A DNA stretch of 64,000 nucleotides, taken from Squalus acanthias. Lineage: Eukaryota. The notes under the pieces are model-generated. The model saw nothing but the letters and a program-made list of their open reading frames with translations, was not told the origin of the DNA and ran no database searches. Numbering within the stretch: position 1 is the first letter of the stretch; each line of letters opens with the position of its first letter. Shown here piece after piece: positions 1-64,000 of the stretch. The stretch covers positions 1,240,001 through 1,304,000 of the forward strand of contig JASTWF010000070.1 in NCBI GenBank assembly GCA_030390025.1, in the 5' to 3' direction. A program made the position numbers and the translations under genes.

Positions 1-234
1 ATCTACACACAGCGAAAGTTTACACACAAGATATTGGGGACATTTGTACAGAAAGTTCCATCTCACAATCATTTCGCTCTCTTCTGATATTATTAAACAT
101 TCAGATTGTTTGCCAACAACTAAAATTGCTACTGCGATTACATTGCAAGAAAGGTTGATTGCACACATCGAATGATCTGTTGCATTACATTAAACACTAG
201 CAAAAATCAAACTTCACTGTCAACTTGCACCGCC

Positions 235-563
235 TCAATCGGAACACGAGGAGGCGCTGATGGTCTTGAGAAGAGGCGTGCTCAGGGATCCGTGGCTGAC
301 GCTGCAGGAATAGCTGGAACCCTTGTTCCAGGCGGCGGCGGGGACTCTCAGGTAACTGCTCAGGCTGTAGGTTAGATCGCTGTCCGGGGACACGGCGCCT
401 GTCGTCACCCCGCTGTCTGTCTCTTGGCCATCCACACTCCAGCGGAGCCGCACAAAGCCCGGCTTAAAGCGACTCAACAGGCAGGACAGAGTGGCCGATC
501 CCGAGCCGATTTCTTCCGAGGATGGAGGGAGGAGAAGAACCGAGGGGCTTCGATCCTCGCTGC
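235..563 (-). CDS. Ig light chain type I (NS5/sigma-cart) constant exon, cluster 1
   Basis: Acceptor cacacag|GC at 563; 329 nt; (S)SEDRSPSVLLLPPSSEE..TLSC..W..YSLSSYL..YSCSVSH..SCSD*. C1-set Ig domain with penultimate Cys; resembles shark type I CL. Confidence 0.95.
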
Positions 564-751
564 CTGTGTGTGGGGTGAGAGAAAATTCATTAGTTTATGG
601 AATCCGTCAGCAGTGGGACGCTCTGATCTGAAATCAAAAACGCCAATGAACCCACCGAACAACATTCACTTTAAAATAAATTACTGATTAATACAGGAGT
701 TCCAATAAATTCTGAAATCTCTAATTCCTCTGCTCCTCTGCCAATTCTTGT

Positions 752-835
752 CCCTACATTACAACAGTGACTTGGTTCAAAAGTATTACATTGGCTGTAA
801 AGCGCTTTGGGACGTCGTGAAGTCGTGAAAGGAGC
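752..835 (+). mobile_element. 3' tail of Deu-domain (SacSINE1-like) SINE in J-C intron; paralogs at ~12638, ~27066, ~46960, ~61400
   Basis: cctacattacaacagtgact..ttggctgtaaagcgctttgggacgtc; followed by (CTTT)n in the paralogs. Confidence 0.6.
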
Positions 836-974
836 NNNNNNNNNNNNNNNNNNNNNNNNNNNNNNNNNNNNNNNNNNNNNNNNNNNNNNNNNNNNNNNNN
901 NNNNNNNNNNNNNNNNNNNNNNNNNNNNNNNNNNNNNNNNNNNNNNNNNNNNNNNNNNNNNNNNNNNNNNNNNN
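836..974. other. assembly gap (139 N)
   Basis: run of N. Confidence 1.
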
Positions 975-1145
975 CAACAGAAAATGCTGGCAATACAGAC
1001 CGGGTCAGTCAGCATGTGAGAGGCGGAAAAATCAGTAAGTGACCAGTTCAGGTGCAGGTTGCAACCCCGGAACCGCACTAACCTGTCTGTTCCCGTTACA
1101 GACTCTGACCGAACGGCCGTGTATTCCCAGCATTGTCTGTTTTTA
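975..1145. repeat. short inverted-repeat element (AGAAAATGCTGG...CCAGCATTTTCT), one per J-C intron (also ~12871-13037, ~27190-27358, ~46763-46930, ~61150-61312)
   Basis: imperfect terminal inverted repeats of ~18 bp; resembles a common shark palindromic repeat. Confidence 0.6.
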
Positions 1146-2107
1146 TTTGATTTTCTATAATTGCAGTTTATTTCCCTTTTTACTTGAATATAATAAAGCG
1201 TTTGATTGTCTTAAAATGCGGTCAGTGTTAATTTTAATGTGGTGAATTCACGGAGCTGTGACCCGCTTTTCAGCGAGAGTCCACATATGTTCTGAAATCT
1301 CAAACTGATGCAGCCGCCACAGGCACGATGCGCTAAGTGACCTGCTTCTGTGCTGCATCATTCTATAGGATTGAATCTGCTTCCACCGCCCTTTCAGGCG
1401 GCGCGTTCCAGATCACAACAACTCGCTGCGTGAAAAAATCACCTCCCGTAGCCTCTGATTCTTTTGCCAATTATCTGAAATCTGTGTCCTCTGGTTACCG
1501 ACCCTCCAGCCACTGGAAACAGTTTCTAAATATTTACTCTATCAACACAATTCAGGATTTTGAACACCTCTATTAAATTTCCCCTTAACCTTCTCTGCTT
1601 TAAGGAGAACAATCCCAGCTTTTCTAGACTCGCCACATAACTGAAGTCCCTAATCCCTGGTACCATTCCAGTAAATCTCCTCTGCACCGTCTTCAAGGAC
1701 TTGACACCCTCCTAAAGTGTTTTATCAAAACCTATTTATATTTTACATTAATTCATAACTTCAAAGTATTTATCCAACTCCCTTTTGAAAGTTACTATTG
1801 AATCTGCTCCCATCGCCCTTTCAGGCAGCGCATTCCAGATCACATCAACTCGCTGCGTAAAAAGAACACTTCTCCTCATCTCCCCTATTGAATGGGAGCA
1901 GGAAATGGTGTCAAACTTCATTTCAGCGCAGTATTATTTCCCGAGGCGCTTCAACAATTCCAATTCTAATCAGTTTCAAAAAATTTGGGTACAAATAGAT
2001 ACAACAACAAAATTCACTGAATGGAGATTTCTCTGGCGCCCGGGAATGAAAGCGACTGCAAATTAATAATTGAACCAATGTGAATTATAAAATAAGAGAT
2101 CACTTAC

Positions 2108-2461
2108 TCTTTACACTCAGGGCGGTCCCCGGTCCGAAGCTGTATTCCGAGTCCCACACAGCACAGTAATAGACGGCGGAGTCACCGGGCACCAGGGTTC
2201 CGATGGTCAGAATGTAAATATTACCGGAGGCGTCTCTGGAAGGTTGAAAACGGTTTGTGAAGCCGGTGCCTCGGAAGATATCATTATCTGTTTCATATCT
2301 TAACACCCACACCGGAGCTTCACCGGGTCGCTGTCGGTACCATTGCACATCCTTGCTGCCCACAGCCCCGTTCTGCATCGCACACTGTAACCGGGCGGTC
2401 TGACCCGCGGAGACAGGATCGGATATTGGGGACTGATTGAGGACGGGAGCCGCCAAGACAC
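2108..2461 (-). CDS. germline-joined VJ exon, Ig light chain type I, cluster 1 (CDR3 CAVWDSEYSF)
   Basis: AG acceptor at 2462-2463; open 354-nt exon with Cys23, Trp41, DSAVYYC running directly into FGPGTALSVK; GTAAGT donor; no RSS. Confidence 0.96.
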
Positions 2462-2612
2462 CTTAATTAAAAGAAAAAATCAACCCATTCAGAGACTTGG
2501 AGCAAATAGGACGTTAATGCGTCAATAAACACGGAGAGAAAACCGCCCGATTCTCGGTATTGAACCGATTTAGTTGCGGATAAACCGGTGATTAAAACCA
2601 TCCGTCTCTCAC

Positions 2613-2661
2613 CTGTTAAATGCATCAGCAGAGCCCACAGGAGATGCATCGCTGGAGCCAT
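2613..2661 (-). CDS. leader exon, cluster 1 (MAPAMHLLWALLMHLTG)
   Basis: 49-nt hydrophobic signal exon ending G|GTGAG, phase 1. Confidence 0.92.
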
Positions 2662-2778
2662 TTCCTCCGGAGAAGCGCCAACAGTCACCGCTGAAATTTC
2701 CGACTGAACCGTGCGCTGTTCCTGTAAACTCCGGGACCCGGTCCGGTTACAGTGTCTGCAAACCCGAGACTCCGGGTC

Positions 2779-2801
2779 TATTTATTACCCAGTATGCAAA
2801 T
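2779..2801 (-). promoter_or_regulatory. Ig V promoter: octamer ATTTGCAT + TAATAAATA box, cluster 1
   Basis: ATGCAAAT on + at 2794-2801 (light-chain orientation relative to the gene); TATA-like at 2779-2787. Confidence 0.9.
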
Positions 2802-2969
2802 GGCTGGGAGGGGCCAGGAAAAGGAAGGAGGCAGATTTTTAATTCGGGTAATTTTTAAATCTATTTGTGGCTAATTAAATTATTAAACTCTTAAACCTTT
2901 AATGAATATTTGGTCTGTGTTCTACCCCAGAAAAATGAGGGGCGGATTGTAGAGATACGGATCAGCTGA

Positions 2970-3740
2970 ACTCCTGCATCCTCTATAACATTGCATTTAA
3001 AGCCATGTGCGCTGCCATTACCCCTTTTCTTTCTCTTTCATTGTGCCAAAGCTCGATTGTACATTTTTCTTACTGGAAGGCTGAGTAAAGGCTAATAGGC
3101 TCATCTCCTGTTGGCGGGCTTCTCAATGAGGTGAGCAGCTTTTGATGCAGAGGTTATGATGGAGCTGTACAAAAGTCGAGTTAGGCCACAGCTGGAATAC
3201 TGTGTGCATTTCTGGTCGCCACACTTTCGGAAGGATGTGATTGCATTGGAGAGGGTGCAGAGGAGATTCAGCAGGATGTTACCTGGGCTGGAGCGTTAGC
3301 AGAGAGACTGGACAAGGTGGGGTTGTTTTCCTTGGAGCAGAGAAGGCTGAGGGGGACCTGATTGAGGTGTACAAAATTCTGAGGGGCATAGATAGGGTAG
3401 ATAGAAAGGAACTTTTCCCCTTAGTAGAGGGGTCAATAACGAGGGGGCATAGTTTCAAGGTAAGGGGCAGGAGGTTTACAGGGGATTTGAGGAAAAACTT
3501 TTTCACCCAGAGGGTGGTTGCAATCTGGAACTCACTGCCTGAAAGGGTGGTAGAGGCAGGAACCCTCACAACATGCAAGAAGCATTTAGATGAGCAATTG
3601 AAACGCCATAGCATACAAGGCTACGGACCAAGTACTGGAAAATGGGATTAGAAGAGACAGGGCTTGATGGCCGGCGCGGACACGACGGGCCGAAGGGCCA
3701 CTTTCTGTGCTGTATAACTCTATGACTCTGTGACTCTATG
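2970..3740 (+). mobile_element. cluster-1-specific insertion ending in a CR1 LINE 3' fragment
   Basis: Splits atcagctga|tgcacttcgg, which is contiguous in the other clusters; CR1 C-terminal motifs (GDLIEVYKI, FFTQRVV); (TATGACTC)n tail. Confidence 0.85.
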
Positions 3741-4756
3741 ATGCACTTCGGCCGGAATCGTTCTGATAACGTGCTGTTACTCTCTGATATACTGCATCAG
3801 ATTTTAAAATAATCTTTTCCCCCTAAAATACATATTTCATAATAGACTGACGTCCCTTTCTCTAAATCAGCAGCAAGACAACCCTGGATTTGTGAATCCC
3901 TTTAAAATTGGGGATTCAATTGACAAATATGATTTGGGATTCAGTCGGTAAATAAAATTCTGATGAGAATATTCCTGAGGCGGAGTAAAGAGCGAATTCG
4001 ATGAATGAGAAAGAGGGGAAGAAAGCGGCATTTTACATCCTGCACAGGATTAAAGAGAAGTTGTTCTTTTATAGTCTGAGTCACACCCTTTAAAACTCAG
4101 GAGGACAAATAAAATTCGGCACAATATTAATAAAATGACCCCTTGCCTTTAATTTGCTGCGGGTCCGATTAATGCGCGCAGTTCCCGTTTTAAACCCTGT
4201 TCCAGCTGAATTATTAAGCGGCGGGGTCAGTTGTTTCTGGGGCTCTGTGATGTTGAACATTTCCCCTGTTTGGAGTCAATCCCTAACTCCCCACACTGAG
4301 TCCTGGTTCATGTTTTTAAAAGTCAGATTGAAACTGGTTGGTGTCAGTTACTTGAGGGCGAAAGAAACATGCATTAAATTGTTAATAATTGGGTTGTCTC
4401 GAGGTATTAGCGTCAAATGAATAATATTATTGTTAAATAAATATCTGAACTGTGCATCTGTGAAGTTAGATATTCCCCTGTTTCTTAGAAAATCACACAG
4501 AGCGGCCGGAGGGATTCTCGCCCCCTGGAGCAGCCGGCACTGAATTCGGGCAGGGATTGGTTCTCACCTGGACAAGGGGCTTTTCGGTGAAGCCCAGGTG
4601 CTTGGTTCTGTTTCTCCGCTTGAACTGATCACTGATTCCTCTGGTCTGTTAGAATTATTAAAGGGGCTTTGGTGCTGTGACTGGAGCTGCTCGCTCAACG
4701 TTGCACAGATCCCCAGAGCTTTGTCACTGCTGACACTGACACGGCCGACTGGAGAA

Positions 4757-4810
4757 CCAATCATTGCAGAGCACTGGCCACACCGCGCACTGCACCTCGG
4801 GAACTGGAGT
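4757..4810 (-). promoter_or_regulatory. degenerate ZNF143/Staf-like motif + CCAAT, upstream of cluster 1
   Basis: ACTCCAGTTCCCGAGGTGCAGTGCG on minus, with a CCAAT box; paralog of better matches in clusters 3-5. Confidence 0.4.
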
Positions 4811-4849
4811 TTCACACTGGACAATCGCCAAGATCAGCGTGTCTATTGA

Positions 4850-5250
4850 CACCACTGTGTCAGCTCTACCTCTCCACGGCCTCCCTCAACCCCTCCACTC
4901 TCTCTAAATTGTCACACTGCTTGTCCGACATCCAGCACTGGATCAGCAGAAATTTCCTCCAACTAAATATTGGGAAGACCGAAGACATTGTCTTCGGTCC
5001 CGGTCGCAAATTCCGTTCCCTCGTCACTGACAGGCTCCCGCTCCCTGCCAACTTTCTGAGGCTGAACCAGAGTGTTCACTGCCTTGGTGTCATATTTGAC
5101 CTCGACGTGAGTTTCGGACCAGATATGGGTGACATCACTAATACCGACTACATCTCTCTCCTTGACAGCTGTCTGAGTCTGAAGCAGACTGTTTGCCACC
5201 TTGGTGTGATATGTGACCCCGAGATGAGATTCTGACCACATATCCATGGC
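4850..5250 (+). mobile_element. L2-clade LINE RT fragment
   Basis: FLQLNIGKTE..LGVIFD motifs, degenerate. Confidence 0.7.
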
Positions 5251-5262
5251 ATAACTCGTTTT

Positions 5263-8200
5263 AGATTCATAGAGTTATACAGCACAGAAAGAGGCCCTTC
5301 GGCCCATCGTGACCGCGCCGGCCATCAAGCCCTGTCTATTCTAATCCCATTTTCCAGCACTTGGTCAGTAGCCTTGTATGCTATGGCGTTTCAAGTGCTC
5401 ATCTAAATGATTCTCGAATGTTCTGAGGGTTCCTGCCTCTACCACCCTTTCAGGCAGTGAGTTCCAGATTCCAAACACCCTCTGGGTGATAACGTTTTTC
5501 CTCAAATCCCCTCTAAACCTCCTGCCCCTTACTTTGAAATTATGCCCCCTGGTTATTGACCCCTCTGCAAAGAGGAAAAGTTCCTTTCTATCTACACTAT
5601 CTATGCCCCTCCTAATTTTTTACATCTCAATCAGGTCCCCCCTCAGCCTTCTCTGCACTAAGGAAAACAACCCCAGCCTGTCCAGTCTCTCTTCATAGCT
5701 GAAGCGCTCCGGCCCAGGTAACATCCTGGTGAATCTCCTCTGCACCCTCTCCAATGCAATCACATCCCTCCTATAATGTGGCGACCAGAACTGCACACAG
5801 TATTCCAGCTGTGGCCTAACTAGCGTTTTGTACAGTTCCATCATAACCTCCCTGCTCTTATATTCTATGCCTCGGTCAAAGAAGGCAAGTATCCCATATG
5901 CCTTTTTAACCACCTTATTTACCTGTCCTGCTGCCTTCAGGGATCTATGTACATGCACACCAAGGTCCCTCTGATCCTCTGTCCTTCCTAGGGTCATACC
6001 ATTACATGTGTATTCCCTTGCCTTGTTAGTCCTCCCAAAATGCATCACCTCACACTTTTCAGGGTTAAATTCAATTTGCCACTGTTCTGCCCATCTAATC
6101 AACCCGTCTATATCGTCCTGTAGCCTGAGGCTTCCCTCCTCGCTAATTACCACTCCACCAACTTTCATGTCATCTGCGAACTTACTGATTGACATGAATC
6201 TTGTCATTCATGTGGAAATGACTTATGAAATAATACTGGGCGGCCTGCTGGTGGCGCTGTCCAGGGAGAGTATAAATATTCGGGCACGAGCCCAGCTTGC
6301 GCGGGACATTCTTAACAGGAAAAAGCGAAGGACACTACAGGACCTCCATGTTGTAAAACAGTTGATTAAAGCTTTGTTTAACGCTTAGACCAAGTGCCTA
6401 GTAGTTTTCTTACGTCACTGATCATACCTCCTACATTCATATCTAAATCATTAATGTACACTACAAACAGCAAAGGACCCAGCACGGACACAGGCTTCCA
6501 GTCACAAAAGCAACCTTCGACCATCACCCTCTGCCTCCTGCCACTAAGCCAATTTTGGATCCAATGTGCCAAATTGCCCTGGATCTCATGGACTCGTACC
6601 TTCTCAAACAGTCTCCCATGCAGGACTTTGTCAAAAGTCTTGCTGAAGTCCATGTAGACTATATCAACTGCACTACCCTCATCCACACACCTAGTCACCC
6701 CCTCGAAAAATTCAATCAAATCGGTTAGACATGATCTCCCCCTGACAAAACCATGCTGACTATCCTTGATTAATCCTTGCCTCTCCAAGTGGAGACTAAT
6801 TCTGTCTCTCAGAATTTTTTCCAATAATTTCCCTACCACTGATGTTAGGCTCACTGGCCTGCAATTCCCTGGTTTATCCCTATTACCCTTCTTGAATAAT
6901 GATACTACGTTAGTTGTTCTCCAGTCCTCTGGCACCTCCTCTGTGGCCAGCGAGGTACTGAAAATTTGTGTCAGAGCCCCTGCAATCTCCTCCCTTGCCT
7001 TACACAGCAGCCTGGGATACATCTCGTCAGGGCCTGGGGATTTATCCACTTTTAAGCCCGCTAAAACCGCTAGTACCTCCTCCCTCTCAATGCTAATTTG
7101 TTCAAGTATATCACAATCCCCCTGCCTGATTTATATGCCTACATCGTCCTTCTCCATAGTGAACACAGATGCAAAATATTCATTTAAAACCTCACCGACA
7201 TCTTCCGGCTCTACATTGCCACTTTGGTCCCTAATGGGTCCTACTCTTTCCCTGGTTATCCTCTTGCCCTTAATATACTTATAAAACACCTTGGGATTTT
7301 CCTTTATTTTGACCACCAGTGTTTATTCATGACCTCTCTTCGCTCTCCTTATTTATTTTTTAAGTAACCCCCTGCACTTTCTGTACTTCCACAGTTTTGA
7401 GTCCTTTGTATCTGCCAAAAGCCTCCCTTTTTACCTCATCCATTATTGTATATCCCTTGAAATCCAGGGTTCCCTGGGTTTGTTGGTCCCACACTTGACC
7501 TTTACGGGAACTTGTTGGCGTTGTACTCTCTCTATTTCCTTTCTGAAAGACTCCCACTGCTCTGATGTGGATTTTCCTACAAGTCGCAGATCCCAGTCAA
7601 CTTTGGCCAGATGTTGCCTTAACATATTAACATCGGCCTTCCCACAATTTAGAAACTTTATTTCCGGTCCATATTTGTCCATTTCCATGACTACCTTAAA
7701 TCTCACCGAATTATTGTCACTGTCACCAAAATGCTCTCCTACTGATACTTCTACCACTTGCCCGGCTACATTCCCTAGAATTAGGTCCAGTACCGCCCCC
7801 TCTCTTGTAGGACTTTCTACATGCTGGCTCAAAAAGCTCTCCTGGATGCACTTTAAGAATTCCGCACCCTCTAAGCCTTTCACATTCTGACTATCCCAGT
7901 TAAAATTGGGGAAGTTGAAATCCCCTACTATTAATATCCTATTATTTCTACACTTCTCTGAGATTTGCCTACATGTCTGTTCCTCTATCTCCCCCTGACG
8001 ATTTGAGGGCCTATAGTACACTCCCAGCTTGCCTCCTTTTAGTTTTTAAGTTCTACCCTTATACATCATTAGCGGAACCTGATAAGGTATCATCCCTCCT
8101 TACAGCAGCAATTGACTACTTGATTAATATTGCGACATCCCCATCTCTTTTACATGCCCCTCTGTCTTGCCTGAAGATTCTATACCCCGGAAAATTGAGC

Positions 8201-8865
8201 TACCAATCCTGCCCCTCCCTCAAACAAGTCTCTGTGATAGCAACAATATCATACACCCATATTTTCATCAACACCTTCAATTCATCTGCCTTACTCGCAA
8301 GACTCCTTGCATAAAAATAAATGCCTTCCAGCGTTGCCATACTCCCTTATGTCGTTACATATTTGCTCTGCCTTCCAGGCTGACTTGTTTTTTCCTCTAT
8401 ATTTGGCTGTGCATCACCCCCTACTATAGCTCCACTCCGTATCCCATCCCCTGCCAAGTTAGTTTAACGCCCCACCCGCCCCCCCCGCCCCCCAGCCCCC
8501 GTCAACAGTACTAGCAAACCTCCCCGCAAGGATGTTGGTCCCGTTCCGGTTCAGGTGCAACCCGTCCGACTTGTACAGGTCCCACCTTCCCCAGAAGCAG
8601 ACCCAGTGATCCAGGAAACTAAAGCCCTCCCTCCTGCACCAACTCTTAAGCCACGCATTCATCTGCTCTATCCGCCTATTCCTATACCCACTAGCACGTG
8701 GCACCGGGAGTAATCTAGAGATTACAACCTTTGAGTTCCTGCTTTTTACTCTGCTACCTAGCTCCCTAAATTCTTGTTGCAGGACCCAACCCTCTTTCTA
8801 TCCATGTCGTTCGTACCAATGTGAACCACGACCTCTGACTGTTCGCCCTCCCCCTTCAGAATGCC
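5263..8865 (-). mobile_element. CR1 LINE, near full length, decayed (ORF1 SGNH part, endonuclease, RT), interrupted by a solo LTR
   Basis: ORFs 8459-8704 (DGLHLN), 7443-8021 (GDFN), 6378-7049 (KSPGPD, QHGF), 5620-6207 (FADD); 3' tail at ~5263. Confidence 0.92.
6190..6417 (+). mobile_element. solo LTR (228 bp)
   Basis: TG...CA ends (TGAC...GTCA), 5-bp TSD CTGAT at 6185-6189 and 6418-6422, TATAAATA at 6271, ATTAAA at 6365; cleanly splits the CR1 RT. Confidence 0.85.
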
Positions 8866-8869
8866 CCAC

Positions 8870-9800
8870 ACCAACAACGTAAAGCAACCCTACAATGCCC
8901 AAGCCATTCCTTTCCCACTCATCAGCATTGCGGGGGTGGGGGTATGATTATGTTTCACCATTCACTGCAACTCACTAAGCCACTTCCAAAATTGCACACC
9001 AATCTGTCGATAGCACGTTAGCAGAAATTTCAAATGAACATTGGCCAAAACAGAAAAGTGTTGTTAGTTGATATGATTGGACAAGGATTAGGGTGAGTGT
9101 GAGGGGTGGCTAGTGAGATGTGGAAGTGATAATGTAGATAGAGAGGGATGGGTGGAGGTGCAAGTTCAGCTGGTGTGAGTAAGCCTGTGCAGGAGTAGGA
9201 CAGGGAAGTCAGAGTGATGGGGATGTGATGAGTGACACAGCAGGATGAGGTTGAGTGCGGCTTTGCATTAACGTTTCGTGTTCTAATGAGATAATTGAAA
9301 GGTTTGCGCCACTGAAACCTGGTCCTCTTGACGATATCCCTGCTGGTGTCCTCATGTGCATTGTGCAACCAGGCTGCGTTGGTCTCCTGTGGAGGTCTGT
9401 TTGGAAGGGAAAAGAGCCTCCCTACGTGCTCTGGAGGGAGGAATGGGAGAGCCTGGGTGCAACCGTGAGCCTCTGTGAAGTGCTTGTCAATGTTTGCCGC
9501 ATTTCAATTCTGCAGAACAGGAACAGCACGAATGTCAAATTAAATTTGCGTATGGTCCCTTTAAGAAAACCGGCAAGTGACGCGGCAAGAAATGACATCA
9601 TCAGGCCCGCTTCCTTCAATTGGCCGGGAAACTCGATGCGCGGGCTCAACAAGTCCAATCAGAGGAAAGTCATGTCGGAGGCCGGGATGCAGCCAGCAGC
9701 GAGACCGCGAACCGCCAACGACATCGCCCGCCACGGACCCGCCCAGTTAGGGGAAATCACGGTCTAAGTGTCTCCACAGGGAGTCTTTGACACAGACCTA
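8870..9800 (-). mobile_element. degenerate PIF/Harbinger-like relic with Myb/SANT-like coding remnant (paralogs ~23270-24300, ~49850-50900)
   Basis: Broken frames APRLS..RARREALFP..SRDIVKRTRLQWLKTFNDL resemble Harbinger Myb/SANT proteins. Confidence 0.5.
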
Positions 9801-10559
9801 CGATACTGTGTGGGAATTGTTCATTGTTCCTCTTTTGCTGCCCCGGGTGTAGTTCATAACCTATCCTCCAGTTCCTCGTTCACAGCCCAGGCCAAAGACC
9901 CTGACCATACGTTCATTATCTCTGATTTTCCGACCTGGATGATGTCCCCTTTCAATACTGGATTGAGCAATGGAAACAGACTGAGTTTCAGCAATCTCTT
10001 TAGTAATCTACTCCCAGAATGATGCGTGGTGCTCTTTAATGAATGGCGAGCAATGGATTAATTTCACTTTTGAAGCTAGGGCGCCAAAGTAACACCTGTG
10101 GTATCAGCACCGATCTACAGAAGCTTAAGGTATGGAAATCAAACAGCCACGTGATGTGTGGCGTCAGAATAATCCTTATCCTTCACTGTAATACATACTG
10201 GTGGATTCAAGAGATAGAGAGATTAATAGTCTTTATTTATCAATACACTTATAGAAACATAGCATCTCCAGTGCTATGAGAATGATTTCAATTGTACTCA
10301 CAAACGCAGCTATTTAATTATGCAAGGTATGCACGGTGCTCGTACGTAAATACGTTCATAGTACGTGTGATTATTACGTCCTCACGCAGGATTAATAGGT
10401 AAACTCGCCTCCCCCACCAGCCTTGCACATGCTCATTGGCGACATTCTCTGTCCATTGTTCTCTGGACATTTCACATGTATGATTAACCATATTCAGAAT
10501 CCTCACTTGCTGATCTAGGAGCACAGGAACAGGAGTAGATCCACAGTGGATTACCTCAC

Positions 10560-11745
10560 ACTCCCCCACATTGAGCGACATCTGTCATGTTTCACTCCAC
10601 TCACAACCTGTACATATCCCCTTCCAAATTGTTGCTCCCATCTACACAAGTTACTGTGCCTACTAACTTAACACCACCTGCAAACAGGGATATACAACTC
10701 TCTATTCCTTCATCCAACTCATTAATAAATACGGTGGAAAGATTGAGGCCCCAGAACAGATCCCGGGAGAACACCACTTTTCACATTCCGCCAATCTGAG
10801 CACCTACTCTTTATCCCGCCTCTCTGTCTCCTACTTCCCATCTAAATTCCAACCCAAATCAAAAGTCTCCACCCATCCCATGTGGTCTCAACTTGGCCAA
10901 TAATCTTTAATGTGGAACCTTATTGAATGCCTTCTGGGATTCCATATAGATAACATCCATAGACACTCCTTTCTCTATCTGATTAGTGACCTCCTCAAGA
11001 AATGTAACTGGTTTAGTCAGATATGATTTACCTTTAAGAAAGCCAAGCTGGCCCCCTCTGACCAGGACATATTTGCTTAAATGTTCACTCACTCTATCCT
11101 TAATGACAGATTCTATTAACTTCCCCGCAACTGACGTCAAACTGACAGGCCGGTAGTGACCTGGCTTCTCTCTCCCACACTACTTAAATAATCCAGTATC
11201 TGGAGCACAGTGCACAGTTTCTGGGCACCGAATCTCAGAAAGGATATACTGGAGGGAGTTCAGCGCAAAATCACCAGAATGTTACCAGGGATCCAAGGGC
11301 TAAATTACGAGGAGAGATTAAACAAACTAGGCTTGTATTCTCTGGAATATGTAATGTTAAGGGGTGATTTGTTTGAGTTTCATTGGATTTTGTGAGGGAT
11401 TGATAGAGTTGACAAAGAGAAACTACTCCTCCGGTGGGGGGACGTCCAGAACAAGGAAGCATAAAATTAAAATTAAGAAATCCAATAGGGAGTTCAGGAG
11501 AAACCTTTTATACCCAGAAAGTGGTGAGAATGTTGAATTCATTACCATATGGAATAGTTGAATCGAATAGTGTAGAAGCATTAAAGGGGAAGCTAGATAA
11601 GTACATGAGGGAGAAAGGAATAGAAGGATATGTTAATCAATTGAGGTGAATAGGGGTGGGAGGAGGCTCGTGTGGCGCATAAACACCGGCATAGACTGAT
11701 TGGGCTGAATGTCCTGTTTGTGCTGTACATTCCATGTAATCTACT
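10560..11745. mobile_element. old CR1 fragments in opposite orientations downstream of C (paralogs ~25000-26170, ~47950-49130, ~62390-63590)
   Basis: degenerate TSVAGKLIES..KAFNKVPH (minus) and LGLYSLE..FYTQKVV (plus). Confidence 0.75.
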
Positions 11746-11806
11746 CAATGTCTCCTTAAGTGCTGAGTAAAGACGGACCACTTTAAGCTCGTGGCAGCAT
11801 TTCATG

Positions 11807-11812
11807 TTTATT
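11807..11812 (-). terminator. polyadenylation signal AATAAA, cluster 2 (paralogs 26236-26241 minus; 47882-47887 and 62323-62328 plus)
   Basis: AATAAA ~310 nt after the C stop codon in four clusters. Confidence 0.65.
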
Positions 11813-12122
11813 GAGAGTTGTGTTACACAAGTGCCCAATCACAATATGGTCACAGCCTAAAGGGAAATCTGTCCCCATTCTACACACAGCGAAAGTTTAC
11901 ACACAAGATATTGGGGACAGTTGTACAGAAAGTTCCATCTCACAAAGCTGGACAATCATTTCGTTCTCTTCTGATATTATTGAACATTCGGGTTGTTTAC
12001 CAAAAATTGAAATTGCTACAGTGATTACATTGCATAAAAAGGCGGATTGCACACATCGAATGATCTGTTTCATTACATTAAACACTAGCAAAAATCAAAC
12101 TCCACTGCCAACTTGCACCGCC

Positions 12123-12451
12123 TCAGTCTGAACACGTGGAGGCGCTGATGGTCTTGAGAAGAGGCGAGCTCAGGGAGCCGTGGCTGACGCTGCAGGAATA
12201 GCTGGAGCCCTTGTTCCAGGCGGCGGCGGGGACTCTCAGGTAACTGCTCAGACTGTAGGTTTGATCGCTGTCCGGGGACACGGCGCCTGTCGTCACCCCG
12301 CTGTCTGTCTCTTGGCCATCCACGCTCCAGCGGAGCCGCACCAAGCCCGGCTTAAAGCGACTGACCAGGCAGGACAGAGTGGCCGATCCCGAGCCGATTT
12401 CTTCCGAGGAGGGAGGGAGGAGAAGAACCGAGGGGCTTCGATCCTCGCTGC
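12123..12451 (-). CDS. Ig light chain type I constant exon, cluster 2 (intact exon of a frameshifted gene)
   Basis: 329-nt exon, AG acceptor, ends STCSD*. Confidence 0.93.
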
Positions 12452-12736
12452 CTGTGTGTGAGGGGAGAGAAAATTCATTAGTTTATGGAATCCGTCAGCA
12501 GTGGAACGCTCTGATCTGAAATCAAAGACACCAAAGAACCCCGAACAACATTCACTTGAAAATAAATTACTGATTAATACAGGAGTTCCAATAAATTCTT
12601 CCTTCTCTAATTCCTCTGCTCCTCTGCCAATTCTTTTCCCTACATTACAACAGTGACTTGGTTCAAAAGTATTTATTTGGCTGTAAAACGGTTTGGGACG
12701 TCCTGAGGTCGTGAGCGGCGCTGTAAAAATGCAAGT

Positions 12737-12788
12737 CTTTCTTCCTTTCTTTCTTGCTTGCTTTCTTTCTTTCTTTCTTTCTTTCTTG

Positions 12789-12830
<42 letters not shown>

Positions 12831-12855
12831 CTCTTTTATTCTTTCTTCCTTTCAT
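12737..12855. repeat. (CTTT)n microsatellite; mirror copy ~61325-61400
   Basis: tandem tttc units. Confidence 0.9.
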
Positions 12856-14530
12856 TCTTGTAAAATAACAATAGAAAATGCTGGAAATACAGACCGGGTC
12901 AGTCAGCATGTGAGAGGCGGAAAGATCAGTAACTGACCACTTCAGGTGCAGGTTCCACCCCCGGAACCGCACTAACCTGTCTGTTCCCGTTACAGACACT
13001 GACCGACCGGCCGTGTATTCCCAGCATTTTCTGTTTTTAATTAATTTCCTATAATAGCAGATTTTTTCCGTTTTACTTGAATATAATAAAGCTTTTGATT
13101 GTAACCCGCTTTTCACCGAGAGTCCACATATGTTCTGATATCTCAAACTGATGCAGCCCTTTCAAACAGCCGCCACGGGCACAATGGGCCGAATGGCCTC
13201 CTTCTGTGCTGCACCATTCTATAAGATTCCGGAAGGTTTTTTTACGATTCATATTTTTTTAGAATTGCGTGTTAGAAACTGATCGGCTTTAAATGTTGCG
13301 GCGATGATAATTAAGCCGGGCTCTGTGACCGGGTATTGAAGAGCTCACTGAATAAAGAGAGGACATTGTACACAGGCTGGGAATTAATGTAGTGACTCTG
13401 CCTAACAATATTGTAAACGCTTTACAGAAAATTACACAGAATATACAGCACACAAACAGGCCATTCGGACCAACCAGTCCATGACGGCGTTTATGTTCCA
13501 CTCGAGCCTCCTCCATTTCTTCCACATCTGACTCTATCAGCAAAACCCTCTATTCCCTTCTCCCTCATGTGCTTATCTAGCCTCCACTGAAGTGCATCTA
13601 TACGATTCGCCTCAACCACTCCCTGTGGTAGCGAGTTCCACATTCTCCCCACTCACTGGGTAAAGAAGATTCTCCTGAATTCCCGATTGGATTTCTTGGT
13701 GACTATCTTATATTGATGGCGTCTAGTTTTGCTCTTCCCCACAAGTGGAAACATTCTCTCTGTGTCTACTCTATCAAAAGCTTTCATCATTTTAAAGACC
13801 TCTATTCGGCCACCCCTCAGCCTTCTCTTTTCCCCGGTTTGATGAAGGGTTTTCACTGTTTGATATTTCTAGTGAAAGGGGGAACAAGGATTGTAAAAGA
13901 TTCTCGCTCCAGAGGCAAGTAAGGATTCCTCCCCGCGCGGGTGAACTGATTTCTCTCTCGGGATCAGCTCAGTCTCGCTGGTCCCGGAGCGATCCGTTCA
14001 ACACTGGGCGGTAGCGGGAACCGACAGATCAACCCAGGAGAATCGGCGCTATCCCCGGGGGGACACTGGACAGGGAGAGTCAGCAGACACAGCCTGGGGG
14101 AGGGGAGAGGGTCATCAGCGAGAGAATGAGATGGAGAGAAAGTTCCCTTCAACAAGCATCACCCAGTCTCACTCACACACACGGGGCTGGTCAGTAATTG
14201 TCACTGCGCCGCTCCATGGTAAAGCGCCGGTCCTGCTCTATAAACAGTGGGGAGATTGCGAATAATGAGCTCAGACAGATTAAATATGGCAGCACGAAAT
14301 TCAGAATAAAACCAGTCCCGGCAAACGAATACAATCCCGAGAAGTCCCGGTGTTGCTGGCGACAGGGAGTCGATCCAACCGATTGTGTGCTGGGACAGCG
14401 GGTCTCGGGAGGGTCCTCTCTCTCTCCCAGCCCAGAGCCGGACACCCGACGGCTGCGGTCAGGGGGACAAAACGACACAGGAATAAAACCAGCAGCAACA
14501 TTGAAAGTTACAAATGACCGTAAATTGGTT

Positions 14531-14540
14531 GGGATTCCCC
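14531..14540. promoter_or_regulatory. NF-kB consensus site in J-C intron, cluster 2 (also 28867-28876, 45237-45246, 59599-59608)
   Basis: GGGATTCCCC / GGGGAATTCC / GGGGAATCCC all fit GGGRNWYYCC. Confidence 0.5.
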
Positions 14541-16063
14541 CGGGGGCTGTCCCGCCGGCTCCGAGCAATGTTTTTTTTAAATCGGGCGGTGCCGACTCTG
14601 GACAGCAGGAATAATTCTACATACACTAAGAGCAGAAGTAAGGCATAGTAGAGAATCATACAAACAGAATGATGCCATTCAGCCCATTCAGCTCCAGTGC
14701 CGGCTCTTTGAAAGAGCTCTCCAATCAGTCCCACTCCCCTGCTCTTTCCCCACAGCCCTGCAATTTTCTCCTGTTCAGGTCTCAGTGTAACATAGTGACA
14801 TATTCAGTGTCCACTGTCAGAACTTCACAGTGTAGCTCACAACTTTCCGCTCTTTCTCTCTGTCTCTCTGTCTCTTGCCGCACCCGAATGATACTGGCGG
14901 TTAGTAGGTTAAATTACGAGGACGGGTTGCTTAACTTGGTTTGTATTCCCTTGAGTTTCGAAGATTCAGGGGTGATCTGATCGAGGTGTTTAAAATGTGA
15001 AAAAGGATTCGATCGGGTAAACACAGAGAAACGATTTCCTCCGGTCGGGGAATCAAGAACCAGGGGACATCAACTTCAAATTAGAGCCCGGCCATTGAGG
15101 AGGGAGGCATTTTTTCACACAGGCTCGAGTGGCTGAATGGCCTCCTCCTGTTCCTATGTCACTATTTTATCAATCAGTGCCACTCTAAGGACATTCAGCC
15201 CATCGTGCCTGTGCCGGCTCTTTGAATAGAGCTATCCAATTATTCCCACTCCCCTACTCTTTCCCGAAAGACCTGCATTTATCCTTTTCAAGTATTTCTC
15301 CAATTCCCTTTTGAAAGTCACTATTGAATCTGCTTCCACCGCCCTTCCAGGCAGCGCATTCCAGATCACAGCAACTCGCTGCGTAAAAAAAATCACCTCA
15401 GGTAAACTCTGATTCTTTTGCCAATTATCTTAAATCGTGTTCTCTGCTTAACGACACTCCTGCCAGTGGAATCAGTTTCTGCTTATTTACTCTATCAAAC
15501 CATTCATGATTTTGAACAGCCAGATCAAATCTCCCCTTAACCTTCTCTGCTCTAAGGAGAACAATCCCAGCTTTTCCAGTCTCTCCACATAACTGAAGTC
15601 CCTCATCCCTGGAACCATTCTGGTAAATCTCCGCTGTACCGTCTCCAAGGACTTGACATCCTTCCCAAAGTGCTTTATCAAAACCAATTTACTGTTTACA
15701 TTAACTTATAAGTTCAAAGTATTTCTCCAATTCCCTTTTGATAGTTACTATTGAATCTGCTTCCACCGCCCTTTCAGGCAGCGCATTCCAGATCACAACA
15801 ACTCGCTGCGTAAAAAGAACACTTCTCCTCATCTCCCCTATTGAATGGGAGCAGGAAATGGTGTCAAATTAATTTCAGCGCAGTATTATTCCCCGAGGCG
15901 CTTCAACAATTCCAATTCTGATCAGTTTAACATTGTTTGGGTATAAATAGATTCAACATCAAAATTCACTGAATGGAGATTTCTCTGGCGCCCGGGAATG
16001 AAAGCGACTGTAAATTCATAATAATTGAAACAATGTGAATAATACAATGAGAGAGTCACTTAC

Positions 16064-16416
16064 TCTTTATACTCAGGACGGTCCCCGGTCCGAAGATGTA
16101 TCCCGAGTCCCACACAGCACAGTAATAGACGGCGGAGTCACGGACACCAGGGTTCCGATGATCAGAATGTAACTGTTACCGGAGGCGTCTCTGGAAGGTT
16201 GAAAACGGTCTGTGAAGCCGGTGCCTCGGTATATATCATTATCTTTTTCATATGTTAGCACCCACACCGGAGCTTCCCCGGGTCGCTGTCGGTACCAGCT
16301 CACATTCTTACGGCCCACAGCCCCGTTCTCCATCGCACACTGTAACCGGGCGGTCTGACCCGCGGAGACAGGATCGGATATTGGGGACTGATTGAGGACG
16401 GGAGCCGCCAGGACAC
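16064..16416 (-). pseudogene. germline-joined VJ exon, cluster 2, 1-bp frameshift in FR3
   Basis: 353 nt versus 354 nt in the others; GTGTCCGTGAC replaces GTGCCCGGTGAC near 16140; CAVWDSGYIFGPGTVLSIK is out of frame. Confidence 0.88.
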
Positions 16417-16568
16417 CTTCAGTAAAAGAAAAAAATCAACCCATTCAGAGACTTGGAGCAAATAGGATGTTAATACGTTAATAAACACTGAGAGAAAACC
16501 GCCCGATTCTTGGTATTTAAACGACTTTGTTGCGAGTAAACTCGTGACTAAAACCATCCGTGTCTCAC

Positions 16569-16617
16569 CTGTTAAATGGATCAGCAGAGCCCACAGGAGA
16601 TGCATCGCTGGAGCCAT
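16569..16617 (-). CDS. leader exon, cluster 2
   Basis: MAPAMHLLWALLIHLTG, GTGAG donor. Confidence 0.88.
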
Positions 16618-16734
16618 TTCGTCCGGAGAAGCGCCAAAAGCCACCGCTCAAATTTCCGTCTGAATCGTGCGCTGTTCCTGTAAACTCCGGGACCCGGTCC
16701 GGTTACAGTGTCTGCAAACCCGAGACTCTGGGTC

Positions 16735-16757
16735 TATTTATTACCCGTTATGCAAAT
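16735..16757 (-). promoter_or_regulatory. octamer + TATA-like V promoter, cluster 2
   Basis: ATGCAAAT at 16750-16757; TATTTATTA at 16735-16743. Confidence 0.9.
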
Positions 16758-18109
16758 GTTTGGGAGGGGCCAGGAAAAGGAAGGAGGCAAATTTTCAATT
16801 CGGGTATTTTTAAAATCTATTTGTGCCTGACTAAATTATGAAAATCTTAAACCTTTAATTTATAAAAATGTTTAAACTCCAATTGGAGTCTCTGTTAAGA
16901 GAAGGTTCCAAGATTCCGAAGATTTTTGCGTTTAATGAATATTTAGTCTGTGTTCTACCCCAGAAAAATGAGGGGCGGATTGTAGACATATGGATCAGCT
17001 GATGCACTTCGGCCGGAATCGTTCTAATAACGCACTATTACTCTCTGATATACTGCATCAGATTTTAAAGTAATCTTTTCCCCATAAAATACATATTTCA
17101 TAATAGACTGACGTCCCTTTCTCTAAATCAGCAGCAAGGCAACCCTGGATTTGTCAATCCCTTTAAAATTGGGGTTTCAATTGACAAATATGGTTTGGGA
17201 TTCGGTCTGTAAATACAATTCTGATGAGAATATTGATGAGGCGGAGTAAAGAGTTAATTAGATGAATGAGAAAGAGGGGAAGAAATCGCCAATTTACAGC
17301 CTGCCCCGGATTAAAGAGAAGTTGTTCTATTATAAAGAGTCACCCCCTTTAAAACTCAGGAGCGCAAATAAAACTCGGCACAATATTAATAAAATAACAC
17401 CTTGCCTTTAATTTCCTGCGGGTCCGATTAACGCGCGCATTTCCCGTTTTAAACCCTGTTCCAGTTGAATTATTAAGCGGCGGGGTTAGTTGTTTCTGGG
17501 GCTCTGTGATGTTGAACACTTCCCCTGTTTGGAGTCAATCCCTAACTCCCCACAATGAGTCTTGGTTCATGTTTTTAAAAGTCAGATTGAAACTGGTTAG
17601 TGTCAGTTACTTGAGGGCGAAAGAAACATGCGTCAAATTGTTAATAATTGGGTTGTCTCGAGATATTAGCGTCAAAGGAATAATATTTTTTGTTTATTAA
17701 ATATCTGAAATGTGTAACTGTGAAGTTAGGTATTCCCCTGTTCCTTAGTAAAACAGACAGAGCGGCCGGAGGGATTCTCGTCCTCTGGAGTAGCCGGCAC
17801 TGAATTCGGGCAGGGATTGATTCTCACCTGGACAAGGGGTTTTTCGGTGAAGCCCAGGTGCTTGGTTCTGTTTCTGCGCTTGAACTGATCACTGATTTCT
17901 CTGGTCTGTTAGAATTATTAAAGGGGCTTTGGTGCTGTGACTGGAGCTGCTCTCTCCGAACCTTGCACAGGTCCCCAAAGCTTTGTCACTGCTCACACCG
18001 ACACGGGCGACTGGTGAACCAATCATTGCAGAGCACTGGCCACACCGCGCACTGCATCTTGGGAACTGTAGGTCCATATTGGGCAATGCATAAGATCAGC
18101 GTGTCTATT

Positions 18110-18990
18110 GACACCACTGTGTCAGCTCTACCTCACCACGGCCTCTCTCGACTCCATCACTGTCTGCAAATTTTCACACGGCTTGTCCGACATCCAGCAC
18201 TGGATGAGCAGAAATTTCCTCCAACGAAATTGTGGGAAGACCGAAGCCATTCTCTTTGGTCTCCGCCACAAGTTCCATTCCCTCACCACCGACTCAATCC
18301 CTCTCCCTGGGAACTGTCTGAGTCTGATACAGACTGTTGGCAACCATGATGTCATATCTGCCATAACTAAGACAGCCTATTTCCACCTCAATAACAACGC
18401 TCGACTCTGCCGTGCCTCAGCTCATCATCTGCTGAAACCATCATGCGCAACGTTTTTAGCTCATGTCTTTTCTATACCAACACACACCTGGCCGGCCTCC
18501 CACTTTCTACCCTCCGTAAACTTGAGACTATCCAAAACATGCACCAAGTCCCTTCACCCCTGTGCTCGCTGACCTACATTGGCTCCCGGTTACATAACAC
18601 CTCAATTTTTATATGATCATTCTTGTCTTCAAATCCGTCCATGGCCTCACCCCTCCCTGTCTCTGTCATCTCCTCCAGCCCTGCAACATTCCAAGATATC
18701 TGCGTTCCTCCAATTCTGGCCTCTTGCACATCACTCCACCATTGGTGGCAGTGCTTTCAGCTGGCTAGGCCCTAAGCTCTGGACTTCCCTCGCTGCACCT
18801 CTCTGCTTCTCTACCTCTCTTTCCGCCTTTAAGACACTCCTTAAAAGCTGCCTCTTTGATCAAGTTTTTGGTCTTCGGCCCTAATATCTCCTTATGTGGC
18901 TCGGTGTCAAAGTTTTTCATAACACTCCTGTGAAGTAACTTTGGACGTTTTACTACATTAAAGGTGCTATATGAATACAAGTTGTTGTTG
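18110..18990 (+). mobile_element. L2-clade LINE 3' fragment (paralogs ~31985-32830 plus; ~34270-35240 and ~55150-56030 minus)
   Basis: KTAYFHL..ARL and AFVTSRLDYS motifs; tail gctatatgaatacaag(ttg)n. Confidence 0.75.
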
Positions 18991-19374
18991 TTGTTGTTGG
19001 AGGTGGGGCGGGACTTTAGTCAGGATTCACATAGAACAGTTTACCTTACAGCAAACAAACTCTATTTATTCAGCAAACCAAGCCTATTTAAGCAGCGCAT
19101 GACAGCCAACAGTCTACAGGGTCTATTTAAAAAGAGCGTGTACAAACTACAGCAAACTCAACTCATGACCGGAACTAAACAACTTCGCCCGATAAAAGCT
19201 GGCTGATTTCTCCAGCATAATGTAGTGAGTCGAGGATACTTCGAGAATACAAATTATGTGCGTAATATGTTACTGTTATATATTTAGGTGTTACCCAGAG
19301 CAGCTATTAGTTTTTTTTACAGTATTTATCACACTATCTAATGCCATAATTGAGCTCAATACATCGCATCTACT

Positions 19375-20876
19375 TACATAGAATCACAGAATCATAGAAG
19401 ATAGGAGCAGGAGTAGGCCATTCGGCCCCTCTAGCAAGCTCCGCCATTCAATGCGATCACGGCTGATCATCCAAATTCAGTACCCTGTCACTGCTTTCTC
19501 CCCATATTCCTTGATCTCTTTAGCCTGAAGAAATATATCCAACTCCTTCTTGAATCTATTTAATGAAATGCTCCCTACTGCCTTCTGTGGCAGAGAATTC
19601 CACTGGTTCACCACTCTCTGGGTGAAGAAATTCCTCCTCATTTCTGTCCTAAATGGCTTACCCATAATCCTTAGACTGTGACCCCTGGTTCTGGACTCGC
19701 CCACCATCGGGAACATCCTTCCTGCATCTAGTTTTTCCTGTCCTGACAGAATTTTATAAGTTTCAATGAGATCCCCTCTCATTCTTCTAAACTCCAGCGA
19801 GTAAAAGCCCAATCGACCCAATCTCTCTTCATACGTCATTCCTGCCATCCCAGGTATCAGCCTTGTGAATATTCGCTGAACTCCTTCCAGGACAAGAACA
19901 TCTTTCCTCAGATAAGGCGACCAGAACTGCACATACTACTCAAGGTGTGGTCTCACCAAGCCCCTGTACAACTGCAGCAAGAGATCCTTGTTCCTGTACT
20001 CAAAACCTCTCGCTATGAAGGCCAACATAGCATTTGCCCTCTTAACCGCCTGCTGCACCTGCATGCTTACTTTCAGCGACTGGTGCACAAGGACACCCAG
20101 GTCTCGTTGCACTTACCCTTCTCCCAATCTATTGCCATTCAGATAATAATCTGCCTTTCTGTTTTTGACACCAAATTGGATAACCTCGTATTTATCCACG
20201 TTATATTGCATCTGCCACGCATCTGCCCAATCACCCAACCTGTCCAAATCATCCTGGACTTTCTCGGCATCCTCCTCGTAGCACACATTCCCACCCAGCT
20301 TTGTGTCGTCGGCAAACTTGGAGATATTACATCTGGTTCCATGATCTAGATCATTAATGTATATTGTGAATAGCTGGGTTCCAAGGACCGATCCCTGCGG
20401 TACCCCACTAGTCACTGCCTGCCACTCGGAAAAGACCCGTTTATTCCAACTCTTTGCTTTCTGTCTGCCAACCAGTTCTCTATCCAAGTCAATACCTTGC
20501 CCCCAATCCCATGTGCCTTAACTTTACACGCTAATCTCTTATGCGGGACCTTATCAAAAGCCTTTTGTAAGGCCAAATACACCACATCCACTGGTTCTCC
20601 CTTATTTATTTTACCAGTTATATCCTCAAAAAATTCCAGTAGATTAGTCAAGCCTGATTTACCTTTTGTAAATCCATGTTGACTCTGTCCGATACTGTCA
20701 CTGTTTTGCAAGTGCTCAGCTATTACATCTTTTATAATGGACTCCAGCATTTTCCCCGCTACCGATGTCAGGCTTACCGGTCTGTAATTCCCCATTTTCT
20801 CTCTACCACCCTTTTTGAATAGTGCGGTAACATTAGCTACCCTCCAATCAATGGGTACTTTTCCAGATTCCATCAT
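19375..20876 (-). mobile_element. 5'-truncated CR1 LINE RT fragment (mirror copy 53255-54752, plus)
   Basis: [28 protein letters not shown]; tail atcatagaa. Confidence 0.92.
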
Positions 20877-23800
20877 GTACTAAATCACCAACACTGGTAT
20901 TAATATGGAAAGAAGGAAAAGTGAGGGATTATTAATTATTGCTAGTAAAGTGCGCCTTTCTGGAAACATGTTGACAGGGTTTATAGCTCCATTTCAGTTA
21001 GTGAAGGGGATGCAGTAACAGAGAGACCTGGGGTTCAGGTACACCCATCTTTCAAGGTAGCAGGACAACTTGCGATGGCTGTTGAAATAGAGGTATAGAT
21101 GACAAAACAAGGGCGTTATGCTGAACCTTAATAAACACTGGTTAGGCCTCAGCTGGAGTATTGTGTTCAATTCTGGGCACCACAATTTAAGAAAGATGTC
21201 AAGACCTTGTAGAGGAGATTTACGAGAATGGTACCAGGGATGAGGGACTTCACTTATGAGGAGAGACTGGAATAGTTCTCCTTAGAGCAGGGAGGGTTAA
21301 GGGGTGATTTCGATGCTGGGTTTCCTGAGCACCGGGAAACCCGGCTCGCAGCCGTTAAATTCAAGTCAGGCTCCCAACTGCACTGTGGGAGCCTAATTTA
21401 AATATTATAATGAGTTTTCCCGCCTGAGAGCTTAGATATAGCGGCAGGAGCTTATGCAGTTGGTTCAGGTGGGGTTAGCTCATTTTTATATGTAAACCCC
21501 ACCCCCCACATTCTCCCGCCCATCTTATTCCCATCCATTCCCCCAATAGGGTTCCCAGGTCCTATTGCATTCAGGAATGAATTGCTGGGTCAATAAAGTA
21601 TTCTAAGAGCACTGTATGTAGGTTACAGAGCACCAACAACAAATTGTTTTTATGCAAAGCCTTTAACATAGTAAAACGTCCCAAGGTGCTGCACAGGAGC
21701 GCTTAACAAACAATATTTGTTACTGATCCACATAAGGAGATAGTGGGACAGGTGACTAAAAGCTTGCTCAGGAAGGTGGGTTGGAAGGAGGGTCTTAAAG
21801 GTGAAGAGAGAGGCGGAGAGGTTTAGAGAAGAGACTCGGGCAGATTGGGAATCATCGAGTTTCGCTACCAACTGTTAAAATTTGAAAATCTTCAGAAATT
21901 TGCGGGGAATCGAACAGGTGGAGCACTTTAAGTGACAGGTGTGTCAATCCGCCGCATTCACAGCTCCAGGATTGTCCTTTCGCTTTGGAGTCAAGGCCGG
22001 GAATTGCTTAGCTGGGCGGGTCCGGTGCGGACGGTGGCCACGGCGGGTCGCGACCCCGCTGCTGGCACCATGCCTCTGCTGCAACTTAACTCACGTTAAT
22101 GGGGCCTATCAAGCCCGACCAGCGCGTTACCCGGCCCAATGAGATGGAGCGAGTCAGGTGACGTCATTCATGACGCGTTATCAGCCGGGATCGTTGAAGG
22201 GACCATGGCCACATCACAGTTGAAGTTTAATCTTACATCGTGCTGTCGTTTCACTAAGGGACATGGGGGAGAGATGACAGCGGGATCCTGACCCGCTGAC
22301 AAAAAAATCAAAATTCCCTCTCGACCCCCCCACCGAGCTCGCCCGCTATCACACCGGAAAATACCGGCTGGGTCTGCACCGAGTTCTAAACGACTCCAAC
22401 CTAAAGTCCAACTGCAATCTTAGGGGGGAATTTTCCTGGGGTTCAGCGGCGGGATCGGTAGCGGGTCAGGAGGGAAAATGTTCGTTTTACTGTGGTCGGG
22501 ATCCCGCTGTCAACCCGACACCAGCGCCTTTACCAAATGTCGGGTCTGACAGCGCTAAACAGACCCGACACGCAGCGGCGGGGGAGGCAATTCAGGTCAT
22601 TATGACCTTGTTAACAGAGCAGTAACACCAATTTTGAGCTCACCTTTAGAACTTACCAGCTCGCCAACGGGGTCCACGCTGCTGGGGCATCACGTCTGTT
22701 AGGCTGGGCGGGAGTTGAATCGCCATCTCATTACTTGACATCTGGAAATGTGCTATAAAAGCTCCCATCTCACAGCTGTTCACTTTCCAAATTAAAAGCT
22801 GTTGCTTGCTGCATTTGGAAGAGAGATTGAGCATTAAGCAGATTTCAAGTGTTTGGAGCAAACTCGTTCATAGTACGTGTAATTATTACGTACGCATGCA
22901 CGGTTAATATGTAAGCTCGTGTCACCTCATTGGAACAACTTCTTTCACCATTGACACATTCCTTCTCTCATCTCAAGTTCACCTGCCATCTATTCCATCA
23001 GCATGGGTATGGTTTATACTCTCCCACCTTGGTCCTCATAATCTGAGCACAATCAGCCGCAACACCGGCATCATCAGGCACACCAGCAGCACCAACAACA
23101 ACACCAACCTTCTCCGCAATCATCTGATGCTGCACAGGACAGAGGGCATTAGCACCCGACCACATTGCTGTCTGGGGCTCCAGCGATGGCCTCACCGTGG
23201 CCAGATTTACTTCACTTGACACTCCACACCCATATGGCTGCCACATGATGTGCCAGGTTGGCACCACCCCAAACCAACAACGTAAAGCATCCCTCCAATT
23301 CCCAAGCCATTTCTTTTTCACTCATCAACATTGCGGAGGTGGGGGTACGATTATGTTTCAACATTCACTGCAACTCACTAAGGCACTTTCAAAGGTGCAC
23401 ACCAATCTGTCGAAGAATGGAAGAAGTGCAGAACAAAAAGATTTCCATGTCTTATAACAGAAATTTCAAATGATAATTGGCTAAAACACGAAAGTGCCTA
23501 TCCTTGTGTGTTGTTAGTTGGTATCATTGGACTAAGATGATGGTGAGTGTGAGAGGAGGCTAGTGATATGTGGAAGTGAGAATGTAGACAGAGAGGGATT
23601 GGTAGAGGTGCAAGGTAAGTTGGTGTGAGGAAGGCTGTGCAGCAGTAGGACAGGGAAGCACAAGTCATGGGGATGAGGTTGAGTGTGTCTTTGCATTAAC
23701 ATTTCGTGTTCTACTGAGATCATTGAATGGTTTGTGCCACTGAAGTCTTGTCGTCTTGACGATATCCCTGCTTCTGTCGTCCTGTACAATGTGCAACCAG

Positions 23801-26550
23801 GCTGCGTTGATCTCCTGGGGAGGTGTCTTTGGAAGGGAAAAGAGCCTCCCTACGTGCTCTGAAGGGAGTCAGGGGAGAGCTGGGTGCAGCTGTGCACCTC
23901 TGTGAAGTGCCTATCAATGTTTGCAGCACTTCAATGCTGCAGAACAGGAACAACACTTATGTGAAAGTACATTTGTGTATGGTCCCTTTAAGTAAACCGG
24001 CTGATGACGCGGCATTAAATGACGTCATCACACACCCTTCCTTCAATTGGCTGGGAAACTCGCAAAACGGGATTAACAAGCCCAATCAGGGGCAAATCAT
24101 GTCGGAGGCTGAGATTGAGCCAGCAGCCAGGCCGCGACCCACCAACGACCTCGCCCGCCACGGACCCGCCCAGTTAGGGGAAATCGCGGCCTCGGTGTCT
24201 CCACAGCGAGTCTTTGACACAGACCTACTATACTGTGTGGGAAATGTTCATCTTTTCCTCTTTTGCCGACCCGCGTGTAGTTCCTAAAGTATCCTCCAGT
24301 TCCACGTTCACAGCCCAGCCCAAAGACCCTGACCATACGTTCATTATCTGTTCTTTTCCGACCTGGAAGATGTCCCCTTTCAATATTTGATTGAACAACG
24401 GAATCAGACCGACTTTTAGCAATCTCTTTCATAATCTATTCCCAGAATCATGCGTGGCGCTCTTTAATGAATGGACTATAATGGATCAATTTCGCTTTTG
24501 AAGTTAGGGTGCCAAAGGTGACACATGTGGTTTCAGCACCGATCTACAGAAGCTTAATGTTTGGAAATCAAACAGCCACGTGATGTGTGGTGTCAGAATA
24601 ATCCTTATCCTTCACTGTAATAAATGCTGGTGGACTCAAGAGATAGAGAGATTAATAATCTTTATTTATCAGCACAATTATAGAAACTTAGCACCTCCAG
24701 TGCTATGAGAATGATTTCAATTGTACTCACAAGCTCATCTATTTAATTATGCAAGGTAAGCAAGTTGATCGTACGTGTGATTATTACGTACGCACGCAGG
24801 ATTAATATGTAAATTCGTTCGTGCTCACACATGCTACTCGCAGTCCCGCCTCCCCCCACCAGCCTTGCACATGCTCATTGGCGACACTCTCTGTCCAGTG
24901 TTCTCTGGACATTTCACATGTATGATTAACCATATTCAGAATCCTCACTTGCTGATCTAGGAGCACAGGAACAGGAGTAGATCCACAGTGGATTACCTCA
25001 CACTTCCCCACATTGAGCGACATCTGTCACATTTCCCTCCACTCACAATCTGTACATATCCCCTTCCAAATTGTTGCTCCCATCTACACAAGTTACTGTG
25101 CCTACTAACTTAACACCACCTGCAAACAGGGATATACAACTCCCTATTCCTTCATCCAAATCATTAATAAATAGGGTGGAAAGATTGAGGCTCCAGAACA
25201 GATCCCTGGGGAACACCACTTGTCACATCCCGCCAATCTGTGTACCTACTCTTTATTCCGACTCTCTGTCTCCAGCTTCCCATCCAAACTCCAACCCAAA
25301 TAAAAAGGCTCCACCCATCCCATGTGGTCTCAACTTGTCCAATAATCTTTAATGTGGAACCTTATTGAATACCTTCTGGGATTCCATATAGACAACATCC
25401 ATAGACACTCCTTTCTGTATCTGATTAGTGATATCCTCAAGAAATGTAACTGGATTAGTCAGATATGATTTACCTTTAAGATAGCCATTCTGGCCCCCTC
25501 TGACTGGCTCATATTTGCTTAAATGTTCACTCACTCTATCCCTAATGACAGATTCTATTAACTTCCCCAGAACTGAGGTCGAACTGACAGGCCGGTAGTG
25601 ACCTGGCTTCTCTCTCCCACCCTACTTAAATAATCCAGCATCTGGAGCACAGTGTACAGGTTCTGGGCACCGCATCTCAGAAAGGATATACTGGAGGGAG
25701 TTCAGCGCTGATTCACCAGAATGTTACCAGGGATCCAAGAAATAAATTACGAGGAGAGATTAAAGAAACTAGGCTTGTACTCCCTGGAATATGTAATGTT
25801 AAGGGGTGATTTGTTTGAGGTTCATAGGATTTTGTAAGGGATCGATACTGTAGTCAGAGAGAAACTACTCCTCCGGTGGGGGGACGTCCAGAACAAGGAA
25901 GCATAACCTTAAAATTAAGAAATCCAATAGGGAATTCAGGAGCAACCTTTTATACCCAGAGAGTGCTGAGAATCTGGAACTCTCTACCATATGGAATTGT
26001 ATAGAAGCATTTAAGGGGAGGCTCGATGAGTACATGAGGGAGAAAGGAATAGAAGGATATGTTGATGGAGTGAGATGAATAGGGGTGGGAGGAGGCTCGT
26101 GTGGAGCATAAACACCGGCATAGACTGATTGGTCTGAAAGGTCTGTTTGTTCTGTACATTCTATGTAATCCACTCAATGTCCCTTTAAGTGCTGAGTAAA
26201 GACGGAACACTTTAAGCTCGTGGCAGCATTTCATGTTTATTAAGAGTTGTGTTACACAAGTTCGCAATCACAATATGGTCACAGCCTAAAGGGAAATCTG
26301 TCCCCATTCTACACACAGCGAAAGTTTACACACACGATTATGGGGATAGTTGTACAGACAGTTCCATCTCACAAAGCTGGACAATCATGTCGTTCTCTTC
26401 TGATATTATTCAACATTCGGGTTGTTTGTCAAAAATTGAAATTGCTACAGCGATTACATTGCAAAAAAAAGGCAATTGCACACATCAAATGATTTGGTTC
26501 ATTACATTAAACACAGCAAAAATCAAACTCCACTGCCAACACGCACCGCC

Positions 26551-26879
26551 TCAGTCGGAGCACGTGGAGGCGCTCATGGTCTTGAGAAGAGGCGAGCTCA
26601 GGGAGCCGTGGCTGACGCTGCAGGAGTAGCTGGAGCCCTTGTTCCAGGCGGCGGCGGGGACTCTCAGGTAACTGCTCAGGCTGTAGGTTTGATCGCTGTC
26701 CGGGGACACGGCGCCTGTCGTCACCCCGCTGTCTGTCTCTTGGCCATCCACGCTCCAGCGGAGCCGCACCAAGCCCGGCTTAAAGCGACTGACCAGGCAG
26801 GACAGAGTGGCCGATCCCGAGCCGATTTCTTCCGAGGAGGGAGGGAGGAGAAGCACCGAGGGGCTTCGATCCTCGCTGC
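26551..26879 (-). CDS. Ig light chain type I constant exon, cluster 3
   Basis: 329-nt open exon, AG acceptor, ends TCSD*. Confidence 0.95.
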
Positions 26880-29800
26880 CTGTGTGAGGAGGGAGAGAAA
26901 ATTCATTAGTTTATGGAATCCGTCAGCAGTGGGACACTCTGATCTGAAATCAAAGACACCAAAGAACCCCGAACAACATGCACTTTAAAATAAATTACTG
27001 ATTAATACAGGAGTTCCAATAAATTCTTCAATCTCTAATTCCTCTCCTCCTCTGCCAATTCTTGTCCCGACATTACAACAGTGACTTGGTTCAAAATTAT
27101 TTCATTGTTTGTAAAGCGCTTTGGGACGTCCTGAGGTCGTGAAAGTAGCTGTAGAAATACAAGTCTTTCTTTCTTTCTTGTAAAATAGCACAGAAAATGC
27201 AGAAATACAGACCGGGTCAGTCAGCATGTGTGAGCTGGAAAGATCAGTAACTGACCAGTTCAGGTGCAGGTTACACCCCCGAAACCGCACTAACCTGTCT
27301 GTTCCCCTTACAGACACTGACCGACCGGCCGTGTATTCCCAGCATTTGCTGTTTTTATTTGAATTTCTATAATTGCAGTTTTTTCCCTTTTTACTTGAAT
27401 ATAATAAAGCGTTTGATTGTCTTAAAATGCGGTCAGTGTTAACATTAAAGAGGTGAATTCACGGAGCTGTGACCCGCTTTTCACCGAGAGTCCACATATG
27501 TTCTGATATCTCAAACTGATGCAGCCCTTTCAAAGAGCCGCCACAGGCACGATGGTCCGAATGGCCTCCTTCTGTCCTGCATCATTGCATAAGATTCGGG
27601 AAAAAAATATATACAATTTTTTTAGAATTGCGTGTTAGAAACTGATCCGCTTTAAATGTTGCGGCAATTGAGCCGGGTCTGTTACCGGGTATTGAAGAGC
27701 TCACTGAATAAAGAGAGGACATTGTACACTAGCTGGAAATTGATGGAGTGACTCTGCCTAACAATATTGTAAATTATTTACATAGAATTACACAGAATAT
27801 TCAGCACAGAAACAGTTCATTCGGCGCAACCAGTCCATGCCGGTGTTTATGATCCACTCGAGCCTCCTCCCATACTTCCACATCTAACTCTATCAGCATA
27901 ACCCTCTATTCCTTTCTCCCTCGTGTGCTTATCTAGCTTCCCCTTAAATGCATCGATACTATTCGCCTCAACCACTCCCTGTGGTAGCGAGATCCACATT
28001 CTCCCCACTCTCTGGGTAAAGAATTTTATACTGAATTCCCTGTTGGATTTCTTGGTGACTATCTTATATTGATGGCTCCTAGTTATTATCTTCCCCACAA
28101 GTGGAAACACTCTCTCTGCAGCTACTCTATCAAAAGCTTTCATTATTTTAAAAACCTCTATTCGGTCACTCCTCAGCCTTCTCTTTGATGAAGGGTTTTC
28201 ACGTTTTAATATTTCTAGTAAAGGGGGAACAAGGATTGTAAAAGTTACTCGCTGCAGAGGCAAGCAACGATTCTTCCCCGCGCGGGTGAACTGATTTCTC
28301 TCTCGGGATCAGGTCAGTCTCGCTGGTCCCGGAGCGATCCGTTCAACACTGGGCAGTAGCGGGACCCGACAGATCAACCCAGGAGAATCGGCGCTATCCC
28401 CGGGGGGACACTGGACAGGGAGAGTCAGCAGACACAGTCTGGGGGACGGGAGAGGGTCAGCAGCGAGAGAATGAGATGGAGAGAAAGTTCCCTTCAACAA
28501 CCATCACCCAGTCTCAATCACACACACGGGCCTGGTCAGTAATTGTCACTGCGCCGCTCCATGGCAAAGCGGCGGTTCTGCTCCATAAACAGCGGGGAGA
28601 TTGCGAATAATAAACTCAGACAGATTAAATATCGGAACAGGAAATTCAGATCCCGTCAAACGAATACAATCCCGACTAGTCCCGGTGTTGCTGGCGACAG
28701 GGAGTCGATCCAACCGGTTGTGTGCTGGGACAGCGGGTCTCGGGAGGGTCCTCTCTGTCTCCCAGCCCAGAGCCGGACACCCGACGGCTGCGGTCAGGGG
28801 CACAATACGCCACAGGAATAAAACCAGCAAGCAACATTGAAAGTTGCAAATGACGGTAATTGGGTTGGGATTCCCCCGGGGGCTCGCCCACCGGCTCCGG
28901 GCAATCTATTTAAAATCGGACGGTGTCGACTCTGGACAATAGGAATAATTCCACATACACAAAGATAATAAGTAAGGAACAGCATAGAATCATACAGCAC
29001 AGAAGGAGGCCATTCGGCCCATCGTGCCTGTGCCGGCTCTTTGAAAGAGCTCTCCCATTAGTCCCACTCCGCTGCTCTTTCCCCATAACCCTGCAATTTT
29101 CTCCCTTAAAGTCTCAGTGTAACACAGTGACATATTCAGTGTCCACTGTCAGAACTTCACAGTGTCGCTCACAACTTTCCTCTCTCTCTCTGTCTCTTGC
29201 TGCACCCGAATGATACCGGGGCTAAGAGGGTTAAATTACGAGGACGGGTTGCATAAACTTGGCTTGTATTCCTTTGAGTTTAGAAGATTCAGGGGTGAAC
29301 TGATCGAGGTGTTTAAAATTCGAAAAAGGATTCGATCGGGTAAAAACAGAGAAACGATTTCATCCGGTGGGGGAATCAAGAACCAGGGGAGTGCAATTAA
29401 AATTAGAGCCCGTCCATTGAGGAGGGAAGCACTTTTTCACACAGGCTCGAGTGGCTGAATGGCCTCCTCCTGTACCTATGTCACTATTTTATCAATCAGT
29501 GCCACTCTAAGGACATTCAGCCCATCGTGCCTCTGCCGGCTCTTTGAATAGAGCTCTCCAATTATTCCCACTCCCCTGCTCTTTCCCCAAAGTTCTGCAT
29601 TTATCCTTTTCAAGTATTTCTCCAATTCCCTTTTGAAAGTTACTATTCAATCTGCTTCCACCGCCCTTTCATGCAGCGCATTCCAGATCACAGCAACTCG
29701 CTGCGTAAAAAGAACACTTCTCATCATCTCCCCCATTGAATGGGAGCAGGAAATGGTGTCAAACCTCATTTCAGCGCAGTATTATTCCCCGAGGCGCTTC

Positions 29801-29959
29801 AACAATGCCAATTCTGACCAGTTTACCATTTTTTGTTTGTAAATAGATCCAACATCAAAATTCACTGAATGGAGATTTCTCTGGCGCGCGGGAGTGAAAG
29901 CGACTGTAAATTAATAATGATTGAAACAATGTGAATGATAGAATGAGAGAGTCACTTAC

Positions 29960-30313
29960 TCTTTACACTCAGGACGGTCCCCGGTCCGAAGATGTATCCC
30001 GAGTCGTACACAGCACAGTAATAGACGGCGGAGTCACCGGGCACCAGGGTTCCGATGGTCAGAATGTAACTGTTACCGGAGGCGTCTCTGGAAGGTTGAA
30101 AGCGGTCTGTGAAGCCGGTGCCTCGGTATATATCATCATCTGTATCATGCTCTAGCACCCAGACCGGAGCTTCCCCGGGTCGCTGTTGGTACCAGTTCAC
30201 ATCATTGCTGCCCACAGCCCCGTTCTGCAGCGCACAGTGTAACCGGGCGGTCTGACCCGCGGAGACAGGATCGGATATTGGGGACTGATTGAGGACGGGA
30301 GCCGCCAGGACAC
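29960..30313 (-). CDS. germline-joined VJ exon, cluster 3 (CDR3 CAVYDSGYIF)
   Basis: open 354-nt exon, canonical splice sites, V fused to FGPGTVLSVK. Confidence 0.96.
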
Positions 30314-30465
30314 CTTCAATAAAAGAAAAAAATCAACACATTCAGAGACTTGGAGCAAAGAGGACGTTAATGCTTCAATAAACACGGAGAGAAAACCGCC
30401 CGATTCTCGGTACTGGACCGATTTAGTTGCGGATAAACCCGTGACTAAAACCATCCGTCTCTCAC

Positions 30466-30514
30466 CTGTTAAATGGATCAGCAGAACCAACAGGAGATGC
30501 ATCGCTGTAGCCAT
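30466..30514 (-). CDS. leader exon, cluster 3 (MATAMHLLLVLLIHLTG)
   Basis: 49 nt, GTGAG donor. Confidence 0.92.
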
Positions 30515-30632
30515 TTCCTCCGGAGAAGCGCCAACAGCCACCGCTCAAAATTTCCGACTGAACCGTGCGCTGTTCCTGTAAACTCCGGGTCCCGGTCCGG
30601 TTACAGTGTCTGCAAACCCGAGACTCCGGGTC

Positions 30633-30655
30633 TATTTATTACCCGGTATGCAAAT
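30633..30655 (-). promoter_or_regulatory. octamer + TATA-like V promoter, cluster 3
   Basis: ATGCAAAT at 30648-30655. Confidence 0.9.
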
Positions 30656-32950
30656 GACTGGGAGGGGCCAGGAAAAGGAAGGAGGCAGAATTTTAATTCG
30701 GGATTCTTATTTAAATCTAATTCTGTCTGACTAAATTATTACTATCTTAAACTTTTAATATACAAATATTTACTTTCCAATTGGAGTTTCTGTTAAGGGA
30801 AGGTTCCAAGATAACGAAGATTTTTGCGATAATGAATATTTAGTCTGTGTTGTACCCCAGAAAAATGAGGGGCGGATTGTGGAGATACGGATCAGCTGAT
30901 GCACTTCGGCCGGAATCGTTCTGATAACGCGCTGTTACTCTCTGATATACTGCATCAGATTTTAAAATAATCTTTTCCCCCTATAATCAATATTTCAGAA
31001 TAGACTGACGTCCCTTTCTCTAAATCAGCAGCAAGACAACCCTGGATTTGTCAATCCCTTTAAAATTGGGATTTCAATTCACAAATATGATATGGGATTC
31101 AGTCGGTAAATACAATTCTGATGAGAATATTGATGAGGCGGAGTAAAGAGCGAATTGGATGAATGAGAAAGAGGGGAAGAAAGCGGCATTTTACAGCCTG
31201 CCCCGGATTAAAGAGAAGTTGTTCTGTTATAGGCTGAGTCATCCCCTTTAAAACTCAGGAGCGCCAATAAAACTCGGCAGAATATTAATAAAATGACACC
31301 TTGCCTTTAATTTCCTGCGGGTCCGATTAACGCGCGCAGTTCCCGTTTTAAACCGTGTTCCAGTTGAATTATTAAGCGGCGGGGTCAGTTGTTTCTGGGG
31401 CTCTGTGATGTTGAACACTTCCCCTGTTTGGAGTCAATCCCTAACTCCCCACAATGAGTCTTGGTTCATGTTTTTAAAAGTCAGCTTGAAACTGGTTAGT
31501 GTCAGTTACTTGAGGGCGAAATAAACATGCATTAAATTGTTAATAATTGGGTTGTCTCGAGATATTAGCGTCAAAGGAATAATATTTTTTGTTTATTAAA
31601 TATCTGAAATGTGTAACAGTGAAGTTGGATATTCCCCTGTTCCTTAGTAAAACAGACTGAGCGGCCGGAGGGATTCTCGCCCCCTGGAGTAGCGGCACTG
31701 AATTCGGGCAGGGATTGGTTCTCACCTGGACAAGGAGCTTTTCAGTAAAGCCCAGGTGCTTGGTTCTGTTTCTGCGCTTGAACTGATCACTGATTCCTCT
31801 GCTCTGTTAGAATTATTAAAGGGGCTTTGGTGCTGTGACTGGAGCTGCTCTCTCAACCTTCCACAGGTCCCCAGAGCTTTGTCACTGGAGAACCAATCAT
31901 TGTAGAGCACTGGCCACACCGCGCACTGCACCTTGGGAACTGTAGTTCCATATTGGGCAATACATAAGATCAGCGTGCCTATTGACACCACTGTGTCAGC
32001 TCTACCTCACCACGACTTCTCTCGACTCCATCACTGTCTCCAAATTTTCACACCGCTTGTCCGACATCCAGCACTGGATGAGCAGAAATTTCCTGCAACG
32101 AAATTTTGAGAAGACCGATGCCATTCTCTTCAGTCTCCGCCACAAGTTCCATTCCCTCACCACCAACTCCATCCCTCTCCCTGGGAACTGTCTGAGTCTG
32201 ATACAGACTGTTGGCAACCATGATGTCATATCTGCCATAACTAAGACAGCCTATTTCCACCTCAATAACATCGCCCGACTCTACCGTGCCTCAGCTCATC
32301 ATCTGCTGAAACCATCATGCGCAACGTTTTTAGCTCATGTCTTTACTATATCGTACCCTCTGTAAACTTGAGACTATGCAAAACATGCACCAAGACCCTT
32401 CACCCCTATGCGCGCTGACCTACATTGGCTCCCGGTTACATAACACCTCATTTTTATATGATCATTCTTGTCTTCAAATCCGTCCATGGCCTCACCCCTC
32501 CCTGTCTCTGTCATCTCCTCCACCCCTGCAACATTCTGAGATATCTGCGTTCCTCCAATTCTGGTCTCTTGCGCATCACTCCACCATTGGAGGCAGTGCT
32601 TTCAGCTGGCTAGGCCCTAAGCTCTGGACCTCCCTCGCTGCATCTCTCTGCTTCTCTACCTCTCTTTCCGCCTTTAAGACACTCCTTAAAACCTGCCTCT
32701 TTGATCAAGCTTTTGGTCTTCCGCCCTAATATCTCCTTATGTGGCTCGGTGTCAAAGTTTTTCATAACACTCCTGTGAAGTAACTTTGGACGTTTTACTA
32801 CATTAAAGGTGCTATATGAATACAAGTTGTTGTTGTTGCAGGTGGGGCGGGACTTTAGTCAGGATTTACATAGAACAGTTTACCTTACAGCAAACAAACT
32901 CGATTTATTCAGCAAACCGAGTCTATTTAAGCAGCGCATGACAGCAAACA

Positions 32951-33230
32951 CGCAACGTGATAGTTTCCAGAGAATCTGTTTTAGTGATGCTGGTTGAGGG
33001 ATAAATTTTAACCAGGTGAACCCCAGCTCTTCTTCGAAATAGTGCCCGTGGTATATTTTACGTCCACCCGAGAGAGCAGACGGGGCCTCGGTTCAACATC
33101 TCATCCGAAAGGCGGCACCTCCGACAGTGCAGCGCTCCCTCAGTACTGGCACTGGGTTATCAGCCTGGTTTATGTGCTCAAGCCTCGGAAGTGGGAATTG
33201 ACACCCACAACCATCTGACTCAGAGGCGAG
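32951..33230 (-). mobile_element. Deu-domain (SacSINE1-like) SINE body
   Basis: reverse complement reads ctcgcctctgagtcag..gtactgagggagcgctgcactgtcggaggtgccgcctttcggatgag.. Confidence 0.7.
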
Positions 33231-33966
33231 CAGGAGAGGTAGTTATATTCTGTAACTGCTGAATTGCACACTCTCCAAACAGAGATTTTAACCACAAGGC
33301 CATTTGAGGACAGAAGAACCACTACTGAACCGACCATAATTGGGAAGGCCTGAACCCCTCCGATGATACCTGGGAGAAGTTTTCTAAAAATTGTTCTTGT
33401 GAATAAAATGCAATCCACAATAAATGAATGTCTATCGGTATCTGTACGCGTGTGTTTAAAGACAATCTACACCTTGTGCAATAGAAAGTGTTGCAGAAAT
33501 CTATTCTATTCCACAATTTGAGAAATATCCAGTAATGGCACATTGCAGTAAGTCGAAAGTATATCAAGTATGACTGGAATTGTTAGTAACCATGTTCTGC
33601 TGGAGCTTGCTTGATGGTGTGAAGGAGTTGAGGAGAAATTTCCAGAGATCTTTCCTTTGGAAATTCATTATTTAGCATCACTGACGGTTGTAAAGGGAGG
33701 CTTACATCCAATGGATATGGTTAGCATTCATTAACTGATGGCCGAAACACATCTTTCTATTAATTCATGATGGTTTTGTGTGTAACCATTACTTGCATTT
33801 AATTGAAAAATTGTTATCGCGAACATTCTTGATTGAATAATGCTTATTCCCCAATTTTTGTTTCTAAAATCATGATTAAGTTTTTAGATGTGTGTGAATC
33901 ACAATATCAAAGCAAAATGTTAAACTATGTCTCATTGTACTTCCTGTGCATGTTCGTTGTGCTATC

Positions 33967-34088
33967 AGAGAGAAAGAGAAAGACAGAGAGAGAGACAGAG
34001 AGAGGGAGAAAGAGTGAGACAGAGAGAGAGAGAGAGGGAGAGAGACAGAGAAAGAGAGAGTCAGAGCGACACAGTGAGAGAGGGAGAG
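33967..34088. repeat. (AG)n-rich microsatellite
   Basis: agagagag/acagag runs. Confidence 0.9.
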
Positions 34089-35410
34089 TTGCTGTAGTTT
34101 GCGTCAGGAATTCTATTTGTTGCAGTTCCTGCAGACTCTTTTTAAATAGACTCTGTAGACGGTTTGCTTGACTGCGCTGCTTAATTAAACTCTGTTTGCT
34201 GAGCAAATAATGTTTGTTTGCTGTAAAATAGGCTGTTGGCTGTGAGTCCTGCCTTAAGTCCCGATCCAACTCCAACAACAACAACAACTGGTGTTTATAC
34301 AGCGCTTTTAACGTAGTAAATGTCGCAAGGTGCTTCACAAGAGCGTTTTCAGAAAGAATTTACTCCAAGCCACGTAAGAACTAACGATATATTAGGGCAG
34401 TTAACCAAAAGCTTGGTCAAAGAGGTAGGTTTTAAGGAGCGTGTTAGAGGAGGAGAGAGAGATAGGGAGTTGGAGAGGTTCAGGGAGGGATTTCCAGAGC
34501 TTAGGGCACAGGCAACTGAAAGCACAGCCGGCAATGGTTGAGAGATTTTAATTGGGGATGTCGAATAGGCCAGAAATAGAGGAGCACAGATATCTCGGAG
34601 GGTTGTGGGACTGGAGGAAATTACAGAGATAGGGATAGTGAGGCCATGGAGGAATTTGAAAACAAGGATGAGACATTTAAAATCGAGGTGTTGCCTAAAT
34701 GGGAGCTAATGAAAGTCCGCGAGCACAAGGGTGATGATTCAATAGGTATTGGTTAGAATTAGGACACGGGCAGCCGAGTTTCAGATGAACTCAAGTTTAA
34801 GTAGGCTGGAATGTGGGAGGCCGGCCAGAAGTGCTTTGGAATAGTCAAGTCTAGAGGTCACAAAGGCACGGATGAGGGTTTCAGCCACAGATGAGCTGAG
34901 GCAAGGCCGGTGATGGGCGATGTCACAGAGGTGGAAATAGGCAGTCTTAGTTATGGTGCGGTTATGTGGTCCGAAGATCATCTCAGGGTCAGATATGACA
35001 ACAAGGTTGTGAACAGTCTGGTTCTGCCAGGGAGAGGGATGGAGTCCATGGCAAGGGAGCGGAATTTGTGCCGGGCACCGAAGACAGTGGCTTCGGTCTT
35101 CCCAATATTTAGTTGGTGTAATTAAATTTCTGTTCATCCAGTGCTGGATGTTGGACAAGCAGTGTGACAATTTAGAGAGAGTGGATGGGTCGAGAGAGGT
35201 GGTGGTGAGGTAGATCTGACACAGTGGTGTCAATAGACGCGCTGACTTGGCTATTGGCCATAGAAACATAGGAACATAGAAACATAGGAGCAGGAGTAGG
35301 CCAATCGGCCCCTCGAGCCTCCTCTTCCATTCAATATCATCATGGCTGATCTTCCATCTCAATACCATATTCCCGCTCTCACCCCATACCCTTTGATGCC
35401 TTTTGTGTCT

Positions 35411-38400
35411 CGAGAGCGGCGGCGGACCTGCGGGGAACCAGGCGGGGGCTGCGGCGAGGTTTAAGAGGCGGCAGAGACCTGGTAGGCCTCAGAGCGGCGG
35501 CGGACCTGCGGGGAACCAGTCGGCGGCGGCGGCGAGGTTTAACAGGCGGCAGAGACCAGGTGGGTTTACCAATCTCCGAGCTCGGAGGGAGAGAAGTAAA
35601 AAGTAATCGAAGTGTGACGTCACCAGAAAGCAGGTACGTGATTGGTTGGTGAGTATTTCTCTCGTTTTAAACTTAAACTCTGTGGTTTATAGTTTCTAAG
35701 CTCTCTGTGGTGTATCGGGGACTGTTGGTAAACCAGGGCCCTTAAGTATATCATTTAACTGTAGTGCAATTGGTGGGATTGATTTGTTTTAATTTAATTT
35801 GAATTAATTAAAGGGTAAGTCATGGCAGGAGAGCTCGGCCCCGTGGTATGCTCCTCCTGTGCTATTTCGGAAATCAGGGTCACTTCCGGTGTCCTTGACA
35901 TCCATGTGTGCGGGAAGTGTATCCAGCTACAGCTACTGACAGACCGCATTACGGCGCTGGAGCTGCGATTGGATGCGTATTGGAGCATTCACGATGCTGA
36001 GAACCTCGTGAATAGCACGTTTAGCGAGTTGGTAACACCGCAGGCAAAGGGTGTACAGGCAGGAAGTAAATGGGTGACCACCAGGCAGAGTAAGAGGTAC
36101 AGGCAGGTAGTGCAGGGGTCCCCTGTGGACATCCCCCTCTCAAATAGATATACCACTTTGAATACTATTGGGGGGGATGACGTATCAGGGGAAGGCAGCA
36201 GCAGCCAACTTCCTGGCACCATGGGTGGCTCTGCTGCACAGGCTGGGAGGAAAAAGAGTGGAAGAGCTATAGTGATAGGGGACTCAATTGTAAGGGGAAT
36301 AGATAGGCATTTCTGCAGCCGCACCGAGACTCCAGGATGGTGTGTTGCCTCCCTGGTGCAAAGGTCAAGGACGTCTCGGAGCGGCTACAGAACATTTTGG
36401 AGGGGGAGGGCGTACAGTCAGCTGTCGTGGTGCACATAGGTACCAACGATATAGGTAAAAAAGGTGATGAGGTCCTAAAAGCAGAATATAGGGAGTTAGG
36501 AGGTAAATTAAAAAATAGGACCTCAAAGGTAGTAATCTCAGGATTGCTACAAGTGCCACGTGCTAGTCAGAGTAGAAATAGGAGGATATTTCAAATGAAT
36601 ACGTGGCTAGAGGAATGGTGCAAGGGGGAGGGATTCAAATTCCTGGGACATTGGAACCGGTTCTGTGGGAGGTGGGACCAGTACAAACCGGACGGTCTGC
36701 ACCTGGGCAGGGCCGGATCCGCTGTCCTAGGGGGAGTGTTTGCTAGTGCTGTTGGGGAGGGTTTAAACTGAAGTGGCAGGGGGTTGGGCACCGGAGCAGG
36801 GAAACAGAGGAAAGCGTGTCAGGAAGGGACAGAAGGTATGGAGTAAAAGGTAAAGTGTTAAAAAAGGAAAAAGCAGGAAGTAAGTGTCACAAAACATATT
36901 TGAAAGTTCTTTATCTGAATGCACGTAGCATTCGTAACAAAATGGGCGAGTTAACGGCACAAATAACTACGTATGGGTATGATCTTGTGGCCATTACAGA
37001 AACATGGCTGCAGGATGACAACGACTGGGACTAAATATGCCAGGGTATTTAACAATCAGGAAGGACAGGCAGGAAGGAAGGGGTGGTGGGGTGGCTATGT
37101 TAATAAAGGAAGGAATCACTGTAATACAGAGAAATTATATTGGGTCAAAGGATCAGGATAATGAAACCGTTTGGGTGGAGATAAGGAATAACAAGGGAAA
37201 AAAAAACACTAGTGGGAGTAGTATATAGGCCTCCTAATAGTTGCAACTCTGCTGGAAGAAGTATTAATCAGGAAATAGTTGGTGCATGTAATAAGGGACC
37301 AGCTATAATTATGGGGGATTTTAACTATCATATTAACTGGACAAATAAAATTGGGCAGGGCAGCCTTGAGGAAGAGTTTTTTTGAGTGTATTAGGGATGG
37401 ATTTCTTGAGCAGTATGTAACTGATCCTACAAGGGGGCAAGCAACCTTGGACCTGGTCCTGTGTAATGAGTCAGGATTAATTAATAATGTCCTAGTTAAG
37501 GATACCCTTGGAATGAGTGACCATAACATGGTTGAATTCCATATCCAATTAGAGGGTGAGAAGGTTGGTTCTCAAATAAGCGTACTGAGCTTGAATAAAG
37601 GAGACTATGATGGTATGAGAGCGGAATTAATTAATGTGGACTGGGAAAATAGATTAAAGGGTAAGACTTAACATGAGCAGTGGTGTTCATTTAAGGAGAT
37701 ATTTTACAACTTTCAAAAGAAATATATTCCACTGAGGAAAAAAGGGTGTAAAAGAAATGACAGCCATCCGTGGCTAAGTAAAGAAATTAAGGATAGTATC
37801 CGACTGAAAACAAGGACATATAAGGTAGCCAAACTTAATGGGAGGATAGAGGATTGGGAAGTCTTCAAAAGACAGCAAAAAGTAACTAAAGGATTGATTA
37901 AGAAAGGGAAGATAGATTATGAAAATAAATTAGCAAAAAATATAAAAGCAGATAGCAAGAGTTTCTATAGTTATATAAAAAGAAAAAGGGTGGCTAAGGC
38001 AAACGTAGGTCCCTTAGAGGATGAGACCGGGAAATTAATGGTGGGAAACATGGAGATGGCAAAAATGCTGAACAAATATTTTGTTTCAGTCTTTACGGTA
38101 GAGGACACTAAGAATATCCCAACACTGGACAAACAGGGGGCTCTAGGGGGGGAGGAGCTGAATATGATTAAAATCACTAAGGAATTGGTACTCAGTAAAA
38201 TAATGAGACTCAAGGCGGATAAATCCCCTGGACCTGATGGCTTACATCCTAGGGTCTTGAGGGAAGTGGCAGTAGGGATTCTGGATGCTTTGGTTATTAT
38301 TTTCCAAAATTCCCTGGACTCAGCAAAGGTCCCGGCAGATTGGAAAACTGCTAATGTAACACCCTTATTTAAAAAGGGTAGTAGGCAGAAGGCTGGAAAT

Positions 38401-39905
38401 TATAGAGCAGTTAGCCTAACATCTGTGGTGGGTAAAATTTTGGAGTCTATTATTAAGGAGGCAGTAACAGAACATTTAGATAAACATAATTTAATAGGAC
38501 AAAGTCAGCATGGCTTTATGAAGGGGAAGTCATGTCTGACAAATTTGCTTGAGTTCTTTGAGGACATAATGTACAGGGTGGATAAAGGGGAACCAGTGGA
38601 CGTAGTGTACTTAGACTTCCAGAAGGCATTCGACAAGGTGCCACATAAAAGATTATTGCTCAAGATAAAAAAATACTGGATTGGGGGTAATATTCTGGCA
38701 TGGGTGGAGGATTGGTTATCTAACAGGAAGCAGAGAGTTGGGATAAATGGTTCATTCTCAGACTGGCAACCAGTAGCCAGTGGTGTTCCGCAGGGGTCGG
38801 TGCTGGGTCCCCAACTCTTTACAATCTATATTAACTATTTGGAGGAGGGGACCGAGTGTAACATATCAAAGTTTGCAGATGCTACAAAGATGGGAGGGAA
38901 AGTAGAAAGTAAGGAGGACATAAAAAACCTACAAGGGGATATAGACAGGCTGGGTGAGTGGTCGGAGATTTGGCAGATGCAATGCAATATTGGAAAATGT
39001 GACGTTATGCACTTTGGCAGGAAAAATCAGAGAGCAAGTAATTATGTTAATAGCGAGAAACTGGAAAGTACTGCAGTACAAAGGGATCTGGGGGTCCTAG
39101 TGCAAGAAAATCAAAAAGTTAGTATGCAGGTGCAGCAGTTGATCAAGAAGACCAACGGAATGTTGGCTTTTATTGCTAGGGGGATAGATTATAAAAACAG
39201 GGAGGTATTGCTGCAGTTATATAAGGTATTGGTGAGACCGCACCTGGAATACTGCGTACAGTTTTGGTGTCCATACTTAAGAAAAGACATACTTGCTCTC
39301 GAGGCAGTACAAAGAAGGTTCACTCGGTTAATCCCGGGGATGAGGGGGTGGACATATGAGGAGAGGTTGAGTAGATTGGGACTCTACTCATTGGAGTTCA
39401 GAAGAATGAGAGGCGATCTTATTGAAACATATAAGATTGTGAAGGGGCTTGATCGGGTGGATGCGGTAAGGATGTTCCCAAGGATGGGTGAAACTAGAAC
39501 TAGGGGGCATAATCTTAGAATAAGGGGCTGCTCTTTCAAAACTGAGATGAGGAGAAACATCTTCACTCAGAGGGTAGTAGGTCTGTGGAATTTGCTGCCC
39601 CAGGAAGCTGTGGAAGCTACATCATTAAATAAATTTAAAACAGATATAGATAGTTTCCTGGAGGTAAAGGGAATTAGTGGTTACGGTGAGCGGGCAGGAA
39701 ATTGGACATGAGGCTGAGTCCGGATCGGTCAGGGCCCTGTGGGTGGCAGAGCGGGCCCAGGGGCTGAGTAGCCGGGTCCTGCTCCTACTTCTTGTGTTCT
39801 TTAGATTTGAGGTTAGGATCAGATCAGCCATGATCATATTGAATGGCGGAGCAGGCTCGAGGGGCCGATTGTCCTACTCCTGCTCCTATTTCTTATTTCC
39901 TTCTT
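35411..39905 (+). mobile_element. full-length but inactivated CR1 LINE
   Basis: GC-rich 5'UTR with a 78-bp tandem repeat; ORF1 35822-36771 (CxxC..CxxC, SGNH GDS/GTND/DGLH, frameshifted); broken endonuclease; RT ORF 37894-39711 with FADD changed to FADA. Confidence 0.95.
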
Positions 39906-41359
39906 AAGTATAATCAGTGACTTGGACTCCACAGCTGTCTGTGGTAGAGAATTCCACAGGTTCATCACCCTCGGAGTGAAGAAATTTCTCCTCATCTCAG
40001 TCCTAAATGTCCTACCCCGTATCCTGAGACTGTGACCCCTCGTTCAAGACCTCCCAGCCAGGGTAAACATCCTCCCTGCATCCAGTCTGTCTAGCCCTGT
40101 CAGAATTTTATACGTTTCAATGAGATCCCCTCTCATTCTTCTAAACTCTAGTGAATACAGGCCTACTCGACCCAATCTCTTCTCACACGACAGTCCTGCC
40201 ATCCCAGGAATCAGTCTGGTGAACCTTCGCTGCACTCCCTCTATGGCAAGTATATCCTTTCTTAGGCAAGGAGACCAAAACTGCACACAGTACTCCAGGT
40301 GTGGTCTCACCAAGGCCCTGTATAACTGTAGTAAGACATCCTTGTTCCTTTACTCAAATCCTCTTGCAATGAAGGCCAACATACCATTTCCCTCTCTAAC
40401 TGCTTGCTGCACCTGCATGTTTGCTTTCAGTTACTGGTGTACAAGGACATCCAGGTCCCTTTGTACATCAACATTTCCCAATCTATCACCATTTAAATGA
40501 TACTCTGCCTTTCTGTTTTTCCTACCGAAGTGCATAACTTCACATTTATCCACCTGCATCTGCCATGTATTTGCCCACTCACTCAACTTGTCTAAATCGC
40601 CTTGAAGCCTCTTTGCATCCTCCTCACAACTCACAATCCCACCTAGTTTCGTGTCGTCAGCATACTTGGAAATATTACATTTGATTCCCTCATCCAAATC
40701 ATTGATATATATATTGTGAATAGCTAGGCCCCAAGCACTGATCCCTGCGGTACCCCACTAGTCACTGCCTGCCACCCCAAAAAAGACCCATTTATTCCTA
40801 CTCTCTGATTCCTCTCTGTTAACCAATTTTCTATCCATGCCAGTATATTACCCCTAATCCCTCGTGCTTTAATTCTGCACACATTAGCTCTTATGTGAGA
40901 CTCTATCAAAGGCCTTCTGAAAATCCAAATACACCACATCCACTGGTTCTCCCTTATCTATTCTACCAGTTACATCCTCAAAAACCTGCAATAGAATATC
41001 CCTTTCATAAATCCATGTTGACTTTGTCTAATCCCATTGATATTTTCTAAGTGTCCTGTTATCACATCCTTTATAATAGACTCTAGCATTTTCCCTACTA
41101 ATGATGTTAGGCTAACCGATCTGTAGTTCCCGGTTTTCTCTCTCCCTTCTTTTTTAAATAGTGGGGTTACATTTGCCACCCCCCCAATCTGCAGGAGCTG
41201 TTCCATAATCTATAGAATTTTGGAAGATGACAAACAACGCATCCACTATTTCCATGGCTACCTCTTTTAGCACTCTGGGATGCAAATTATCAGCCCCTGG
41301 AGATTTATCAGCTTTCAGTCCCATTAATTTCCCCAGCGCCATTATTTTACGAATATTAA

Positions 41360-41665
41360 CACGGTGGCATAGTGGTTAGCACTGTTGCCTCACAGCGCCA
41401 GGGAGTCGGGTTCGAATCCAGCCTCGGGTGACTGTCTGTGTGGAGTTTGCACATTCTCCCCGTGTCTGCGTGGGTTTCCTCCGGGTGCTCCGGTTTCCTC
41501 CCACAGTCCAAAGATGTGCGGGTTAGTTTGATTTGGCTATGATAAATTGACCCTCAGTGTTAGGGGGGATTAAATAAGTGGGGTTACGGGGATAGGGTGG
41601 GATATGTGTCGGTGCAGGATAGATGGGCCGAAATGGCCTCTATCTGCATTGTGGGATTCTGTGAT
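41360..41665 (+). mobile_element. tRNA-derived V-SINE (HE1-like)
   Basis: A box TGGCATAGTGG, B box GGTTCGAATCC, V-domain gtggagtttgcacattctccccgtgtctgcgtgggtttcctccgggtgctccgg. Confidence 0.88.
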
Positions 41666-42138
41666 GAACTTCCTTTAGTTCCTCCTTCTGACGAGACCCT
41701 TCGTTGCCTAGGATTTCTGGGAAGTTATTTGTGTCCTCTTCCGTGAAGACAGAAAAAAAGTATTTGATTAATTCCTTTCCATTTCCTTGTTACTCATTAT
41801 AAATTCTCCCGTTTCTGACTGTAAGGGACCTAAATTTGTCTTCACTAATCTTCTTTATTTTTACATAATTTTAGAAGCTTTCACAGTCCGCTTTTATGCT
41901 CCTTGCAATTTTACTCTCATTGTCTATTTTTCCCCTCTTAATCAATCTCTTGGTCCTTTTTTGCTGAATTCTAAAATGTTCCCAATCCTCAGCCTTGCTA
42001 CTTTTTCTGGCAACTTTATATGATTCCTCTTTAGATCTAATACTATCGTTAATTTCTTTTGTTAGCCATGGTTGGGCTGCTTTTCGTTTTGTGTTTTTGC
42101 GCCAGAAAGGAATGTATAACTGTTGCATCATGTGTGGA

Positions 42139-42192
42139 ACTACAGTTCCCAAGGTGCAGTGCGCTGTGTGGCCAGTGTTCTGCAATGATTGG
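42139..42192 (+). promoter_or_regulatory. ZNF143/Staf-like motif + inverted CCAAT, upstream of cluster 4 (also 31922-31946, 18048-18072, 56061-56085)
   Basis: ACTACAGTTCCCAAGGTGCAGTGCG followed by ATTGG. Confidence 0.55.
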
Positions 42193-43451
42193 ATCTCCAG
42201 TCAGCCGTGTCGGTGCATGCAGTGACAAAGCTCGTGGTCCCTGTGCAAGGTTGAGAGAGCAGCTCCAGTTACAGCACCAAAGCCCCTTTACTAAGTATAA
42301 CAGACCAGAGGAATCAGTGATCAGTTGAAGCGCAGAAACAGAATCAAGCACCTGGGCTTCACGGAAAACCCCTTGTCCAGGTGAGAACCAATCGCTGCCC
42401 GAATTCAGTGCCGGCTACTCCAGGGGGCGAGAATCCCTTCGGCCGCTCTGTGTGTTTTACTAAGGAACAGGGGAATACCTAACATCACAGTTACACATTT
42501 CAGATATTTAATAAATAAAAACTATTATTCCTTTGACGATAATATTTCGAGCCAACCCAATTATTAACAATTTGATGCATGTTTCTTTCGCCCTCAACTA
42601 ACTGACACTAACCAGTTTCAATCCGACTTTTAAAAACATGAACCAAGACTCATTGTGGGGAATTAGGGATTGACTCCAAACAGGAGAAGTGTTCAACATC
42701 ACAGAGCCCCAGAAACAACTGACCCCGCCGCTTAATAATTCAACTGGAACAGGGTTTAAAAAGGGAACTGCGCGCATTAATCGGACCCGCAGCAAATTAA
42801 AGGCAGGGTGTCATTTTATTAATATTGTGCCGAGTTTTATTTGCCCTCCTGAGTTTTAAAGGGGATGACTCAGACTATAATAGAACAACTTCTCTTTAAG
42901 CCTGAGCAGGATGTAAAATGCCGCTTTCTTCCCCTCTTTCTTATTCATCTAATTAGCTCTTTACTCCGCCAAAGGAATATTCTCATCAGAATTGTATATA
43001 CAGCCTGAATCACAAATTATATTTGTCAATTGAACCCCAATTTGAAAGGGATTGACGAATCCAGGGTTGTCTTGCTGCTGATTTAGAGAAAGGGACGCCA
43101 GTCCATTATGGAATATGTATTTTAGGGGGAAAAGATGATTTTAAAATCTGATGCAATATCTCAGAGAGTAACAGCGCGTTATCAGAACGATTCCGGCCGA
43201 AGTGCATCAGCTGATCCGTATCTCTACAATCCGCCCCTCAATTTTCTGGGGTAGAAAACAGACTAAATATGCATTAAACACCAAAATCTTCGAAATCTTG
43301 GAAATTTCACTTCGCAGATTCTCCAATTGGAGTTTAAACATTTTTAAATGAAAGGTTTAAGATTCTAATAATTTAATCAGGCACAAATTGATTTAAATAA
43401 AAATCCCGAAGTGAAAATCTGCCTCCTTCCTTTTCCTGGCCCCTCCCAGCC

Positions 43452-43474
43452 ATTTGCATACCGGGTAATAAATA
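43452..43474 (+). promoter_or_regulatory. octamer + TATA-like V promoter, cluster 4
   Basis: ATTTGCAT at 43452-43459; TAATAAATA at 43466-43474. Confidence 0.9.
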
Positions 43475-43591
43475 GACCCGGAGTCTCGGGTTTGCAGACA
43501 CTGTAACCGGACCGGGTCACGGAGTTTACAGGAACAGCGCACGGTTCAGTCGGAAATTTGAGCGGTGGCTGTTGGCGCTTCTCCGGACGAA

Positions 43592-43640
43592 ATGGCTCCA
43601 GCGATGCATCTCCTGTGGACTCTGCTGATCCATTTAACAG
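43592..43640 (+). CDS. leader exon, cluster 4 (MAPAMHLLWTLLIHLTG)
   Basis: 49 nt, GTGAG donor. Confidence 0.92.
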
Positions 43641-43792
43641 GTGAGACACGGATGGTTTTAGTCACGGGTTTATCCGCAACTAAATCGGTTCAATACCGAG
43701 AATCGGGCGCTTTTCTCTCCTTGTTTACTGAAGCATTAGTTTCCTATTTGCTCCAAGTCTCTGAATGGGTTGAATTTTTTCTTTTATTGAAG

Positions 43793-44146
43793 GTGTCCTG
43801 GCGGCTCCCGTCCTCAATCAGTCCCCAATATCCGATCCTGTCTCCGCGGGTCAGACCGCCCGGTTACAGTGTGTGATGGAGAACGGGGCTGTGGGAAGCA
43901 ATCACGTGAACTGGTACCGACAGCGACCCGGGGAAACTCCGGTGTGGGTGCTGGAGCATCAAACAGATAATACTATATACAGAGGCACCGGCTTCACAGA
44001 CCGTTTTCAACCTTCCAGAGACGCCTCCGGTAACAGTTACATTCTGACCATCGGAACCCTGGTGCCCGGTGACTCCGCCGTCTATTACTGTGCTGTGTGG
44101 GAGTTTGGAATCATCTTCGGACCGGGGACCGCCCTGAGTGTAAAGA
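43793..44146 (+). CDS. germline-joined VJ exon, cluster 4 (CDR3 CAVWEFGIIF)
   Basis: open 354-nt exon, canonical splice sites, FGPGTALSVK. Confidence 0.96.
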
Positions 44147-47100
44147 GTAAGTGACTCTGTCATTCTATCATTCACATTGTTTCAATTATTATTAATTGAC
44201 AGTCGCTTTCATACTCGGGCGCCAGAGAAATCTCCATTCAGTGAATTTTGATGTTGGATTTATTTAGAACGAAAAAATGTTAAGTTGATCAGCATTGGAA
44301 TTGTTGAAGAGCCTCGGGGAATAATACTGCGCTGAAATGAAGTTTCACACCATTTCCTGCTCCCATTCAATGGGGGAGATGATGAGAAGTGTTCTTTTTA
44401 CGCAGCGAGTTGCTGTGATCTGGAATGCGCTGCCTGAAAGGGCGCTGGGAGCAGATTCAATAGTAACTTTCAAAAGTGAATTGGATAAATACTTGAAAAG
44501 GATAAATGCAGAGCTTTGGGGAAAGAGCAGGGGAGTGGAAATAATTGGAGAGCTCTATTCAAAGAGCCTGCAGAGGCATGATGGTCTGAATGTCCTCACA
44601 GGAGCATTGATTGATAAAATAGTGACATAGGAACAGGAGGAGGCCATTCAGCCACTCGAGCCTGTGTGAAAAAGTGCTTCCCTCCTCAATGGATGGGCTC
44701 TAATTTTAATTGAACTCCCCTGGTACTTGATTCCCCCACCGGAGGAAATCGTTTCTCTGTGTTTACCCGATCGAAACCTTTTTCGAATTTTAAACACCTC
44801 GATTAGTTCAACCCTGAATCTTCTAAACTCAAAGGAATACAAACCAAGTTTATGCAAACCGTCCTCGTAATTTAACCCTCTAAGCCCCGGTATCATTCGG
44901 GTGTAGCAAGAGACAGAGAGAGAGAGAGAGAGGGAAAGTTGTGAGCGACACTGTGAAGTTCTGACAGTGGACACTGAATATGTCAGTGTGTTACTCTGAG
45001 ACTTTAAGGGAGAAAATTGCAGGGTTATAGGGAAAGAGCAGCGGAGTGGGACTAATTGGAGAACTCTTTCAAAGAGCCGGCACAGGCACCATGGTCCGAA
45101 TGGCCTCCTTCCGTGCTGTATGACTCTATGCTGCTCCTTACTTCTTCTCTTTGTGTATGTGGAATTATTCCTATTGTCCAGAGTCGGCACCGTCCGATTT
45201 TAGAAAGATTGCCCGGAGCCGGTAGGGCGAACCCCGGGGGAATTCCAACCCATTTACCGTCATTTGCAACTTTCAATGTTGCTGCTGGTTTTATTCCTGT
45301 GGCGTATTGTACCCCTGACCGCAGCCGTCGGGTGTCCGGCTCTGGGCTGGGAGAGAGAGAGGACCATCCCGAGACCCGCTGTCCCAGCACACAACCGGTT
45401 GGAGCGACTCCCTGTCGCCAGCAACACCGGTACTAGTCGGGATTGTATTCGTTTGACGGGATCGGTTTTATTCTGAATTTCCTGTTCCGATATTTAATCT
45501 GTCTGAGCTCATTATTCGCAATCTCCCCGCTGTTTATAGAGCAGGACCGGCGCTTTACCATGGAGCGGCGCAGTGACAATTACTGACCAGCCCCGTGTGT
45601 GTGAGTGAGACTGGGTGATGCTTGTTGAAGGGAACTTTCTCTCCATCTCATTCTCTCGCTGCTGACCCTCTCCCGTCCCCCAGGCTGTGTCTGCTGACTC
45701 TCCCTGTCCAGTGTCCCCCCGGGGATAGCGCCGATTCTCCTGGGTTGATCTGTCGGTTCCGCTACCGCCCAGTGTTGAACGGATCGCTCCGGGACCGGCG
45801 AGACTGACCTGATCCCGAGAGAGAAATCAGTTCACCCGCGCGGGGAAGAATCCTTGCTTGCCTCTGTAGCGAGAATCTTTTACAACCCTTGTTCCCCCTT
45901 TACTCGAAATATTAAAACGTGAAAACCCTTCATCAAAGAGAAGGTTGAGGGGTGGCCGAATAGAGGTTTTTAAAATGATGAAAGGTTTTGATAGAGTAGA
46001 CACAGAGAGAATGATTCCACTTCTGGGGAAGAGAATGACTAGGAACGATCAATAAAAGATAGTCACCAAGAAATCCAATAGGAAATTCAGGAGAAACTTC
46101 TTTACCCAGAGTGTGTTGAGAATGTGGAACTCGCTACCACAGGGAGTGGTTGATGCGAATAGTATAGATGCACTTATGGGGAGGCTAGATAAGCGCATGA
46201 GGGAGAAGGGAATAGAGGGTTATGCTGATAGATTTAGATGTGGAAATAAGGGAGGAGGCTCGAGTGGATCATAAACACCGGCATGGACTGGTTGGGCCGA
46301 ATGAACTGTGTCTGTGCTGTATATTCTGTGTAATTCTATGAAAAGCATTTACAACATTGTTAGACAGTCACTACATTAATTGTACAATGTCCTCTCTTTG
46401 TTCAGTGAGCTCTTCAATACCCGGTAACAGACCCGACTCAATTATTATCTCCGCAACATTTAAAGCGAATCAGTTTCTAACACGCAATCTAAAAAAAATC
46501 TGAATTGTAAAAAAAAATTCCGGAGTCTTATAGAATAATTCAGTAGAGAAGGAGGCCATTCGGCCCATCCTGCCTGTGGCGGGTCTTTGAAAGGGCTCCA
46601 TCAGTTTGAGATATCAGAACATAATGTGGATTCTCGGTGAAAAGCGGGTCACAGCTCCGTGACTCGACCACTTTAATGTTAACACAACCCATTTTAAGAC
46701 AATCAAACGCTTTATTATATTGAAGTAAAACGGGAAAGAACTGCAATTATAGAAAATCAAATAAAAACAGAAAATGCTGGGAATACACGGCCGGTCAATC
46801 AGTGTCTGTAACGGGAACAGACAGGTTAGTGCGGTTCCGAGGGTGTAACCTGCACCTGAACTGGTCAGTTACTGATCTTTCCATCTCACACATGCTGACT
46901 GACCCGGTCTGTATTTCTGCATTTTCTGTGCTATTTTACAAGAAAGAAAGGAAGATTTGTATTTCTACAGCTACTTTCACGACATCAGGACGTCCCAAAG
47001 CGCTTTACAGCCAATGAAGTACTTTTGAACCAAGTCACTGTTGTAATGTAGGGAAAAGAATTGGCAGAGGAGCAGAGGAATTAGAGATTTCAGAATTTAT

Positions 47101-47240
47101 TGGAATTCCTGTATTAATCAGTAATTTATTTTAAAATGAATGTTGGTCGGGGGTTCTTTGGCGTCTTTGATTTCAGATCAGAGCGTCCCACTGCTGACGG
47201 ATTCCATAAACTAATGAATTTTCTTTGCCCCCACACACAG

Positions 47241-47569
47241 GCAGCGAGAATCGAAGCCCCTCGGTTCTTCTCCTCCCTCCCTCCTCGGAAGAAATCGGCT
47301 GGGGATCGGCCACTCTGTCCTGCCTGGTCAGTCGCTTCAAGCCGGGCTTGGTACGGCTCCGCTGGAGCGTGGATGGCCAAGAGACAGACAGCGGGGTGAC
47401 GACAGGCGCCGTGTCCCCGGAGAGCGATCAAACCTACAGCCTGAGCAGTTACCTGAGAGTCCCCGCCGCCGCCTGGAACAAGGGCTTCAGCTATTCCTGC
47501 AGCGTCAGCCACGGCTCCCTGAGCTCGCCTCTTCTCAAGACCATCAGCGCCTCCTCGTGTTCCGACTGA
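47241..47569 (+). CDS. Ig light chain type I constant exon, cluster 4
   Basis: 329-nt open exon ending SSCSD*. Confidence 0.95.
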
Positions 47570-50500
47570 GGCGGTGCAAGTTGGCAGTAGAGTTTGATTT
47601 TTGCTAGTGTTTAATGAAAGGAAACAGATCATTCGATGTGTGCAATCCAGCTTTTTTTTTGCAATTTAATCACTGTAGCAATTTCAATTTTTGGCAAACA
47701 ACCCGAATGTTCAATAATATCAGAAGAGAACGAAATGATTGTCTAGCTTTCTGAGATGGAACTTTCTGTACAACTATCCCAATAATCTTGTGTGTAAACT
47801 TTCGCTGTGTGTAGAATGGGGACAGATTTCCCTTTAGTCTCTGACCATATTGTGATTGGGAACTTGTGTAACACAACTCTTAATAAACATGAAATGCTGC
47901 CACGAGCTTAAAGTGATCCGTCTTTACTCAGCACTTAACGGAGACATTGAGTGGATTACATAGAATGTACAGCACAAACAGACCATTCAGCCCAATCAGT
48001 CTATGCCGGTGTTTATGCTCCACACGAGCCTCCTCCCACCGCTATTCAACTCACCACATCAACAGATCCTTCTATTCCTTTCTCCCTCATGTATTTATCG
48101 AGCTTCCCCTTTAATGCTTCTATACAATTCGATTCAACTATTCCATATGGTAGCGAGTTTCACATTCTCAGCAATCTCTGGGTATAAAAGGTTGCTCCTG
48201 AATTCCCTATTAGATTTCTTAAGTTTAAGGTTATGCTTCCTTGTTCTGGACGTTCCCCCACCGGAGGAGTAGTTTCTCTCTGTCTACCTTATCAATCCTT
48301 TACAAATTCCTATGAACCTCAACCAAATCACCCCTTAATATTACATATTCCAGGGAATACAATCCTAGTTTCTTTAATCTCTCCTCGTAATTTATCCCTT
48401 GGATCCCTGGTAACATTCTGGTGAATCAGCGCTGAACTCCCTCCAGTATATCCTTTCTGAGATGTGGTGCCCAGAACCTCTACACAGTGCTCCAGATACT
48501 GGATTATTTAAGTAGTGTGGGAGAGAGAAGCCAGGTCAACGTCAGTTGTGGGGAAGTTAATAGAATCTGTCATTAGGGATAGAGTGAGTGAACATTTAAG
48601 CAAATATGAGCTGGTCAGAGGGGCCAGCATGGCTTTCTTAAAGGTAAATCATATCATATATTAATCCAGTTACATTTCTTGAGGAGGTCACTAATCAGAT
48701 ACAGAAAGGATGTCTATGGATGTTGTCTACATGGAATCCCAGAAGGTATTCAATAAGGTTCCACATTAACGATTATTGGCCAAGTTGAGACCACATGGGA
48801 TGGGTGGAGCCTTTTTATTTGGGTTGGAGTTTGGATGGGAAGCAGGAGACAGAGACTCGGAATAAAGAGTAGGTACACAGACTAGCGGGATGTGACAAGT
48901 GGTGTTCCCCAGGGATCAGTTCTGGAGCCTCAATCTTTCCAGCGTATTTATTGATGAGTTGGATGCAGGAATAGGGAGTTGTATATCCCTGTTTGCAGTT
49001 GGTGTTAAGTTAGTTGGCACAGTAACTTGTGTAGATGGGAGCAACAATTTGAAAGGGAATATGTACAGATTGTGAGCGGAGGGAAATGTGACAGATGTCG
49101 CTCAATGTGGGGAAGTGAGAGGTAATCCAGTGTGGATCGACTCCTGTTCCTGTGCTCCTCGATCAGCAAGTGAGGATTCTGAATATGGTTAATCATGCTT
49201 GTGAAATGTCCAGAGAACACTGGACAGAGAGTGTCGCCAATGAGCATGCGCAATGCTGGTGGGGGTGGCGGGGTTGCGAGTCGCATGCATGAGCACCAAC
49301 GAGCTTACATAGTAATCCTGCGTGCGTACGTAATAATCACATGTACTATGAACGTGCTGACGTACGATTAACTTGCTTACCTTGCATAATTAAATAGCTG
49401 TGCTTGTGAGTGCAGTTGAAATCATTCTCATAGCACTGGAGGTGCTAAGTTTCTATAAGTGTATTGATAAATAAAGATTATTAATCTCTCTAGCTCTTAA
49501 GTCCACCAGTATATATTAAAGTGAAGGATAAGGATTATTCTGACACCACACATCACGTGGCTGTTCGATTTCCAAACCTTAAGCTTTGGTCGATCGGTGC
49601 TGAGACCACAGGTGTCACCTTTGGCGCCCTAACTTCAAAAGCGAAATTGATCCATTACAGGCCATTCATTGAAGAGCGCCACGCATCATTCTGGGAGTAG
49701 ATTACGAAAGACATTGCTAAAACTCAGTCTGGTTCAGTTGCTCAATCAAGTATTGAAAGGGGACAACATCCAGATCGGTTGAGCACAGATAATGAACGTA
49801 TAATCACGGTCTTTGGGCTGGGCTGTGAACGAGGAACTGGAGGATAGTTTATGAACTACACGAGGGGCAGCAAAAGAAAAAAAGATGAACATATCCCACA
49901 CAGTATAGTAGGTCTGTATCAAAGACTGCCTGTGGAGACACTTAGGCCGCGATTTCCCCTAACTGGGCGGGTCCGTGGCGGGCGAGATCGTTGGTGGGTC
50001 GTGGCCTGGCTGCTGGCTCAATCTCGGCCTCCGACATGACTGGCCCCTGATTGGGCTTGTTAATCCCGCTTTGCGAGTTTCCCAGCCAATTGAAAGAAGC
50101 GGGTCTGATGACGTTATTTCATGACGCGTCATCAGCTGGTTTTCTTTAAGGGACCATTCGCAAATTGACTTTGACATTTGTGCTGTTCCTGTTCTGCAGC
50201 ATTGAAGTACTGCAAACATTGATAATCACTTCACAGAGGTGCACGGCTGCACCCACGCTCTCCGATGACTCCCTCCAGAGCACGTAGGGAGGCTCTTTTC
50301 CCTTCCAAAGAGACCTCCCCAGGAGACCAACACAGCCTGGTTGCACACTGTACAGGAGGGCAGAAGCAGGGACATCGTCAAGAGGACCAGACTTCAGTGG
50401 CTCAAAACTTTCAATGATCTCTGTAGAACACGAAACGTTAATGCAAAGACACACTCAACCTCATCCTGCTCTGCCACTCAGCGCATCCCCATGACTCTGT

Positions 50501-53500
50501 CTTCCCTGTCCTGCTGCTGCACAGCCTTACTCACACTAAATTACCTTGCACCTCTACCCATCCCTCTCTATCTACATTCTCACTTTCTTATATCACTAGC
50601 CACCCCTCACACTCACCCTCATACTGGTCCAATCATACCAACTAACAATACACAAGGATAGGCACTTTAGTGTTTTAGCCAATTATCATTTGAAATTTCT
50701 GTTAGAAGATATGGAAATCTTTTTTTTATACACTTCGTCCATTCTTCGACAGATTGGTGTGCACCTTTGAAAGTGGCTTAGTGAGTTGCAGTGAATGTTG
50801 AAACATAATCGTATCCCCACCCCCACAATGCTGAGGAGTGAGAAAGTAATGGCTTGGGCAAGGTAAAGATGCTTTACGCTGTTGGTGTGGGGTGGTGCCA
50901 ACCTGGCGCAACATGTGGCGGCCATATGGGTGTGGAGCGTCAAGTGAAGTAAATCTGGCTATGGTGAGGCCATCGCTGGAGCCCCGGACAGCAATGTGGT
51001 TGGGTGCTGATTCCCTCTGTCCTGTGCAGCATCAGGTGATTGCAGAGAAGGTTGGTGTGGTTGTTGGTGCTGCTGGTGTGCCTGGTGATGCTGATGTTGT
51101 GGTTGATTGTGCTCAGATTATGAGGACCACGTTGAGAGAGTATAACCGTACCCATACTGATGGAATAGATGGCAGTTGAACTTGAGATGAGAGAAGGAAT
51201 CTGTCAATGGTGAAAGAGGTTGTTGCAATGAGGTGACGTAATAATTACACGTACTATGAACGAATTTGCTCCAAACACTTGAAATCTGCTTAAAGTTCAA
51301 TCTCTCTTCCTAATGCAGTAAGCAATAGGTTTTGAGTTTGGAAAGTGAACAGCTGTGAGATGGGAGATTTTATAGCACTTTTCCAGATATCAAATAATGA
51401 GATGGCGATTCAACTCCCGCCCAGCTTAACAGACGTGATGCCCCAGCAGCGTGGAGCCCGTTGGCGAGATGGTAAGTTCGAAAGGTGAGCTAATAATTGT
51501 TGTTACTGCTCTGTTAACAAGGTCATAATGACCTGAATTGCTCCCTCGCCGCCACGTGTCGGGTCTGTTTCGCGCTGACATACCCGACATTTGGTAAAGG
51601 CGCGTGGTGGCGGGATGACAGCGGGAACCCGACCACTGTAAAAAAAAACATGTTCCCTCCTGACCCGCTACCGATCCCGCCGCTGAACCCAAGGAAAATT
51701 CCCCCCTAAGATTAATGTTAGACTTTAGGTTGGAGTCGATTAGAACTCGGTGCAGACCCAGCCGGTATTTTCCGGTGTGATAGCGGGCGAGCTCGGTGGG
51801 GGGGTCGAGAGGGAATTTTGATTTTTTTGTCAGCGGGTCAGGATCCCGCTGTCATCTCTCCCCCATGTCCCTTAGTGCAACGACAGCACGATGTAAGATT
51901 AAACTTCAACTGTGATGTGGCCATGGTCCCTTCAAAGATCCCGGCTGATAACGCGTCATGAATGACGTCACCAGACTCGCTCCATCTCATTGGGCCGGGT
52001 AACGCGCTGGTCGGGCTTAATAGGCCCCATTAAGGTGAGTTAATTTGCAGCAGAGGCATGGAGCCAGCAGCGGGATCGCGACCCGCCGTGGCCACCGTCA
52101 GCACCGGAACCGCCCAGCTGAGGCAAGTCCCGGCCTTGACTCCAAAGCCAAAGGACAATCCTGGAGCAGTGAATGCGGCGGATTGGCACTCCTGTCACTT
52201 AAAGTGCTCCACCTGTTCGATTCCCCGCAAATTTCTGAAGATTTTCAAATTTTAACAGTTGGTAGCGAAACTCGATGTTTCCCAATCTGCCCGAGTCCCT
52301 TCTCTAAACCTCTCCGCCTCTCTCTTCACCTTTAAGACACTCCTGATAACCCACCTCCCTGAGCAAGCTTTTCGTCACCTGTCCCAATATCTCCTTATGT
52401 GGCTCGATGACAAATATTGTTTGTTTAGCGCTCCTGTGCAGCACCTTGGGACGTTTTACTACGTTAAAGGCGCTGTATAAAAACATGTTGTTGTTGGTGC
52501 TCTGTAACCTACATACAATGCTCTTACAATACTTTAATGACCCAGCAATTCATTCCTGAACGCTATAGGATCTGGGAACCCTATTGGGGGAATGGATGGG
52601 AATAAGATGGGCGGGAGAATGTGGGGAGTGGGGTTTACATATAAAAATGAGCTAACCCCACCTGAACCAACTGTATAAGCTCCTGCCGCCATATCTAAGC
52701 TCTCAGGCGGGAAACATCATTATAATATTTAAATTACGCTCCCACACTGCAGTTGGGAGCCTGACATGAATTTAACGGCTGCGAGCCGGGTTTCCCGGTG
52801 CTCAGGAAACCCAGCATCGAAATCACCCCTTAACAGTCCCTGCTCTAAGGAGAACTATTCCAGTCTCTCCTCATAAGTGAAGTCCCTCATCCCTGGTACC
52901 ATTCTCGTAAATCTCCTCTACAAGGTCTTGACATCTTTCTTAAAGTGTGGTGCCCAGAATTGAACACAATACTCCAGCTGAGGGCTAATCAGTGATTATT
53001 AATGTTCAGCATAACGCCCTTCTTTTGTCATCTATACCTCTATTTCAACAGCCTTCGCAAGTTGTCCTGCTACCTTAAAAGATGGGTGTACCTGAACCCC
53101 AGGTCTCTCTGTTCCTGCATCCCCTTCACTAACTGAAATGGAGCTATAAACCCTGTCAACATGTTTCCAGAAAGGCGCACTTTACTAGCAATAATTAATA
53201 ATTCCTCACGTTTCCTTCTTTCCATCTTAATCTCTAGTGTTGGTGATTTAGTACATGATGGAATCTGGAACAGTACCCATGGATTGGAGGGTAGCTAATG
53301 TTCCCCCACTATCCAAAATCGGTGGTAGAGAGAAAACGGGGAATTACAGAACGGTAAGCCTGACATCGGAAGTGGGGATAATGATAGAGTCCATTATAAA
53401 AGATGTAATAGCTGAGCACTTGAAAAACAGCGACAGGATCGGACAAAGTCAACATGGATTTACAAAAGGTAAATGATGCTTGAATAATCTGCTGGAATTT

Positions 53501-56500
53501 TTTGAGGATGTAACTGGTAAAATAGATAAGGGAGAACCAGTGGATGTGGTGTATTTGGCCTTACAAAAGGCTTTTGATAAGGTCCCGCATAAGAGATTAG
53601 CGTGTAAAGTTAAGGCACATGGGATTGGGGGCAAGGTATTGACTTGGATAGAGAACTGGTTGGCAGACAGAAAGCAAAGAGTTGGAATAAACGGGTCTTT
53701 TTCCGAGTGGCAGGCAGTGACTAGTGTGGTACCGCAGGGATCGGTCCTTGGACCCCAGCTATTCACAATATATATTAATGATCTAGTCAAGGGAACTAGA
53801 TGTAATATCTCCAAGTTTGCAGACGACACAAAACTGGGTGGGCGTGGTGCTGCGAGGAGGATGCTGAGAAACTCCAGGATGCTTTGCACAGGTTGGGTGA
53901 TTGGGCAGAAACGTGGCAGATGCAATATAACGTGGATAAATGCGAGGTTATCCACTTTGGTGTCAAAAACAGAAAGGCAGATTATTATCTGAATGGCAAT
54001 AGATTGGGAGAAGGGGAAGTGCAACGAGACCTGGGTGTCCTTGTGCACCAGTCGCTGAAGGTAAGCATGCAGGTGCAGCAGGTGGTTAAGAAGGCAAATG
54101 GTATGTTGGCCTTCATAGCGAGAGGGTTTGAGTACAGGAACAAGGATGTCTTGCTGCAGTTGTGCAGGGCCTTGGTGAGACCACACATTGAATACTGTGT
54201 GCACTGTTGGTCGCCTTATCTGAGGAAGGATGTTCTTGCCATGGAAGTAGTTCAGCGAATATTCCCAAGGCTGATACCTGGGATGGCAGGAATGACGTAT
54301 GAAGAGAGATTGGGTCGATTTGACTTATACTCGCTGGAGTTTAGTAGAATGAGAGGGGATCTCATTGAAATGTATAAAATTCTGACAGGACAGGAGAAAC
54401 TAGATGCAGGAAGGATGTTCCCGATGGTCGGGGAGTCCAGAGCCAGGGGTCACAGTCTAAGGATAAGGGATAAGCCATTTAGGACATAAATGTGGAGGAA
54501 TTTCTTCACCCAGAGAGTGGTGAACCTGTGGAATTCTCTGCCACAGAAGGCAGTAGAGGCCACTTCATTAAATAGATTCAAGAAGGAGTTGGATATATTT
54601 CTTAAGGCTAAAGGGATCAAGGGATATGTGGAGAAAGCAGGGACAGGGTACTGAATTTGAATGATCAGCCATGATCACATTGAATGGCGGAGCTTGCCAG
54701 AGGGGCCGAATGGCCTACTCCTGCTCCTCTCTTCTATGATTCTATGATTCTATGTAAGTAGATGCGATGGTTTCAGCTCAATTATGGCATTAGACAGTAT
54801 GATAAATACTGTAAAAAAAATCCTAATAGCTCCTCTGGGTGACTCCTAAATATATAACAGTAACATTTTACGCACATAATTTATATTCTCTAAGTATCCT
54901 CGACTCACTACATTATGCTGGAGAAATCAGCCAGCTTTTATCGGGCGAAGTTGTTTAGTTCCGGTCATGAGTTCTGTTTGCTGTAGTTTGTACATGCTCT
55001 TTTTAAATAGACCCTGTAGACTGTTTGCTGTCATGCGCTGCTTAAATAGACTTGGTTTGCTGAATAAATAGAGTTTGTTTGCTGTAAGTTAAACTGTTCT
55101 ATTTGAATCCTGACTAAAGTCCCGCCCCACCTCCAACAACAACAACAACAACTTGTATTCATATAGCACCTTTAATGTAGTAAAACGTCCAAAGTTACTT
55201 CACAGGAGTGTTATGAAAAACTTTGACACCGAGCCACATAAGGAGATATTAAGGCCGAAGACCAAAAACTTGATCAAAGAGGCAGGTTTTAAGGAGTGTC
55301 TTAAAGGCGGAAAGAGAGGTAGAGAAGCAGAGAGGTGCAGCGAGGGAAGTCCAGAGCTTAGGGCCTAGCCAGCTGAAAGCACTGCCACAAATGGTGGAGT
55401 GAGGCGCAAGAGGCCAGAATTGGAGGAACGCAGATATTTCGGAATGTTGCAGGGCTGGAGGAGATGACAGAGACAGGGAGGGTTGAGGCCATGGACGGAT
55501 TTGAAGAAAAGAATGATCTTATAAAAATTGAGGTGTTATGTAACTGGGAGGCAATGTAGGTCAGCGAGCACAGGGGTGAAGGGACTTCGTGCATGTTTTG
55601 CATAGTCTCAAGTTTACGGAGGGTAGAAAGTGGGAGGCCGGCCAGGCGTGTGTTGGTAAAATAAAGACAAGAGGTAAAAACGTTGTGCATGAGGGTTTCA
55701 GCAGATGATGAGCTGTGGCACGGTAGAGTCGGGCGATGTTATTGAGGTGGAAATAGGCTGTCTTAGTTATTGCAGATATGACATCATGGTTGCCAACAGC
55801 CTGTATCAGACTCAGACAGTTCCCAGGGAGAGGGGTGGAGTCGGTGGTGAGGGAATGGAATTTTTGGCGGAGACCGAAGAGAATGGCTTCGGTCTTCTCA
55901 AAATTTCGTTGGAGGAAATTTCTGCTCATTCAGTGCTGGATGTCGGACAAGCAGTGTGAAAATTTGGAGACAGTGATGGAGTCGAGAGAGGCCGTGGTGA
56001 GGTAGAGCTGACACAGTGGTGTCAATAGACACGCTGATCTTATGCATTGCCCAATATGGAACTACAGTTCCCAAGATGCAGTGCGCGGTGTGGCCAGTGC
56101 TCTGCAATGAATGGTTCACCAGTCGCCCGTGTCGGTGTGAGCAGTGACAAAGCTTTGGGCACCTGTGCAAGGTTGAGCGAGCAGCTCCAGTCAAAGCACC
56201 AAAGCCCCTTTAATAATTCTAACAGACCAGAGAAATCAGTGATCAGTTCAAGCGCAGAAACAGAACCAAGCACCTGGGCTTCACCGAAAAACCCCTTGTC
56301 CAGGTGAGAACCAATCCCTGCCCGAATTCAGTGCCGGCTACTCCAGAGGACGAGAATCCCTCAATCCGCTCTGCCTGTTTTACTAAGGAACAGGGGAATA
56401 CCTAACTTCACAGTTACACATTTCAGATATTTAATAAACAAAAAATATTATTCCTTTGACGCTAATATCTCGAGACGACCCAATTATTAACAATTTGATG

Positions 56501-57373
56501 CATGTTTCTGTCGCCCTCAAGTAACTGACACTAACCAGTTTCAATCTGACTTTTAAAAACATGAACCAAGACCCATTGTGGGGAGTTAGGGATTGACTCC
56601 AAACAGGGGAAATGTTCAACATCACAGAGCCCGAGGAACAACTGACCCCGCCGCTTAATAATTCAACTGGAACAGGGTTTAAAACGGGAAATGCGCGCGT
56701 TAATCGGACCCGCAGGAAATTAAAGGCAAGCTGTTAATTTATTAATATTGCGCCGAGTTTTATTTGCGCCCCTGAGTTTTAAAGGGGGTGACTCTTTATA
56801 ATGGAACAACTTCTCTTCAATCCGGGGCAGGCTGTAAAATGGCGATTTCTTCCCCTCTTTCTCATTCCTCTAATTAACTCTTTACTCCGCCTCATGAATA
56901 TTCTCATCAGAATTGTATTTACAGACTGAATCCCAAATCATATTTGTCAATTGAAACCCCAATTTTAAAGGGATTGACAAATCCAGGGTTGCCTTGCTTC
57001 TGATTTAGAGAAAGGGACGTCAGTCTATTATGAAATATGTATTTTATGGGGAAAAGATTACTTTAAAATCTGATGCAGTATATCGGAGAGTAACAGCACG
57101 TTATCAGAACGATTCCAGCCGAAGTGCATCAGCTGAATCGTATCTCTACAATCCGCCCCTCATTTTTCTGGGGTAGAACACAGACTAATTATTCATTAAA
57201 CGCAAAAATCTTCGGAATCTTGGAACCTTCTCCTAACAGAGACTCCAATTGGAGTTTAAACAGTTTTATAAATTAAATGTTTAAGATTTTAATAATTTAG
57301 TCAGGCGCAAATAGATTTAAAAAATACCCGAATTGAAAATCTGCCTCCTTCCTTTTCCTGGCCCCTCCCAAAC

Positions 57374-57396
57374 ATTTGCATACCGGGTAATAAATA
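57374..57396 (+). promoter_or_regulatory. octamer + TATA-like V promoter, cluster 5
   Basis: ATTTGCAT at 57374-57381. Confidence 0.9.
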
Positions 57397-57513
57397 GACC
57401 CGGAGTCTCGGGTTTGCAGACACTGTAACCGGACCGGGTCCCGGAGTTTACAGGAACAGCGCACGGTTCAGTCGGAAATTTGAGCGGTGGCTTTTGGCGC
57501 TTCTCCGGAGGAA

Positions 57514-57562
57514 ATGGCTCCAGCGATGCATCTCCTGTGGGCTCTGCTGATCCATTTAACAG
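57514..57562 (+). CDS. leader exon, cluster 5
   Basis: MAPAMHLLWALLIHLTG, GTGAG donor. Confidence 0.92.
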
Positions 57563-57713
57563 GTGAGACACGGATGGTTTTAGTCACGGGTTTACCCGCA
57601 ACAAAGTCGTTTAAATACCAAGAATCGGGCGGTTTTCTCTCCGTTATATTGTCGCATTAACGTCCTATTTGCTCCAAGTCTCTGAATGGTTTGATTTTTT
57701 TCTTTTATTGAAG

Positions 57714-58067
57714 GTGTCCTGGCGGCTCCCGTCCTCAATCAGTCCCCAATATCCGATCCTGTCTCCGCGGGTCAGACCGCCCGGTTACAGTGTGCGATGG
57801 AGAACGGGGCTGTGGGCAGTAAGGATGTGAGCTGGTACCGACAGCGACCCGGTGAAGCTCCAGTGCGGGTGCTCGATCACAGTGCCGGTGGCACCATCTA
57901 CCGAGGCACCGGCTTCACACTCCGTTTTCAATCTTCCAGAGAAGCCTCCGGTAACAGTTACATTCTGACCATCGGAACCCTGGTGCCCGGTGACTCCGCC
58001 GTCTATTACTGTGCTGTGTGGGACTCAGGAATCATCTTCGGACCGGGGAACGTCCTGATTATAAAGA
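57714..58067 (+). CDS. germline-joined VJ exon, cluster 5 (CDR3 CAVWDSGIIF)
   Basis: open 354-nt exon; J motif FGPGN. Confidence 0.93.
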
Positions 58068-61000
58068 GTAAGTGACTCTCTCATTCTATTATTCACATTG
58101 TTTCAATTATTATGAATTTACAGTCGCTTTCATTCCCGGGCGCCAGAGAAATCTCCATTCAGTGAATTTTGATGTTGAATCTATTTCTACCCAAACAATG
58201 TTAAACTGGTCAGAATTGGAATTGTTGAAGCGCCTCGGGGAATAATACTGCGCTGAAATTAATTTGACACCATTTCCTGCTCCCATTCAATAGGGGAAAT
58301 GAGGAGAAGTGTTCTTTTTACGCAGCGAGTTGTTGTGATCTGGAATGCGCTGCCTGAAAGGGCGGTGGGAGCAGATTCAATAGTAACTATCAAAAGGGAA
58401 TTGGAGAAATACTTTGAACTTATAAGTTAATGTAAACAGTAAATTGGTTTTGATAAAACACTTTAGGAAGGATGTCAAGTCCTTGGAGGCGGTGCAGTGG
58501 AGATTTACCAGAATAGTTCCAGGGATGAGGGACTTCAGTTATGTGGAGAGACTGGAAAAGCTGGGATTGTTCTACTTAGAGCAGAGAAGGTTAAGGGGAG
58601 ATTTGATCTGGCTGTTCAAAATCATGAATGGTTTGATAGAGTAAATAAGCAGAAACTGATTCCACTGGCAGGAGTGTCGTTAACCAGAGAACACGATTTA
58701 AGATAATTGGCAAAAGAACCAGAGTTTACGTGAGGTGATTTTTTTTACGCAGCGAGTTGCTGTGATCTGGAATGCGCTGCCTGGAAGGGCGGTGGAAGCA
58801 GATTCAATAGTGACTTTCAAAAGGGAATTGGAGAAATACTTGAAAAGGATAAATGCAGGGCTGTGTGGAAAGAGCAGGGGAGTGGCAATAATTGGAAAGC
58901 TCTATTCAAAGAGCCGGCACAAGCACGATGGGCTGAATGCCCTCAGAGGAGCACTGATAGATAAAATAGTGACATAGGAACAGGAGGAGGCCATTCAGCC
59001 ACTCGAGCCTGTGTGAAAAAGTGCCTCCCTCCTAAATGGCCGGGCTCTAATTTTAAGTTGATGTCCCCTGGTTCTTGATTTCCCGACCGGAGGAAATCGT
59101 TTCTCTGTGTTTACCCGATCGAATCCTTTTTCACATTTTAAACACCTCGATCAGATCACCCCTGAATCTTCTAAACTCAAGGGAATACAAACCAAGCTGT
59201 GCAACCCGTCCTCGTAATTTAACCCACTAACCGCCGGTATCATTCGGGTGCGGCAAGAGACAGAGAGACAGAGAGACAGAGAGAAAGAGCGGAAAGTTGT
59301 GAGCTACACTGTGAAGTTCTGACAGTGGACACTGAATATGTCACTATGTTACACTGAGACTTGAACAGGAGAAAATTGCAGGGCTGTGGGGAAAGAGCAG
59401 GGGAGTGGGACTGATTGGAGAGCTCTTTCAAAGAGCCGGCACTGGAGCTGAATGGGCTGAATGGCATCATTCTGTTTGTATGATTCTCTGCTATGCCTTA
59501 CTTCTGCTCTTAGTGTATGTAGAATTATTCCTGCTGTCCAGAGTCGGCACCGCCCGATTTAAAAAAAACATTGCTCGGAGCCGGCGGGAGAGCCCCCGGG
59601 GGAATCCCAACCAATTTACGGTCATTTGTAACTTTCAATGTTGCTGCTGGTTTTATTCCTGTGGCGTATTGTCCCCTTGACCGCAGCCGTCGGGTGTCCG
59701 GCTCTGGGCTGGGAGAGAGAGAGGACCCTCCCGAGACCCGCTGTCCCAGCACACAACCGGTTGGATCGACTCCCTGTCGCCAGCAACACCGGGACTTCTC
59801 GGGATTGTATTCGTTTGCCGGGACTGGTTTTATTCTGAATTTCGTGCTGCCATATTTAATCAGTCTGACCTCATTATTCGCAATCTCCCTACTGTTTATA
59901 GAGCAGAACCGGCGCTTTACCATGGAGCGGCGCAGTGACAATCACTGACCAGCCCCGTGTGTGTGAGTGAGACTGGGTTATGCTTGTTGAAGGGAACTTT
60001 CTCTCCATCTCATTCTCTCGCTGCTGACCCTCTCCCTCCCCCAGGCTGTGTCTGCTGACTCTCCCTGTCCATTGTCCCCCCGGGGATAGCGCCGATTCTC
60101 CTGGGTTGATCTGTCGGGTCCCGCTACCGCCCAGTGTTGAACGGATCGCTCCGGGACCAGCGAGACTGAGCTGATCCCGAGAGAGAAATCAGTTCACCCG
60201 CGCAGGGAGGATTCCTTACTTGCCTCTGTAGCGAGAATCTTTTACAATCCTTATTCCCCCTTTCACTAGAAATATCAAACAGTGAAAACCCTTCATCACA
60301 CCGGGGAAAAGAGAAGGCTGAGGGGTGACCTAATAGAGGTCTTTAAAATGATGAAAGCTTTTGAGCGAGTCGACACAGAGAGAATGTTTCCACTTGTGGG
60401 GAAGAGCAAAACTAGACGCCATCAATATAAGATAGTCACCAAGAAATCCAATCGGGAATTCAGCAGAAACTTCTTTACCTAGTGAGTGGGGAGAATGTGG
60501 AATTCGCTACCACAGGGAGTGGTTGAGGCGAATCGTATAGATGCACTTAAGTGGAGGCTAGATAAGTACATGAGGCAGAAGGTAATAGAGGGTTTTGCTG
60601 ATAGAGTTAGATGTGGAAGAAAGGGAGGAGGCTCGAGTGGAACATAAACGCCGTCATGGACTGGTTGGTCCGAATGGCCTGTTTGTGTGCTGTATATTCT
60701 GTGTAATTTTCTGTAAAGCGTTTACAATATTGTTAGGCAGAGTCACTACATTAATTCCCAGCCTGTGTACAATGTCCTCTCTTTATTCAGTGAGCTCTTC
60801 AATACCCGGTCACAGAGCCCGGCTTAATTATCATCGCCGCAACATTTAAAGCCGATCAGTTTCTAACACGCAATTCTAAAAAAATATGAATCGTAAAAAC
60901 AACTTCCGGAATCTTATAGAGTGCTGCAGCACAGAAGGAGGCCATTCGGCCCATTGTGCCTGGGGCGGCTCTTTGAAAGCGCTGCATCAGTTTGAGATAT

Positions 61001-61683
61001 CAGAACATATGTGGACTCTCGGTGAAAAGCGGGTTACAGCTCTGTTTTCAACTTTTAAAAATTAACACTGACCGCATTTTAAGACAATCAAACGCTTTAT
61101 TATATTCAAGTAAAGAGGGAAAAAAACTGACATAATAGGAAATTAATTAAAAACAGAAAATGCTGGGAATACACGGCCGGTCAGTGTCTGTAACGGGAAC
61201 AGACAGGTTAGTGCGGTTCCGGGGGTGTAACCTGCACCTGAACTGGTCAGTTACTGATCTTTCCGCCTCACACATACTGACTGACCCGGTCTGTATTTCC
61301 AGCATTTTCTATTGTTATTTTACAAGAAAGAAAGGAAGAAAGAATAAAAGAGAGAAAGAAAGAAAGAAAGAAAGAAAGGAAGAAAGAAAGGAAGAAAGAC
61401 TTGCATTTTTACAGCGTCGCTCACGACCTCAGGACGTCCCAAAGCGTTTTACAGCCAATAAATACTTTTGTACCAAGTCACTGTTGTAATGTAGGGAAAA
61501 GAATTGGCACAGGATAAGAGGAATTCGAGATTTAAGAATTTATTGGAACTCCTGTATTAATCAGTAATTTATTTTCAAGTGAATGTTGTTCGTGGTTCTT
61601 TGGCGTCTTTGATTTCAGATCAGAGCGTCCCACTGCTGACGGATTCCATAAACTAATGAATTTTCTCTCCCCCTCACACACAG

Positions 61684-62012
61684 GCAGCGAGGATCGAAGC
61701 CCCTCGGTTCTTCTCCTCCCTCCCTCTTCGGAAGAAATCGGCTCGGGATCGGCCACTCTGTCCTGCCTGGGGAGTCGCTTCAAGCCGGGCTTGGTGCGGC
61801 TCCGCTGGAGCGTGGATGGCCAAGAGACAGACAGCGGGGTGACGACAGGCGCCGTGTCCCCGGACACCGACCAAACCTACAGCTTGAGCAGTTACCTGAG
61901 AGTCCCCGCCGCCGCCTGGAACAAGGGTTCCAGCTATTCCTGCAGCGTCAGCCACGGCTCCCTGAGCTCGCCTCTTCTGAAGACCATCAGCGCCTCCTCG
62001 TGTTCAGACTGA
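61684..62012 (+). CDS. Ig light chain type I constant exon, cluster 5
   Basis: 329-nt open exon; TLSCLGSRF variant. Confidence 0.93.
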
Positions 62013-64000
62013 GGCGGTGCAAGTTGGCAGTGGAGCTTGATTTTTGCTCGTGTTTAATGTAATGAAACAGATCATTCGATGTGTGCAATCCGCCTTTTTA
62101 TGCAATGTAATCACTGTAGCAATTTCAATTTTTAGTAAACAACCTGAATGTTCAATAATATCAGAAGAGCACGAAATGATTGTCCAGCTTTGTGAGATGG
62201 AACTTTCTGTACAACTGTCCCCATAATCTTGTGTGTAAACTTTCGCTGTGTGTAGAATGGGGACAGATTTCCCTTTAGTCTGTGACCATATTGTGATTGG
62301 GAACTTGTGTAACACAGCTCTTAATAAACATGAAATGCTGCCACGAGCTTAAAGTGGCCCGTCTTTACTCAGGACTTAAAGGGACATTGAGTGGATTACA
62401 TGGAATGTACAGCACAAAAAGGCCATTCAGCCCAATCAGTCTATGCCGGTGTTTATGCTCCACACGAGCCTCCTCCCACCCCTATTCACCTCATTTGATT
62501 AACATATCCTTCTATTCCTTTCTCCCTCATGTACTCATCTAGCTTCCCCTTTAATGCATCGACACTATTCGATTCAACTATTCCATATGGTAATGAATTG
62601 AACATTCTCACCACTCTCTGGGTATAAAAGGTTTCTCCTGAACTCTCTATTGTATTTCTTAATTTTAAGGTTATGCTTCCTTGTTCTGGACGTCCCCCCA
62701 CCGGAGGAGTAGTTTCTCTCTGTCTACACTATCAATCCCTTACAAAACCCTATGAACCTCAAACAAATCACCCCTTAACATTACATATTCCAGGGAATAC
62801 AAGCCTAGTTTCTTTAATCTCTCCTCGTAATTTAGCCCTTAGATCCCTGGTAACATTCTGGTGATTTTGCGCTGAACTCCCTCCAGTATATCCTTACTGA
62901 GATGCGGTGCCCAGAATCTGTACACTGTGCTCCAGATACTGGATTATTGAAGAAGGGTGGGGGAGAGAAATCAGGTCACTACCGGCCTGTCAGTTTGACG
63001 TCAGTTGTGGGGAAGTTAATACAATCTGTCATTAAGGATAGAGTGAGTGAACATTTAAGCAAATATGACCTGGTCAGAGGGGCCAGAATGGCTTTCTTAA
63101 AGGTAAATCATATCTGACTAATCCAGTTACATTTCTTGAGGAGGTCACTAATCAGATAGAGAAAGGATTGTCTATGGATGTTATCTATATGGAATCCCAG
63201 AAGGCATTCAATAAGGTTCCACATGTCAGATTACTGGCCAAGTTGAGATCACATGGAATTGGGGGGAGCCTTTAGATTTGGGTTGGAGTTTGGATGGGAA
63301 GTAGGAGACAGAGAGTCGGGATAAAGAGTAGGTACACAGATTGGCAGGATGTGGAATGTGATGTTCCCCAGGGATCTGTTCTGGGGCCTTAATCCTTCCA
63401 CCGAATTTATTAATAAGTTGGATGAAGGAATAGAGAGTTGTATATCCCTGTTTGCAGGTGGTGTTAAGTTGGGAGGCACAGTAACTTGTGCAGATGGGAG
63501 CAACAATTTGGAAGGGGATATGTGCAGGTTGTGATGTGGGTGAAACATAACAGATGTAGCTCAATGTGGGGGAGTGTGAGGTAATCCACTGTGGATCTAC
63601 TCCTGTTCCTGTGCTCCTAGATCAGCAAGTGAGGATTCTGAATATGGTTAATCATACATGTGAAATGTCCAGAGAACACTGGACAGAGAGTGTCGCCAAT
63701 GGGCATGTGCAAGGCTGGTGGGGGGAGGCGGGACTGCGAGTAGCATGCGTGAGCACCAACGAGTTTACATATTAATCCTGCGTGCGTACGTAATAATCAC
63801 ACGTACTATGAACGTGCTGACGTACGATCAACTTGCTTACCTTGCATAATTAAGTAGATGTGCTTGTGAGTACAATTGAAATCATTCTCATAGCACTGGA
63901 GGTGCTAAGTTTCTATAAGTGTATTGATAAATAAAGATTATTAATCTCTCTATCTCCTGAGTCCACCAGTATATATTAAAGTGAAGGATAGGGATCATTC

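Follow-up and report, generated by a model that had tools for sequence, protein, structure and literature searches.

Deep and discordant CDR2 genealogy in five germline-joined light-chain genes of the shark Squalus acanthias

Light-chain genes that are already joined in the germline have no recombination variation, so their germline loops constitute the whole primary repertoire. The stretch of Squalus acanthias DNA analysed here (64 kb long, hereafter the window) carries five such genes, the sigma-2 (type I) V-J-C clusters c1–c5, and the copies differ most in their complementarity-determining regions (CDRs). Which process made these loops differ? The locus type and a CDR-focused germline diversity are already known (PMC2192082; PMC5192425, PMC4279169), and for skate type I joined genes, differences that lie mostly in the CDRs and include many replacements were published in 1995 (PMC2192082). 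The original prediction for this window proposed either strong positive selection or an AID-like process that leaves its marks in the germline.

Anatomy and identity of the clusters

Every cluster has an octamer and a leader exon, a 354-base exon in which V and J are fused, and then the J-C intron and a single C exon. On the minus strand, the VJ exon of c1 (2108..2461) has an open frame and no recombination signal sequence (RSS), with its leader at 2613-2661, octamer at 2794-2801 and C exon at 235-563; that of c2 (16064..16416; leader 16569-16617; C exon 12123-12451) has a 1-base FR3 deletion near 16140; and that of c3 lies at 29960..30313 (leader 30466-30514; C exon 26551-26879). The VJ exons of c4 (43793..44146; octamer 43452; leader 43592-43640; C exon 47241-47569) and c5 (57714..58067; octamer 57374; leader 57514-57562; C exon 61684-62012) are on the plus strand. 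An inverted duplication of ~22 kb, 92.8 per cent identical, relates c2/c3 to c5/c4. V and J are fused in genomic DNA, the leader and J-C introns are retained, and no heptamer-nonamer pair with a spacing of 12 or 23 (±1) and at most two nonamer mismatches was found in the clusters.

V-set and C1-set domains are present within the V-J-C cluster. With residue numbering anchored on the conserved C, W and R, CDR1 comprises residues 30-37 (eight) and CDR2 residues 55-61 (seven), which fits the IMGT lengths of eight and seven residues given for sigma-2 (PMC5985310). Among proteins, Squalus acanthias light chains are nearest (85 per cent identity in V and 96–99 per cent in C), and identity to the named Leucoraja type I chain AAA87170.1 is 68 per cent in V and 75 per cent in C; the type I assignment rests on identity, domains and CDR lengths. 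No close relative was found in the PDB, and no relative among metagenome contigs.

The reading frame is open in four of the five copies, and c2 is frameshifted by its FR3 deletion, a feature that the original prediction did not mention. The c2 letters at 16144 and 16161 were not found in the four sequencing runs compared, so the FR3 difference is an allele or an assembly error. Together with an N gap within the c1 intron (836-974), these letters are what speaks for reading the differences among copies as assembly artefacts or as somatically mutated lymphocyte DNA. We consider that very improbable, as every copy has its own flanks, 3–10 per cent apart, the c2 CDR2 is present at depth 70 in a DNA run (run X1 has a 113-base contig across it, with one other letter), and the c3 CDR2 is that of a Squalus cDNA. 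In run X10, contigs span the junctions of leader with V and of J with C, and a c3-type CDR2 is present, so genes of this family are transcribed; no run is recorded as RNA, and X10 was judged RNA-like solely by its spliced loose ends.

Selection, synonymous divergence and tandem changes

The CDR1 and CDR2 peptides listed in the original prediction are present in the five copies, as are all six codon pairs that it named as multi-base changes (TGG/TAC, TAC/ATC, TCG/TTT, GAT/ACT, AGC/CAA and GAC/CTC), and FR1 is nearly identical, with one variable base (codon 25) in codons 4-26. The p-distance is 0.20–0.33 in the CDRs, 0.05–0.06 in the frameworks and 0.075 in non-coding DNA. Divergence is not confined to the CDRs, as had been claimed: FR2 has a pS of 0.21–0.23, FR4 has a pN of 0.09, and GAC/CTC lies in FR3 (codon 69). 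The description of the CDR differences as mainly replacements is an effect of site numbers, with per-site pN not above pS (0.194 versus 0.205 for Kabat borders, 0.208 versus 0.271 for IMGT borders and 0.322 versus 0.361 for the borders of the prediction itself). CpG decay was rejected as a cause of the CDR divergence, with CpG sites no more variable than others.

Strong positive selection does not appear in the test that was proposed for it. Nei-Gojobori dN/dS does not exceed 1 for the CDRs (IMGT, 0.72; Kabat, 0.94; predicted borders, 0.85), with values of 0.7–1.05 for frameworks and 0.23 for the C exon; CDR3 alone gives 2.2–2.6 from few sites. The CDR ratio is low because synonymous divergence is raised as well: pS is 0.21–0.36 in the CDRs versus 0.089 in the C exon and about 0.075–0.09 in non-coding DNA. 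Synonymous divergence is raised both in and beside CDR2. In codon models with branch lengths fixed from non-coding DNA, the C exon has a rate of 0.99 and CDR2 a rate of ~14 with an omega of 0.42, and the synonymous rate of FR1, FR3 and FR4 together is 0.15 of the intron rate (P-value = 0.0002). An added synonymous rate is preferred for all CDRs (P-value = 0.009), and once a local rate is allowed, CDR omega is not different from 1 (P-value = 0.75). CDR1 and CDR3 need no extra rate and have an omega of ~2.3 at the intron rate, and mild diversifying selection on these two loops is possible. The codon-model rates point to a CDR2 that is older than its flanks and to outer frameworks that are either younger or more constrained.

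Fast diversifying selection on the CDRs, with narrowly limited residues and with a divergent dogfish paralog from beyond the window as conversion donor, would make the CDR2 variants younger than the shark-ray split and their likeness to batoid sequences (described below) a matter of convergence. CDR nonsynonymous divergence is two to three times the intron rate (omega of 2.9 if the synonymous rate is fixed), and a replacement bias in CDRs has been reported in skate type I genes (PMC2192082). However, selection on amino acids leaves synonymous divergence unraised, yet here it is raised (P-value < 0.0001 for the added rate in CDR2).

The original prediction also saw an excess of tandem substitutions. 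In pairwise comparisons, 48–63 per cent of mismatches in the CDRs fall in runs versus 25 per cent in non-coding DNA. At equal density, the CDRs exceed chance no more than non-coding DNA does, with observed-to-expected ratios of 1.08–1.24 versus 1.57 (expectations are from within-block shuffles, and the sequence pairs are not independent). For the CDRs, a model with a tandem term fits the intron tree better (0.35 versus a non-coding background of 0.04; P-value = 0.002); some optimisations stuck at their start values, and those fits are approximate. AID-type hypermutation in germ cells, or mutated sequence written back into the germline, would leave tandem and hotspot-biased germline changes, and both this term and the raised synonymous rate of the CDRs favour it. 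When each CDR is placed on its own tree, the term is gone for CDR2 (P-value = 0.30) and CDR1 (P-value = 0.39); it persists for CDR3, where 0 of 152 null simulations reached it.

Long-separated CDR2 variants differ at many adjacent bases, synonymous ones included, which yields a low dN/dS and makes the changes look tandem on a shallow intron tree. When data were simulated on a deep tree without extra tandems, 124 of 300 cases gave a spurious tandem signal once placed on the intron tree, and only 26 of 300 reached the observed likelihood ratio. Site-specific residue preference alone was tried and rejected: star-tree mutation-selection simulations matched the observed ratio in 1 of 60 cases and reached a p-distance of 0.30, where 0.38 is observed, and an unequal deep tree does better.

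Doublets account for 8 of 45 changed bases in V when codons 53-63 are left out, and for 42 of 380 in distal non-coding DNA; in hypermutation of shark T-cell receptors, 38–51 per cent of mutated bases are in tandem (PMC5931798). Fisher tests, based on a hand count of 46 events where the scripted count is 45, gave a P-value of 0.22 versus non-coding DNA and of 0.002 versus T-cell receptor hypermutation (114/273). Three doublets, at codons 69, 102 and 104, are private to single copies.

Genealogy of CDR2 in the window and across elasmobranchs

Non-coding DNA gives the tree ((c2,c5),(c3,c4),c1), with supports of 100 and 97. The sisters c2 and c5 are 3 per cent apart in the J-C intron, yet they differ at 20 of the 27 CDR2 bases in codons 53-61, whereas their non-coding windows of 27 bases differ at 7 positions at most. 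When hypermutation was fitted as well as possible to the intron tree, 0 of 5000 simulations gave at least 20 c2-c5 differences in CDR2. The tree of CDR2 itself, ((c1,c2),(c4,c5),c3), has long branches with an omega of ~0.4 and is preferred to the intron tree with tandems (AIC 284 versus 316). The CDR2 tree is thus both discordant with, and deeper than, that of its flanks. Discordant informative sites make up 6 of 10 in VJ versus 14 of 140 in non-coding DNA (P-value = 0.0004). Homoplasy at deep sites also raises discordance.

Two of the six multi-base changes, TAC/ATC and GAT/ACT (GAT/AC-), are common to the non-sister copies c4 and c5, and AGC/CAA is bridged by AAC in c3 and c4. The CDR3 of c4 (residues 100-107; 44092..44115, plus strand) holds the TCG/TTT doublet and the TAC/ATC change that it has in common with c5. 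At residue 106, ray and skate proteins include F, through which Y and I are connected by single steps. Short conversion tracts may also have moved patches of CDR2 and CDR3 between the neighbours c4 and c5.

The CDR2 island, whose borders (residues 53-62) were picked after viewing the alignment, reads LRYETDNDIF in c1 (2274..2303, minus strand; 8/10 to Mobula and Stegostoma proteins), LTYEKDNDIY in c2 (16229..16258, minus), LEHDTDDDIY in c3 (30126..30155, minus; identical to Squalus acanthias AES93007.1), LEHQTDNTIY in c4 (43951..43980, plus; 9/10 to a Hypanus sabinus protein) and LDHSAGGTIY in c5 (57872..57901, plus). We compared these islands with a cross-species set built from 70 matches, in which light-chain-sized rows were kept, 13 multi-domain gene models were excluded and cluster members were added; three rows with CDR2 insertions were excluded from the CDR2 tests.

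Against 31 distinct batoid CDR2 sequences, the best matches of c1–c5 are 8, 10, 8, 9 and 6 of 10 residues, and all five copies are nearer at the protein level to a batoid than to any paralog in the window (7, 7, 7, 7 and 5). These matches sum to 41, versus 34.2 in column shuffles, of which 0 in 5000 reach 41. The sharing is significant when blocks of 2, 3-4 and 5 residues are kept together (P-values up to 0.008) and when c2 is left out (P-value = 0.015); the exact-match count alone, with halves kept and for the window only, has a P-value of 0.21. All of these tests concern 10 residues of protein, and the shuffles do not preserve long-range structural coupling. The exact match is between c2 and Leucoraja erinacea XP_055487193.1, which have CDR2 identical at 10/10 residues and frameworks ~73 per cent alike. 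A second exact match (IRHDTDGDIF) joins Squalus AES93005.1 to a Mobula protein. Sharing with galeomorphs alone has a P-value of 0.078 (residues 53-62), and galeomorph-to-batoid sharing, which is independent of the window, has a P-value of 0.0007.

The frameworks group by lineage. Their identity between window copies and batoids averages 0.70–0.75, and the dogfish framework rows form one clade with a support of 88 (a test made on frameworks, as CDR1 with 13 columns and CDR2 with 10 have too few for a tree). With rows sorted into squalomorphs, galeomorphs and batoids, 64.6 of 66 have their nearest neighbour in their own group by frameworks, 59.4 by CDR1 and 43.5 by CDR2. CDR1 showed no sharing with batoids in the same test (P-value = 0.97). 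Additionally, in two close relatives among the contigs listed, a non-acidic codon 56 goes with a codon 57 ending in CC, as in c5, and we tentatively regard this pattern as common to the three.

Convergence on a few workable loops could be the source of the sharing with batoids, and each column of the 66 CDR2 rows does draw on few residues. Against it stand two matches across superorders that are exact over 10 residues, and sharing that survives block shuffles; CDR1 is also exposed, yet it shows no such sharing. Of the competing accounts, convergence driven by strong selection is the foremost, and we judge it unlikely.

On balance, the explanation that we find probable is that the window retains old CDR2 variants, probably predating the shark-ray split, which selection for a fixed but varied repertoire has kept while conversion and duplication homogenised the rest; its basis is five copies, all from one 64-kb window. 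The split has been dated to near 306 Ma (252-387) (PMC3692497). An ancestral elasmobranch would have had several sigma-2 CDR2 types, which those shared today would continue by common descent. Duplication and gene conversion would then have evened out frameworks and introns within each lineage, and short conversion tracts would carry patches from a cluster to its neighbour. As joined genes lack any other source of primary diversity, selection would have acted against conversions that erase CDR2 differences. Under this best explanation, CDR1 and CDR3 diverged modestly, CDR1 inside the dogfish lineage. The retention of old variants leaves the CDR3 doublets and an excess of changes at WRCH motifs, described next, unaccounted for.

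If dogfish, skates and rays have kept the same CDR2 loops since the shark-ray split, with frameworks turning over around them, what the loops bind is probably conserved too, be it ligands or a heavy-chain partner, and they would form a testable innate-like repertoire. The window also carries a caution: seeming tandem mutation among paralogs can stem from a deep local genealogy. In a search that took in part of the relevant full texts, we found no description of CDR2 variants common to sharks and rays, nor did we find this pattern described in the openly accessible literature on conversion and concerted evolution in shark immunoglobulin genes.

Hypermutation hotspots and known systems

Shark somatic hypermutation places 38–51 per cent of mutated bases in tandem and enriches G:C changes 4.3-fold in DGYW/WRCH (PMC5931798, PMC8781386). 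The multi-base changes described here resemble it in being concentrated in the CDRs and differ from it in the 8/45 doublet bases outside CDR2 and in the hotspot ratio of 0.93 in the CDRs, where G/C in WRCH/DGYW is variable at 4 of 12 sites versus 14 of 39 elsewhere. In the frameworks, 6 of 18 such sites are variable versus 12 of 126 (P-value = 0.012), and 5 of the 6 are C>T. Enrichment is 2.1-fold over the whole V and 1.4-fold in non-coding DNA (interaction P-value = 0.22).

In a non-coding zone that starts with the L-V intron and ends 1.5 kb beyond J, polarised singletons of c2–c5 fall at 17 of 85 WRCH sites versus 37 of 476, and outside this expected hypermutation zone, which was set after a first hint, at 39 of 325 versus 151 of 1234 (interaction P-value = 0.004). 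WRCH ranks second among 144 control motifs. The excess peaks 1.3–2.5 kb after the ATG and not over V: it is absent from VJ singletons (2/22 versus 16/152) and from the first part of the intron, +50 to +1050 (7/53 versus 36/326). In the middle of the J-C intron (44892..46142 in c4 coordinates, plus strand), the best 1-kb window has 11 of 51 versus 14 of 320 (P-value = 0.0001 before correction for 29 overlapping windows). Within the zone, there is no transition bias (7/17 C>T), and doublets are rarer than outside (3/81 versus 42/380).

The hotspot result in the CDRs and the doublet count outside CDR2 weaken the case for an AID-like germline process, the second cause originally proposed; what stands of it are three residual CDR3 doublets and the WRCH excess in frameworks and in the non-coding zone. 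RAG activity in shark germ cells offers a published precedent (PMC2193156), and we found no paper that links AID, WRC, immunoglobulin variable genes and the germline or oocytes. The position of the peak, and peptides in common with skates that such a process leaves unexplained, make AID-type hypermutation an improbable source of the CDR differences. The mid-intron WRCH excess is unexplained, and on its account we keep germline AID open, at low odds. Slightly less credible still is a combined account, in which AID active in shark germ cells leaves WRCH and doublet changes throughout the transcribed clusters and also starts the short tracts that move CDR2 cassettes 250–300 million years old between clusters; the somatic machinery would then diversify antibodies in the germline.

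The proposed retention of old CDR2 variants can be set beside what is known of related genes. The little skate type I clusters (sigma-2, sigma-cart and NS5) are likewise joined VJ-C genes, expressed, with replacement differences concentrated in the CDRs (PMC2192082). In contrast to that report, in so far as it was accessible, the genes here belong to a shark, their per-site dN/dS does not exceed 1, and their CDR2 variants have matches among batoids. In the skate paper, CDR2 comes up ten times and gene conversion twice, and part of the pattern may already be treated there. Squalus acanthias cDNAs (AES93000-AES93010) are similar to the window copies in the C domain (96–99 per cent) and have the same eight-residue CDR3, and one has the c3 CDR2; 0 of 10 are identical to a window copy. 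That one, AES93007.1, combines the c3 CDR2 with a CDR1 and CDR3 like those of c4, suggesting from its sequence that there are more clusters or that mosaics occur.

In the peptide-binding regions of MHC genes, trans-species polymorphism keeps old variants of a binding segment while its neighbours are homogenised. Gene conversion has been described in protocadherin clusters and in shark UrIg2 (PMC12227049). As in the MHC and protocadherins, a binding segment here would retain old variants amid homogenised neighbours; unlike in those systems, it lies in antibody genes that are paralogs of one another, and it spans only ~30 bases.

Substitutions in non-coding DNA and the inverted duplication

In the introns and flanks of the five germline-joined sigma-2 light-chain clusters, that is, in non-coding DNA itself, adjacent substitutions are 1.35–1.66-fold more frequent than expected by chance, and the transition bias is low (232 transitions vs 329 transversions). 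The two arms of an inverted duplication of approximately 22 kb (window 10167–31950 and 42135–64000) are 92.8 per cent identical, and their inverted arrangement could favour gene conversion, the proposed homogenizer of frameworks and introns between clusters. The spacer between the arms contains many LINE reverse-transcriptase fragments; a 679-codon open stretch on the plus strand (37672–39708) resembles a fragment of a LINE ORF2, putatively CR1-like. No V exon was found after the minus-strand octamer motif at 41280, which is probably a chance occurrence.

Integrity of clusters c1 and c2

The J–C intron of the first cluster (c1) measures 1544 bases, a length that spans a gap of 139 Ns (836–974), and the V-to-C link of c1 runs across this gap. 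In the second cluster (c2), the reading frame shifts at approximately 16140. None of the four sequencing runs compared shows the letters that c2 has at 16144 and 16161, whereas run X1 contains the c2 CDR2. The frameshift is therefore either an allele or an assembly error.

CDR3 and the age of the germline join

In a protein comparison, the joined CDR3 of the window clusters (for example, at 44092–44115 and 16095–16118) has eight residues, AVWDSGYI. The Mobula CDR3, AAWDSGYI, is equal in length and nearly equal in sequence, and further stingray proteins likewise have a nearly identical CDR3 of eight residues. If the matching ray genes are also joined, germline joining might be older than the shark–ray split. 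Such an age would contradict the view, expressed in PMC2193156, that germline joining arose after that split.
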